DNA of 64,000 bases. It comes from Basidiobolus meristosporus CBS 931.73. Taxonomy: Eukaryota > Fungi > Basidiobolomycota. Positions 1 through 64,000 of the stretch are shown here, piece after piece; position 1 is the stretch's first letter; every line of letters starts with the position of its first letter. The notes under the pieces are model-generated. The model was given only the letters and a program-made list of their open reading frames with translations. It did not search any database and was not told the DNA's origin. The stretch is taken from NCBI GenBank assembly GCA_002104905.1, contig MCFE01000136.1, positions 62,001-126,000 of the forward strand, written 5' to 3'. The position numbers and the translations under genes were made by a program.

Positions 1-385
1 GCTTTCTATTGATCTTACTTTAGTGCTAATAATTAAATATAGTGCCAGATAGTACCAGTGGACCAAGATAGTGCCATGCATATTTGTGACATGTTACAAG
101 CCACATGAGCTAGATTCAGAGTGCCATGGGTATTGAGTATCAGATGCATATCTTCAATTCTTTTATGCTCTTACACATCCTGCACAACATTGATCCACAA
201 AAAAACATCAAAAAATGGATTTTCTCCTGCATCATAGGTGAAACACAGGGGCTACTTTGCATGAAGATGCAGAGCAATGTTTCACACTCTGTGGCCAAGT
301 ATAGGTTCACTTGGCCTCTCTGGCACACTATGGCATCATTTGGCACTCATGGCTCAATGTGGCACTATCCAACAGAACAAGTCTA
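1..385. repeat. One arm of a foldback MITE (TAG-TIR family); runs off the left edge
   Basis: Ends in AACAAGTCTA at 385 and is the reverse complement of 37178-37580, including its spacer. Carries repeated ATAGTGCC/GGCACTAT subterminal motifs. Confidence 0.85.
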
Positions 386-489
386 ATATGCATGATGCAT
401 CTTGAATTACCATGATACAGATTGGATCTCATCAGCCTCAGATTTCCTATTTAACTATCAACTTATGGGTAGATCATCAGTAATATCAC

Positions 490-1436
490 CATGTCATTGC
501 TTGTGGATGAATTTAGCAACATAATGATAGGATGTGTGGCAATTGACAGAGATTTAGTCATAATGCAAGGAAAATCAGAGAAATTGAGCTGATTGCACCA
601 AAATGATTCAAATTACAGCTATACAATCACCTACCAATCTTAATATGACTTGTTCATCGCAATGGTATTTTCTGATGATCACATCACTACCAGCGGATTT
701 TCTTTTGTCACATTAGAGGTGATCTATAGCAAGTATTGTGGACCATCACTCCTATCTAATCAAGAAGATCCCTTATTAAGCTCCTCTGCTTTTACAAGAA
801 CTACAGCCCAACAAGGCTTCATCCCACCTTCCATGGCTGACTGCAATGGAGAACCACCTTGCCAAGGGTATAAATGAATTAGAACAAGCTTTGAATACTA
901 GGTTCAGAAGCTCCAATAGACTTCCATATTCCAGAGTGGGTAGCAGCAGGTTCCCTATCAGGGGAATTTTGGATACCTTTCTAGTCTGGATCAACATATC
1001 TCTGGGAGGCAAAGGCACTTTTATTTTGGGAAATACAAGGCATATGTGGAAAGTTCCAAGCCCTGTCTGACATTGAGGGTAATATTGTTGGCTCAGTGGG
1101 CCATTTGCTGGAAGTAGGCATGACAAAGCAATCTGGTTAGAGAATCATCCAGAGTTCAGTAGAGGGGAGAAATGAATTGCAGACTTAGCTTATGTGGGAG
1201 AGGATTGTCAGAGATTTTGATGTATTACAGCTCACAGGAAGCTAAGGAATGGTGTGCTAGGCAGGAAGCAGAAGTGCTACAAAGACATGGTTAAACATTT
1301 CCAAGTCAGAGTAGAGCATACATTTAAATATCTAAAGAGATTGAGCATATTGGCAGGTAATGACCAGGAAAAGTCATATATAGACCCTATGAAAGGTTAT
1401 TGTGAAGTGCCCATCAAAAGGCTATCACAAATTTAA
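490..1436 (-). mobile_element. Interior of a type-2 TAG-TIR element; decayed, unidentified coding-like sequence
   Basis: Homologous to 26170-27060, for example CACTCTGGAATATGGAAGTC on the minus strand in both. The 26-27 kb copy is contiguous with the TIR at 27367. No product recognised. Confidence 0.55.
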
Positions 1437-1691
1437 AAGACTTGTTCCGTTGGATAGTGCCACATAGAGCCAGCCTGCGTATAGTGCCAGATTGATCTGG
1501 CACCCTATGGCACTATCTGGCACTATAATTTCTACCATGATGCCAGTGGTATGATACAGTTACTGGTAATTTTACTCAATCTTACTTATGTTGCTCAAAA
1601 TAGTGCTTTCCTTGCTTTATTTACTCTTCATAATGCTCCAAAAATATTTCTCTCAGTGGATGTCTTCTTGTATGAGCATACTGTGCATTAA
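1437..1691 (+). repeat. Terminal segment (TIR plus subterminal repeats) of a type-2 TAG-TIR element, inverted relative to its interior
   Basis: Starts AAGACTTGTTCCGTTGGATAGTGCC and is the reverse complement of about 27115-27367. Confidence 0.75.
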
Positions 1692-2720
1692 TAGGCTTGT
1701 TCTGTTGGATAGTGCCACATTGAGCCATGAGTGCTAAATGATGCCATAGTGTGCCAGAGAGGCCAAGTGAACCTATACTTGGCCACAGAGTGTGAAAAGT
1801 GGTTCTGCATCTCCATGCAAAGCGGTGTGGTGGTGTAGAGGTACTCCTGGGAGAAGCTACACAACTCAAGGTGTGTGAGGTGTCTGATGGGTGCAATAAC
1901 CTCTGTGTCTAAACTGCTGGTGTCTTTGTCAATATGTCACTATGGTAAAAGCTCCTGCTTCTCTAGCTTCCTAGGTGCTCCAAGTGTCTCCAAAGGCCTC
2001 TGTGTGTCTTGTGCACTACCTTGAAAAGCTCCTTGATGGCAGGTCTGAGATGTACTGTTGAAGGCAGGTGCAGTGATCAGCTGCTAATCAATAAGGTAGA
2101 AGTGTTACTGATAGAAGGGATGATTTATTGATGAGGGATTGCTTTCCCTTAAATACTTTTCCTGATTGCCAAGTGATTACTAATGACAAGGTTCTAGAAG
2201 ATTCTAGGTATCAGTAGAATTCTTGATGACATCACTATGAGCTAAAAATATGCCAAGAATGTCCTGGAAGGTTCTAAAAGGCACAGCACTCTCAACCAAT
2301 CAGGAATCAGTAGTCTGAAACCTGTGCAACATAGAAATACCATATATGGTATTGAAATGGTAGAGATGGTAACACAGACCTAGGTCATGTGTCACGGGTA
2401 CTGACGCGGGTACTTGCCTTATATAGATACATCTACTGATCACAAAGCTGAATAACATCTGGGATAACTAATGCTAATAACTAATCAGGGTAAACATCAT
2501 ATGGGGATAATACTGATAATATGGGCAAAAAAAGAATGGGATAATACTGATAAGATAAAATATGGATAAGTATATCATAATGACTATATGAATAAACTTG
2601 TCTGTGGGAGGTATGTTTACCCTACCACAGCGGCCCCTGTGTTTCACCTATGATGGAGGAGAAAACCAATTTTTTGATATTTTTTTGTGGATCAATGTTG
2701 TGCAGGATGTGTAAGAGCAT
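1692..2720 (+). repeat. Left arm of the foldback MITE, interrupted by a solo LTR and truncated
   Basis: Starts TAGGCTTGTTCTGTTGGATAGTGCC and is colinear with about 37178-37410 once 1826-2629 is removed. It joins CACTA sequence at a CATA microhomology. Confidence 0.85.
1826..2629 (+). mobile_element. Solo LTR, lineage S, short subfamily (804 bp), TSD GCGG
   Basis: TGTGG...CCACA ends, flanked by gcgg on both sides. Near-identical to 6040-6843. The empty site is visible at about 37321-37340 and 241-260. Contains CCAAT, CArG, TATA-like and AATAAA motifs in that order. Confidence 0.9.
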
Positions 2721-4300
2721 ATTATTATCTGCATTGGAGATTCCCCCGCCATCAGCAAGATAGCAGGTTTTTCTGGGCACAATGGACGGTATTGCTGTTA
2801 TATGTGTGAGATCCAGGGGATTTACTCCATAACTCACACACTTTATTATTACCCAAACACCCGCACTAAGAACATCATCTTTCCACAGAGAGAACGTACA
2901 GAAGTAAGCATGCAATTGCAGCACACTTGGCAAGCTAGAAGCCATCAGCTGGAATATGGAATCAATTGGAAGCTGGAGATACTTAAGATAGAGGGTATCT
3001 GTTGGAGCAAAAGCTTTCCACTGGGAGCAATGCATTTGCTGTTCAACAATATCCCTATACTGATGACCAAGTTGCACATGGGGCATTTCAAGCTAAATGA
3101 GCCCTTCAAGATACCGGAGAAATTTGAAAAAATTGGCAAGATATTACAGAGTATCTGCTACCCTAAGCACTTCTCATGGGCTCCAATTAATATTCATATG
3201 CATATGCAATAATACAAATGCAAAGACTGGATGAACTGGATATGTATTTATTCAAGTGGTGTTCTGAAGCCATTACTACCAAGAGTACATTGGTATCATT
3301 GGGAGTCATATGTGGACATTGTAGGAATATTTATCCAGAAGCGGATCACCAATGCCAACTAGACGCATCTACAGCTGTTGTGTGAGGAGTTTGTGACGGG
3401 ATTTGAGCGGTTATACTACTAACATAAAGCTGAACGTGTAGATCTCTGCCACTACAGTATCCATTCTCTACTCCATCTTGCACTGTGTGTGGAGAACATT
3501 GGGCCTTGCTTCACCTTTTGGGAGTTTCCTATGAAGCATATGTGTGGGGAGATAGGAAGACAAGTCAAGTTGCAGGTACTACCATATCCCAATCTCATCA
3601 AGAATATTACCTTTAAGTCCGTCATAGATGTGATGAGTTGGCACATGGAGGACAGCCAGAAAGAGTTGGAAAATACTGAGGACAAATGTGCACATGGAGA
3701 CACCTATGCCTATGGCATTAAGAAGCTAAGCAGCCCCAATGCATGGGTAATCAGTTAAGTAATGCAAAGTTGGGTTGGGTGCAACAAGCAACTAATTTTT
3801 ATCAGGAAAACTCCACCAAGACATGCCAGATTTCTTGTGGTCACAAGCCAACTTCTACACCATTCAATACAGAATTCACACAAACAAAAGCCAGAGCACA
3901 CCTATAAGGGGAGCTAGAATCCAGCAGGGAAAAGGAATATATTGGCTAAATACCAAGAAGTTCTTTGCCAATATTCAGGAGGTATTCATGCCAGAAGTGG
4001 CAACAACCAAGCATATGTTTGCAAGATGTATATGCTACCAGCAGTACAAGGTATATGGCAACTTTGCAAGTATTGCACTAAAAAGCCGTAAAGTTGAGGT
4101 GATAGAAGTATGTCTATTGTGGCAGGTGTGCACGTTTGTAGAGGTTAGTTAGCAGGAGGCCATAGTTTTTTTGATTCAAACTATATGTGGAATACCCAAG
4201 GTTGTAGTGGGTAAGCAAATAAAGAAAGGTGATTCTACAGTGGAATATATGAATTGCACAAGGGGAGGTAGAAAAGGGAAATACCATTTGGTAAATTGGT
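2717..4300 (+). pseudogene. CACTA/EnSpm-type transposase, 3' half (DUF4218-type region), with stops
   Basis: Motifs SFPLGAMHLLFNN, YKCKDWMNW..IYS and HSLLHL...IGP...WEFPMKHMCG match known CACTA transposase C-terminal motifs. Confidence 0.85.
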
Positions 4301-4529
4301 ACGGTAGCATTATACATAACCAGCGGCAGGCCATCATACTGCCATAAAAAAAGCCATCAGAGTCTTGCTGCAAGGCCATCAAAATACCGTCAAGTTTCTT
4401 GCCATATAAGGCAATTGGAAGTCCTGGCCAACCGGATCCACTAAAAATAGTAATAGAGCACTGAAAGACCACAACAATAACATGCAAATATTGTCACAGC
4501 ACCAATCAAAAATTGTCAAGTTTTATCCC

Positions 4530-6877
4530 TTTATTTGGCTGAAAAATTTGCAATACACCGTCATGATCTTGTTATAAGATTGTCAGGAGGGTCACTAATT
4601 CCAAGCTGCTGTTATTATGACGGTCTCTGAACGGGATCTTGACGGATGATCTGGATTGGATCCACCCGCGGGACCAAATTATTTTTCATAGGGTTCAGGA
4701 GGAAGAATACAGACCGCAAGCAACATTGTCTAGATTGCACCAGCACGCCTTGCTGGATTCCTTACCATCTCTTGCAGCCACAGCATGCCAGCGCACATCA
4801 GTCCAGACTACGCCAACACCCTTTACCAGAACGCCCTGCATCAAGTCAACGCATGCGCTTCAGAGCAGAACTACTAGAACTTGCCAAACTGCTCATTTAG
4901 ACACAAGTCCATTAGAGTGGACCAAGTTGCATCAACATGCAGCATTACTTTGAACTCAGCCAAGGGCCATCTCAATGCGTTAAGTCATGCCTGCATATGC
5001 CGTTTTGCCTGACCATCAGCAAGTTACTTCTGGTGAACTGACTGATGGTGACCAACATGAAGTGCCTCAACCACCAGAGGCCTTGGCAAGTAAAAGAACA
5101 TGTCAGCACGTGGCACTCCAGGCTGGTTCAGTTGGCTCAGTGGGAGCAATTCAGCGCGGCCAAGCTGCAGCATTGCACTCATCAACTGGGAGGCAAAATA
5201 CTGACTACAAATACACAAGTAGCCAAGATGATAGTCAGCCAGGAAGTAGTATAGGTGTGCAAAGTGAGTCACTACCAAATGCTTCAGTAGTAATCCCTGT
5301 GAGAAAAAAACCCAGGAGAAGATGATGCAATTGCTTTGAATTGCTATTATTTGTAATGATCCCAACAACCCATTTTTTTTGCAATCCAAATCAAGCTATT
5401 GCAAATCAGTGATCATCAAATTTTTGATATAAGTAATATCAAGGTTGTCACACATTTGAGACAGAACCCCTATAAATAAACACCCTGCATATATATATAT
5501 CATCTGTAACACCAGTGCAGCTATTGGATCTGTTTTGCACCTACCCAATTGCTTGCATGCTAGCTATGACACCTTGCCCAATTACTAGGATCAGGGATTT
5601 ACTTGCTCAATGGGCAAAATGGGATATTTGATGGCAAATCAGGTAGATTGTTTAGTAGTCAATGAGCCAATTGGGAGCTGCCAGCTTCAGGATACTTTTG
5701 GACCAATTAACCACTGAGATACCATCCAATTGGAGTGATGGTAACTAAAATGGTAAGTATCAGTGTAGTTCATAGTGTGATACACATTTATTTCCATTTA
5801 CATTAAAGAAACATATCCAAATACTGGATTTTACCTGCCATAATAGTGGTATCCAATTGTGCACATGATGCAAACATTACAAGTTGACGTAATCATCCGT
5901 GCCAACCTCATTGTGTCAGATTGTGCCATAGTGTGCAAGATTGTCCCACATAATGTAAAATTGTCCTAGAATAATCCGGCCTACTGGTAGCTATAATATT
6001 GCACCTAATTGTTCTTTACAACCGTGGAATGCACCACGCTGTGGTAGTGTAGAGGTACACCTGGGAGAAGCTACACAACTCAAGGTGTGTGAGGTGTCTG
6101 ATGGGTGCAATAACCTCTGTGTCTAAACTGCTGGTGTCTTTGTCAATATGTCTCTATGGTAAAAGCTCCTGCTTCTCTAGCTTCCTAGGTGTTCCAAGTG
6201 TCTCTAAAGGCCTCTGTGTGTCTTGTGCACTACCCTGAAAAGCTCCTTGATGGCAGGTCTGAGATGTACTCTTGAAGGCAGGTGCAGTGATCAACTGCTA
6301 ATCAATAAGGTAGAAGTGTTACTGATAGAAGGGATGATTTATTGATGAGGGATTGCTTTCCCTTAAATACTTTTCCTGATTGCCAAGTGATTACTAATGA
6401 AAAGGTTCTAGAAGAATCTAGGGATCAGTGGAATTCTTGATGACATCACTATGAGCTAAAAGTATGCCAAGAGTATCCTGGAAGGTTCTAAACGGCACAG
6501 CACATCCAACCAATCAGGGATCAGCAGTCTGAAACCTGTGCAACATAGAAATACCATATATGGTATTGAAATGGTAGAAATGGTAACACAGACCTAGGTC
6601 ATGTGTTGTGGGTACTGACGTGGGTACTTGCCTTATGTAGATACATATACTGATCACAAAGCTGAATAACATCTGGGATAACTATTGCTAATAACTAATC
6701 AGGGTAAACATCATATGGGAATAATACTGAAAATATGTGCAAATGAAGAATGGGATAATACTGATAAGATAAAATATGGATAAGTAAATCATAATGGCTA
6801 TATGAATAAACTTGTCTGTGGGAGGTATGTTTACCCTACCACAGCGCGCCCTGGCATGGTACAATGGAACAAGTCTA
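4530..6877 (+). mobile_element. Type-3 TAG-TIR element (right end), interrupted by a solo LTR; left boundary uncertain
   Basis: Ends GGAACAAGTCTA at 6877. The part from about 4850 to 6039 plus 6844-6877 is the inverted copy of 9106-10344. Confidence 0.7.
6040..6843 (+). mobile_element. Solo LTR, lineage S, short subfamily (804 bp), TSD GCGC (left copy decayed to ACGC)
   Basis: TGTGG...CCACA ends and near-identical to 1826-2629. The empty site is the reverse complement of about 9125-9150. Confidence 0.9.
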
Positions 6878-6879
6878 AA

Positions 6880-7687
6880 GTCCTGTGACTGAAAAGTTCT
6901 GATCACATCAGGACACCATGAAAAGAGCATCAAAAAATAATTGCAACCATATTTCACAAAAACTTGGTCAAAATTTCTCTTCACAAATATACAAAAGTGG
7001 CTTTTGACTTGCTCTCTGTCAGTTTTCTCACTTTCTGATACCATACACTCTACCAACTCCTACATTTGTATGCTTTGAGTGGCAATTGCCTCTTTTTCAC
7101 ACTCCTTACTTCCTGACACTACCATTTCTCTTACTTTTCATGTATACAAATTGATTTATTTCTGTTGAAACTCCAGTTGAATCTCAATTGCCAGTTATAC
7201 TGACCTATACAATCTCCTATACCCTATACTAACATTAGACTATGTATTACCCGCTCATCCTGTTTCTGGACTATTTCCTGACTTCTCTGGGCCATTGCAT
7301 CTGTCCTATCAGCCACTGCACCTAATTGCTTCATTGATGCTTTGGTATGAGCTGAAAACATACTGCTGATACAGGTGGTGGTGATGTTATGATGGACAAT
7401 TGCTGGTCTTCAACCAAGGGTACTGCATTTGCTACATTCTCATCTGCATGAGCATACTGGTCAGCTTGTGGCTATGGAAAGTTTCTCAGTTACCTGCATT
7501 ACTGAGAGCCAGAGGAGTCCACATTAATACCTTTAGTAGGCACACTGCTAATATGGCCTTTTTGGGATGTAGCCCCGCTTGTTGCACTGAATGTCAAAGC
7601 AAGCTGTTGTCTAAATGTTCTTCTGCTGCCATCAGTGGTGTGGTCTGGTTGGGAAGCAGACATCATTGCTGTATTTTTTGGCGGCAT
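6880..7687 (-). pseudogene. Internally deleted remnant of the second gene (MPPKN...) of the CACTA-like element
   Basis: ATG at 7687 reads MPPKNTAMMSASQPDHTTDGSRR, homologous to 34998 (-) and 29881 (+). Confidence 0.65.
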
Positions 7688-7907
7688 ATATGGAAGTGAG
7701 TCAAACCAAAGGGGAAATAGTGTTACATACACATGCATATGTGGTACCACAACTTTATTGATATTGTTTACAATGGTGGGTCATCATTGAGTCTTACATT
7801 CATGTATGTGCAATGTCTCAAATACAAGACTGCCTTATACTCACATAAGTATTGACCAAGAAGTGATATCATAGCATTACATTGTTGAAGGTCAAACTGT
7901 TTGCCCC

Positions 7908-9105
7908 ATGGACAAGACTACCTTGACTCAATGCTGAAGAGAAGAGAAAAAAACCATGTGGCTATTGTGGCAAGCCTCTTGTCCATGAAGCACACAGACA
8001 GCATAGAAAGTATGATAGGATCACAACCAGTGTTTTGCCATGCAAGTCATATTAGACCATTCATTGGTCACTACTGTACCAATATTATCTTGCCAGCCAG
8101 TTGATACTTCTATTGTGGCACCTGTCCATCTTTGCCACCTTGCATAAACTAAGTCAGTTGAGCTTTTGATGCCTTTATGCTAACCTTAGCCATCTGAATA
8201 TGGCGTACAGAGTGATAGCTCTGACAAAAACAGTTCACTGGAGTATTGTGAGCCTATCTCCCCTAACAACAGTACCACATATGAGCCCCATCAAATCCTC
8301 ATATGCAATTAGACAACACCTGCTGAAACAAATGCCAAGGATACCTTATGGGGTCAAGTGAGCCCAGTAATCCATATACTAGTGAATGATGTAGTGATGT
8401 GGCTTGAGATATGGTGCATTTCCACTAATATAAGTAATGGATGCTTTGAGGATTTATTACCACTTCTTGCCAAAATCATTATGGGATGCCACTTACCATG
8501 TACATGGTATAAGTGGACAACCATCATGCAGCTGGCAACATACAAACCAGAGACTGTCCTGATTCCAGCATGTGTTAACAGTTGCATGGCAATCACATCC
8601 AAAAATGCTACCATTGCAACATGTCCAAATTGTCCAGAATCCAACAAAATTGAGGGAGAACATTGTTCACACTCTAGATATATTCCAGTAATACCCTGTC
8701 TTAGGAAGCTGATGCATTCCAACAAATATTGCAAGGCTATAAACTATTGCACTCATTATCAATCAAGCCCAAAAATATCCAATATATTCAATGGCAAATG
8801 TTGCAAATAGATAAGAAGCATAGGCTACTTTGAAGGTATATATGCCCATGCCTTTGACTTGGCACTTGCTGGATTCTCATCAAGCAAGTACTCTACCAGC
8901 AAATCCTGCTGCCCACTAATTCTCATCAATAGGAATCTGCCACCCATCTTACAGTATCAGAGCAATAATCTGACGGTAGTCTCACTGATATCTAGGCCCA
9001 AGTCACCACCCAACCTGGATAGCTACCTGTATCCATTGCTGGATGAATCTTGTATGCTTCCCAGCAGGATAACAGTAAATGGCTGTTATGTAAAGCACAA
9101 ATTAT
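7908..9105 (+). pseudogene. CACTA/EnSpm-type transposase, 5' half (Transposase_21-like), truncated by a TIR element
   Basis: Motifs PCGYCGKPL, IPACVNSCMA...CPNC, YIPVIPCLRKL and CPLILINRNLPP...LISRPKSPPNLDSYLYPLLDE. Confidence 0.88.
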
Positions 9106-10344
9106 TAGATTTGTTCCATTGTACTATGCTATGGCATGCAGCGCAATCCATGGTCTTTAAGAACAATAGGTTGCAATATTGTAGCTACCAGTAGGCAAGA
9201 TACCTCTTGGACAATTTTGCACCATGTGGGAAGATATCACACACTAAGCCACAATCTGACACAATGAGGTTGGCATATATGATTGCGCCAACATGTAATA
9301 TTTGTATTATGTGCGCAATTGGACACCTCTATTATGGTAGGTAAAATCCGGAATTGGACATGTCTCTTTAATGTATGGAGATAAATGCGTATTGCATTAT
9401 GAACTACACTGATACTTACTATTTTGGGAACCATTGCTCCAATTGGATGGTATCACAGTAGTTAATTGGTCCAAAAGTATCCTGAAGCTGTCAGCCCATA
9501 ATTGGCTCTTTGACCAATACACAAGCTGCCTGATTTGCCATCAAATATCCCATTTTGCCCATTGCCCAAGTAAATCCCTGATCCTAGTGATTGGACATAG
9601 CATCATAGCTAGCATGCAACCAGTTGAATAGGTGCAAAACAGATCAAATGGCTGCACTGGTGCCACAGGTGATGTATATATATGCAGGGTATTTATTTAT
9701 AGGGGTTCTGTCTCAAATGTGAGATGCCCTTGATATTGCTTATATCTAAAGTTTAGTGATCACCAATTTGCAATGGCTCAATGTTGATGGCAAAAAAATG
9801 TGTTGTGTTGATCATGACAATAATTGCAATTCAATGTAATTATATCATCTTCTCCTAGGTTTTTTTCTCACAAGGATTACTACTGAAGCATTTAGTATTG
9901 ATCCACTTTGCACACCTAAGCCATTTCCTTGCTAACTATCATTTTGGCTACTTGTGTATTTGTAGTCAGTATTTTGTCTCCTAGTTGATGAGTGTGATGC
10001 TGCAGCTTGGCCACGCTTAATTGCTCTGGATGATGCTATTAAGCTGGCCTGCAGTGCTATGCAATATCACATTCTTTTACTTGCCAAAGGCTCTGGTGTT
10101 GGAGGCACTTCACGTGGGTAATTATCAGTCAGCTCACCAGAAGAATCTTGCTGATGGTCAGATGTAATGCCATGAGCAGATGCAGCATGGTGTGCTGGCA
10201 AGGCCCTTGGATAAGTTCAATATGATGCTGCTTGTTGATGCAACTTGGCCCACTCCAATGGAATTGTGTCCAAATGAGAAGTTTGGCAAGTTCCGGTGGT
10301 TTAGTTCTGAAGCGCATGCAGTGACCTAACACACATTGACTCAA
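9106..10344 (-). mobile_element. Type-3 TAG-TIR element fragment (inverted copy of 4850-6877, without the LTR)
   Basis: Starts TAGATTTGTTCCATTG at 9106 and shows continuous reverse-complement homology to about 4850-6039. Confidence 0.8.
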
Positions 10345-10587
10345 TGTGCTAGCCCATCACATTCTTGACAGACTTGAAGGTAATAATCTTGATGAGACTG
10401 CAATATGGCAGTACCTGCAACTTGACTTGACTTCCTATCTTGCCACACATCTGCTCCATTGGAAACTCCCAAAAGGTGAAGGAAGGTCCAATATTCTCCT
10501 CACACCAAGCAAGATGAAGTAGAGAATGGATACAGTATGGTAGATATTTACATGTTCAGCTTCATGTTTGTAGTATACCAGCTCAAA
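10345..10587 (-). pseudogene. CACTA transposase fragment
   Basis: The minus strand reads ENIGPSFTFWEFPMEQMCG, homologous to about 3400-3640. Confidence 0.75.
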
Positions 10588-12103
10588 CATGTTTAGCTTT
10601 TCAGTATATCAGTATTATCTATCAAATCAGTAGCATTAGTCAGCAAATGAATCATCGGATCTTTATCAGACCAAAATAGATATATTGAGTAGGATCTTAT
10701 TGGGTGATGATGATGCAAACAAATGAGTCATCAGCCAAAGCATACATTAGAAAATACAATTAGTCAGCAATTGATCTGGCAAAGTGTATATAAGGAGCTG
10801 CTGGAACCGCAATAAAAATCAGCAAAAGTTTTGGTGAATACAGTACTAGCTAAACTCCCTATTCCTCTACAACTCTAATACCAACACTTGTAATATTGCT
10901 AGCAGCAATAACCAGAGGCTTCCCTCCTAAAGAAAGAAAAAGTTGCCCTCAAGATGTCCAAAAATCAAGAATGGAAGAATGCTATGCAGTAAATTCCTGG
11001 CAAACAGCAACAGTTACTCCAGATCCTTAGCCAGCAGCAACAAGGAACAACTACCATGGCCCAAAGCCAGCAAAACCCTGTCAAGCGCAACTTTGGTGTG
11101 AAAGTCAACTAGTACCATGGTAGATTCGATCAAAACCTGGGAACTTGGCTCTCCCAGATTGATGAAGCTTTCAAGACTAAGGGAATTGCTCCAGAAAGCA
11201 AGTTACATTATGCAGCCTATTACCTGGTAGATGCAGCTTTACAGTGGTACCACAACTAGATCAGGTCAGCCACTATGATGGGACACTCTACAATCTCTAC
11301 TGGGGATGTGTTTGTGTCAGAGATTCAGTAAGCCTTTGAGTCCCCACACCAACAGACACTACTAAGAGGAGAGTTGAAGACACTCAGACTGAAAGGAATG
11401 TACTCAGAGTATACCTATGAATATAGATGTCTGCTTGGATAAGTTGAAAGAATGGACCCCTGGATCAAGTTGAATACTTCATTGATGAGTTGAAAGAAAG
11501 TACTTGTAAGCAAGTGAATTATAGAAGACCTTGGACTATTGAAGTAGCCATTAAAATAGCCATTGACTATGACTCAGCTATGTTTGGAGTTGGGAAGCCC
11601 ACAATGACTTATCAGAGAGGCTACAATCACTATGAAAGAAAACAATCAGAAGCAGTGCCAATGGAAATAGATGCAATGCAGAAGAATGTAAGAGGAAAAG
11701 ACTTTACTTCAACTGCAACCAGCAGGGACATATTGCAAAGTACTGTGCTGCAAGAAGAAATGGATACCAGCCATCTAGAACCTTCAGCCATATTGAAGCC
11801 CTTGAGCATAGTAACATGGAGGATGAACTTGAAGAAGACTCAGGGCTCACCTTCCATATGACAGAAAAAAACCTATCCCAGATGACCCCAAACTTAGGAA
11901 AGCTATTATACTTGAATGGAGTAATCAATGAACTGCCTGCCAGGATCATGATTGACTCATGAACATGACATGAATATATGTCAGAGCAATTTGCATTGAA
12001 AGCTGGAATCAACTCAGAATCCACCAAATCAACATCAGTGCCAGCAGCATCAGCTGGGAACTATCAAATAATCAACCGTATCACTCAGCTAGTAAGGATG
12101 AAG

Positions 12104-15100
12104 TGTTATGATCTGCCGCTTGAGTGTTCAAGTTAGATCAGTTTTTAGTCAAATCAATTAGTATATGTTTAGGTTATCAGTATATCAGTATTATCTATCA
12201 AATCAGTAGCATTAGTCAGCAAATGAATCAGCAGATCCTTATCAGACAGAAATAGATATATTAAGTAGGATCTTATTGGGTGATGATGATGCAATCAGAT
12301 GAGTCATCAGCCACAACCTACATTAGGAAATACAATTAGTCAGTAATTGATCTGGCAAAATGTATATAAGGGGCTGCTGGAACCTCAATAAAAATCAGCT
12401 CAAGTTTTAGTGAATACAATACTAGCTAAACTCCCTATTCCTCTACAACTCTTATACCAAGACTTGTAACATTGGTAGCAGCAATAACCAGAAACCTCCC
12501 TCCTGAAGAAAGAAGAAACCACCCTCAAGATGTTGGACAATCAAGAATAAAAGAATGCCATGCAGCAAATCCTGGCCCTACAGCAACAGTTACTCCAGAT
12601 CCTCAGCCAACAGCAACAAGGAATGACTACCATGGCTCAGAACCAGCAAAGCCCTGTTAAGAACAACTTTAGTGTGAAGGTCAACCAGTACCATGGCAGA
12701 GTCAATGAAAACCTGGGAACTTGGCTCTTTCAGATTGAAGAAGCTTTTAAAGCTAAAGGAATTGCTCCAGACAGCAAGTTGCATTATGCAGCTTCTTACC
12801 TGGCAGATGCAGCTTTACAGTGGTACCACAACAAGATCAGGTCGGCCACTATGATGGGATGCTCTACAATCTCTACCTGGGATGAGTATGTGTCGGAAAT
12901 TCAGGATGCTTTTGAACCTCCACACCAGCAGACACTACTAAGAAGGAAGGTAAAGACACTCAGACAGAAAGGAATGGTGCAAGAATACATCTATGTGTAC
13001 AGATGTCTACTTGGACAAATTGAAAGAATGGACCCCTTGGATCAAGTTGAATACTTTATTGATGGGTTGAAAGAAAGAACTCACAAGGAAGTGAATTACC
13101 AAAGACCTCAGACTATTAAAGAAGCCATCAAGATTGCCATTGACTATGACTCAGCTATGTTTGGAGTTGGGAAGCCCACAGTGACTAATCAGAAAGGCTA
13201 CAATCATTATGAAAGAAGACAGTCAGAAGCAGTACCAATGGAAATAGATGCTATGCAGAAGAATCCTGCCTTGGAAGAATGTAAGAAGAAAGGACTTTGC
13301 TTCAATTGCCACCAGCAAGGACATATTGCAAAGTACTGCCCTCAGAGAAGAAATGGACACCAGCCATCAAGAACCTTTAACCGTATTGAGGCCATGGAGC
13401 ACAGTAACATGAAGGATGAACTTGAAGAAGACTTAGAACTCACCTTCCACATGACAGAAGAATACCTATCCCAGATGACCTCATACTCAGGAAAGCTATT
13501 ATACTTGAATGGAGTAATCAATGGAGTACCTGCCAAGATTGTGATTGACTCAGGAGCATTGCATGAATATATGTAAGAGCAACTTGCCTTGAAAGCTGGA
13601 ATCATCTCAGAACCTACCAAATCAACTTCAGTCTCCACAGCTGATGGGAACTCTCACATAATCAATTGTATTGCCCAGCCAGTAAGAATGAAGATCAATG
13701 ACTATGAAGAAGACCTACAGGCTTATATATTTGGGAACTGCAAGTTTGACCTTGTACTTGGAAAAACCTGGCTATTTTGTTGTAATCCATCAATCAACTG
13801 GAGAACCCATGCTACTCAGATCCAAAAAGACAACAAGACCTATGAGATATTACCTGCCAGGCTGGATTTTAACTTGGTCAATTCCAGTACGTGTGAGACA
13901 AGTGAACTTAGCAAGACCCAGTTCTGTAGAGCGCTTAGGAAAGGTACTTAGATGTTCCTCATGGCGGTTTTACAGGAGGATTCCTCTACCCCAGCACCCC
14001 AGCAGGTCCAGACTCTCTTGAAGAAATATTCAGACGTGTTTCCAGATGAGCTTGTAAGCCTACCACCAGTCAGAGATGTGGATCATGCCATTGACACAGG
14101 AGATAGCCCTTCAGTGAGCAAGACACCTTACAGAATGAGTCCATTGGAATTAGAGGAAATGAAGAGACAAATTGATCAGCTATTGGAGCAAGGATATATC
14201 AGGCCCAGCAAGTCACCCTGGGGAGCACCAGTGCTTTTTGTGAAAAAGAAGGATGGAACACCTAGGATGTGCATTGACTACAGAGCCCTGAACTCAGTTA
14301 CCGTCAAGAACAAGTACCCCATACCTTGGATTGATGAGCTTTTGGACCAACTTAAGGGAGCCACTATTTTCAGCAAGATTGACCTCATGTCAGGATACAA
14401 CCAGATTAGGGTGAAACCAGAAGATATCCCTAAGACAGCATTCAGGACCAGATATGGACATTACAAGTACTTAGTCATGAGTTTTGGCCTCACTAATGCC
14501 CCTGCAACATTCATGACGCTGATGCAGACTGTCCTTCAGGAGTACTTAGACAAGTTTGTGATAATCTACCTGGATGATATATTGATATACAGCAAGACAG
14601 AAAAGGATCACATGGTGCACATTGAAAAGGTCTTGAAGAAACTAAGAGAGAACAAGCTATATGGCAAGCTAGCCAAGTATGAATTCTTCAAGGAACATGT
14701 TGAATACCTGGGAAACATAGTGACTAGCACAGGAGTGACCTTAGACCCTAAGAAGGTTGAAGTTATCAAGAATTTGAAGCAGCCCCATAGCATATCAGAA
14801 CTCAGATCATCGCTTGGAATGGTTTCCTATTATTGGAGATTTGTCAAGTCTTTTGCAAGTATTGCAGCCCCTTTGACTGATATCCTCAAGAAAGACAATA
14901 CCTACAAGTGCAACATAGCTTGTGAGACTGCCTTCCAGACGCTCAAGAATGAACTTGCTAAGCTGCCAAGCTTAAGAATACCAGACTTCAGAAAAGAGTT
15001 CACTCTGTGCACAGATGCTTCAGATTATGCAATTGGTGGAGTGCTGAGTCAAGAACACAGTGGAAAGGACTACCCTGTTGCCTTTGAATCCAAGAAACTG

Positions 15101-16996
15101 AACTCAGCAGAACAAAACTATCCAGTCCATGAGAAGGAGATGCTTGCTATAATGCACTGTGAAGACTGATGATGCCTTCCTCAAGTATATATTCTCTCAG
15201 AAGGTACTCTCTAGAAGAATGACAATTTGGAGTGAATACATTCAGCAATTTGACCTGGAGATTGTCTACTGTCCTGGAAAAAACAACATGGTTGCTGATG
15301 CCTTATCAAGATTAGATCAAGTTGCACAACTCAACTTGGTGCATGAATCAGATTGGCCTAGCCTATTACCAAAGTACTGGAGGACCAAGCCATCCCTAAT
15401 GAGGTGGATGAAGATATCAAGAAGATAATCTGTGATGAAGCCAGCAAATTTGTAGTACAGGACAAAACACTCTACCAAATTGCTGATGGAAGCCCTATTG
15501 CCTATTGTCCTTATGTTGCTTGCCTGGATTTAATACATATGCTACACAATGAATATGGACATCTTGGGATTGAAGGAACCTATAGCCTTGTGAAAGCCAG
15601 AGCATGGTGGCCCAGAATGAAACAAGATATTGACAAGCTAGTGAAAACATGCCTAAACTGCCAAATCAATCAAGGCCAGCCACAAAGAATTGCAAAACTC
15701 TTCCCTTTGGAGCCTGTAAGACCATTTGCGAGATGGGGAATTGACTTTATTGGAAGACTGCCAACTACCAGGAAATACAACCGTTGGATCCTAGTAGCTA
15801 ATGACCATGCCACTAAATGGCCAGTTGCTAAAGCTGTACCAATAGCCAGTGAACAAGAAGTTGCAAGTTTCATTTACCATGAGATCCTGATGAAGCTTAG
15901 ATGCCCTGTGGAGATCTTATCTGATAGAGGTGCAAACTTTATGGCAAAGACATTAGTGGCTTACCTGGAAATGCAGCAGATCAGACACTTGAAAACCTTG
16001 GCATATCACCCCAGAACTAATGGAGTCACTGAGCAGTTTAATGGATTATTTGGAAAAATGCTGACCAAGTATGCAAATGGAGTTGTCAGTAGATGGGATG
16101 AGTATATAGACTAAGCACTCTTTGCATGCAGAGTCAGAGTACACAACACTACCCAGCAATCACCATTTTACTTAGTTTATGTATGTGAACCAAGGATTCC
16201 AGGAGATCTTACACAACCAAAACTTACAGACACCTTAGAAGATGAACTCAGTCAGCCAAGTAGACACCAACAACTGGAACAAAGACGTCAAGAGGCACAG
16301 ACTAAAGTATCTCAAAGTGCAGAAAAGATGAAGCAGAGATTTGATAAGACTATAGCACCAGAAGCATTGACAGTTGGGAACTTTGTATTGCTAAGAAACA
16401 ACACTTGGAAGAAGTTTGAGCCACAATGGACAGGACCATTCAAGATCATCAGAGAATGTCCATTTGCAACTTACCAACTGGTGGACAAACAAGGCAATAT
16501 CCGGGAAGACTTAGTGCATAGGGACAGACTCAAGCTTGCAAGACTTGCTGATAATACTGAACCATCAAGATATTGGTATCACAAGAAAAGAGATTCAGGA
16601 GAACCCTCTCAACTTTAGTAGGGGAGAATGTTATGATCTGCCGCTTGAATGTTTAAGTTGGATCAGTTTTTAGTCAAATCAATTAGTATATGTTTAGGTT
16701 ATCAGTATTTCAGTATTATCTATCAAATCAGTAGCATTAGTCAGCAAATGTATCAGCAGATTCTTATCAGACAGAAATAGATATATTAAGTAGGATCTTA
16801 TTGGGTGATGATGATGCAATCAGATGAGTCATCAGCCACAACCTACATTAGGAAATACAATTAGTCAGTAATTGATCTGGCAAAATGTATATAAGGGGCT
16901 GCTGGAACCTCAATAAAAATCAGTTCAAGTTTTAGTGAATACAATACTAGCTAAACTCCCTATTCCTTTACAACTCTTATACCAAGACTTGTAACA
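12104..16996 (+). mobile_element. Full-length Ty3/gypsy LTR retrotransposon (4893 bp; LTRs 12104-12471 and 16629-16996; TSD GAAG)
   Basis: 368-bp TG...CA LTRs differing at 8 positions by my count. PBS TGGTAGCAGC at 12473 and polypurine tract AGGGGAGAA just before 16629. Confidence 0.95.
12560..16618 (+). pseudogene. gag-pol of the Ty3/gypsy element (Gag, CCHC knuckle, protease, RT, RNase H, integrase); inactivated
   Basis: Motifs [36 protein letters not shown]...C..C, WGIDFIG and WTGPF. ORFs 12560, 13589 and 13952 share a frame and are separated by point stops, implying one ancestral ORF. Deletion and frameshift near 15155. No chromodomain. Confidence 0.92.
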
Positions 16997-19689
16997 GAAG
17001 TTCAATGACCATGAAAAAGACATACAGGCCTATATATTTGGGAACTGCAAGTTTGAACTTGTACTTTGAAAAACCTGGCTATTTTGCTGTAATCCATCAA
17101 TCAACTAGAGAACCCATGCCATTCAGACCCAGAAGGACAACAAGACCTATGAGCTATTACCTGCCAGACTGGATTTCAACTTGGTCAATTCCAGTATGTG
17201 TAAAATAAGCAAGATTAGCACAACACAGTTCTGTAGAGCACTTAGAAAAGGTACCAAGATGTTTCTTTTGGCAGTACTACAGGAGGATTCCACTACTCCA
17301 GTATCCCAGAAGGTCCAGACTCTTTTGAAGGGATATTCAGACGTATCTCCAGATGAACCAGTAAGCCTACCTCTAGTCAGAGACCTGGATCATGCCATTG
17401 ACACAGGAGATAGCCCTCAAGTGAGTAAGTCACCATATGGAATGAGTCCATTGGAGTTGGAAGAGATGAACAGACAAATAGATCAGTAATTGGAGCAAGG
17501 ATATATCAGACCCAGTAACTCACCTTGGGGAGCACCAATACCCTTTGTAAGCAAGAAGGATGAAGCTCAAAGCATGTGCATTGTCAACAGAGCCCTCAAC
17601 TTGATTACTCTGAAGAATAGGTACCCCAAAGCTTGGATTGATGAACTTTTGGACCAGCTCAACAGAGCCACTCTATTCAGCAAGATTGACATTATGTCAG
17701 GATTCAACTGGATTAGGGTGAAGCCAGAAGACATCCCTAAGACAGTATCACAAGCAGATATGGACATTACAAGTACCTAATCATGAGTTTTGGCTTACCC
17801 AATGCCCCTGCAACATTTGTGGCCCTAATGCAGACTGTCTTCCTGGAGTACTTAGACAAGCTTGTGATAATCTACCTAGATGATATATTGATATACAGCA
17901 AGACAGAAGAGGATCATTTGGTGCACATTGAAAAGGTCCTGAAGAAGCTAAAAGAGAACAAACCATATTGCAAGCTAGCCAAGTGCAAATTCTTCAAGGA
18001 ACATGTTGAATATCTGGGACACATAGTTACTAGCACAGGAGTGACTTTAGACCCTAAGAAGGTTGAACTCATCAAGAATTTGAAGCAGCCCATAGCATAT
18101 CAGAACTCAGCTCATTCCTGGGAATGGCTTCCTATTATTAGATATATGTCAAGTCCTTTCAAGTATTGCAGCCCGTTCAACTGATATCCTCAGGAAAGTC
18201 AGTACCTATAAGTGGGACATAGCTTGTGAAGCTGCCTTCCAGACCCTCAACAATACCTGACTTCAAAAAAGTGCTTACTCTGTGCACTGATGCTTCAGAT
18301 TATGCAATTGGTGGAGTGTTGAGCCAAGAACACAAGGGAAAGGACTACCCAGTTACCTTTGAATCCAAGAAACTGAACTCAGCAGAACAAGACTATCCAG
18401 CGCATGAGAAGGAGTTACTTGCTATAATATCCTGCCTGAAGACGTGAAGATGCTATATTCTGGAGTCAAATGCACTGTGAGGACTGATCATGCCTCCCTC
18501 AAGTATATACTTACTCAGAAGGTACTCTCTAGAAGATTGACAATTTGGAGTGAATACATTCAGCAATTTGACCTGGAGATTGTCTACTGTCCTGGAAAAA
18601 ACAACATGGTTGCTGATGCCTTATCAAGATTAGATCAAGTTGCACAACTCAACTTGGTGCATGAATCAGATTGGCCTAGCCTATTACCAAAGTACTTGGA
18701 ACACCAAGCCATCCCTAATGAGGTGGATGAAGATATCAAGAAGATAATCCGTGATGAAGCCAGCAAATTTGTAGTACAGGACAAAACACTCTACCAAATT
18801 GCTGATGGAAGCCCTATTGCCTTTTGCCCTTGTGTTGCTTATCTGGATTTAATACATAAGCTACACAATGGATATGGACATCTTGGGATTGAAGGAACCT
18901 ATAGCCATATGAAAGCCAGTGCATGGTGGCCCAGAATGAAACAAGACATTGTAAGGCTAGTAAAAACATGCCCAAATTGCCAAATCAACCAAGGCCAACC
19001 ACAGAGAGTTGCCAAACTCTTGCTCTTAAAGCCAGTAAGACCATTTGAACAATGGCAGATTGACTTAATTGGAAGACTGCAAACTACAAAGAAATACAGT
19101 CATTGGATCCTAGTAGCAATTGACCATGCCACGAAATGGCCAGCAGCTAAAGCAGTGCCTGTTGCCAGTGAGCAAGAAGTTTCAAGTAACATCTATCATA
19201 AGATCCTGGTGAAGCTTGAATGCCCTGTAGAGATTCTATCTTTTAGCAGTGCAAACCTTATGGCAAAGACATTGGAAGCTTACCTGGATATGCAGCAGAT
19301 CAAATACTTGAAAACCTTGGCATATCACCTCAAAACTAATGGAGTCACTGAATGGATTAATGGATTATTTGGAAAAATGCTGACAAAGTATGGACAACAA
19401 GAGGTACAGGCCAAAGTGTCTGAAAGCGCAGAAAACATGAAGTAAAGACTTGATAAGACTATATCACCAGAATCATTGACAGATGGGAACTTTGTAATAC
19501 AGAGACATAATTCTTGGGAGAAATTTGAGCCCCAATGGACGGGACCTCTTAAGATCATCAGAGAATGTCCATTTGCAACTTACCAACTGGTGGACAAACA
19601 AGGCAATATCCGGGAAGACTTAGTGCATAGGGACAGACTCAAGCTTGCAAGACTTGCTGATGATACTGAACCATCAAGATATTAGCCAC

Positions 19690-21161
19690 ATTCTATTATT
19701 GCACTCAATGGCTGCACATATCTTCAATGTGTTTAGATATTTGGGCATGGGTATCAACATCACAGTCTCTCCCTCCTATGCAGTGATAAGTTTGTCAGTG
19801 GGCTTGATATTTGGGCACTGTTGCTATGCTTCAATTATAGTGCAGTTTTCCCCTGCTGCTACATTGGGAAATGACTTAGCTTCTGGCTATAATATTAAGC
19901 TACTTGAGTTCTTTCTTTGCATCAATAATACTGTGTTCTCTACCTGGGATATTAATTGCTCTACACATATTTTTCACTCATCTGAGCTCTGGACAACCTC
20001 CTGATCTCCTAGGCTATTGAGGCTATCCTATCAGCCTCTGCACTTCTTTGCCGTGTCAAGATGTTAGTATGCACTGCCAACAAGTACTGCATTTGCTATG
20101 TCCTTGTATGCCTGAGCAATATGGTCAGCTTGAGGCTCTACAGAGATTCACTATTGCCTATTTGACTGAGAGTCTGAGGAGTCTGCATTGTTACCATGAG
20201 TGGGCAAACTTCCAACATGGCCTATTTTTGATGGAGCCTTACTTGTTGCACTGAATGTCAAGGCAAGCTATTGTCCAACTAATCTTCTGCTGCTGTTGTC
20301 AATGTGGCCTGGTGGGAATTGCACACTTTTGCTTTATTCCTGACAGCCCTTATACAAAAGTGAGTTAAACCAGAGGGGAAATAGTGTTACATATATATGT
20401 ATATGTAGTGCTACAGATTTATTTACAATGATTACTGTGATGGGTCATCATTGAGTCTTACATTCATGTAGGTGTAAAGACTCAATTACAAGACTTTCCA
20501 ACATTCACATAAGTATTGAGAAGAAAGGGATATAATAGCATAGTGATTTTGGGTGTCAAATTGTGGACTCAATGGAGAAGACTATCTTGATTCAATGTAG
20601 TAAGAGATGAGCGCATATTTAAGCACTCATTGGTCACTACTGCACCAAAAACATCTTGCCAGCTGCTTGATACTTCAGTAACTTCACCCAACCATGCTTG
20701 TCACTGTGTGCAAACTGAGTTAGGTAAGTTTGTGGAGCCTTTAGGCTCACCACAGCCTTCTGAATACGGCATGCATATTGGTAGCTCTGAAAATGAAGTA
20801 TCACTTATGGACTGCTAGCCTTTATCTCCTGACAACTGCTCTCTGTAAAATCCTGGCAAGATCCAAGCATGAGTACTCTTGTTCCAAGCTACTGACATTC
20901 TGATGGCCTCATTGCAGGAGCCTGATAATTGATTCTGATCAAATCTGCTTGTGGGAACACACTCTTTTTCATGAAGATTGTTAGATCTTCTATAGATATG
21001 GGAGCAATATCTCAGATACAAGAAATATCCTAAGTTTACATGACCACTGAAACAGGAGTACTATGGCAGTGTAATATTGTTCAGTGTTAAGCTGTTTAGT
21101 CATGGACAAGACTTCTTTGGTTCAATGGCACAAGGGAATAGAAAATACTGTGAGGCTATTG
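19690..21161. mobile_element. Decayed CACTA-like element: second-gene remnant (minus, about 19690-20350) and transposase-start remnants (plus, 20572 and about 21100)
   Basis: Nucleotide homology to 34380-35560 and 7400-8300. Confidence 0.7.
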
Positions 21162-24100
21162 TGTTATGATCTGCCGCTTCAATGATTAAGTTAGATCAGC
21201 TTTTAGTCAATTCAATTAGTTATATGTTTAGGTTATCAGTATATCAGTATTATCTATCAAATCAGTAGCATTAGTCAGCAAATGAATCAGCAGATCCTTA
21301 TCAGACAGAAACAGTTATATTAGGTAGGATCTTATTGGATGTTGATGATGCAATCAAATGAGTCATCAGCCACAGCATACATTAGGAAATACAATTAGTC
21401 AGCAATTGATCTGGCAAAATATATATAAGGAGCTGCTGGAATCTCAAAAAAGATCAGTTCAAGTTTTAGTGAATACAATACTAGCTAAACTCCCTATTCC
21501 TCTGCAACTCTTATGCTAAGACTTGTAACATTGGTAGCAGCAATAACCAGAAACATCCCTCCTGAAGAAAGAAGAAGCCTCCCTCAAGATGTCGGACAAT
21601 CAAGAATGGAAGAATGCTATGCAACAAATCCTGCCCCAGCAGCAACGGTTACTCCAGATCCTTAGCCGGCAGCAATAAGGAATGACTACCATGGCCCAAA
21701 GCCGGCAAAACCCTCTCAATGTAACTTTAGTGTGAAGGTCAACTGGTACCATGGTAGAGTCAATGAAAATCTGGGAACTTGGCACTTGCAGATTGAAGAA
21801 GCTGTCAAGGCTAAGGGATTTGCTCCAGAAAGCAAGTTACACTATGCAGCCTCTTACCTGGCAGATGCAGCTTTACAGTGGTACCACAACAAGATCAGGT
21901 CAGCTACCATGTTGGGAGCTCTACAATCTCTACCTGGGATGTGTTTGTGTCAGCGATTCAGGATGCCTTTGAGCCCCCACACCAACAGACACTACTAAAA
22001 AGAAAGTTGAAGACACTCAGACAGAAAGGAATGGCCTAAGAGTACATCTAAGAGTATAGATGTCTACTTGGGCAAATTGAAAGAATGGACCCTCTGGATC
22101 AAGTTGAGTACATTATTGATGGGTTGAAAGAAAGAACCCGTAAGGAAGTGAACTATTGGGGATCTCAGACTATTGAAGAAGCCATCAAGATTGCCATTGA
22201 CTATGACTCAGCTATGATTGGAGTTGGGAAGCCCACAATGACTAATCACAGAGGCTACATTCACTATGAAAGGAAACAATCAGAAGCAGTGCCAATGGAA
22301 ATAGATGCAATGCAGAAGAATCCCACCTCAGAAGAATGTAAGAAGAAAGGACTTTGCTTCAATTGCCACCAGCAGGGACATATTGCAAAGTACTGTCCTG
22401 AAAGAAGAAATGGACACCAGCCATCTAGAACTGTCAACCATATTGATGCCCTTGAGCATAGTAACATGGAGGATGAAATTGAAGAAGACTCAGAACTCAC
22501 CTTCCATATGACAGAAGAATACCTGTCCCAGATGACCTCATACTCAGGAAAGCTCCTACACTTGAATGGGGTAAACAATGGCGTACCTGCCAAGATCATG
22601 ATTGACTCAGGAGCATTGCATGTGTGCATATCAGAGCAATTTGCTTTGAAAGCTGCAATCAAGTTGAAACCCACCAAATCAACTTCAGTCTCAACAGCTG
22701 ATGGAAACTCTCACATAATCAACCAAATTACTCAGCCAGTAAGAATGAAGATCAATGACCATGAAGAAGAGCTACAGGCCTATATACTTGGGAACTGCAA
22801 GTTTGACCTTGTACTTGGGAAAACCTGGCTATTTTGTTGTAATCTATCAATCAACTGGAGAACCCATGCCATTCAGATCCAGAAGGACAACAAGACCTAG
22901 GAGCTAATACCTGCCAGACTGGATTTTAACTTGGTCAATTCCAGTGCATGTGAAACAAGTGAACTTAGCAAGACACAGTTCTGTAGAGCACTAAGATATG
23001 GCACCCAGATATTCCTCATGGCAGTATTACAGGTAGATTCCTACTCCAGTACCCCAGAAGGTCCACACTCTTTTCAAGGAATATTCAGTCATATTTCCAG
23101 AAGTGCTTGTAGGCCTACCACTAGTCAGAGACGTGGATCATGCCATTGACACAGGAGATAGCCCTCCAATGAGTAAGACACCTTATAGAATGAGTCCTTT
23201 GGAGTTGGAAGAGATGAGGAGACAAATATATCAGTTACTGGAGCAAGGATGTATTAGACGCAACAAGTCACCTTGGGGGCCACCAGTACTTTTTGTGAAG
23301 AAGAAGGATGGAGCACTTAGGATGTGCATTGACTACAGAGCCCTCAACTCAGTTACTGTGAAGAGTAAGTACCCCATACCGTGAATTGATGAGCTTTTGG
23401 ACCAACTCAACAGAGCCACTCTATTCAGCAAGATTGACAACATGTCAGGATACAACCAGATTAGGGTGAAGCCAGAAGACATCCCTAAGACAGCATTCAG
23501 GACCAGATATGGACATTACAAGTACTGAGTCATTAGTTTTGGCCTTACAAATGCCCCTGCAACATTCATGACCATGATGCAGACTATCTTCCAGGAGTAC
23601 TTAAAACAAGTTTGTCATAATCTACCTAAATGATACATTGATATACAGCAAGCCAGAAGGGGATCATTTGGTGCACATTGAAAAGGTCTTGAAGATGCTA
23701 GGAGAGCACAAGCTTTATGGCAAGCTACCCAAGTGTAAGTTCTTCAAGGAATATGTCGAATATCTGGAACACATAATGACTAGCACAGTAGTAACCTTAT
23801 ACCCTAAGAAGGTTGAAGTTATCAACAATCTGAAGCAGCTGCATTGCATATCAGAGCTCAGATCATTCCTTGGAATGGTTCCCTATTATTGGGGATTTTT
23901 CAAGTCCTTTGCAAGTATTGCAGCCTCTTTAACTCATATCCTCAAGAAAGACATTACCTACAAGTGGGACATAGCTTGTGAAACTGCCTTCCAGATGCTC
24001 AAGAATGAACTTGCTAAGCCTCCAAGCTTAAGAATACCTGACTTTAGAAAACAGTTTACTCTGTGCACAGATGCTTCAGATTATGCAATTTGTGAGTCTT

Positions 24101-25895
24101 GAGCCAAGAACACAGGGGAAAGGACTACACAATTGCCTTTGAACCCAAGAAACTAAACTCAGCAGAGCAAAACTATCCAGTCCATGAGAAGGAGATGCTT
24201 GCTATAATACACTGTTTGAAGACATGTAGATGCTATATTGAGGGAGTCAAATGCACTGTAAAGACTGATCATGCCTCCCTTAAGTATATATTTATTCAGA
24301 AGGCACTTGCTAGAGGAATGACAAGATGGAGTGAATACATTCAGCAATTGGACTTGGAGATTGTCTACTGCCCAGGTAATAACAACACATTTGCTGACAC
24401 CTTTTCAAGATTAGATCAAGTTGCACAACTCAACTTGGTGCATGAATCAGATTGGCCTAGCCTATTACCAAAGTACTTGGAGGACCAAGCCATTCCTGAT
24501 GAGGATGATGAAGATACCAAGAATATAATCCAGGATTAAGCCAGCAAATCTGTAGTACAGAATGAAACACTCTACCAAATTGCTGATGGAAGCCCTATTG
24601 CCTTTTGCCCTTATGTTGCTTATCTGGATTTAATACATAAGCTACACAATGGATATGGACATCTTGGAATTGAAGGAACCTATAGCCTTGTGAAAGCCAG
24701 TGCATGGTGGCCCAGAATGAAACATGACATTGTGATGCTAGTGAAAACATGCCCAAATTGCTAAATCAACCAAGGCCAGCCACACAGAATTGCTGAATTC
24801 TTTCCCTTGTAGAGATTCTATCTTATAGCAGTGCAAACTTTATGGCAAAGACATTGGAAGCTTACCTGGAAATGCAGCAGATCAAACACTTGAAAACTTT
24901 GGTATATCACCCCAGAACTGATGGAGTCACTGCATGGATTTATGGATTATTTGGAAATGCTTACCAAGTATGCAAATGGAGTTGTCAATAGATGGGATCA
25001 GTATATAGACCAAGCACTCTTTGCATGCAGAGTCAGAGTACACAACACCACCCAACAATTGCCATTTTACTTATTGTATGGATGTGAACTAAGAACTCCA
25101 GGAGATCTCACACAACCAAAGCTTACAGACATCTTAGAAGATGAACTCAGTCAGCCAAGTAGACACCAGCAACTGGAACAAAGACGTCAAGAGGCACAGA
25201 CCAAAGTATCTCAAAGGGCAGAAAAGATGAAGCAGAGATTTGATAAGACTATAGAACCATAAGCATTGACAGTTGGGAACATTGTTTTGCTAAGAAACAA
25301 CACTTGGAAGAAGTTTGAGCCACAATGGACAGGACCATTCAAGATCATCAGAGAATGTCCATTTCCAACTTACCAACCAGTGGACAAACAAGGCAATATC
25401 CGGGAAGACTTAGTGCAGAGGGACAGACTCAAGCTTGCAAGACTTGCTGATGAAACTGAACCATCAAGATATTAGTATCACAAGAAATGAGATTCAGGAG
25501 CACCCTCTCAACTTTTGCAGGAGAGATTATTAGGATCTGCTGCTTAAACGTTCAAGTAAGATCAGTTTTAGTTAAATCAATCAGTTATATGCTTAGGTTA
25601 TCAGTGTATTGGTATTATCTATTAATTCAGTAGCATTAGTCAGCAAATGAATCAGCAGATCCTTATCAGACAGAAATAGATATATTGAGTAGGATCTTAT
25701 TGGGTGATGATGATGCAATCAAATGAGTCATCAGCCACAGCATGCATTAGAAAATACAATTAGTCAGCAATTGATCTGGCAAAATGTATAAAAGGAGCTG
25801 CTGGAGTCTCAACAAAGATCAGTTCAAGTTTTAGTGAATACAATACTAGCTAAACTCTCTATTCCTCTACACCTCTTATACTAAGACTTTTAACA
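21162..25895 (+). mobile_element. Third Ty3/gypsy copy of the same family (LTRs 21162-21530 and 25528-25895; TSD ATTG), inserted in a CACTA transposase start
   Basis: Same LTR and PBS, with gag-pol remnants in ORFs 21732-25475. LTRs differ at about 35 positions by eye (roughly 90% identity). Integrase deletion near 24810. The host reads GCTATTG|ATTGCAACAAG. Confidence 0.92.
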
Positions 25896-26170
25896 ATTGC
25901 AACAAGTCTTGCAGCCCTGAAGTAGCTAGACAGCAAGGAAGTATTCAGTGGATCAGGGCAAATGTTTTGTCAACAAGGTCATATTTGAGCATTTAGCAGA
26001 CACTACTGTACCAAAAATATCTTTCCAGCCATTTGACACTTTATAGAAGTAGTTACCCTTGCTAACAACCTTTCAAAAAATGAGTCAGGTGAGTTTGTGA
26101 TGCCTTCTGGCTCACCTATGCCTTGGAACATAGCCCACAGAATGATAGATATGACAAAGAAGGCTCACTG
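25896..26170 (+). mobile_element. Continuation of the CACTA transposase 5' region after the gypsy insertion
   Basis: Homologous to about 7975-8260 and 35290-35550. Confidence 0.65.
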
Positions 26171-27367
26171 TTTGAGGATAATTTTTGCAACATAATGATG
26201 GAATAGATGGAAGTAGATGTGGGTTTAATCATAATGCATGGAAAATCAGATAAATTAAGACAATTGTGCCATATCAAATTTTATCAAATCCATTTGATCC
26301 TGCACCTGTTTTAATATAACTCATTTGTCCGGATGGTAATCTCCCATCAATCCCATTGCTTCCACTGAGTTTATTTTAACAAATTAGCGGAGGTAAATAC
26401 TCAGTACTGTGGACCATCTATCCTTATCTACTCAAGGTGATCCCTTGTTAGGCTTCTATGCTATTACAAGGACTATTGGCCTATTAGGTTTCCACCCACC
26501 ATCCATGACAGCAAAAGTTCTATAAGCTTTCATTCCAGGCTGACAGCAATTGAGAACCACCTTGCAATGGCAATGAATTACTTGGAGCAAGCTTGGATAC
26601 TAGATTAAGAAGTTCCAATTGACTTCCATATTCCAGAGTGCTCAGTTACAGGTTCCATAACAGGAGTTTTTTAGCTACCTTCCCAGTCAGGATAAACAGA
26701 CCTTCCAGAGGGCAGGGGCACTTTGATTCTGGCAACCACAGAGCATGCTGTATAAAGTTTTAAACACTGTCCAACATTGAGGGTAATATCATCTGGCTCA
26801 GTGGGACATTTGCTGGAATTAGGTATGACAATGCACTCTGGGCAGAGAATTATCCAGAATTTTTTATAGGGAGGAAATATATGGCAAATGTAGCCAATTG
26901 TCACAGAATAGATGTATTATAGCTCATAGGAATCTAAGGAATGGTATGCTTAGCAGGAAGCAGAAGCCCTATAATGTGATATTAAACTATCTCAGAGTGA
27001 GAGTAAAGCATATATACGGACATCTAATGCGATTCAGTATATTGACAGGTAAATAAAAAGAAAATTCACATATAAGAGAAAGCAATAGAATAGGTAAAAA
27101 CTTAGGATATTCATAAATGTACAGTATATTCATACAAGAGGACATCCATTGAGGGAAATGTGTCTGGAGCATTAAGAATACTAAACACATCATGAAAAGC
27201 ACTTTTGTGAGCAACATAGCCAATCATGAGTAGAATTACCAGATACTTCATCCTACCACTGGAATGCCATAGAGAGTAGAATGCCAGATATTGTCATAGA
27301 GTGCAAGATCAATCCAGCAATATAAGAAGGCTGGCACTTTATGGCACTATTAAATGGAATAAGTCTA
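26170..27367 (-). mobile_element. Type-2 TAG-TIR element (terminus at 27367 plus interior)
   Basis: Ends GGAATAAGTCTA at 27367. Homologous to 1437-1691 (inverted) and 490-1400. Confidence 0.7.
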
Positions 27368-29670
27368 ATATATTCCTTCTCCCTGCAAGACTCTAGGCCC
27401 ACTTTTAAACATGCTCCAGCTCTTGTTTGTGTGAATTCTGTATTATGTTGTGTAGAGATTGGTATGTTACCTAGAGAAATCTGGCTTAACTTGATTTAGT
27501 TTTTCAAATAATAATTAGTTGCTTGTTGCATCCAACACAACTTTTCTTTTCTCAATTGATAACCCAAGCATTGAGGATGCTTAGCTTCTTAATGCCATAG
27601 ATACAGGTGTCTCCATGTGCACATCTATCCTTAGTATTTTCCAACTCTTCTTGGCTGTCCTCCATGTGGTATTTCATTACACTCACAATGAACTTAAAGG
27701 TAATATTGCTGACAGGATTGGGATATGGAAGTACCTGCAACTAGACTTGTCTCCATATCTCTCTCACATCTGCTGCATAGGAACCTCCTGAAAGGTGCAG
27801 CAAGGCCCAATATTTTCAAAACACCAAGCCAGATGGAATAGTGAATGGGTACAGAAGCGGCCAATATTTATGCATTCAGCTTTATGTCTGTAGTATAGTT
27901 GCTCAAATCCTGTTACAAACTTCTTGCACACAAGCTGTGGATATTTCAAGTTGGCATTGGTGATCTGCTTCTCAATAAATATTCCTGCAATGTCCACATA
28001 TGACTTGCAATGTTTCCTCTTTATTCTTGGTAGAAATGGCTTCAGAAAGCCACTTGAATAAATACATATACAGTTCATCTAGTGCTTGCACTTATATTGT
28101 TGCATATTTGCATGAATGTTGATCAGAGTCTGTGAGAAGTACTTTGGATAGAAGATATCCGGTGATATCTTGCCAGCTCTATCAATTCTCTCCCTGGTAT
28201 CTGGAAGGGCTTGTTTAGCTTGAAATGCCCCATGTACAACTTTGTCATCAGTATAGATAGGGTGTTGAAAAGTAAGTGCATTGCTCCCCACAGAAAGCCT
28301 CTGCTCCAATAGATACCCTCTATTTTATGTATCTCTGATTTCTAGTTAATTTCATTTTCTAGAATTTAACTTTTAGCCCACCTACTTGCTGCAATTGCAA
28401 GCTGCCTTCTGTACATTCTCTCTGCTGCAAGATGATGTTCTTAGTGTTGGTCCTTGGGTAATAACAGTGTGGTGAGTTATGGAGTATATCCTCTAGATCT
28501 GACACATTTGTCATAAGTACTACACATTGTGCCCAGAACAGCAGGCTATCTTACTGAGGGCTGGGATTATGCAATGCAGATAATAATATGGGCGTTGACA
28601 CAATGGCCACTTATTGATATCCTGCTGGAAAGCACACAAATTTCTTCCAGCAAAGAATACAGGTAGCTATCCAGTTTGGACCATGCATAAGGCCCAAACA
28701 CAGGTGGGACTACTATTAGATCTTGGCTCCAATACCATAAGATAAACAGCAGATTAAGGTTGATGAGAGTCAGTGGACAGCAAAATTAGCTGGTAGAGTA
28801 CTTCTTTAATGAGAGTCCATCAAGTGCCAAGAAAAAGGGATGTTCATATATACCTTAAAAGTCAATCTTGTTTCTTAGCTGTTTGTAATGTTTACCATCA
28901 AATATATTGAATGTGTTTGTGGTCAATTCATACTGAGTGAGGTACTTTATAGCTTCACAACATTTTTAAGACAGCATGAGCTTCTTTAGATGGTTTATCA
29001 CTGGAATATATCTACAGTGTGGACAATCTTTCCCCCAATGGTGGCGGGTTCCTGACAAATGAACACCTGACAATAGTGGCATGTTCTGATATGAAGGCCA
29101 TGCAACTTCTTACACATGCAGGTAGCAGGATGGCCCCTGGATCATAAGTTACCAATGGCATGGCAGTAGTACAATTATACTAAGTACATGGTAAATTGTG
29201 TCCTGAGATGATTTTGTCTAGTTGTAGTATATCCTCAAAGCCCCCATTACTGATGGTGGTAGAATTCTGCCATTACTCTAGCCACAAAAACACATCATTT
29301 ACTAGTAGATGGATTACTGGGCCTACTTGACTTGATAAAGTATCCTTAGCAATTTTTTTCCAGGAGTATTGCCTGATTGCAATTATATCACACAATCCAA
29401 CTGTAAGCCTGCTTCTTAAAAGCTATCACTCTGTGTGCCATATTTAGAAAGCTGGGGTGAGCCTAAAGGGGTCAACATATTGTTGGTGCAGTAGTGACTG
29501 ATGAGTGGTCAAATATGACATGTGTGGTAAAACACTGGCGCTGACCCTTGCAATATATCCTGTGCTGCCTGCATGCTTCATGGCCAAGAGGCTTGCTACA
29601 ATAGCCACATGGTCTTTTTTCTCTTCTTGAATGGCATTGAATCATGGTAGTACTCTCAATGGGCAAACAA
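27368..29670 (-). pseudogene. CACTA/EnSpm-type transposase, near-complete but decayed, 3'-truncated by a TIR
   Basis: Motifs RPCGYCSKPL, LDSYLYSLLEE, FPVGSNAL, HSLFHL...ENIGPC and QVLPYPN on the minus strand. Confidence 0.85.
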
Positions 29671-29880
29671 TTTGATACTGAACAAATAATGCTATTAAAT
29701 CATTTTCTTGCCAATACTCATGTGTATTTAAGGCTTTCTTGTATTTGAGACATTGCACCTGCATTAATGTAAGAATCAATGATGACCCACCATAGTAAGC
29801 ATTAAAGATGAAAATGTGGCAACACATACATATATATATGTAATACCATTTCCCCTTTGGCTTGACTCACTTTGATATAT

Positions 29881-30900
29881 ATGCCACCAAAAAATAAGGT
29901 CAAGTTGTCTGGCTCACAAGCAAACTACACCACTGACAGTAGCAGATAAATGGCTGTACAACAGTTTGCTTTGACATTCAGTGTAACAACCAGGGCTACA
30001 ACTAAAAAAGGCCCTGCAGACAGGGTTCCCACTAAAGGTAATAATATGGACTCCTCAGGCTTTTAGTCAAGTAGGCAATTGGAAATTTTTGCAGAGCAGC
30101 AAGTTGACCATAAGCTGAGGCAAATGGGCATGTATTATAAGCAGCTCCTTAATTGGACACCAGTAAGTGGCCATTGTAACATCACCACCACCTGTATTAG
30201 CAATTATGCTGTCTGCTCATACTAATACACTAATGAGACAATCAGTTGCAATGACTGATAGGATATATTCAATGGCGCACAGAAATCAGGAATTAGTCCA
30301 GAAACAGAATGAGGGGACAAAAAGTGCTGAGCAATCAATATCCCAGGTTGAGGAACCAGTATCTTTGCTGTAACAAAGGAACTCAAGTAGGTTGATGTCA
30401 CAGCCAAGAATTGAGCCATTTCCCAAAGTAACAGCAGAGGAACCCCATAAAGTCTTTGAAGCATAACTACAATGCCAAAAATATAGCCCAATGAAAACCT
30501 ATCACAGCATGGGAGGGAAAGTTGCAGTGTTTATATCCAATTCTAAAAATTCACTAACATTGAAGAACTGTAAATCTATTCAGTGCAAAGATGACATGTT
30601 AACCAATATTCATTAGGCCATAAGAAGTCTAGCACACCAACACCTTATGGTTAGCATACCATGGGATCATCAGGAACTCAGGGCCAAGCAGAATATACTT
30701 GACTTGATGAATGAGCATTTTCCTGAATTTAAACAAGCAAACACATTTTGGCCTAGCACTGTTATGCCAGGAAAGTATCAGAAGAATAGCAGAAACTATC
30801 AAAGGCAGTAGAACAAGTGTGCAATGATCAAAAACCAGTGCTATTCTTAAGAGCCTGATACAGGCAGGGCCAAAAACTCTAAGCAAGCATCAAAGAGACA
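29881..30900 (+). pseudogene. Second gene of the CACTA-like element (MPPKN..., coiled coil, IPWDHQE...FWPS domain)
   Basis: Homologous to 34000-34998 (-). Conserved block AIRSLAHQHLMVSIPWDHQELRAKQNILDLMNEHFPEFKQANTFWPS. Confidence 0.7.
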
Positions 30901-31141
30901 TCTGGGAATGGGAAAACCCTATTAAATAATTGATTGCACCCTAGAGATCACAAAAAACTTGCTCAAAATTTCTCATCACAAGACAAAAGTGGCTTTTGAT
31001 TGGTTCTCTGCCAGTTCTCCCACTTTCTGATCCCAAACACTCTATTACCTCCTACATTGGTATGCATTGATTGGCTATTATCTCCTTTTCAAATTGCTTA
31101 CTACCTGACTCAACTACTTCTCTTACTTTTCATGTATATGA

Positions 31142-32207
31142 TGTAGTGGGGTCACAGCAACACCCACTAACATATGTGCCTCTTCCCATATTTTCTACTT
31201 CCCTATTTCCTTACTACCCTTATTTTGGTTTTTTCCCATTTGTCATATCCAATCAGTACTATGCCATAAGCCATCTAACTATAATACCAGCTTATTTATT
31301 CCATAAGTTATCCCTCACTTTGTGTAAGCTTACTAGATGTAAGTGCTTCTATATTGTGCAAGTACCCACACCACAACCTGTGGCATATCATCAAAATATG
31401 TCACCATCCCTACCAGTTTCATTCCATATATGGTATCCCTATTTACACAGGTCTCAGAGTACTGTTCCCTGATTGGTTGAATATGATGTGCCCCCTAGAA
31501 CTTTTCAGCATCTACTTATAACATGCTTAGCTCAATCCAATATCATCAATATTTCTCTTGATCTGTGGAACCTTCTAGAACACCATGATTAGTAATCACT
31601 CAGCCAGTGAGAAAAGTATATAAGGGAGGCAATCCCCCAATAGTAAGCTATCATCCCTTTTATCAATATAGCAACTTGCTGATTTTTGTGATCACTCCCA
31701 CCTGCTGCTATCTGAACTTCCAATCCCAGACCACAAGACACTCCCAGGAAACCATGCTGACAGCCAACTGAGCTTGGAGGCACTCCATGTGAGGAGCACT
31801 CAGAATATGTATCTTTTGGTATATTTTATTCTTTCCCAAGTTTGGTCTTATACAGGCAAAGATACTTTTCTATTGTTGCAACTTTGGACCACAGCTGCAT
31901 TCCTATCAAGTCCCAGCTGGTGAAGTTTACAGTTGTTTTGACTTTGCAATCTTTAGTTTATTGTCATCTCAAAGGATGCTGTACTCATCACTTACTGTTG
32001 TTAAGATGCCATCTAAGTTGGGGATTGTAGCTCAAAAGTCTTCTCTTAAGAAGCTTGTGCATCATTGACCTTCATATTAGAGTAGAGACAGAACCCAAGT
32101 ATTTCTAATAAGCTTTTGCCGGAGGTTATTTCACTCAGGGAACACCCAACACAAAACACTTGAGACGTGTTGGATGTATCTCTCCCTTGGACTTATAAAC
32201 TACCAGA
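31142..32207 (-). mobile_element. Solo LTR, lineage S, long subfamily (1066 bp); TSD GCGA (left copy decayed to ATGA)
   Basis: Colinear with 36061-37129. Its reverse complement shares the start and internal blocks of 1826-2629. Empty-site homologue at about 7131-7165. Confidence 0.85.
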
Positions 32208-34998
32208 GCGAACAGATTTATTTCTGTTGAAACTTCTGTTGAACCTCAATTGCCAATTTTTTTAGCCTACAAAAGTACATATATCTACACTAACATCAAG
32301 CTCAACCCCACACTCTACAAGTAAATTCAACAAAATCAACCACTCAATATGTTTTTCTGCTGTAGCACTCTGTTTCCATGACTTTTGCATGAACCCTATG
32401 ATTTTATGCCACTGTTCATTCATTGGTTCCCATGATTCCTGGTCATCCGCTAGCACTGCAAGGTGTAGCTCCTCATTTGCCAGTCTTTGCAATAAATCCT
32501 TGCGTTATTCAAGTGTGTTTTCTTGAGCACCTCTCTTGATGAAGTGCAGTAACCTCTTGGTGTGCCAATTAATGTTTCAATAATCCGCTGAAGTCATTGT
32601 GATAACCTTTAGAGTTCTTGACATTGTTACTTTATCTATGAATGGGATCTGTAATATGTCAACAATAGAGGATGTGGAGGCTATTGTAGACAAATTGCCT
32701 TTCTCTGCAAACTCACCCTATGAAAAATTATTGTAATGATCCCATGAAAGGGCCATCACAAAGCTGAAATCCTGTGACTAAGAGGTACTGATCCCATCAG
32801 GACACTGTCCAGAGGCCATTGGCAAACAATTGCACCCTAGATTTCACAAAAAACATGGTCAAAACTTTTCATCACAACTGAATATAGGTGGCTTTTGATT
32901 GGTTCCCTGCCAGTTTGATAACTTTCTGATCCCAGACACTCCATCACCTCCTATATTTGTGTGTGTTGATTGGCAATTGCCTCATTTTCACACTCCTTAC
33001 TTCCTGACTCATCTGTTTCCCTTACTTTTCATGCTGACAAATTGACCTATTCCTATTGAAATTTCAGTTGTACCTCAATTGCCAATTTTATTGACCTATA
33101 CAAGTCCCTATACCTTACACTAACATTAAGCTCTACCCTGCACTCAGCAAGCAACTCCATTAAAATCCACCACTCAATAGGTATTTCTGCTGTAACGCTC
33201 TGATTTCACAACTTTGGTGGGAATCCAAAGGCTTTGTACCACTGTTCATTCACTGGTTCCCTCACATCCTGGTCTTCAACTGGCACTGCAAGGTCAAGTA
33301 CCTCATCTGCCAGTCTTTGCAATAAATATATGCAGTATTCAAGTGCACTTTCTGGAGCACTACTCTAGAAGAAGTGCTGCAACCTCTTGGTTTGCCTATT
33401 AAAGTTCCAAAATTCCACTGAAGGCACCATTATAGTCTTTTGAGTTCTTAACACTGTAGCTTGTCTGTCAGTAGGATTTCCACTTTGTCAACAATGTAGG
33501 ATATGGGGGCTGTGGTAGACAAACTGCCTTTTTCAGCAAACTCATCTACCTTACTGGAGTGTAGCTCAGCTGGCTGTGCTTCCAACTCATGTGAAAACAG
33601 CTGTAGATGTCTTTCCCTTTACCTTTTCCATTATCACTGCCAGGTCTTTTGCTGCTACTTTGTCTGAGTGCTTCTTATATTGAACTGTGTTTTCCCCTTG
33701 ATATGTTCTGCTCTGACACATCTGTTTTGGCCTGCTTGTCCCTTGCTGGCACTCTCCTGGCCACTTGATGTTTCCATTCTACTTGTTTGAGCCCTCAACT
33801 ATAGTTGTGACAGGCTCTTGTAAAAGCTGCTGGTTTTTATTACTACTAGGTCTTTCAGTGCCACTATGACTGAGTGCTTCTTGAGTGGTACCATGCTTTT
33901 ACTTGATAAATGTTTGCTGGTGTATCTGTGTCTGCCTACTTGTCCCAAATTGGCACTCTTCCAGCTGCTGGATTTCTCTTTGACACTTTTCTGGGGCTTT
34001 TGGCCCTGCTTGCAATAGGCTCTTGAGGAAGCTGCTGGTTTTCAGCCATGGCACCCTTGTTCTTCTGCCTTTGATAGCTTCTGCTATGCTTAAGATGCTT
34101 TCATAGCATACCAATGCTGGTCAAAAATCTGTTTGCCCATTTAAATCCAAGATAATGCTCATGGAACAAGTCAAGTGCATTCTGCTTAGCTTTGAGCTCC
34201 TGATAATCCCATGGTATGCAGGCCTTAAGGTGATGGCATGCCAGACTTCTGACAGCCTCTTGAATATTAGCCCACTCTTCATTATTACACTCAGCAGCTT
34301 TGTCAATCATCAATATCTTTTAATTTTTACGCTTTGCTACTAGCAGCACATTGCCTTCCTCTCACACTGTGAAAGGTTTTTTGGTGGGCTTTATCTTGGG
34401 CACTGTTATTGTGCTTCAAAGACTGTAGTGTGTTCCTCTGCTGCTAAATTGGGAAATGGCTCAATTGTTGGCTGTGACATTGAGCTAATTGAGTTCCTTC
34501 TTTGCGGCAAAGATACAGCTTTCTCTACCTGTGCTATGGATTGCTCTACATATATTAATTGCTCATCCTGTTTCTGGGCTATTTCCTGATTTCTCTGGGT
34601 CATTGCATCTATCCTATTAGCCACTGCACCTCACTGATTCATTTATGCTTTGGTATGAGCTGATAACATACCTGCTAACATTAGTTGTGGTTATGTTATG
34701 AGAGCCACTTGCAGGTCTTCAATTAAGAATACTGTGTTTGCCACATTCTCATCTGCCTGAGCATAACAGTCAGCTTGTGGCTCTGCAGAGGTTCTCAATT
34801 GCCTACTTAGCTGAGAGCCTGAAGAGTCCACATTATTACCTTCAGTGAGCACACTGTTAACATGGCCTTTTTTAGATGTAGCCCTGCTTGTTTCACGGAT
34901 TGTCAAAGCAAGCTGTTGTCCAACTGTTCTTCTGCTGCCATCAATGGTGGGGTTAGGTTGGGAACCAAGCAACTTTGCTTCATTTTTTTTGGCGGCAT
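32208..34998 (-). pseudogene. Longest copy of the second gene of the CACTA-like element, with a tandem duplication of its 3' part (about 32210-32740 vs 32990-33550)
   Basis: ATG at 34998 reads MPPKKNEAKLLGSQ. ORFs 34691, 34406, 34101, 33899 and 32262 are decayed pieces on one strand. Confidence 0.65.
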
Positions 34999-35220
34999 AT
35001 ATATGGAAGTGAGTCAAACCAAAGGGGAAATAGCATTACATATATGTGTGTATGTGGTGCCACAAATTTACTTACAATGCTTACTATGGCAGGTTATCAT
35101 TGAATCTTACATTCATGCATGTGAAATGTCTCAAATACAGGGCTGTCTTAAACTCATATGAGTATTGACCAAAAGGTGATATAATTGCATCACATTGTTG
35201 AGTGTCAAACTGTTTGCCCC

Positions 35221-37177
35221 ATGGACAAACTACTTTGACTTAGCACCATAAGAGAAGAGAAAAAAGACCATATGGCTATTGTGGCAAGCTTCTCAGCAGT
35301 GAAGCATTCAGACAACATAGGAAGTATTACAAGGATCATGGCCAGTGTGTTGCCACACAAGTCATATTTGATCATTCATCAGTCACTACTCTACTAACAT
35401 TGTCTTGCTGGCCAATTGATACTTTAAAATCAGCCCCTGGCTGTCTTTGTCATCTTGCGCAAACTGAGTCAGGTGAGTTTGTGACACCTGTAGGCGCACC
35501 TTAGCCTTTTAAATATGGTATGCAGAGTGATGGCTCTGACACAGAAGGTTGACTGATGGATTGTGAGCTTATCCCCCCTAACAATAGCACTGTATATGAG
35601 CCTGGTCAAATCCAAATATGCAATGAGATCACACCCATTGAAACAAATGCCACGGATACTTTATGGAGCCAAGTGAGCCTAGTAATCCATCTACTGGTGA
35701 GTGATGTAATGTTGTGGCTAGAGAAGTGGTGCATTTCTACTAATATCAGTAATATGGGCTTTGAGTATTTGTTACTACTTCTTGCCAAAATCATTCTGGG
35801 ATGCAATTTACCATATACATGGTACAAGTGGACAACCATCATGCAGCTGGCAACATATGATCCAGAGACTGTCCTGATTCCAGCATGTGTTAACAGTTGC
35901 ATGGCAATCACATCCAAAAATGCTACCATTGCAACATGTCCAAATTGTCCAGAATCCAACAACATTGAGGGAAAACATTGTTCACACTCAAAATATATTC
36001 CAGTAATACCCCATCTAAGGAAGCTAATGCAGTCCAACCAATGTTGCAAAGCTATACTGTTGTAGTGGGGTTACAGTGACACCCACTGACAGATGTGCAC
36101 ATTCCCATATTTTCTACTTCCCTATATCTCTACTACACTTATTTTAGTTTTATCCCATTTGTCTTACCTGATCAGTACTATCCTAGAAGCCGGTTGACTA
36201 TCCCACCTGCTTACCTTATTGCATAAGTTATCCCTCACTTTATGTAAGATTACTAGCTGTAAGTGCTTCTATATTAGGCAAGTACCCATGCCAGTACCTG
36301 CAACACATTATCAACCTGTGTAACCATCCCTACCAATTTCATACCATATATGGTATCCCTATTCTACACAGGTTTCAGAGTACTGATTCCTGATTGGTTG
36401 GATGTGCTGTGCCTCTTAGAACCTTTTGGCACCTACTTAGAACATTCTTAGGTCATTCTGATGTCATTAAGATTTCTATTGATATCCAGAACCTTCTGGA
36501 ATACCATGATTGGTAATCACTTAGCCAGTAAGAAAAGTATACGAGGAAGGCTAACCCTCAACAATAAATCATCATCCCTTTTATCAATATACCAACTTGT
36601 TGATTAGTGTGATCACTGCTACCTGCTGCTACCTGAACTTCCAGCCCCAGACCACAGGACACTCCCAGGAAACCGCACTGACAGCCAACTGACCTTGGAG
36701 GCACTACTTGTGAGGAATACTCACATTAGGTATGTTTATTATATTTGATTCTTTCCCAAGTCTGTTCTTGTACAGGCAAAGATACTCTCTGTCTTTGTAG
36801 CTATTGACCACAGCTGCATTCTTATCAAGTCCCTGCTGGTGGAGTTTACAGTTGTTTTGACTTTGGAAGCTTTAGTACATTGTCATCTCAAAGGAAGCTG
36901 AGTTCAGCACATACTTTTGTTAAGACGCCAACTAAGTTGGGGATTGTAGCTCAATAGTTTTCCCTTGACAAGCTTGTGGCTTTATTCCCCATCACATTAG
37001 ATTAGAGACAGAACCAAAGTATTTCTAGCAAGCTTTTGCCAGAGGTTGTTGCACCCAGTGAACACCCCACACACAAAACACTTGAGAAGAGTTGGATGTA
37101 TCTCTCCCTTGGACTTATACACCACCACACCATACTGCACTCAGTATCAGTCAAGCGCAAACATATCTATTACATAT
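35221..37177 (+). pseudogene. CACTA transposase 5' part, interrupted by a solo LTR (36061-37129) and truncated by the MITE
   Basis: IPACVNSCMA...CPNC...YIPVIPHLRKL, near-identical to 8358-8760. Resumes in register at 37130. Confidence 0.85.
36061..37129 (-). mobile_element. Solo LTR, lineage S, long subfamily (1069 bp); TSD CCGT (decayed to CTGT on the left and CCAT on the right)
   Basis: TG...CA ends. Empty-site homologue at about 8735-8760. Colinear with 31142-32207. Confidence 0.88.
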
Positions 37178-37932
37178 TAGACTTGTTCCATTAGATAGTG
37201 CCACATTAAGCCATGAGTGCCAAATGATGCCATGAGTGCCAGATGATGCCATAGTGTGCCAGAGAGGCCAAGTGACCCTATACTTGGCCACAGAGTGTGA
37301 AACATATCTCTGCATCTTCATGCAAAGCATCCCCTGTGTTTCATCTATGATGCAGGAGAAAATCCATTTTTTGATATTTTTTTGTGGATCAATATTGTGC
37401 AGGATGTGCAAGAGCAATAAAGGATTGAAGATATGCATCTGGTACTCAATACCCATGGTACTCTGAATCTAGCTCCTATGGCTTGTAACATGTCACAAAA
37501 ATGCATGGCACTATCTTGGTCCACTGGTACTATGTGGCACTATATTTAAATATTAGCCCTGAAGGAAGATCTATACAAAGCACTTATAGTACCAGATAGT
37601 ACCAGTGGACCAAGATAGTGCCATTCATTTTTGTGACATGATACAAGCTACAGGAGCTAGATTCAGAGTGCCGTGGGTATTGAGTACCAGATGCATATCT
37701 TCAGTTCTCCTGTGCTCTTACACATCCTGAGCTACATTGATCCACAAAAAAAGGTCAAAAAATGGATTTTCTCCTGCGCAATGGGTGAAATACAGGGGCT
37801 GCTTTACATGAAGATGCAGAGCTATGTTTCACACTCTGTGGCCAAGTATAGGCTCACTTTACCTCTCTGGCACACTATAGCATCATTTGGCACTCATGAC
37901 TCAATGTGGCACTATCCAATGGAACAAGTCTA
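37178..37932. mobile_element. 755-bp foldback MITE with roughly 350-370-bp inverted arms and TAGACTTGTTCC termini
   Basis: The left arm (about 37178-37550) is the reverse complement of the right arm (about 37585-37932). Further copies at 1-385 and 1692-2720. Confidence 0.9.
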
Positions 37933-40900
37933 TTATGCGGTTTTCACTTAATGATTTATTGAATGAAAAAGTAGTATTTATACTTTTACCTGGTCTTGGC
38001 ATAGCAAACACGTAGAATAGGCTAAGGAATCTCCCAAGAACATGTGTGCAAAGTTTGGGGCTGTTTGGACAACTTTGAGAATTTTCATGTTCTGGGTACC
38101 CGGTATTTAGGTGAAAATATTCTAAGTAAATCCCAACAAAAAATTTTGGTCAGTATTCTCTAGGATTTGAAGGTGATGATCTAAGTGACTAGGTTAGGTG
38201 AATATTTAGGTGGAAATACAAATTTTCACAACACTCCCACTCAGCTATATGTTCATACTGACTAGTCCTAATTTTGACCTAAGATATTCAAACTTGTCTC
38301 TAGCTAATGGTTTGGTAAATTTGTCTGGAATCATATCAACTGTAGGACAGTAAGCTAAGTTAACTAAGTTATTCTCTATAGCTTCACGTATGAAATGATG
38401 TCTAATATCTATGTGCTTGGTTCTAGCATGAAAAGTTGGATTTCTACCTAATTGTATGCATCCTTGATTATCTTGAAATCAAGTAATAGGCGTTTTTTGA
38501 CATAGGCCTAAATCTGTAAAAAGTTTTCTTAACCACATTGCTTCTTTTATAGCATCACAGGCTGCCATATACTCTGCCTCTGTGGTGGAAAGTGCTACGG
38601 TTGGTTGCTTTCTTGAATTCCATGAAATTGCTCCTTTACAGTAAAGAAAGGTGTATCCTGTGGTGGATCTTCTGTCTTCTAAATTTTGCCCTCAATCTGC
38701 ATCAGAGTATCCCACAAGATCCTGTTCTGAATCCTTATAAGTGTATCTTAAGCAGATATCAGGAGTTCCATTTAGGTATCTAAACGTCTGCTTAACTGCT
38801 GCAATACAATCAGATCCATAGTTCTGATTATGTTGGCAGACAAATCCCACTGAATATGAGATATCTGGACATGTTCCAAGCATGATACACATCAGACTGT
38901 CAACCATAGATTGATAAGGAAAGGTAGGGCTTTCAGATGGCACAAAGCTCTCTTGATTTGCATGAGTTTTGACCAAGTTAAGGTTTGTCTCCATTGGGGT
39001 TGCTGCCGGTTTACAGTCTTCCATTTGGTACTTCTTTAGTATATCTTGAATATACCTGAATTGGCTTAGGGTGATAGACTGGATACTTCTGTCTATGGAG
39101 AACTTAATCCCTATGTAGTAATTAAGTTCTCCTAGATTGGACATCTTGAACTCCTTAGATAGGCTGGATTTAGCCTCTTCCAATGTTTCTAGGTTATTGG
39201 TGGCTATAATAAGATCATCCATATATAGAGCTAATAGAATTGGATTTGCTCTGTCTGGCTTATGGTATATACTATAGTCAGCATTACTCCTTTTGAAACT
39301 CAATGATTCCAAATAAGAATCTATCTTGCAATTCCAGGCTCTTGGTGATTGTTTGAGACCATATAGTGACTTTTTAAGCTTGCAGACCAAATGGGGGTTA
39401 TCTTGGACAACAAACCCATCAGGCTGGTCCATATACATATCCTCATCAAGTTCTCCATTCAAAAATGCAGTTTTTACATCCATTTGATGAATAAAAAACT
39501 TATATTTGGCTGCAATAGCCAATATTAATCAGATGGAATTAAAGTTGGCTACCAGTGCAAAGGTCTCAGTATAGTCAAGTCCTTTTGTATGAGATTATCC
39601 TTTGGCTACAAGTCTTGCTTTGTATCTTTCAATTGTACCATCAGCCTTGCATTTTGTCTTGAAGACCCATCCGCATCCAATTGATTTTTGGTTGATTGGT
39701 AATTTGACTAAGTCCCAAGTTTGATTTTCCATCAGGGCCTGATATTCCTCAGTCATTGCAGATCTCCAAAACTTTGTCTGAGGGCTATTTAGGGCCTCTT
39801 TTACAGTCTGGGGTTCATCAATATGGACTGAATAGGCATAGGCTAAGTTTGTACCCTCCTTGATATAGTAATTTGGGCTATTTCTTGTCCAATTGTATAT
39901 CTGGCCATTTGATACTGGAATGATCACTTCTGGGATATTCCTGGGCACTGATTCTGGCCAAACCATGGTTGTAGAGTCCTTGGGAGTAAAAAAACTCTCA
40001 TTGTTTTGATCTGATTCAAATCAGACAATTGGTGGATTTGAGATCAAATTTTTGTCATCATGTGATGTCATTTTTTGTGAAAATTTTGAATTTTCATCAA
40101 ACAACACATCCCTAGACTTGATCAGCTTCTTTGCTTTGGTATTGTAGAGTCTGTAAGCCTTACTCTCATTGCAGTAGCCCACAAATATGCATTTTACACT
40201 CTTTGGCTCAAATTTTGACTGATTTCCGGCCAGTTTTTTGGCATATGCTGTACACCCAAATATTCTTAGATGTTCTGCACTTGGTCTGTATTTATACCAT
40301 GCTTCAAATGGAGTAGAATAACAAAGTATTCTGCTATAACTCCTATTTTTAAGGTATACAACAGTGGCAACTGATTCCGCCCAAAAAACATAGGATAATT
40401 TTTGATCATGGATTATAGATCTTGCTATATCAATTATTGATCTGTTAGCACGTTCTGCTACTCCATTTTGCTGTGGGGAGTATGGTACGGTAGTCTCTTG
40501 CTTTATCCCATGAACCTTGCAGAAGTGGATGAAGAGTTTTGAGGTATTTTTTCCACCATTGTCAGAGTGTATTTTATTGATTTTTTCATCAGTTTCTCTC
40601 TCCACCATGGCTTTAAACTCCCTGAACTTAGACAGAGCTTCTTCCTTTCTCTCCATGAAGTAGACCCATGTGCATCTTGTATAATCATCAATAAAGTGAT
40701 TAAATACTTCATCCCACCTAAGGATAAATTTTGCATAGGTCCACACAGATCTGAGTGAATTAGATCTAATTTTTTCTTAGTTTTGATTAACCCAGAGCTC
40801 TTGAACCATTGTCTGGCTTGTTTCCCATACATGCTGCCTTCACAGTGCTCCAAATTAGCTGGGGGATCAATTTTCACTCTAGAAATTAGCTGATCTTTGA

Positions 40901-42567
40901 TCATTCTACGCAAATAATCAAAATTGATGTGTCCAAATCTCCTGTGCAAAAGCATTGGTGTTTCTTCATTTAAGTTACTTATATTGGCTTCCAGATATGA
41001 TGGAATATAAGTCAACTAGTATAGACTCTGATCTCTGACGCCCAAAGCAATATGGGCACCATTTTGATCAGTCATCCTGCATTCGGAATTGTCAAAACTG
41101 AAACTGAGTCCTTCTGCTGTGGCCTTGCTTACAGAGAGTAGGCTCTTGGCTATTTCTGGTACATAGAGTACTTCTTTAAAGGTCAGTGTATGGCTTCCTT
41201 CACTGCTTCTAAGGTTTACTTGGATAGTTCCTTCTCCAACTGCATCAAGTGTTCCATTGTCACCCATGAAAACCTTCTTAATTGGAATTTCTTGATATAG
41301 GGTAAAAAGTTCTTTTGGTGTGTAAAGTGTTGAGAAGCTCCAGAGTCAACATACTACCTCTGAGAATCCTTGTTTGTGGTCATATTTAGTGCAGATATGA
41401 ATAGTGTATCTACAGTTGTTGCAGCATTTCCATATTCAGGCTTCTTTTGCTGATAATCTCTCTTTTTGAGAAACCGGTCTGATGTGTGTCCTTTCCTTTT
41501 GCAGTAGCTGCAAAATAGGTTGCTGTTGCCTTTGTAGGGTCTTGGGTACCTCCTTTGCTGGTTATCATTGCTTATTAAAGCATTTTCTTCTTCCTTCTTA
41601 TTGGCGCTTGATTTTCTTAATTCTTCATCCAGGAGCCTTGCATATACGTAATTAAAGTCAAGTCTTCAGTTCTGGACTCTAGGGCTGTTACAAGGCCCTG
41701 ACACTTGTCTGTCAGGCTATTCAGGATGGTAACTATCACATCCTCATCAGTAGTTGGTACGCCCACCAATTCCATCTCATCTACCAGCAGGGTAATTCTG
41801 TTAATTAGATTTTTCATTTCTTCTCCAAGCAGCATCTTTGTAGTAAAGAACTTTTGTCTCAGATACATTTTCTTAGCAGCTGAACATGACTGGTAGGTGT
41901 CTTCTAATGCCTTCTAGGCATTCTTTGCCGTTTTTGCTCTTGAGCATTGAATTAGCAATTTGTCTTTAACATTAAGGCAAATACAGTTAAAGGCACTTTA
42001 TTCTTTCTTCTGGTACTTCAAGGCTTCCTCTCCCACATTTTTAGAAGGGCATTCTTCTCCCAAGAGAATATCACAAAGGCCTCTTTCTTGTAGCAGCGTC
42101 TTCATTTTCACCTTCCACACTTGGTAGTTAGATCCATCCAACTTTTCAGCAGAGGGAAAAATTCCAGTAATAGCAGTAGTGGACATTGCAGAGAGTGACA
42201 GCCTGGGGCTCATAGCCTGTTGTAAGAGTCTTGGAGACATTGGAAGTGATTTGGAGAGCAAGTAGATTATGTGGTTTTCACTTACTGATTTATTGAATGT
42301 GAAATTAGTATTTATACTTTTACCTGGTCTTGGCATAACAAGCTCCTAGAATAGTTTAAGGAAGGTCCCAAAAACATGTGTGCAAAGTTTGGGGCTGTTT
42401 GGACAACTTTGAGAATTTTCCTGTTTGGGGTACCTGGTATTTTGGTGAAAATAATCTAAGTAAATCCTAACAAGGAATTTTGGTCAGTATTCTCTAGGAT
42501 TTGAAGGTGATGATCTAAGTGACCAAGTTAGGTGAATATTTAGGTGGAAATGCAAATTTTTACAACA
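37933..42567 (-). mobile_element. Ty1/copia LTR retrotransposon (5' LTR 42218-42567; 3' LTR 37933-38233, truncated by the MITE)
   Basis: TGTTG...CAACA LTR ends. PBS GGCTATGAGCCC directly after the 5' LTR and PPT GAGTGGGAG before the 3' LTR. Confidence 0.92.
38245..42186 (-). pseudogene. copia gag-pol (Gag, knuckle, protease, integrase, RT, RNase H) with stops and frameshifts
   Basis: Motifs KLDGSNYQVWK, DSGASQH, LLHRRFGHINF, IHSDLCGP, PQQNGVAERANR, QMDVKTAFLNG, LYMDD and GYSDAD, in copia order (integrase before RT). Confidence 0.92.
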
Positions 42568-42584
42568 CTTGCCACACCATCACT

Positions 42585-43410
42585 ACCCAGAACACAAAAT
42601 TTAAAAGTTGCCCAAACAGCCCTACACCATGTACACATGCTCTTGAGATATTCTCAAGCATATTTTATGTGTTTGCTGTGCTAATTCCATGAAAAGTGTC
42701 AATACTGTTGTAAGAGTCTTGGAGATATTGGAAGTGATTGGTGGAACAAGTAGATTATGTGGTCCTCACTTAATGGTTTATTGTGTTGTAAGAGTCTTGG
42801 AGATATTGGAGGTGATTGGGAGAACAAGTAGAATATGTGGTTTTCACTTAATGATTTATTGAATGTATAAGTAGTATTTATACTTTTACCCGGTCTTGGC
42901 ATAACAAACACGTAGAATAGGTTAAGGAAGGTCCCAAGAACATATGTGCAAAGTTTAGAGCTTCTTGGACAACTTTGAGAATTTTCATGTTCTGGGTACC
43001 TGGTATTTTGGTGAAAATATTCTATGTAAATCCCAACAAGGAATTTGGTCAGTATTCTTTAGCATTTGTAGAAAATGATCTAAGTGACTAAGTTAGGTCA
43101 ATATTTAGGTGGAAATCTGAACTTTTATATCATATTGAATGTAAAAGTAGCATTTATACTTTTACATGGTCTTGGCATAACAATCACATAGAATAGGCTA
43201 AAGAAGGTCCCAAGTACATGTGTGCAAGTTTGGGGCTGTTTGGACACCTTATCTAATCCTTATGTTCTGCGTACCTGGTATTTTGGAGAAAAAAATTCTT
43301 AGTAAATCCCAACAAGGAGTTTGGTGAGTTTCCCTAGGATTCAAAGGTAATGATCTAGGTGACTAAGTTAGGTGAATATTTAGGTGGAATTACAAGTCTT
43401 TACAATAAAC
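42585..43410. repeat. Cluster of copia LTR copies: inverted fragment (42585-42665), 78-bp terminal duplication (42706-42783), LTR about 42784-43127, partial LTR about 43134-43410
   Basis: Direct and inverted nucleotide matches to 42218-42567. Confidence 0.85.
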
Positions 43411-43449
43411 ACTACTTTCACACTCAGTAAATTGCTAAGTGAAAGTCAT

Positions 43450-44330
43450 TAAATCTACCTGCTCTCCAAACCACCTCCAGTATCACCATAAATCCTGCAA
43501 CAGGAGCGTTGTATCCAAGAGAAAAGTGTAAAAAATTCTTGAATGAGTTAACCAAGCCTAAGTGACAACTAAGTGCAGAATCTCAGAATTTTCAAGAGTG
43601 ACAGAAATATTAGCAGAGAAGTTCTAGTCTAATATTGGTCTTGTATATAGCTGAGTTGGGCTATAAAGGCAACAGAGTTGGTTTGCTATGCAGGCTAGGC
43701 TTGGTGTTCTTGGGAATGCTATATATGCTAGGCTTGGGTAGAAACTAGGACAGAATTGATGAATTTTTAATTTTGCTGAGGCACAATCTTTATTTTATTG
43801 AGACACACACTAAACCAAAAGGTTCAGTAATCTTTATTTATATCTTTCTGATCAAGTTATATTAGTAAGCACTAAGAGACTGGACTAATTGAAATCTGTT
43901 TTTGTTTAGGTGTTGATAGGTGCATAAGATAAATGAAAATTTGCATCATTAATCAGCTGATGTCTTGGCAACTGCTAAGTGGTTGAATAGATCTCTGATG
44001 ACTAATCACTTTGAAAGGCTTAGCAGATTAGTTGAGGATGTAATGACCACATGAAAATTGATAAGGTGTGACAGCTAAAAATAGATTCTGAGAAGTGAAA
44101 AAATAAAATATAACTGGGATTAGTATTGATTGGGTTGGTGAAAATCAGTTAGGGTACTAGATTTTCTAATAGAGTAAAATTGGCTAAGTTTTAAATGTTA
44201 ATGCACAACAAGGACCACTTGAGAGAGTGGCAGCCTGGGGCTTGTTACTTGAAGTAAGAGCTTGGAAATACTTAAAGCAATTGGGAGAACTAATTGAGTA
44301 TATGACTTTGAGTCAATGATCTATTATATA
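43450..44330. mobile_element. Highly decayed copia remnants (RNase H end on plus at about 43530-43650; PBS/LTR junction at about 44221-44325)
   Basis: Weak matches to 38234-38330 (inverted) and 42191-42290. Confidence 0.45.
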
Positions 44331-44379
44331 TAACCATGGTACTTACACCTAATGAAAAATCACATGCCTGGTGCTCATT

Positions 44380-44580
44380 TGATTATCTACCAGTATTCTA
44401 CTGATATTCTAATGGTATGTTACTGGCATTCAGCTGGTGTTTTTCAAGCTTGAGATTTTTCATAGGGTGTAGTGCCAGATAGTGCTGTGAATTTTGGTGT
44501 TGATGGGATAAACAGGGTCATATGCAGGTCAATTTTGATCCCAATTTGGCACTGTATGGTGCTATCTAGCACATTTCCAT
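44380..44580. repeat. Degenerate subterminal-repeat patch related to the TAG-TIR family; last repeat before the gene block
   Basis: TAGTGCCAGATAGTGC and GGCACTGT motifs; no intact terminus seen. Confidence 0.4.
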
Positions 44581-44900
44581 GGCGTCTTTTTATGGCATAT
44601 TACTTTCAGGAGCAATTGACAACTTCGGGATTGCATTTAGATTTCACAGTAACAGGTGTACAAGTCCCAATGCATATTCTATTTGTATAATTGACTAAAT
44701 CCTCAGGATCATATAATCATTATATAGAAATCATCAAATCCGTGATGTCAGAATGAGTACATGTGTACATTCCTGGGATAAATAAACAGGCAATACTTAA
44801 TCAGGAATGGTGGGCTGACTCATAACCGCAGTGGTACTAATTGGCACATTATTTTCTGGGTTGCTCACTTGCACCTTTTCACATCACCGGTCTCTTTTGG

Positions 44901-46655
44901 ATGCCTGGTTCAACTCGATCTCTATCTTCTTCGAACAGAGCACCTTCAATCACCGCACATTCTCCTACTACTCCTTTACTAAGCCAATCTATTGGCGGTA
45001 ATACCTATGGATCTTCTGGAGTAGAGGTAAGAATCGAAATCTGCGACGACCAGCCGTTTGATCCGGACATTGTACCAGCCTATGTTGCTTTCAACGGCGA
45101 AGATGGGATTTTTGACTCCTCAAGTGCACTCTCTCAAGATGAGGTCTTTATCCCGCAAGATACAACTGGAGCTGCAGATGATGGCATTGATTATGACGCT
45201 CTGAAAGTATACTTGAAAGAAAATAAAGCTATAGAGAACGACTTGGCCTCCTCCCCTTGTCGTCCAACGCTGATAACTAGGCGCGATACTCACAAGTCGC
45301 AAACCCAGTCCATTCTTAGCCAGGTACAACCTTTGCTGGTAGCAAAACACCCATCAACATCCTAATCAGCCAGAAAAAGGAGAATTTTTATAGGTTCATG
45401 TTTTATTCTGATAGCACCGGGGTGATGTATTCCCGATCCTTCCATGAATTTGACACGGAAGATTGTAGTCTGCCGACTTTACTTGAGTCCCATTTCTGGA
45501 TAGACGTATATAATCCTACGGACGACGAATTAAAGGATTTGAGTAAAGTAAGTGCAAGTACACAAACTTCCATACAGGTGGCAAAGTCCTAGCTTCTAAA
45601 CCCTTCCGTAGGTGTTTAGAATTCATCCGCTCACAACGGAAGATATTCAAGGGGAGGAGACCCGTGAGAAATTCGAGGCCTTCACGAATTATTATTTTAT
45701 ATGCTATCGCACATTCGATCAAGACCCGAACAGTCCTACCTACATGGAACCCATCAGTATATATAATGTGATTATGAAAGAGGGCATTCTTACGGTTAGT
45801 TCCTACATTATGTGTTACATCCACCGAGTATCTGACACTCGAACAGTTTCACTTCCGCCCAACTCCACATATAAACAACGTCCTCCGCAGAATTCGCCAC
45901 CTAAAGAATATCATCAAGGTGACGCCAGGTGAGTAGCGCTTGCTATCTCGGCACCGAACACCTCCCTAATCGCATTTGAGCAACAGATTGGATTAATTAT
46001 GCTATAATCGATGATGTAACGGATGCCTTTGGGCCACTGATCCAGAACATTGAATTCGAAGCTGACTCGATCGATGAGTTGGTTCTAATCTTGAAGGAAA
46101 CCGAGCAAGCGGACATGCTGCGTCGCATTGGCTATGCTCGCAAGGTAGTCATGAGTCTGTTACGATTGTTGGGACCAAAAGCGGACGTCGTCAAGCGGCT
46201 CATGAAGCCGTCCAACGACTACAATGCGTTTCCCAACCCCGTTGCGGACATTAGGCTCTACCTGGGAGATATTGAAGGTACGTTGAACATCTTTGCATCA
46301 AGAGCCGCACCCAGATGTTTATATTCCCTGGACGACAGATCACATCCTCACCATGATCCAAAGCGCGAATCACTACGAAAAGATCCTATCCAGGTCCCAT
46401 GCAAACTACTTAGCCCAGATCAATATAGAAATCACCCAGACAGCCAATCGCACCAATGATGTGATGGCCAAGATGACACTTCTTGCCTCAATGATTGTGC
46501 CAATGAACATTATCACTGGTTTGTGGGGAATGAACGTTAAAGTTCCCGGACAAGACGACCAGGAAAGCCTCAACTGGTTCTATGCTATTGTGTGTTTCAT
46601 GTCTCTACTTGGCATCTTCTTGGTCTGGATGGCACGCAAGTTGAGACTGATTTAA
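44901..46655 (+). CDS. CorA-family Mg2+ transporter (fungal ALR1/ALR2/MNR2 type), 6 exons
   Basis: GT-AG introns at 45324-45369, 45548-45611, 45795-45846, 45929-45986 and 46278-46338 splice into one frame. Motifs FWID, FRIHPLTTEDI and GLWGMNVKVP, with two C-terminal TM helices. Confidence 0.93.
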
Positions 46656-47963
46656 GCTGGAAGCCCACCGCCAAATGGCCCATTACTCTCCCCTAACAAA
46701 CCTATCTATGCCGTCGCCCTCTGTAATAGTCAAGCCAGGTTACAAAGGCTGCAGATACCGAATGATCATGATGGTTCTTGTAAAGTAGAAAATGTAATAT
46801 GACTTGCATGAAGAGTAAAGCTACCCAACCCAGGCTATCCATGGCGGACAAAGATTGATCTTGATCTTCATTAGGGTCCAGTGCCTGACCACTTGGTACA
46901 CAACGGAATAATTGAAATAAGCTTCGTCACACCATCGGTTGCCGGGAAACATTCGACTTTACCATAGGTGTGAAAGGGCTTTCACCTGAGAACGAACTCG
47001 CTAGTTGCGGTCATGTGAATGTTTCTGCAACCGTAGCTGCATTTTTCAGGGTCAAGTGAACCTGTACCCATTCGCCATCACATGCAAAATCACATGAATT
47101 CATATCGTGAAGTAGGACATGCGTATAATTTAGTCACAGCAGATATAATTGGCACACCATTGATCAGTTGGAGATAATCAGCAACTGGTAGACTGGGAAA
47201 CGAGGACGGCCCACCACCAAATTAAACTCTGCACTACAAACCACAGTCTTAGGGATAGTCTAGACATCCGTGGTATGGAGCCACGACCCAGATATGGTAC
47301 GAGTATATTAATGAACGTGTGACTCTAAACCACAGTTCGATGAAAAGCAAGCACTCTACGACTCACGTTGGAAGGCTCGATTCTGAATGGCTAGCCCGAT
47401 ATACTTAGCGCTGACTCTCCTCAGCATATGCTTGACACGAATAAGCCTCACTGGAGGTGTCGATTCACATGAATAGCATCGCATGCAATTTCAGGCTGCT
47501 TTGTTGCTACGGTCAGCCGGTTGTACACGGTTACAGCATTGCTGCCTTCCGCTCAGGGATTCGAGCAAATGGCTGATAATAAACATATCATCGATCTTGA
47601 TTCATATGACCTCCTGTGATATCTTGGATTGTACCCGCTATTTGATCGTTGATCATGGAAACTCCAACTCTCACATGTCAGCACCGGAAGTAGGGATCGC
47701 CACCTCCAGAAAGGCCGCCATTGATTCGCTATGTTCGAGGGGATGCATTTATATGTCATCATCCTTTTTACCAATCAGTGTGACAGGTCGTTACTCTGCC
47801 TCATGGCAGATACGATTTCTTTGTCATCTGAAATCCGATCTGCCAATTCCTGACCAGCCCAAGATGCGTATAAAGCTTCTCGCCAACATGGAGTTCGCTC
47901 AAGTCAGCTAGTGGTCTTGTCTTCATTTCATCGGACCGATTCAACCTAATTTCCCATCTGATT

Positions 47964-50220
47964 ATGGCACCAAATACCGAGAGACGCATTGCTTCAGTTA
48001 AATCCCACCTTGAGTCCAAGAAGCTAGAAAGAACTCAACCTATGCAAACACCTAGGTGGGTTTTACCTTCTTAGACCGATAATCCCATGTATCGTTAAAT
48101 TAACCTGATCGCTGTAGCCCCACTGAATCCTTGGCTGCCGAAAGAGCCAATCCTTCCTTCCCCATCCGTGAACTGACCTACTATTTGGATGGTGGTGAAG
48201 AAGATACAAAGGTAAGTATGGTCCATAGTTCCACAAACCGCCCGGCACTAACACCGCCTCCCCCCACACCTAGATGAATGAGAAATTCATGTTCGAGCTG
48301 GAGAGAGACCCACTATGGCGCATGGACGATCATTACAACCTCACTCTTCCCCAAGTCAGAGAAAGAACTTTGGCCAAACTTAGAAACGTGCTTCACTGTC
48401 TTGCTAACGAATCCCCTGAGGTATTCCACAAACGCCTTGTATTGATGGGCTTAGTGGACCCTGCCTTCTATACCAGACTTGGTGTCCACAGCGGCCTGTT
48501 CTTTGGTACCATCCAAGGGCAAGCTACACCAGCTCAATTCGAGTACTGGGTCAAAAAGGGTGCAATGGCTTTGAATGGAATCACCGGCTGCTTTGCCATG
48601 ACCGAACTTGGCCACGGATCTAACGTGGCAGGGTTGGAAACCACCGCCACATTTGATGAGGCTACTGATGAATTCATTATTCACACTCCTACAGTCACCG
48701 CTACCAAATGGTGGATCGGTGGTGCAGCCCACACCGCCACCCATACCACCGCGTTCGCCCAATTGATTGTTAAGGGCAAAAACTACGGCGTTAAGCCCTT
48801 CGTGGTTCAACTTCGTGACCCAAACACTTTCAACCTGCTGCCTGGTATCAACATTGGTGATATTGGCAAGAAGATGGGACGTGATGGTATCGACAACGGT
48901 TGGATTCAATTCACATACGTGCGCATTCCTCGCCAGAACATGCTTATGAAGTTTGCGCAAGTCACCCGTACCGGTGAAGTTATCCAACCTCCTCTTGCCC
49001 AGCTCGCCTACGGTGCCCTTATCGGCGGTCGCGTGACTATGATTCGTGATAGTGCGAATTACGCCAAGAAGGCACTCACCATTGCCCTTCGCTATGCTGC
49101 TGTACGTCGCCAATTCTCCTCCAACCCTAAGCAACCCGAGACGAAGATCTTGGATTATGTAATCCACCAAAATCGATTACTGCCTCTCCTCGCCGAGTCC
49201 ATCGCTGTCAACTTCACTAGCATGGAGGTCCTCAAACTATACAACGAACTTATGCATAAACTACAGAACTCCCGCCCCGATCAAGATTTGACCGAAACCA
49301 TCGAGCTTCTCAAAGAAACCCACGCCACTACTGCAGGTCTTAAGGCTTTCTGTACCTGGAACTGTTTGAACGCCATCGAGCAATGCCGTCAAGCGTGCGG
49401 TGGTCATGGATACTCTGGCTACACTGGACTCGCTTCCATGTATTCCGACTTTGCCGTTCAATGCACCTGGGAAGGAGACAACACTATATTGACACTTCAA
49501 ACTGGCCGCTCGCTTATCAGCAATTACCTAAACATCAAGCGAGGCAGAAATGTCTCCAAAGGATTCCATTACCTCAAGAAGGCTGAGCAACTGAGCACTC
49601 TGCGTTGCCCTGGAGATGATGTCGCGTCCATTGCCAACCTCGAGACCATTTCGGAGGCGTGGAGTGTTGTTGCTGCCAATGCAGTCAAGACATCTGCTGA
49701 GATCTATGAGGCCGCTAAGGCCAAGGGTATTAGCAAGGATGCGGCCCTAGAGAACTGTGCTGTTGAGCGTCTCCATGCTGCCCGCATGCACAGCTACGGC
49801 TACATTTTCAACAAGTTTGCCGATGCCGTTCGTCAAGCACCCGAGAGCATTCGCCCTGTGCTCACCAACCTTTGCCTACTTTACGGACTCAACACCATCA
49901 AAGAAAACGCTGGGGAATTCCTTGGTTGCCAATACTTCACTGCTGCACACTTATCCATCATCCGTGAGCAAGTCAACCACCTGTGTTTGGTGATCCGCCA
50001 GGACGCAATCCCATTGGTTGATTCATTCAACTATTCAGACTACATCATCAACTCACCACTCGGTAGATATGATGGTAACATCTATGAAGCCTACTTCAAC
50101 TTGGTCAAAGCCAATAACCCACAAGAGCCAGTGCCTTACTTCGAATCCGTCATTCGCCCCATTCTGACCGCAAACTACAGCCAAACCGAAATCCCCGATC
50201 TTGAGATCGATCAGGAGTAG
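47964..50220 (+). CDS. POX1: Peroxisomal acyl-CoA oxidase (POX/ACOX), 3 exons
   Basis: Exons 47964-48055, 48118-48211 and 48274-50220. Motifs ERA.PSF...ELTYYLDGG, CFAMTELGHGSNV, KWWIGG, GIDNG, CRQACGGHGY and TWEGDN. The symbol denotes the family, not proven orthology. Confidence 0.96.
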
Positions 50221-50631
50221 ACGTACACATTAATCCCGACCGGACTGATATTAATATATTACCATACACTCACACTACATAGCACCCATGTCCGAGTACT
50301 AAGGGTGCACGCACTTCAGTCTCACACCCATTATTGTCATTAAAATTCATCATCATCACATAAACATCTTAACGGGGGGTTAGGAGTATCACACATGGGC
50401 CTCATTCACGCACCGGCTGGATCCGGCCAGCGGAATGTCACAGCGTTAGGACTGACGTATTTATTGACTAAAGGAGACGAATTGATGCGGTATATAAACA
50501 AGCTGGAAATAGAATCGGGGATTGCTTCAAGCGACTTGATACTTTCCAAATGCACGGAAATGGAAATGGAAATGGTCTGATATGTTGGTGGTAGGAATCA
50601 AGGTAATCAGGGACACGCCTCGCCGGCAGGT

Positions 50632-50814
50632 TCATATCAGCATCCAGACTACAAGTATAGTAATTGCTGATAAGACCATCGATATGGTAGATGGCGAGGA
50701 TCCAGGGGATTTGTGGCTGTCGTTGTCGTCAGTGATCTGGGCCGCGAGGGTCAGGGTCAATGTCAAGTACACAAGGAAGACGATCTGATAAAAACGCTGA
50801 AGATTCAGGGCCAT
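50632..50814 (-). CDS. Candidate 60-aa secreted, GPI-anchored micro-protein
   Basis: N-terminal signal-like hydrophobic stretch, polar S/D-rich core and C-terminal hydrophobic tail. AAT-ATG-G start context and TATATAAA at 50913-50906. Confidence 0.55.
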   Translation of the reverse strand: MALNLQRFYQIVFLVYLTLTLTLAAQITDDNDSHKSPGSSPSTISMVLSAITILVVWMLI

Positions 50815-51959
50815 ATTCGTCGAAGAGGTTTGGTGAATGATCAAGCAGACCTATATCGCACATTCTGTGAGAGGCCTCATTGCCAACTCCTGGTCCATCT
50901 AGCGCTTTATATAGAGTAGGTGCCGATGAAACTCTGATGACAACTATGGCTCAACAATCACATTATATCGGCAGGTGTTGACTGGTGTTGTACAGCTGAG
51001 ATGGTAGTATGGAGAATAGCTTAGTTTCAGATCCTCTTCAGAGCTGCGTAGCCATAGGACAATCACCGATCCAAACACTGGCTAGCTTGATATATGGCCA
51101 GTCAATCTCACCCAGAGTCACTGATGGTTGATTGGGTGTGGGGTGCTGAGAAACCCTATTGGCATCGAAGTCTAAGAATATGAACACTCATTCATCATTG
51201 TAAGTGCAACATATGCAATTACAAGACTGTCCTGCGTATTCCTGATAGGTAATACCCCAAAAGTAGGGACCTCTTCATTTGTTTCAATTGTCAATCTCAC
51301 TGATACCCGTGTTCCGAAGGGCACACCAAACGGCTCAACTCATCTCCACATCACTCATCTTTTTTTGCAGAACTTAGGTTGGAGTAGTCTTACCACCCCT
51401 GACTCTACAGAATTTTGTTTGTCAGGCATTCAAACTAGCCGCACTCTCCCAACAACTGTGAAGTTCCCAATGATGGAAGGTGGACAACGTGGATCCATCA
51501 TACCGACATTGTATGGGCACTATTGCAGTACGACTGCCACCACCTGAGAAGTGGACCGATGTGTGCGGAGATCATTGAAACAGTGTTCTGATTATTATCA
51601 CTATATTGTATCGATTTTGGAAGCCAATTGCTGGAACACTTAAAAACTAGCTAGACCCAGTAGAGCCAGCCCAATGAGCACCTATTCTACATCCATCCTG
51701 GCTCAGACATATATCAGGCATATATCAGTCGCAGCAGTAATGGTCAGAAACCCATAAAGGTTTGGAGAAATCTTTCAACCTGAATCATACATCAGCTAAT
51801 TAGATATAGCGATAATCAACATATACACTGTCTACATTAACTATGCTCTGCATGGGATCCCCATGTTAGATAAGTATACTTGGCATGGTAATGCTTGGTA
51901 TATTGAACTATATACATAAGGTATGGATGTTGGAAGAGTAGCAATAACGAACCAATCGA

Positions 51960-52673
51960 TCATGAAAAACCAAGCTCAAAGCCGTTCAGGCAAGTCGTTG
52001 AAAGGCCAAGGTCGAACGTATCAAAAGCCTCCAAGACTCGTTTGCAATTCTCCTCCACGCGATAGTGCCTCTGGCGACTATCCACACGTGCGAATCCTTT
52101 GCTGCATACAATGCAGTGGTATGGCTTATCTCCGGTGTGTAAACGTACATGTCGCTGTAGATCGTGTTTTCGGGTAAACGCTCGTTCGCAATGCTCGCAC
52201 TGGAAAGGCCTGGAAGTCGGTGCCGAAAGTGCCCTCTTTATTGATTGACGATTGGCGCTTTTGGAACTCTTTCTGATCGAGGCTTTTTTGTTTGGGAACA
52301 ACTTCTTGGCCTGCCCAAGGGGTTGAGTCATTTGGTGGGGTGTGTAGTACTCGGGTGCAAGCGTAGGGAAGCGTGAGGAGAGATCAAGTCCGTCTGGCTG
52401 TAGACTGAACACTGAGTTCATAGCTAAGTTCAATGAACTGAATTGTGAGGGAAAGCTGCCCTGAATCAGCTCAGGAACAGCGGAAGCCGTAGGCACCATC
52501 AAATCATCTAGGTGGATAGATGATAGAGGTATACGCTCCTCGGCAACGGAGAACGCTCGCTGTTGCCCAGAGTGTTGTTGTAGAACTCCACCGTACAAGT
52601 GTGTGTAGTTTAGGTCCGTAACCCACGGGGAGTTAGGCAAAAAGCAGTGCAAACTTTCGGTTGGCAGATTCAT
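51960..52673 (-). CDS. C2H2 zinc-finger transcription factor (two fingers, 237 aa)
   Basis: FQCEHCERAFTRKHDLQRHVRLHTGDKPYHCIVCSKGFARVDSRQRH, preceded by a basic NLS-like region. Start placed at ACA-ATG 52673, with TATAAA about 60 nt upstream, rather than at 52847. Confidence 0.88.
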   Translation of the reverse strand: MNLPTESLHCFLPNSPWVTDLNYTHLYGGVLQQHSGQQRAFSVAEERIPLSSIHLDDLMVPTASAVPELIQGSFPSQFSSLNLAMNSVFSLQPDGLDLSSRFPTLAPEYYTPHQMTQPLGQAKKLFPNKKASIRKSSKSANRQSIKRALSAPTSRPFQCEHCERAFTRKHDLQRHVRLHTGDKPYHCIVCSKGFARVDSRQRHYRVEENCKRVLEAFDTFDLGLSTTCLNGFELGFS

Positions 52674-55600
52674 TGTAAATAACAAAGCCAAGAATTTCAA
52701 AGACAGATCTTCTCTAAGCACGTCGGGTTGTTTATAAAGCCTCCTCGGGTGAAACAGGCAGCGGTTGGTATATATTAAATTAGGAACACATAGCGTCATA
52801 TGGTTGTAGCGATAAACACCTTTCGTTTTCATAAAGCGTATATTCACTCCGATATTGAACCTAAATAGGACATAAATTAATGATCACCTCTATCGCAAAT
52901 TATCTGTAAGAAGACCACAAAATAAAGCGGTCACTGCAACTCAGTTGAAATGAATTCCACAGCGATTGGTGGAAACGATAACCATCAAGAAGCACGCACA
53001 AAACACTAAACCAAACATGATTAACGTTCGAGTGCTCACCAATCGATGGACCCTTGAAGCCATATTCACTTCTAAGGTGCACCATATTCAATACAAATTG
53101 ACGATCACCAGTGGTCGATTAGCGATCGTTATCAAAGCTATATTAAATTTGCTACTCACGTCATCCAAGGTTGAAATGAACTCCTCTCCATGAAGGTACC
53201 GCAAGTATCACACTAAATCGCGGCACACCACATCACGGGTTCAGGTATAGAACATTCGGTTGGAGCGTGAAGATCTCTCGTCTCAACCACCAGCACATAT
53301 CACGATGAAATCTAGTCATCCTGCCATCAAGCACCTGGCTCATTGCATTAACCTCGGGCAGACAACGGTATTTCTGTTAATTAGTGAAGTTCCACATTAC
53401 TCGAAACACACCGAAACCACGACCTATATCCGATGAGGTGAGCATTTGCTAACAATTACCCTCGTTGGCATTGGGTTACGCTTCACGTCCCTCAGAAGCG
53501 ACATTGAAGATTAATTGGTACCTGAAACCCGTCCATGTACCGAGGATCTAGAGGCGGTTGACTGTACACCTTGTGGCTCTTCAGCACATTTGGACGAACG
53601 TTACGCGGGGAAGCAACAGGGCATTGGGTTCAAGGAGGTGCACTGGATTGAATTTGCATGGGGCACTGCTAGTCAATGGTATGAAGTAAATGTATCTAGA
53701 TCACCACATCAGACCTCCAAAATTAAATCAGCTACCAGCTCCTCCTATCAACTGCTCTTCAACTGAGATATCAGTGAGCAGGCAAGCTCCGATATGCAAT
53801 GAAGAGCCCCTTGTGATACGCTTGTATCACCATCGGTCACCGGCATTACAGATCTGCTGACATAATTTCACAATCTGAGAGCAATATTACTGTGTGATGA
53901 GTGCGCGGTTCACTTGGGCTTGGCCTCCGCTAATTGACAAATGGTTTCATCAATTTGTTGACACCACGTCTACCTCGAGAAACGATGGGTACGACACGCC
54001 AGCCTATGAAGGAAAAGGTAAGCTCATCACAGAAGTCGACCCTAACCTACATGGACTACCGTCACTCGACCCAAAGGCGGATGTTACGGAATAAAACTCG
54101 GGTTTCGAAAATTCCGCTGTGGAGCAAGTGTGGAGAGATGATGTACAGCCGATCAGTATCACAGCATGGTGAGAATTTGTGGGCTATGAACAAGCCCCAC
54201 GATAATAGTGCAACATTGTGGAGTACAATGAGTACTCGACGTGTTCTAGAAACAACCGTAAAATCCAGTAGCCACATGAAACACCAACGTTGCATCATCC
54301 AATTTGGGACTTGGGATATCATCACTTCCAAAACGCTGTGCTCCGCGTAAGCAGAGTTGCAGCGGCAACTTGGTTGCGAATTTCGGTTACGGATTCTGCT
54401 ATATAATACCGCGAATGGATTTATTATCGGTGATTCTGTCAATTTCGTAAAAGTCAATAGACACAATTGGCATTTTCAATCAGAGGTAAGTCAAGGTGAT
54501 TGGATGCGTATCGGGTATGGAGCCAACCAGGTGGCCCCTAGAGCAGCCAATCTTGATGAGGATCTGAAGGTCAGGGACCCTGAGATGGAGATACGAGGTA
54601 TTCCCTTATTCACCAAACATCAAGCTCGATATATCTTCGGTCTCTTCGAAGGCTTGGCATTGTAAAAGACGGCCATGCAGTTTGGTTTACAGTGCAGAAG
54701 GCTAGCTTGTATCATGTCATCACCGCAATGATCTGCCTGTACCAACAGGTTTGTAGAAACAACTCATTAATACCAGATCACCCAAGGATCATCGCGCCTA
54801 ATATCAGTTATTGACCAACACCAACTGAGATCCGACCGCTTGAAGTATTATTTGTTGTAGCCTAAGCCTTTTGGAGGTGGTATGGAGTTACCCCAGCTCA
54901 CCAAGATGCACCATTGTGCAGCCGATTACCCCCACTATACTGGCGTCGTTGCTCAAAGGAATAGAGGGACCAACGGTCGAAAGGGCTCACTTCCACTTCC
55001 ATATGTACCAAGACACTGCCCCTTCTGCATGCACTACTAAAAGAATCCACACATTCATTGATTAGTGTAGAGTGATCCATCATGCAATGAACGCCAAACA
55101 GTTCCTTGGACGTGACCAATTATATCTTAACAGGGAATATCTCCATTGCTTCCCACGAAAAAGGCGAAGGGAATTCCCGGTCTGTGATTGGGCAGGCGGC
55201 ATTGTTAGTAAATTTGGGCTCATTACAAAACCAATCCTTATGAACAAACTCGCGATTCTTGAAGACGTAAGCATTCATGGCTTTGATAAAGCCCCATTAC
55301 CATAATCGCTATACTGCTCTCCCACACCCTTTATGCCACGAAGTAGCGGATTCTCGAAGCTCCCATCCCCATCTGCATCCGCATCTCAATCCTAATCCCA
55401 ATCTCAACCCCAACCCCAGTAATGCTGAGCTCCAATTCCTCTGGCATATCTCTACCCTGTTATGAGTTTGCTGGTTTCAAATGGACGTTGCCGATGTCTG
55501 TATCGAGTTGAAAATAACAGGGTCTTGGATCATTCCACGTGTTTTCCGAAATTTCAATAAATCATCATTTTGACTTGAATCTGAAGTTATATTACTGTAT

Positions 55601-55953
55601 TCATTGATCATCAATATAAAAAATTATCGATGATCGTTGGTCCAGGCATTATCTGGCCTTTAATTATCAGAGTATTCTTCCTTTGAACTCTGTTCTCTCT
55701 ATTCTTGCTTTACCCTTCTTAATTTCCAAGCTTCTTTCTCTTCGAGTATTGACTCAATTATTGGTGCTTTTTTGACTTGTCGTGTTTCATTGGTATGTCT
55801 GATCTATATATTTCGTGGCTTACTTACTGCCTCAACACTTGAGTCTCGTGTTTGTTCTTCTCGAGATCTCAGGTCCCTTTGTTACCCCTTCGCTTGAACT
55901 CACCAGGATTTAACTCCAAAGTCTTCTACTTAAAGGTTTCTGCCGCGTAAGAT

Positions 55954-58900
55954 ATGCCAAAATCGCCAACTCCCGATCCCCTTCGGGGGTTATCAACATC
56001 ACCGCGCCTTTCTTCACCAACAGGAATGCCCGAGAGACTGCTTTCCAAAAGGTGATTTTGGAGCATCTATGCTCGTGATATATCGTGGATTCGGACATAT
56101 CTGCTAACCTCTCTTGACTCCACGTATTTGCAGAACTATGGAAATTCAAGCCGAAGAAGGAATTTTACCTTACCGTTCGCCTACCCACGCCTCAAGTAAT
56201 TCCCTGTTGGGATCTTTTGGTGGTTCACTTCTAGACGAAGGGTCTCGCTCCAAAACCCCGGAATCCAAGCTTGGGCTTTCCCTTTTTGATTCATCTCCAG
56301 ATTCTTCTGGTCTTGACTCTACCGTTTTCCCAACTACAAGAAGAGCCCGAGCAGATACTATGCCGTCTTCACTATCGAAATATCCTTTCCGTAGTAAATC
56401 ACCAGAATCTGATATTTCCTCGCCCATTGGACGCAATTTTTCTGCTTCCCCCGGCGCTATTACTCCAACCCGAATCAATAATGGAAATACTACTCGCTCT
56501 CGTGGTAGTTCACTGAGTGTTCCTTCGTCAACATTTTCTGATGCTTTTGGGTCTAGTATTTTCTCTCCTTGGCAAAGTGCTGTAGACACCGAAGCCGGTA
56601 AAAATCACTTTGATGACCCGAACGAGGATGGGGTGAACCCCTTGGTAAAGACATTGGACTACCTTGGTCTCGATGACTCTTCACATTCACCCAGCCAGTT
56701 GGATGAAAGCTTTGGTGGCTCTCGATTCGGTTCACCTCCTGAAGTCAAATGTAGGTCCTTAAAAGATACTGTGTTTGTTTAGCACTTATTGACTGAATTC
56801 CAACTAGCTATTGCAAATTTAAGAGCTTCCCTCGGTCGCCTTCGTTCTCATTCAATGTCCTCTACAGCCAAGTACGACGATGTGGTAACTCCTCTTCCAG
56901 CCCCTTTACAGCAACTGAGAAAGGCTCCTTCGCGTGGACGTGCTATTTCGGTTGGGTTTTTGGATGCTCCGCAGAAGTTTTTTGTACCCGGAGAGAGCAA
57001 TTCAAACTCGGACATCTCTCTTGGAAGTAGCTACACCAACGAAAACCTGATGTTTTCAGAAAATGGCTCCATGAGCAACAGTCTTGGTTTAAATGGCTCG
57101 GACAGTGTACGTAGCAACCACCAATTTTATTATCGACTATTTCTGACTCCTACCTTCGAAAAGTTTCTTGGCCATGGGCAGTCATTTGAAAGCGCTACCG
57201 ATTTTGAGCATGAGGTAAATAGACAGAACTCTGATGACCAAGAAATTTCGTTCATACTGTTCATTCATTCAGTACTTCGACCCTCTTGAAATGTCGGCTA
57301 CTGATCACTTAACACCGACGCGTTCCTTATGGATCGGAAACATTGATAGCTCTTTGACTTCAGCTGATCTTATGTCCATCTTTTCCCCTTACGGCCCTAT
57401 CGAGTCTCTTAGATTGCTTCCAGAGAAAGAATGCGCTTTCGTCAATTATGTAAAGATCGAAGACGCCATTCGTGCTAGGGAAGAAATGCAAGGGGGTAGG
57501 GTAGGCAACTGCATTATCCGAGTTGGCTATGGCAAGGTAAGTTAGTTCCTACATCTTGGACCGTGATGTCAGTTCAAACGCAGACTTGTTTCGTAGGCAG
57601 ATATATATAACTGTGACTCCCAGACGATGCAGCCCACCAGAGCGCTTTGTGAGTAAATTCTATGCAGAGGCGACATTTCTCCAGTCACTTATTCGTACCT
57701 CCTTCTAGGGATTGGTAACATTTCCGCGTCCATCACTCCTACTGCTCTACAAGCAGTATTTGCTCCTTTCGGAGCTATTGAGTCTGCCCGCATACTTACT
57801 CACAAGAACTGTGGCTTCGTTAACTTCGAGAAGGTTGAAGACGCCATCAAGGCTAGGAAAGAAATGAACAATAAGGAGATATATGGCTCTGCTGTAAGAA
57901 TCGGTTATGCCAAAGTGCCTCCAAAAGATTCGACCACAAAGAGTGGAACTACCCCTTTTGGACTTCCATTCTCATCGACATTGCCCCAACCTTCAGTCCC
58001 CATTACTCCATGGCACACCAATGCCTCGGCATTGAGCGGGACCCCTGGCAATTCTTCGGCTGAGTTGGAGCCGTCTCTCAGCTCTTCCTTAGGTAATAGC
58101 ACCACAGGGGCGTACGAGACGGTGGATTTGCTGGGGCCATTGATGATGGATGACAATCTGATCGCCTTTCCTTACGCTTCGGTGCTCCCACCTATCCCCG
58201 AGCCTAACGTCAATCGCAAGATTGACCAATCACGGCTCCGTGAAATCCGTAAACGACTCGACAGCCACACGTCGTCAGCCAAAGATTTAGAGGCAGCATT
58301 CCATGAACTATTCGATGACTCGGTTGATCTGTGCTCAGGTTTGTCTCCAGTTCCCAAAGAAAATGGATTCACACGCGGCTAACATTCTGAAAATGTAGAC
58401 TATATCGGAAATACAGTCATCCAAAAGCTGATGGAGCGTGGTGGAGATAGTCACAAGTTGCTGCTGATCGAGAGAGTGGCGCCTCACATGGCCTCCATAG
58501 GTGTTCATAAGAACGGTACTTGGGCCATTCAAAAAATGATAGATTGTGCCAACACGCCTGCGCAGATGCAACCTATAGTCATGTCGTTGAAACCATTCAC
58601 ACCGCCTCTGTTGCTGGATCAATTTGGAAACTATGTGATCCAGTGCTGTCTACGCCTGGGTCCCCAGAGAAACCAGTTCATTTACGACGCCATCCACGCG
58701 CGTTGTTGGGAAATTGCACAGGGACGATTTGGCGCCCGCGCTATCCGAGCCTGTCTCGAAAGCCAGTACACCACCAAACGCCAACAACGGCTTGTTGCTG
58801 TTGCCTTGATCCACAATGCTCTCTTGTTGGCAACAAACCCCAATGGCTCGCTTCTCCTCACCTGGTTGCTTGACTCCTCCAACCTGGCTGGAAGGTATCG

Positions 58901-59768
58901 CGCGCTGGCTCCACAATTTATCAGCCATTTGAGCCACCTTTGTACTCACAAGCTGGCTTCCCTAACGGTCTTCAAGATCATCAATCAAAAGGTTGAGGCG
59001 GATGCGCGCGAACTACTCTTGCAGAGCTTGTTCTTGCAGGACCAGGTGCTTGAGGATGTACTCAGCGATCAGGTCCACGGGGTTGGACTGATTCAAAAGA
59101 TCCTCGCGAGCAATTTGATCGAGGAATCGCAGAAGAACAAGTTCTCCGAGCGAGTTCGATTAATGCTCGGAAAGCTGCAGGTCCATCAGGTGCAAGGCTA
59201 TCGACGACTGATGGAAGAGCTGGGTGTTGGGTTTGGACTCAAGCAGTATTCCGACATAAGTGGAAGTGGATACGCCTTTTCCAATGCCAATGACATCAAC
59301 GGCGGTTTACAAGGCGCTGGGCAACACGCGTTGTTCAATGCGCTCCTGGCCAACCCCCAGTTGGGTGCCAACTACCCCCAAGGTGCGTTCAACAATATGT
59401 ACGTGAACGCGGGCATGTACAACTCCCTCTTGAACCCATATGGCATGGTGGGTCTTCCTGGGCTCATCAATGGAACCACTCCGCAAAATCAAATGCAGAA
59501 CCCACAGCTTCAGCAACAGCTGCACCAGCTCCAAATGCAACTGCAACAGCTTCAGTATCAAAACCAAGAGAATCCCATCAGCATGAACCCTCATCCTCGC
59601 TTCGGAGAAGACAACAAAAACCAGGAGAGCAGAGCCGGAGGCCAGCCCATGTCAGCCCTGCTTCAAGATAGTGAGAAATCCGCAACCACCGACTTCTCTG
59701 TAGATAAATTTTCTAGCGATAATGTAGTTTCTTCGGACCATCACTCACCGTTCCGTCAGCATTTTTAA
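55954..59768 (+). CDS. JSN1: JSN1/PUF2-like RNA-binding protein (two RRMs plus Pumilio repeats, Q/N-rich C-terminus), multi-exon
   Basis: First intron 56052-56133. RRMs PTRSLWIGNI...ECAFVNY and PTRALWIGNI...NCGFVNF. Pumilio repeats GNTVIQKL, NGTWAIQKM, FGNYVIQC and RFGARAIRA. Possible 5' UTR intron at about 55793-55872. Confidence 0.9.
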
Positions 59769-60625
59769 GAGCCTCCCAACGAAGCCAGGCATTCCGAGTT
59801 CCTCGGTGGTGTCAAGAGGTCCCTGGTTTCCGGAACCCTCATGCCACCCAGCAACCCAGCCGAAATCACCTTTACTTTATTCAATTTTATTACAGAATGA
59901 TGTGTGGTATGGACCATGCGCACATGTACCTACTTGTTAAACGATTGTGAATACGCTCCTAGACCGTAGTGAGCGCCGAGAATTACCTTTGCCGGGGCTC
60001 ACTTGGGCTTATTCCCGAACTTCAAACTGATTTTTTCAAGGGTATTTGGTGGACTTCTGGGGATACTGTAGAACCCATGCTTCCATTTCACCACATTGCA
60101 CACCCACCGCTTTACTTTAGTTCTTTTTGGTTCACCTTACATTTTCAGGGATATGTACCCATGTCCCTGGTAAATATCAGCATTCATCTTGTGGTTCGAC
60201 TTTTTCTTCTCTAATCGTATAATAAAAATATTAGGATAGTTAATCATCATACAATGCTCGAGAATACAACTTACAACGTCAAGTGAGAGAGAGGGTGCAG
60301 TGGAGGCCGTATGGGAAATCCTCCCGAACTGCTGAAAAAAATCCCACCAAACCTCCAGCCTACCCTTCATCGTAACCCTAACCCTAGGCGTGATCTCTGC
60401 CCTACCATTGAGCCAAGCTCCTCCGCCCATCACGAAATCACCAAAACCAAGGAAAAAATTGTGACTACGGGAACCGCATACCAAAAAAAAAAACCATTTC
60501 CTAACAATATATCAACAACCAAGTCACTCAATGGGCGGGTGGATTTCCTTCGTATATCGTAAATACATAGACAGATATATCAACCCACCACTTCCCCTTT
60601 GTTATAGAGACACAGCCAACCTAGT

Positions 60626-62750
60626 ATGACCAACCTACAAAGAAACCCGGGGACCCACACACAACCGGCTACCTACACCGATTACCGTTTGGTGTCGGGA
60701 TCGCGGAAAACGCTACACAACATCCTGAAGTTCCAAAACTCCAAACCGATCGACCCAAATAAGTTCACCGCCCCGGTCAGACTGCACCGTAAAGAGACGA
60801 GCGTGGAGGCCGCCGAGCTGTTCCAAGAACTAAAACCCGGGGAGAATCCGTCGGAAACCGCGTTACCCGGCTCCGCTTCCGGAGCAGATCCCTCCATCAT
60901 CGCGCCCTACGGCGGTGCTTCGCGTAACAAACAGATGCTCTTCAAGAAGAGAACCAAACAGGTGTTCCCCACCGACGAAAGCAGTAGAAAACTCAAAGAG
61001 CAAGAGGCGAAGCCTTGGGTACTGGAGGACTACGACGGGACCAATTATTGGAGCGGTAGTTTGGAGGGTGGCCAGCAATCGAATTACTTCCTGTTCGTAT
61101 TCTCGGTAAGTGTCGCACGAACGGGATCCGCCCCTCGGCCTTTTGTTATGTATTTGATACGCTGGCACGAAGTGTTGCTTACCTGCGGTTTTTTGGGGGG
61201 TCTGGTCGAGTAGGAGGATGGATTCAAAGTGGTTCCAGCTCATAGATGGTACAGATTCCAGCAAAAGTTGTCCTACGCTACATTGACGATAGAGGAGGCG
61301 GAAGAACAGGTGGGACGATGTCGTCGTTTTCACGCGCGAGCATCGGGTAACCTTTGAATTCTAGCTTATCAAGGCGCAGAAGAAGGATAGCGATCGCTGG
61401 ATGATGCGCAAGCGTTTGCTCAGTAAATTGGACGGAGATGAGGCAGAAGGTGAAGAGCGATCCGTACCACGAAGACTAAAGGTCGTGGATCATGAGGATA
61501 TCAAGTAAGTTTTATCGAGCTTGATCGCATGTGATAAGGGCACTCACCTGGCACGACTAGCTTTTCCGATGACGATGACCCTTCCATGAAGAAGATGAAG
61601 CGGGGTAACGTCAGCAAGGTATTTGATGATGAATGGTATTTGTTGGATTATATGGGGGCTTACTGGCGTTGAAACGGTTCTCGATTGAAGCATGGTGATA
61701 TAGAGGAGGTCGATTTCGAAGAAGTGTTCGAAGACGACGAAGAAGCTCCACCAGAGTTAGAAGGTGACCAAGAGGAGATAAAAGAAGAGGTACTCATCCA
61801 ACACCCTCAGCGTAATAGAAGAAATACTAAATGGAGTGTTCATTCACCAGCAAAGTAGAAGAAAGCCCAACCGGACAGTGGCTAGTGATGATGAAGAGGA
61901 GGAAGAAGAAGAGGAGGAGCTAACCGCCACTGGCAAAGTAACGCGAGATTTTATCATCGATGGGATGCGTAACAATGCCCATTAATCATGATCCTGAACC
62001 CTCGTAGGAAATGAAAAAAGCGCTCTTGACTCTCGAAAAGAATACGGCCTACGACTCGGACGACGAGCAAAACCCGTATCTAAGTGTTCGTTGTGTTTCA
62101 TCCCACTCCCCATATTCGGCTAGTTGGCTCACATTGTTTGCAAAAGGAGGAGGAAGAGGAGGAGGAGGAGAAGGAAGAGAAGGAGACGGACGAAGACAAA
62201 AAGAAGCAAGAGGCGGGTGATTCACTCATTGCCCCGAAGAAAGAGCCGATCCTCAAGCCTGGCCTATTTACACCGAAGCCCGTCAAGCCTGTTGCCAAAA
62301 TCTCCCCTACCATACGGCCCTCCAGCCCGTCGAGCTCTGTCGTAGATAAAAAGCGCAAGCCCGAAGGCATCATGAACGACGCTGCAAAGAAGGTACCTGG
62401 TTACTGTCTAGTTTGGCATCCACCAAATACACGTACTAACGCCAGTATACCAGGCTAGAATATCTTCACCAATACCAAGACCTGCTGCAGGCCCTACACC
62501 GGCGGCCTCAGGTACTTGCTTCTATTCAAACTTCATACCCAAGCCGTGCGCTGACGTAATCACTCTAGATTCCAATCTGATCACCGAAGAAGAGATTGTC
62601 GAGCTGATCAAGAGCAACCGCCTCACTACCAAAGACCTGATTACCAAGATCAAGAAGAAGCTAAAGGCGGACCCACGCAACAAGCAGCTCATCAGCACGA
62701 TTGTGAAGAAGGTGGCTACCACCAAGGATGGATTTCTCGAGCTCAAGTAA
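60626..62750 (+). CDS. TFG1: Transcription factor IIF large subunit (Tfg1/RAP74), multi-exon
   Basis: PVRLHRK, KKRTKQV, PWVLEDYDG...GSLEGG, DGFKVVPAHRWYRF and TLTIEEAEEQ, then an acidic/basic middle region and a C-terminal winged-helix-like end (ITEEEIVELIKS...LELK*). Confidence 0.9.
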
Positions 62751-63435
62751 GGCTCGCCCATCTAGACTTGTTCGCGTGAAGATGCGTTGTTTTTGTCATT
62801 ACATGTGCAATAAGGAAACTGCTATCGAAGACAATAAATGCTGTTTATTTGTTTGAGATCCGACGACAATTGAGGATCATGAGTGAACAACGGTGTATGT
62901 TAGCGCAGCGAATCAGTCCATAGCAACGCTGTCCAGAATCGAGTGTCCATCACCACTTCACATGCAGATCGCTCTAGTAGCGTCTTTATTCATACATCGT
63001 ATCCTAAAATCTCTTGCCCACCCGATGGAAAATCAGCGGTACACTGAAAAAGCCCCCCTCGGCTCATGTATTTTCCCTGTGTTACCAGCAAGCAATGGCA
63101 TTGTTGACGGACCTCCGAATGGGTCATACAGATGAATCACCCGTACACCAATTGCTATCTTGAGAAAGGATCATGTCGATTATGGGGCAAGCGACGATGA
63201 TGCAGAGACTGCCGATGAGTCTTGTAGTCACAGTTCCCGAGAACTCCCCCCTCACGACGATGGAGCCCGTCGGGCAGATGAGAACCGCTTGAACAACGTG
63301 GCGGGTTTCTGGCCATGACTTCGTCTTCATCCCAGGACCAATCGATCGACGCGCAAATATCACAACGATCATCAAGGTGCCCTTGGAATGGCTCTACTGC
63401 AAGACCCGACCATCTTGTTATATTAAACACACCGC

Positions 63436-64000
63436 TCATCCTTCGAAACCTGGACCAATGTTGGCTAGCTGCGTGTTTGTTACATAATTTAATATACGTT
63501 AGTATGGAGGATTTGCCAAAAAGGCGGTGAAACCTGGATTGCTCGGATCCTAGGGATGGTCCCCGTTTGGCCCAGCGCTTCGACCATATGCATAGCCTGA
63601 ATCATGATAGTGTTGCCTTCGCTTCCATTTGAGATCATCCCACCACGAAGTGGCAGGTGATTTGTGCGATCACGGCTGAGAATCCGGTTGCACAATGACA
63701 CCCAGCTTCCCTTTCTAATAGTAGCGGTCTCAAACCCCAGCAGGTAACCGCGAGGAACGTGCCGATTTCCATGGGATTACGCAAACGTGTCTCGGTGGAG
63801 ATTGAAACTAGGAATGAGCTTGATACAAGGTTGTCAGGCTTAGCAATCGTTTATTTTTGATGGAATCGTACAATGTTCAGTGGGGATGAGTTGAGACCTG
63901 TCTTAAGTATTTTACAATAACATCGATGACTCCTTTCTAGATAGTATTGACTTGATCATGTACGGATATCGTGAAGCAAAGGATAAATGGGGCACTCGAG
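63436..64000 (-). CDS. Possible 3' end of an unidentified intron-containing gene entering from the right edge
   Basis: A 65-nt GT...TACTAAC...CAG intron (63533-63469) joins ...GTIPRIRAIQ to LANIGPGFEG*. Upstream exons not resolved; no product recognised. Confidence 0.25.

Follow-up and report, generated by a model that had tools for sequence, protein, structure and literature searches.

The window analysed here is a stretch of 64,000 nucleotides from Basidiobolus meristosporus CBS 931.73 (contig MCFE01000136.1, positions 62,001 to 126,000 of the forward strand), and it carries four solo LTRs, E1 to E4, each between the two copies of a 4-bp target site duplication (TSD):

1822..1825, forward strand: left TSD copy of E1, GCGG, from the empty-site alignment
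1826..2629, reverse strand: solo LTR E1, 804 bp, short subfamily, young, TG..CA ends
2124..2129, reverse strand: AATAAA in E1, 30 bp behind the TATA-like motif, motif match only
2147..2159, reverse strand: TATA-like motif in E1 at sense position 471, motif match only
2630..2633, forward strand: right TSD copy of E1, GCGG; three empty-site homologues, GTAG, GCAG and GCAT
6036..6039, forward strand: left TSD copy of E2, ACGC, from the empty-site alignment
6040..6843, reverse strand: solo LTR E2, 804 bp
6844..6847, forward strand: right TSD copy of E2, GCGC; one empty-site homologue, GCAT
31138..31141, forward strand: left TSD copy of E3, ATGA, from the empty-site alignment
31142..32207, forward strand: solo LTR E3, 1066 bp, long subfamily, one end mutated
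32208..32211, forward strand: right TSD copy of E3, GCGA, ancestor likely ACGA; two homologues, ACAA and ACAA
36057..36060, forward strand: left TSD copy of E4, CTGT, from the empty-site alignment
36061..37129, forward strand: solo LTR E4, 1069 bp
37130..37133, forward strand: right TSD copy of E4, CCAT, ancestor probably CCGT; two homologues, AACT and AAGT

The positions and TSD letters given for these elements by a first-pass annotation proved exact, while its assignment of all four to one lineage is a loose one. E1 and E2 are 95.5% identical and E3 and E4 83.4%, but between these groups the identity is 71-76% and extends over 270-430 bp only. The sense strand is the one opposite to that assigned previously. 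The termini are TGT...ACA in three of the four copies, E3 having a mutated end (TCTGG instead of TGTGG). As motif matches only, a TATA-like motif is found at sense position 471-474 in all copies and AATAAA at 501-503 in E1, E2 and E4, the latter being absent from E3. All four LTRs are non-coding and contain 2-4 CG each. E4 interrupts a decayed ORF, and a homologous ORF lies directly upstream of a Transposase_21 segment.

These elements are LTRs, as had been claimed, given the polypurine tract (PPT) found at the end of E1 and inverted repeats that are far too short for the DNA transposon Ginger1. A 923-nt contig of the shallow run X4 spans positions 1875-2629, with 5 differences from E1 in 755 bp, which is the reason for calling E1 young, and continues for 168 nt past the end of E1 at 2629. 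The first 13 nt beyond this end form a tract rich in purines on the sense strand of the LTR (30 of the 168 letters were read), and this tract resembles the PPTs of the neighbouring gypsy family and of the metagenome loci L004, L029, L049, and L056.

The removal of the element and one 4-bp copy leads to a gapless alignment with uninterrupted homologues for all four elements (eight empty sites: three for E1, one for E2, and two each for E3 and E4), indicating that the TSD is 4 bp long and upholding the earlier claim that a homologue fixes each insertion point. A 5-bp TSD with shifted LTR ends was considered and is ruled out by the same alignments. The central CG is intact in five of the eight TSD copies, versus none of the eight homologous empty sites, and the centre is TG or CA in three copies. 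All four TSDs trace back to a central CG, those of E3 and E4 as reconstructions. For E3, ACGA is a more parsimonious ancestor than GCGA because both homologues have A as first letter; for E4, CCGT is derived from the TG/CA pair only, and the homologues differ at two further letters. The ancestral series GCGG, GCGC, GCGA, and CCGT put forward in the first-pass annotation therefore needs correction at E3 and is to be read with this limit at E4. Likewise, its statement that every mismatch is a CG transition fails at the first letter of E3 (A/G), which lies outside a CG context, and its consensus NCGS is broken by ACGA, while the central CG withstands both corrections. The TSDs of the neighbouring gypsy family are GAAG and ATTG (n=2), as had been noted.

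At the assumed CG content of 5%, the chance of four central CGs out of four is 0.05^4 = 6.3e-6, reproducing the earlier figure of about 6e-6. With the CG density of the gene zone (4.35%) it is 3.6e-6, or 5.7e-5 with a factor of 16 to allow for choosing the dinucleotide post hoc, and if any of CG, TG, or CA counts as a match it rises to 8.7e-4, or 0.014 with the same factor. CG counts are 173 for the 44-kb repeat zone and 870 for the 20-kb gene zone. The depletion is specific for this dinucleotide, with an O/E of 0.10 in the repeat zone versus 0.81 in the gene zone. CG occupies 0.39% of repeat-zone positions and 0.2-0.7% of the flank positions around the TSDs; CG, TG, and CA together account for 17.1% of repeat-zone positions, and TG plus CA outnumber CG there about 40-fold. 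All four LTRs lie in this CG-depleted zone and none in the gene zone, and all transposons found in the window (CACTA-like, gypsy, and copia) share the same location. Given that E1 is young, and that the repeats hosting it differ from their homologues by 11-20% and are already poor in CG, CG was scarce at the time of its insertion.

The flanks of other copies provide an out-of-sample test. Loose contig ends at the LTR edge were pooled for a single LTR end, in the E1/E2 subfamily alone, from runs X1 and X2, which represent one sample (336 and 369 contigs aligned, respectively). The result is a plurality consensus per row instead of single TSDs tabulated copy by copy. At the LTR edge this consensus is GCGC, from 28 contigs in X1 and 32 in X2, with an agreement of 0.40/0.38 that fits, by a rough estimate, a CG share of about 0.5-0.7 among the flanks. 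A central-CG consensus among 28 flanks has a null probability of 0.0028 when these come from repeat DNA and of 0.032 when they come from gene-zone DNA; for GCGC itself, the values are 0 of 20,000 and 0.0015. Among the rows listed for X1 and X2 (12, with 36 further rows existing), the next imply ACAG (10 and 7 contigs), which is the CA decay form, and others imply ATGG/CTGG (10 and 9 contigs), the TG decay form. Individually, these CA and TG rows are weak (null 0.10 and 0.67), and an X2 row at place 1829 has an A-rich flank without CG (3 contigs, agreement 0.57). The CG preference seen in the window reaches beyond it, in the form of a pooled consensus at the edge of the E1/E2 subfamily. No PBS-like sequence occurs among the 12 rows listed, and run X4 had no contigs aligned on the 60-bp stretch examined for loose ends. 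The contig depth has a ramp at 1816-1830 that falls sharply outside the 4-bp TSD; its reading hinges on the clipping rule of the aligner, and it was therefore set aside. The summed contig depth at the LTR edge does not equal copy number.

The parent element is not in the window, where the PPT-side letters gave no match with up to 3 mismatches, and where tblastn of the neighbouring gypsy proteins returned only that family and one copia. A motif taken from the conserved core of the LTR likewise had no match among metagenome contigs. The integrase of the neighbouring family, used as protein query, had 35 matches, none of them labelled Basidiobolus and none ending in the peptides expected ahead of the PPT. 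Among 78 metagenome loci related to this integrase, none matches the four LTRs; L004 is the only one with a complete element and its TSD (ATAG, 4 bp), and the flanks of L049 and L056 are unmatched. Given that neither the parent element nor its integrase turned up in these searches, the Ty3/gypsy membership and the integrase contacts described below are what we infer.

The four TSDs with CG, or what CG decays to, at their centre, together with pooled flanks that are also CG-centred, suggest an integrase that likely picks the rarest dinucleotide of CG-stripped repeat DNA. In the reading that we favour as the probable one, the CG step at the target centre is selected by the integrase of a likely Ty3/gypsy-type lineage, through sequence and DNA shape. 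This integrase would cut the target with a 4-bp stagger and, like the retroviral intasomes of that stagger, would have to kink it at the pyrimidine-purine step in the middle, with the general YR preference presumably narrowed to CG, often with a flanking G or C, through base contacts. The bendable central CG step would be read by sequence or shape, making methylation of the target unnecessary. After insertion, the internal region would be lost by LTR-LTR recombination to leave a solo LTR, and both duplicated CGs may decay to TG or CA by methylation-driven deamination, which would account for the mismatches between TSD copies in older insertions.

A different possibility, to which we give a distinctly lower probability, is that the integrase, or a host factor bound by it, would read methylated CG, with the silencing mark acting as the address of gene-poor safe sites. 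That the integrase itself would read methylated CG directly in the target, finding the last CGs of old silenced repeats and duplicating each of them, appears similarly doubtful. The location of all four copies in the CG-depleted zone is in line with such reading, given that insertion in proportion to the present-day CG alone gives (173/1043)^4, about 8e-4 (by hand), as is the CG-specific depletion of the repeats. That location is nonetheless explained by the purging of genic insertions, since every transposon found shares the zone, and the older copies met more CG in repeats than exists today. A 1992 paper cited in PMC5408687 reportedly deals, by its title, with how CpG methylation affects the integration of retroviruses in vitro, and counts for methylated CG. 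Drosophila is not known to have more than traces of CpG methylation. In this host, the ZAM-group elements nevertheless have GC-rich targets (PMC5408687). In the supplement table of PMC10538959, B. meristosporus is listed with several DNA methylases as well as CDCA7F and HELLS, but without a 5mC value. The integrase that would have to be inspected was not found in the window, the 35 proteins, or the 78 metagenome loci. If true, an element that reads methyl-CG would represent heterochromatin targeting via a DNA mark, without a chromodomain.

We consider it unlikely that an ordinary central-YR preference is all there is, with the excess of CG arising from a small sample and from a consensus set by few contigs with the same flank. 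TG and CA centres do occur, in the three TSD copies above and in flank rows 1825 and 1824, and the agreement values allow one common flank in 4-5 of the 28-32 contigs: in 21-39% of simulations, the last four letters could be dictated by such a group of 4-5 contigs, and the agreement need not exceed the observed values. Such a preference would, however, predict TG and CA centres given their abundance in the repeat zone, and the mismatched TSD pairs (TG/CG and TG/CA) point back to CG. Furthermore, the X1 and X2 consensuses are identical at 18 of the first 26 letters (hand count), as expected for about 24 shared loci without a common flank (18.3 +- 2.4). A Ginger1-like, non-autonomous DNA transposon of the cut-and-paste type, with the known CCGG/CCGT preference, is a very improbable identity for the four elements, even though the TGT termini, the 4-bp TSD, and the central CG all match and one reconstructed TSD is CCGT. 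The TIRs that the Ginger1 description in PMC2836005 gives are 40-270 bp long, versus perfect terminal matches of 6, 8, 1, and 3 bp here, with the terminal similarity gone after about 13 bp. The X4 contig leaves the end of the element into a polypurine tract instead of a CG-centred flank, and both the TATA-like motif and AATAAA are on the strand defined by this tract.

With selection of CG by sequence and shape, the element would be choosing the rarest step (0.4% of positions) in the DNA where it survives. This sets up a clean natural experiment on a long-standing question, namely whether integration can be guided by methylated cytosines in the target. The young, high-copy family would be the test, with the non-CG neighbouring family in the same nest as its control. 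Where insertions can be dated, their duplicated CGs could also be used to time CpG decay in a fungus of an early-diverging lineage. The literature search found no LTR element with a CG-centred target in fungi, and no CG-targeting LTR element in a host that removes repeat CG about tenfold.

Compared with fungal Ty3/gypsy elements, the present family is similar in its TG..CA LTRs, its PPT, its nesting in repeat blocks, and the 4-bp TSDs that some of them have, and differs in that their 4-bp TSDs (ACTT, CGAC, GAAG, ATTG, and ATAG) are without a central CG. The earlier generalization was that most fungal LTR elements make 5-bp TSDs. Those of Cryptococcus TCN3 are 5 bp long and of variable sequence (PMC12810828), but 4-bp TSDs occur in Mycosphaerella families (PMC4522978), in the neighbouring family, and in L004. 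The ZAM/Tirant subgroup of Drosophila errantiviruses, which had been offered as precedent, has the GC-rich palindromic target CGCG (PMC5408687, PMC3276498). The two are alike in being LTR elements, in their short TSDs, and in a target rich in G and C, but the middle of CGCG is GC, which shifts it by one base from the CG centre observed here. CGCG is found in none of the four TSDs, and the lineage is env-bearing and from insects while the host here is a fungus, as an acyl-CoA oxidase with 100% identity indicates. CG is not known to be stripped from repeats in Drosophila. For this central step, Ginger1 (CCGG/CCGT) and the YR rule are nearer.

In what PMC4422553 reports on target sites, the 4-bp intasomes of PFV, MoMLV, PERV, and XMRV prefer a bendable central pyrimidine-purine step, and for PFV the consensus of the target is VYRB, its YR step in the middle being bent. 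Three of the four reconstructed TSDs fit this VYRB core, but the retroviral preference is weak and extends to all YR steps, whereas here it is CG despite the far commoner TG and CA. A CG-centred target is already known for gypsy-clan integrases from Ginger1, which the parts of PMC2836005 on these elements describe as gypsy-integrase-related DNA transposons from four animal species, Hydra included, with targets CCGG in 75% and CCGT/ACGG in 24% of 112 elements. The 4-bp TSD with central CG and the TGT termini are shared, and CCGT is one of the four reconstructed TSDs; a gypsy-type integrase fold may be a further likeness by analogy, the LTRs here being non-coding. Ginger1 differs as a DNA transposon with TIRs, where an LTR and a PPT are found here in a fungus, and the outer TSD letters are looser in the present family (GCGG, GCGC, ACGA, and CCGT, with pooled GCGC).

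The four solo LTRs of one lineage and their flanking 4-mers were confirmed where the first-pass annotation had placed them (target site duplications, TSDs, are given as left/right copy):

1826-2629, minus strand, solo LTR E1, GCGG/GCGG
6040-6843, minus strand, solo LTR E2, ACGC/GCGC
31142-32207, plus strand, solo LTR E3, ATGA/GCGA
36061-37129, plus strand, solo LTR E4, CTGT/CCAT

When the flanks were joined minus one 4-bp copy, they aligned without gaps to eight uninterrupted homologues in the window (three, one, two and two for E1 to E4), which fixes the insertion points and upholds the TSD length of 4 bp. The central CG is intact in five of the eight TSD copies versus none of the eight homologous empty sites, and the remaining three copies carry TG, TG and CA at the centre. 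The proposal that all mismatches are CpG transitions fails for the A/G difference in the first letter of the E3 TSD, where the central CG stands, but the ancestor is more likely ACGA than GCGA given that the homologues read ACAA. For E4, the TG/CA pair is the sole basis of the ancestor CCGT, with further differences in its homologues (AACT, AAGT). The chance of four central CGs out of four is 3.6e-6 at the CG density of the gene zone, or 5.7e-5 allowing for 16 dinucleotides; if CG, TG or CA all count, these values become 8.7e-4 and 0.014.

Sequence identity is 95.5% for E1/E2, 83.4% for E3/E4 and 71-76% over 270-430 bp between the groups, which also have similar ends, so that the single lineage holds as two subfamilies. 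All four are non-coding, start with TGT and finish with ACA, one end of E3 being mutated. Four of seven public sequencing runs, available as contigs only and from one study, contain part of the stretch. One contig of 923 nt, from a shallow run (X4, 1.09 million letters), spans 1875-2629 with 5 differences in 755 sites and extends 168 nt beyond. The first 30 letters of this extension were read, and they open with a minus-strand purine-rich tract that resembles the polypurine tract preceding the 3' LTR in the neighbouring gypsy family, as well as those of four related metagenome elements. This tract beyond the end of E1 identifies the repeat as an LTR; from its side, the sense strand is minus in E1/E2 and plus in E3/E4, the reverse of the element strand first assigned. 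Motif matches on the sense strand comprise a TATA-like motif in all copies and AATAAA in three of the four. That the repeat could be assembled from such a shallow run suggests a high copy number. No primer-binding site was seen among the 12 loose-end rows listed at the LTR edge, and no internal region in the window. From the 4-bp TSD, the TGT end and the polypurine tract like that of the neighbour, the superfamily is likely Ty3/gypsy. The LTRs carry just 2-4 CGs each (observed/expected, O/E, 0.05-0.10), the young E1 included, so this lineage inserts at CG but is itself intrinsically poor in it. In another sample (X5), sequence 80-90% like the conserved LTR middle (2267-2420), with little of the LTR ends, indicates a related family in a second isolate or species.

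Decayed transposons form a nest over positions 1-44000, where the CG O/E is 0.03-0.21 per 4 kb; genes occupy 44001-64000 (0.71-0.94). The depletion is CG-specific, with O/E of 0.10 in the repeat zone versus 0.81 in the gene zone and TG and CA up to about 1.4; CG occupies 0.39% of repeat-zone positions and 0.2-0.7% in the element flanks. At the border near 44000, the change is abrupt (0.12 to 0.73) and restricted to CG. An acyl-CoA oxidase ORF (48274-50217) matches a protein assigned to Basidiobolus meristosporus at 100% identity, which confirms the host; four more proteins of this species match at 89-90%, consistent with a duplicated genome. A CorA transporter and a Pumilio-repeat protein are among the neighbours of this ORF. 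At its base, the nest consists of several decayed, mutually inverted CACTA/EnSpm-like elements, with a Transposase_21 (tnp2) match at 8811-9191. Within the host repeats are 19-bp tandem repeats (321-366, 37197-37274), subterminal repeats of this kind being presumably linked to CACTA elements. A minus-strand copia element (~38236-42218) is flanked by LTR-like repeats (37922-38235 and 42216-42569), and beside it 42706-43405 contains a tandem duplication of 78 bp and more pieces of LTR-like sequence; no clean TSD was read in this region (~37922-43405).

E1 is nearly identical to the X4 contig, and its host repeats are 11-20% diverged from their homologues and almost CG-free, indicating that CG already made up less than 1% of sites when E1 inserted. 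E3 and E4 differ by 16%, and the decay of their TSDs has gone further, as expected if duplicated CGs get methylated and deaminate; on CpG decay, PMC13297926 gives general background only.

Contigs of X1 and X2 (runs of the same sample) and of X4 were compared with 1816-1875 (10 bp of flank and 50 bp of LTR), which covers one LTR end of one subfamily. This stretch matched 336 contigs in X1 and 369 in X2, and no X4 contig was placed on it. Flanks identical to the GCGG of E1 align through and are uncounted, and the readout is a consensus, not individual flanks, among the 12 rows listed (36 further rows). Contigs diverging exactly at the LTR edge gave an AT-rich consensus ending in GCGC (28 in X1, 32 in X2), and divergence one or two bases beyond the edge points to ACAG (10 and 7 contigs) and ATGG/CTGG (10 and 9), which are decay forms of NCGG; an A-rich flank is implied by a single row of 3 contigs in X2. 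In simulated plurality consensuses of 28 random flanks, a central CG arose in 0.28% of repeat-zone and 3.2% of gene-zone draws, and GCGC in 0 of 20,000 and 0.15%, respectively; the null probabilities of the CA and TG rows are 0.10 and 0.67. An even chance of such a consensus needs about 20% CG-centred flanks, some 50 times the CG supply in repeats, and the agreement values (0.40 in X1, 0.38 in X2) fit, as a rough estimate, 50-70%. One flank common to four or five contigs could fix the final four letters in 21-39% of simulations. The central-CG feature is real, and it extends outside the window by one independent but coarse test.

For E1-E4, the 4-bp stagger, the central CG and the LTR nature are demonstrated, and the integrase probably selects the central CG by reading sequence or shape. 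Intasomes with a 4-bp stagger sharply bend the target at a central pyrimidine-purine (YR) step, the PFV core being VYRB (PMC4422553), and the integrase would have narrowed this general preference to CG via base contacts, because under a plain YR rule the favoured steps would be TG and CA, about 40 times commoner here. The same abundance makes a plain YR preference combined with a sampling effect quite improbable. The first-pass annotation suggested that the integrase possibly recognises methyl-CG and so steers the element into silenced repeats, which would make methyl-CG a landing address. Several DNA methylase entries are listed for the species, along with CDCA7F and HELLS (PMC10538959, which gives no 5mC value), and all four copies avoid the gene zone, which contains 870 of the window's 1043 CGs; nonetheless, all transposons in the window avoid it, so that selection suffices to explain the location, and methyl-CG reading seems rather unlikely. 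That these are Ginger-like DNA transposons, which share the CG target centre, is very hard to sustain, since Ginger1 terminal inverted repeats measure 40-270 bp (PMC2836005) versus a perfect terminal match of 6, 8, 1 and 3 bp in E1-E4.

The neighbouring gypsy family has the TSDs GAAG and ATTG, which indeed lack a central CG. Its plus-strand copies lie at 12104-16996 and 21162-25895; the former, with LTRs 2.2% apart and few stops, has inserted into an older member of the family, within its protease region (10589-12103, resuming at 16997). This is a non-chromodomain gypsy family with Ty3 capsid, RT, RNase H, integrase and GPF motif, and the integrase tail gave no Pfam match. A complete short-LTR relative in a metagenome contig (L004:97-4740) has the TSD ATAG, not CG-centred, which shows that the 4-bp stagger is not confined to this genome.

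Most LTR elements are described as having 5-bp TSDs (PMC6839031), as does fungal TCN3, with variable sequence (PMC12810828). Cases with 4 bp occur in the neighbouring family and in Mycosphaerella (PMC4522978), none of them CG-centred. Full-text literature searches, whose scope lacks Repbase and most subscription papers, found neither a CG-centred TSD described for any LTR element of a fungus nor an account of Basidiobolus TSDs. Among 22 Drosophila families with enough data, the target motifs of LTR elements were all AT-rich (PMC3276498). The CGCG preference cited as precedent is borne out for the ZAM subgroup (PMC5408687), but CGCG is centred on GC and the TSDs of E1-E4 on CG, and ZAM/Tirant membership was rejected. 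The transposases of Ginger1, which are close to gypsy integrases, generate TSDs of 4 bp that read CCGG (75%) or CCGT/ACGG (24%) (PMC2836005). The target centre is alike and the kind of element differs, Ginger1 membership being rejected on the terminal repeats; by this analogy, integration appears to resemble the Ginger1-type CG-centred mode, carried out by an LTR element.
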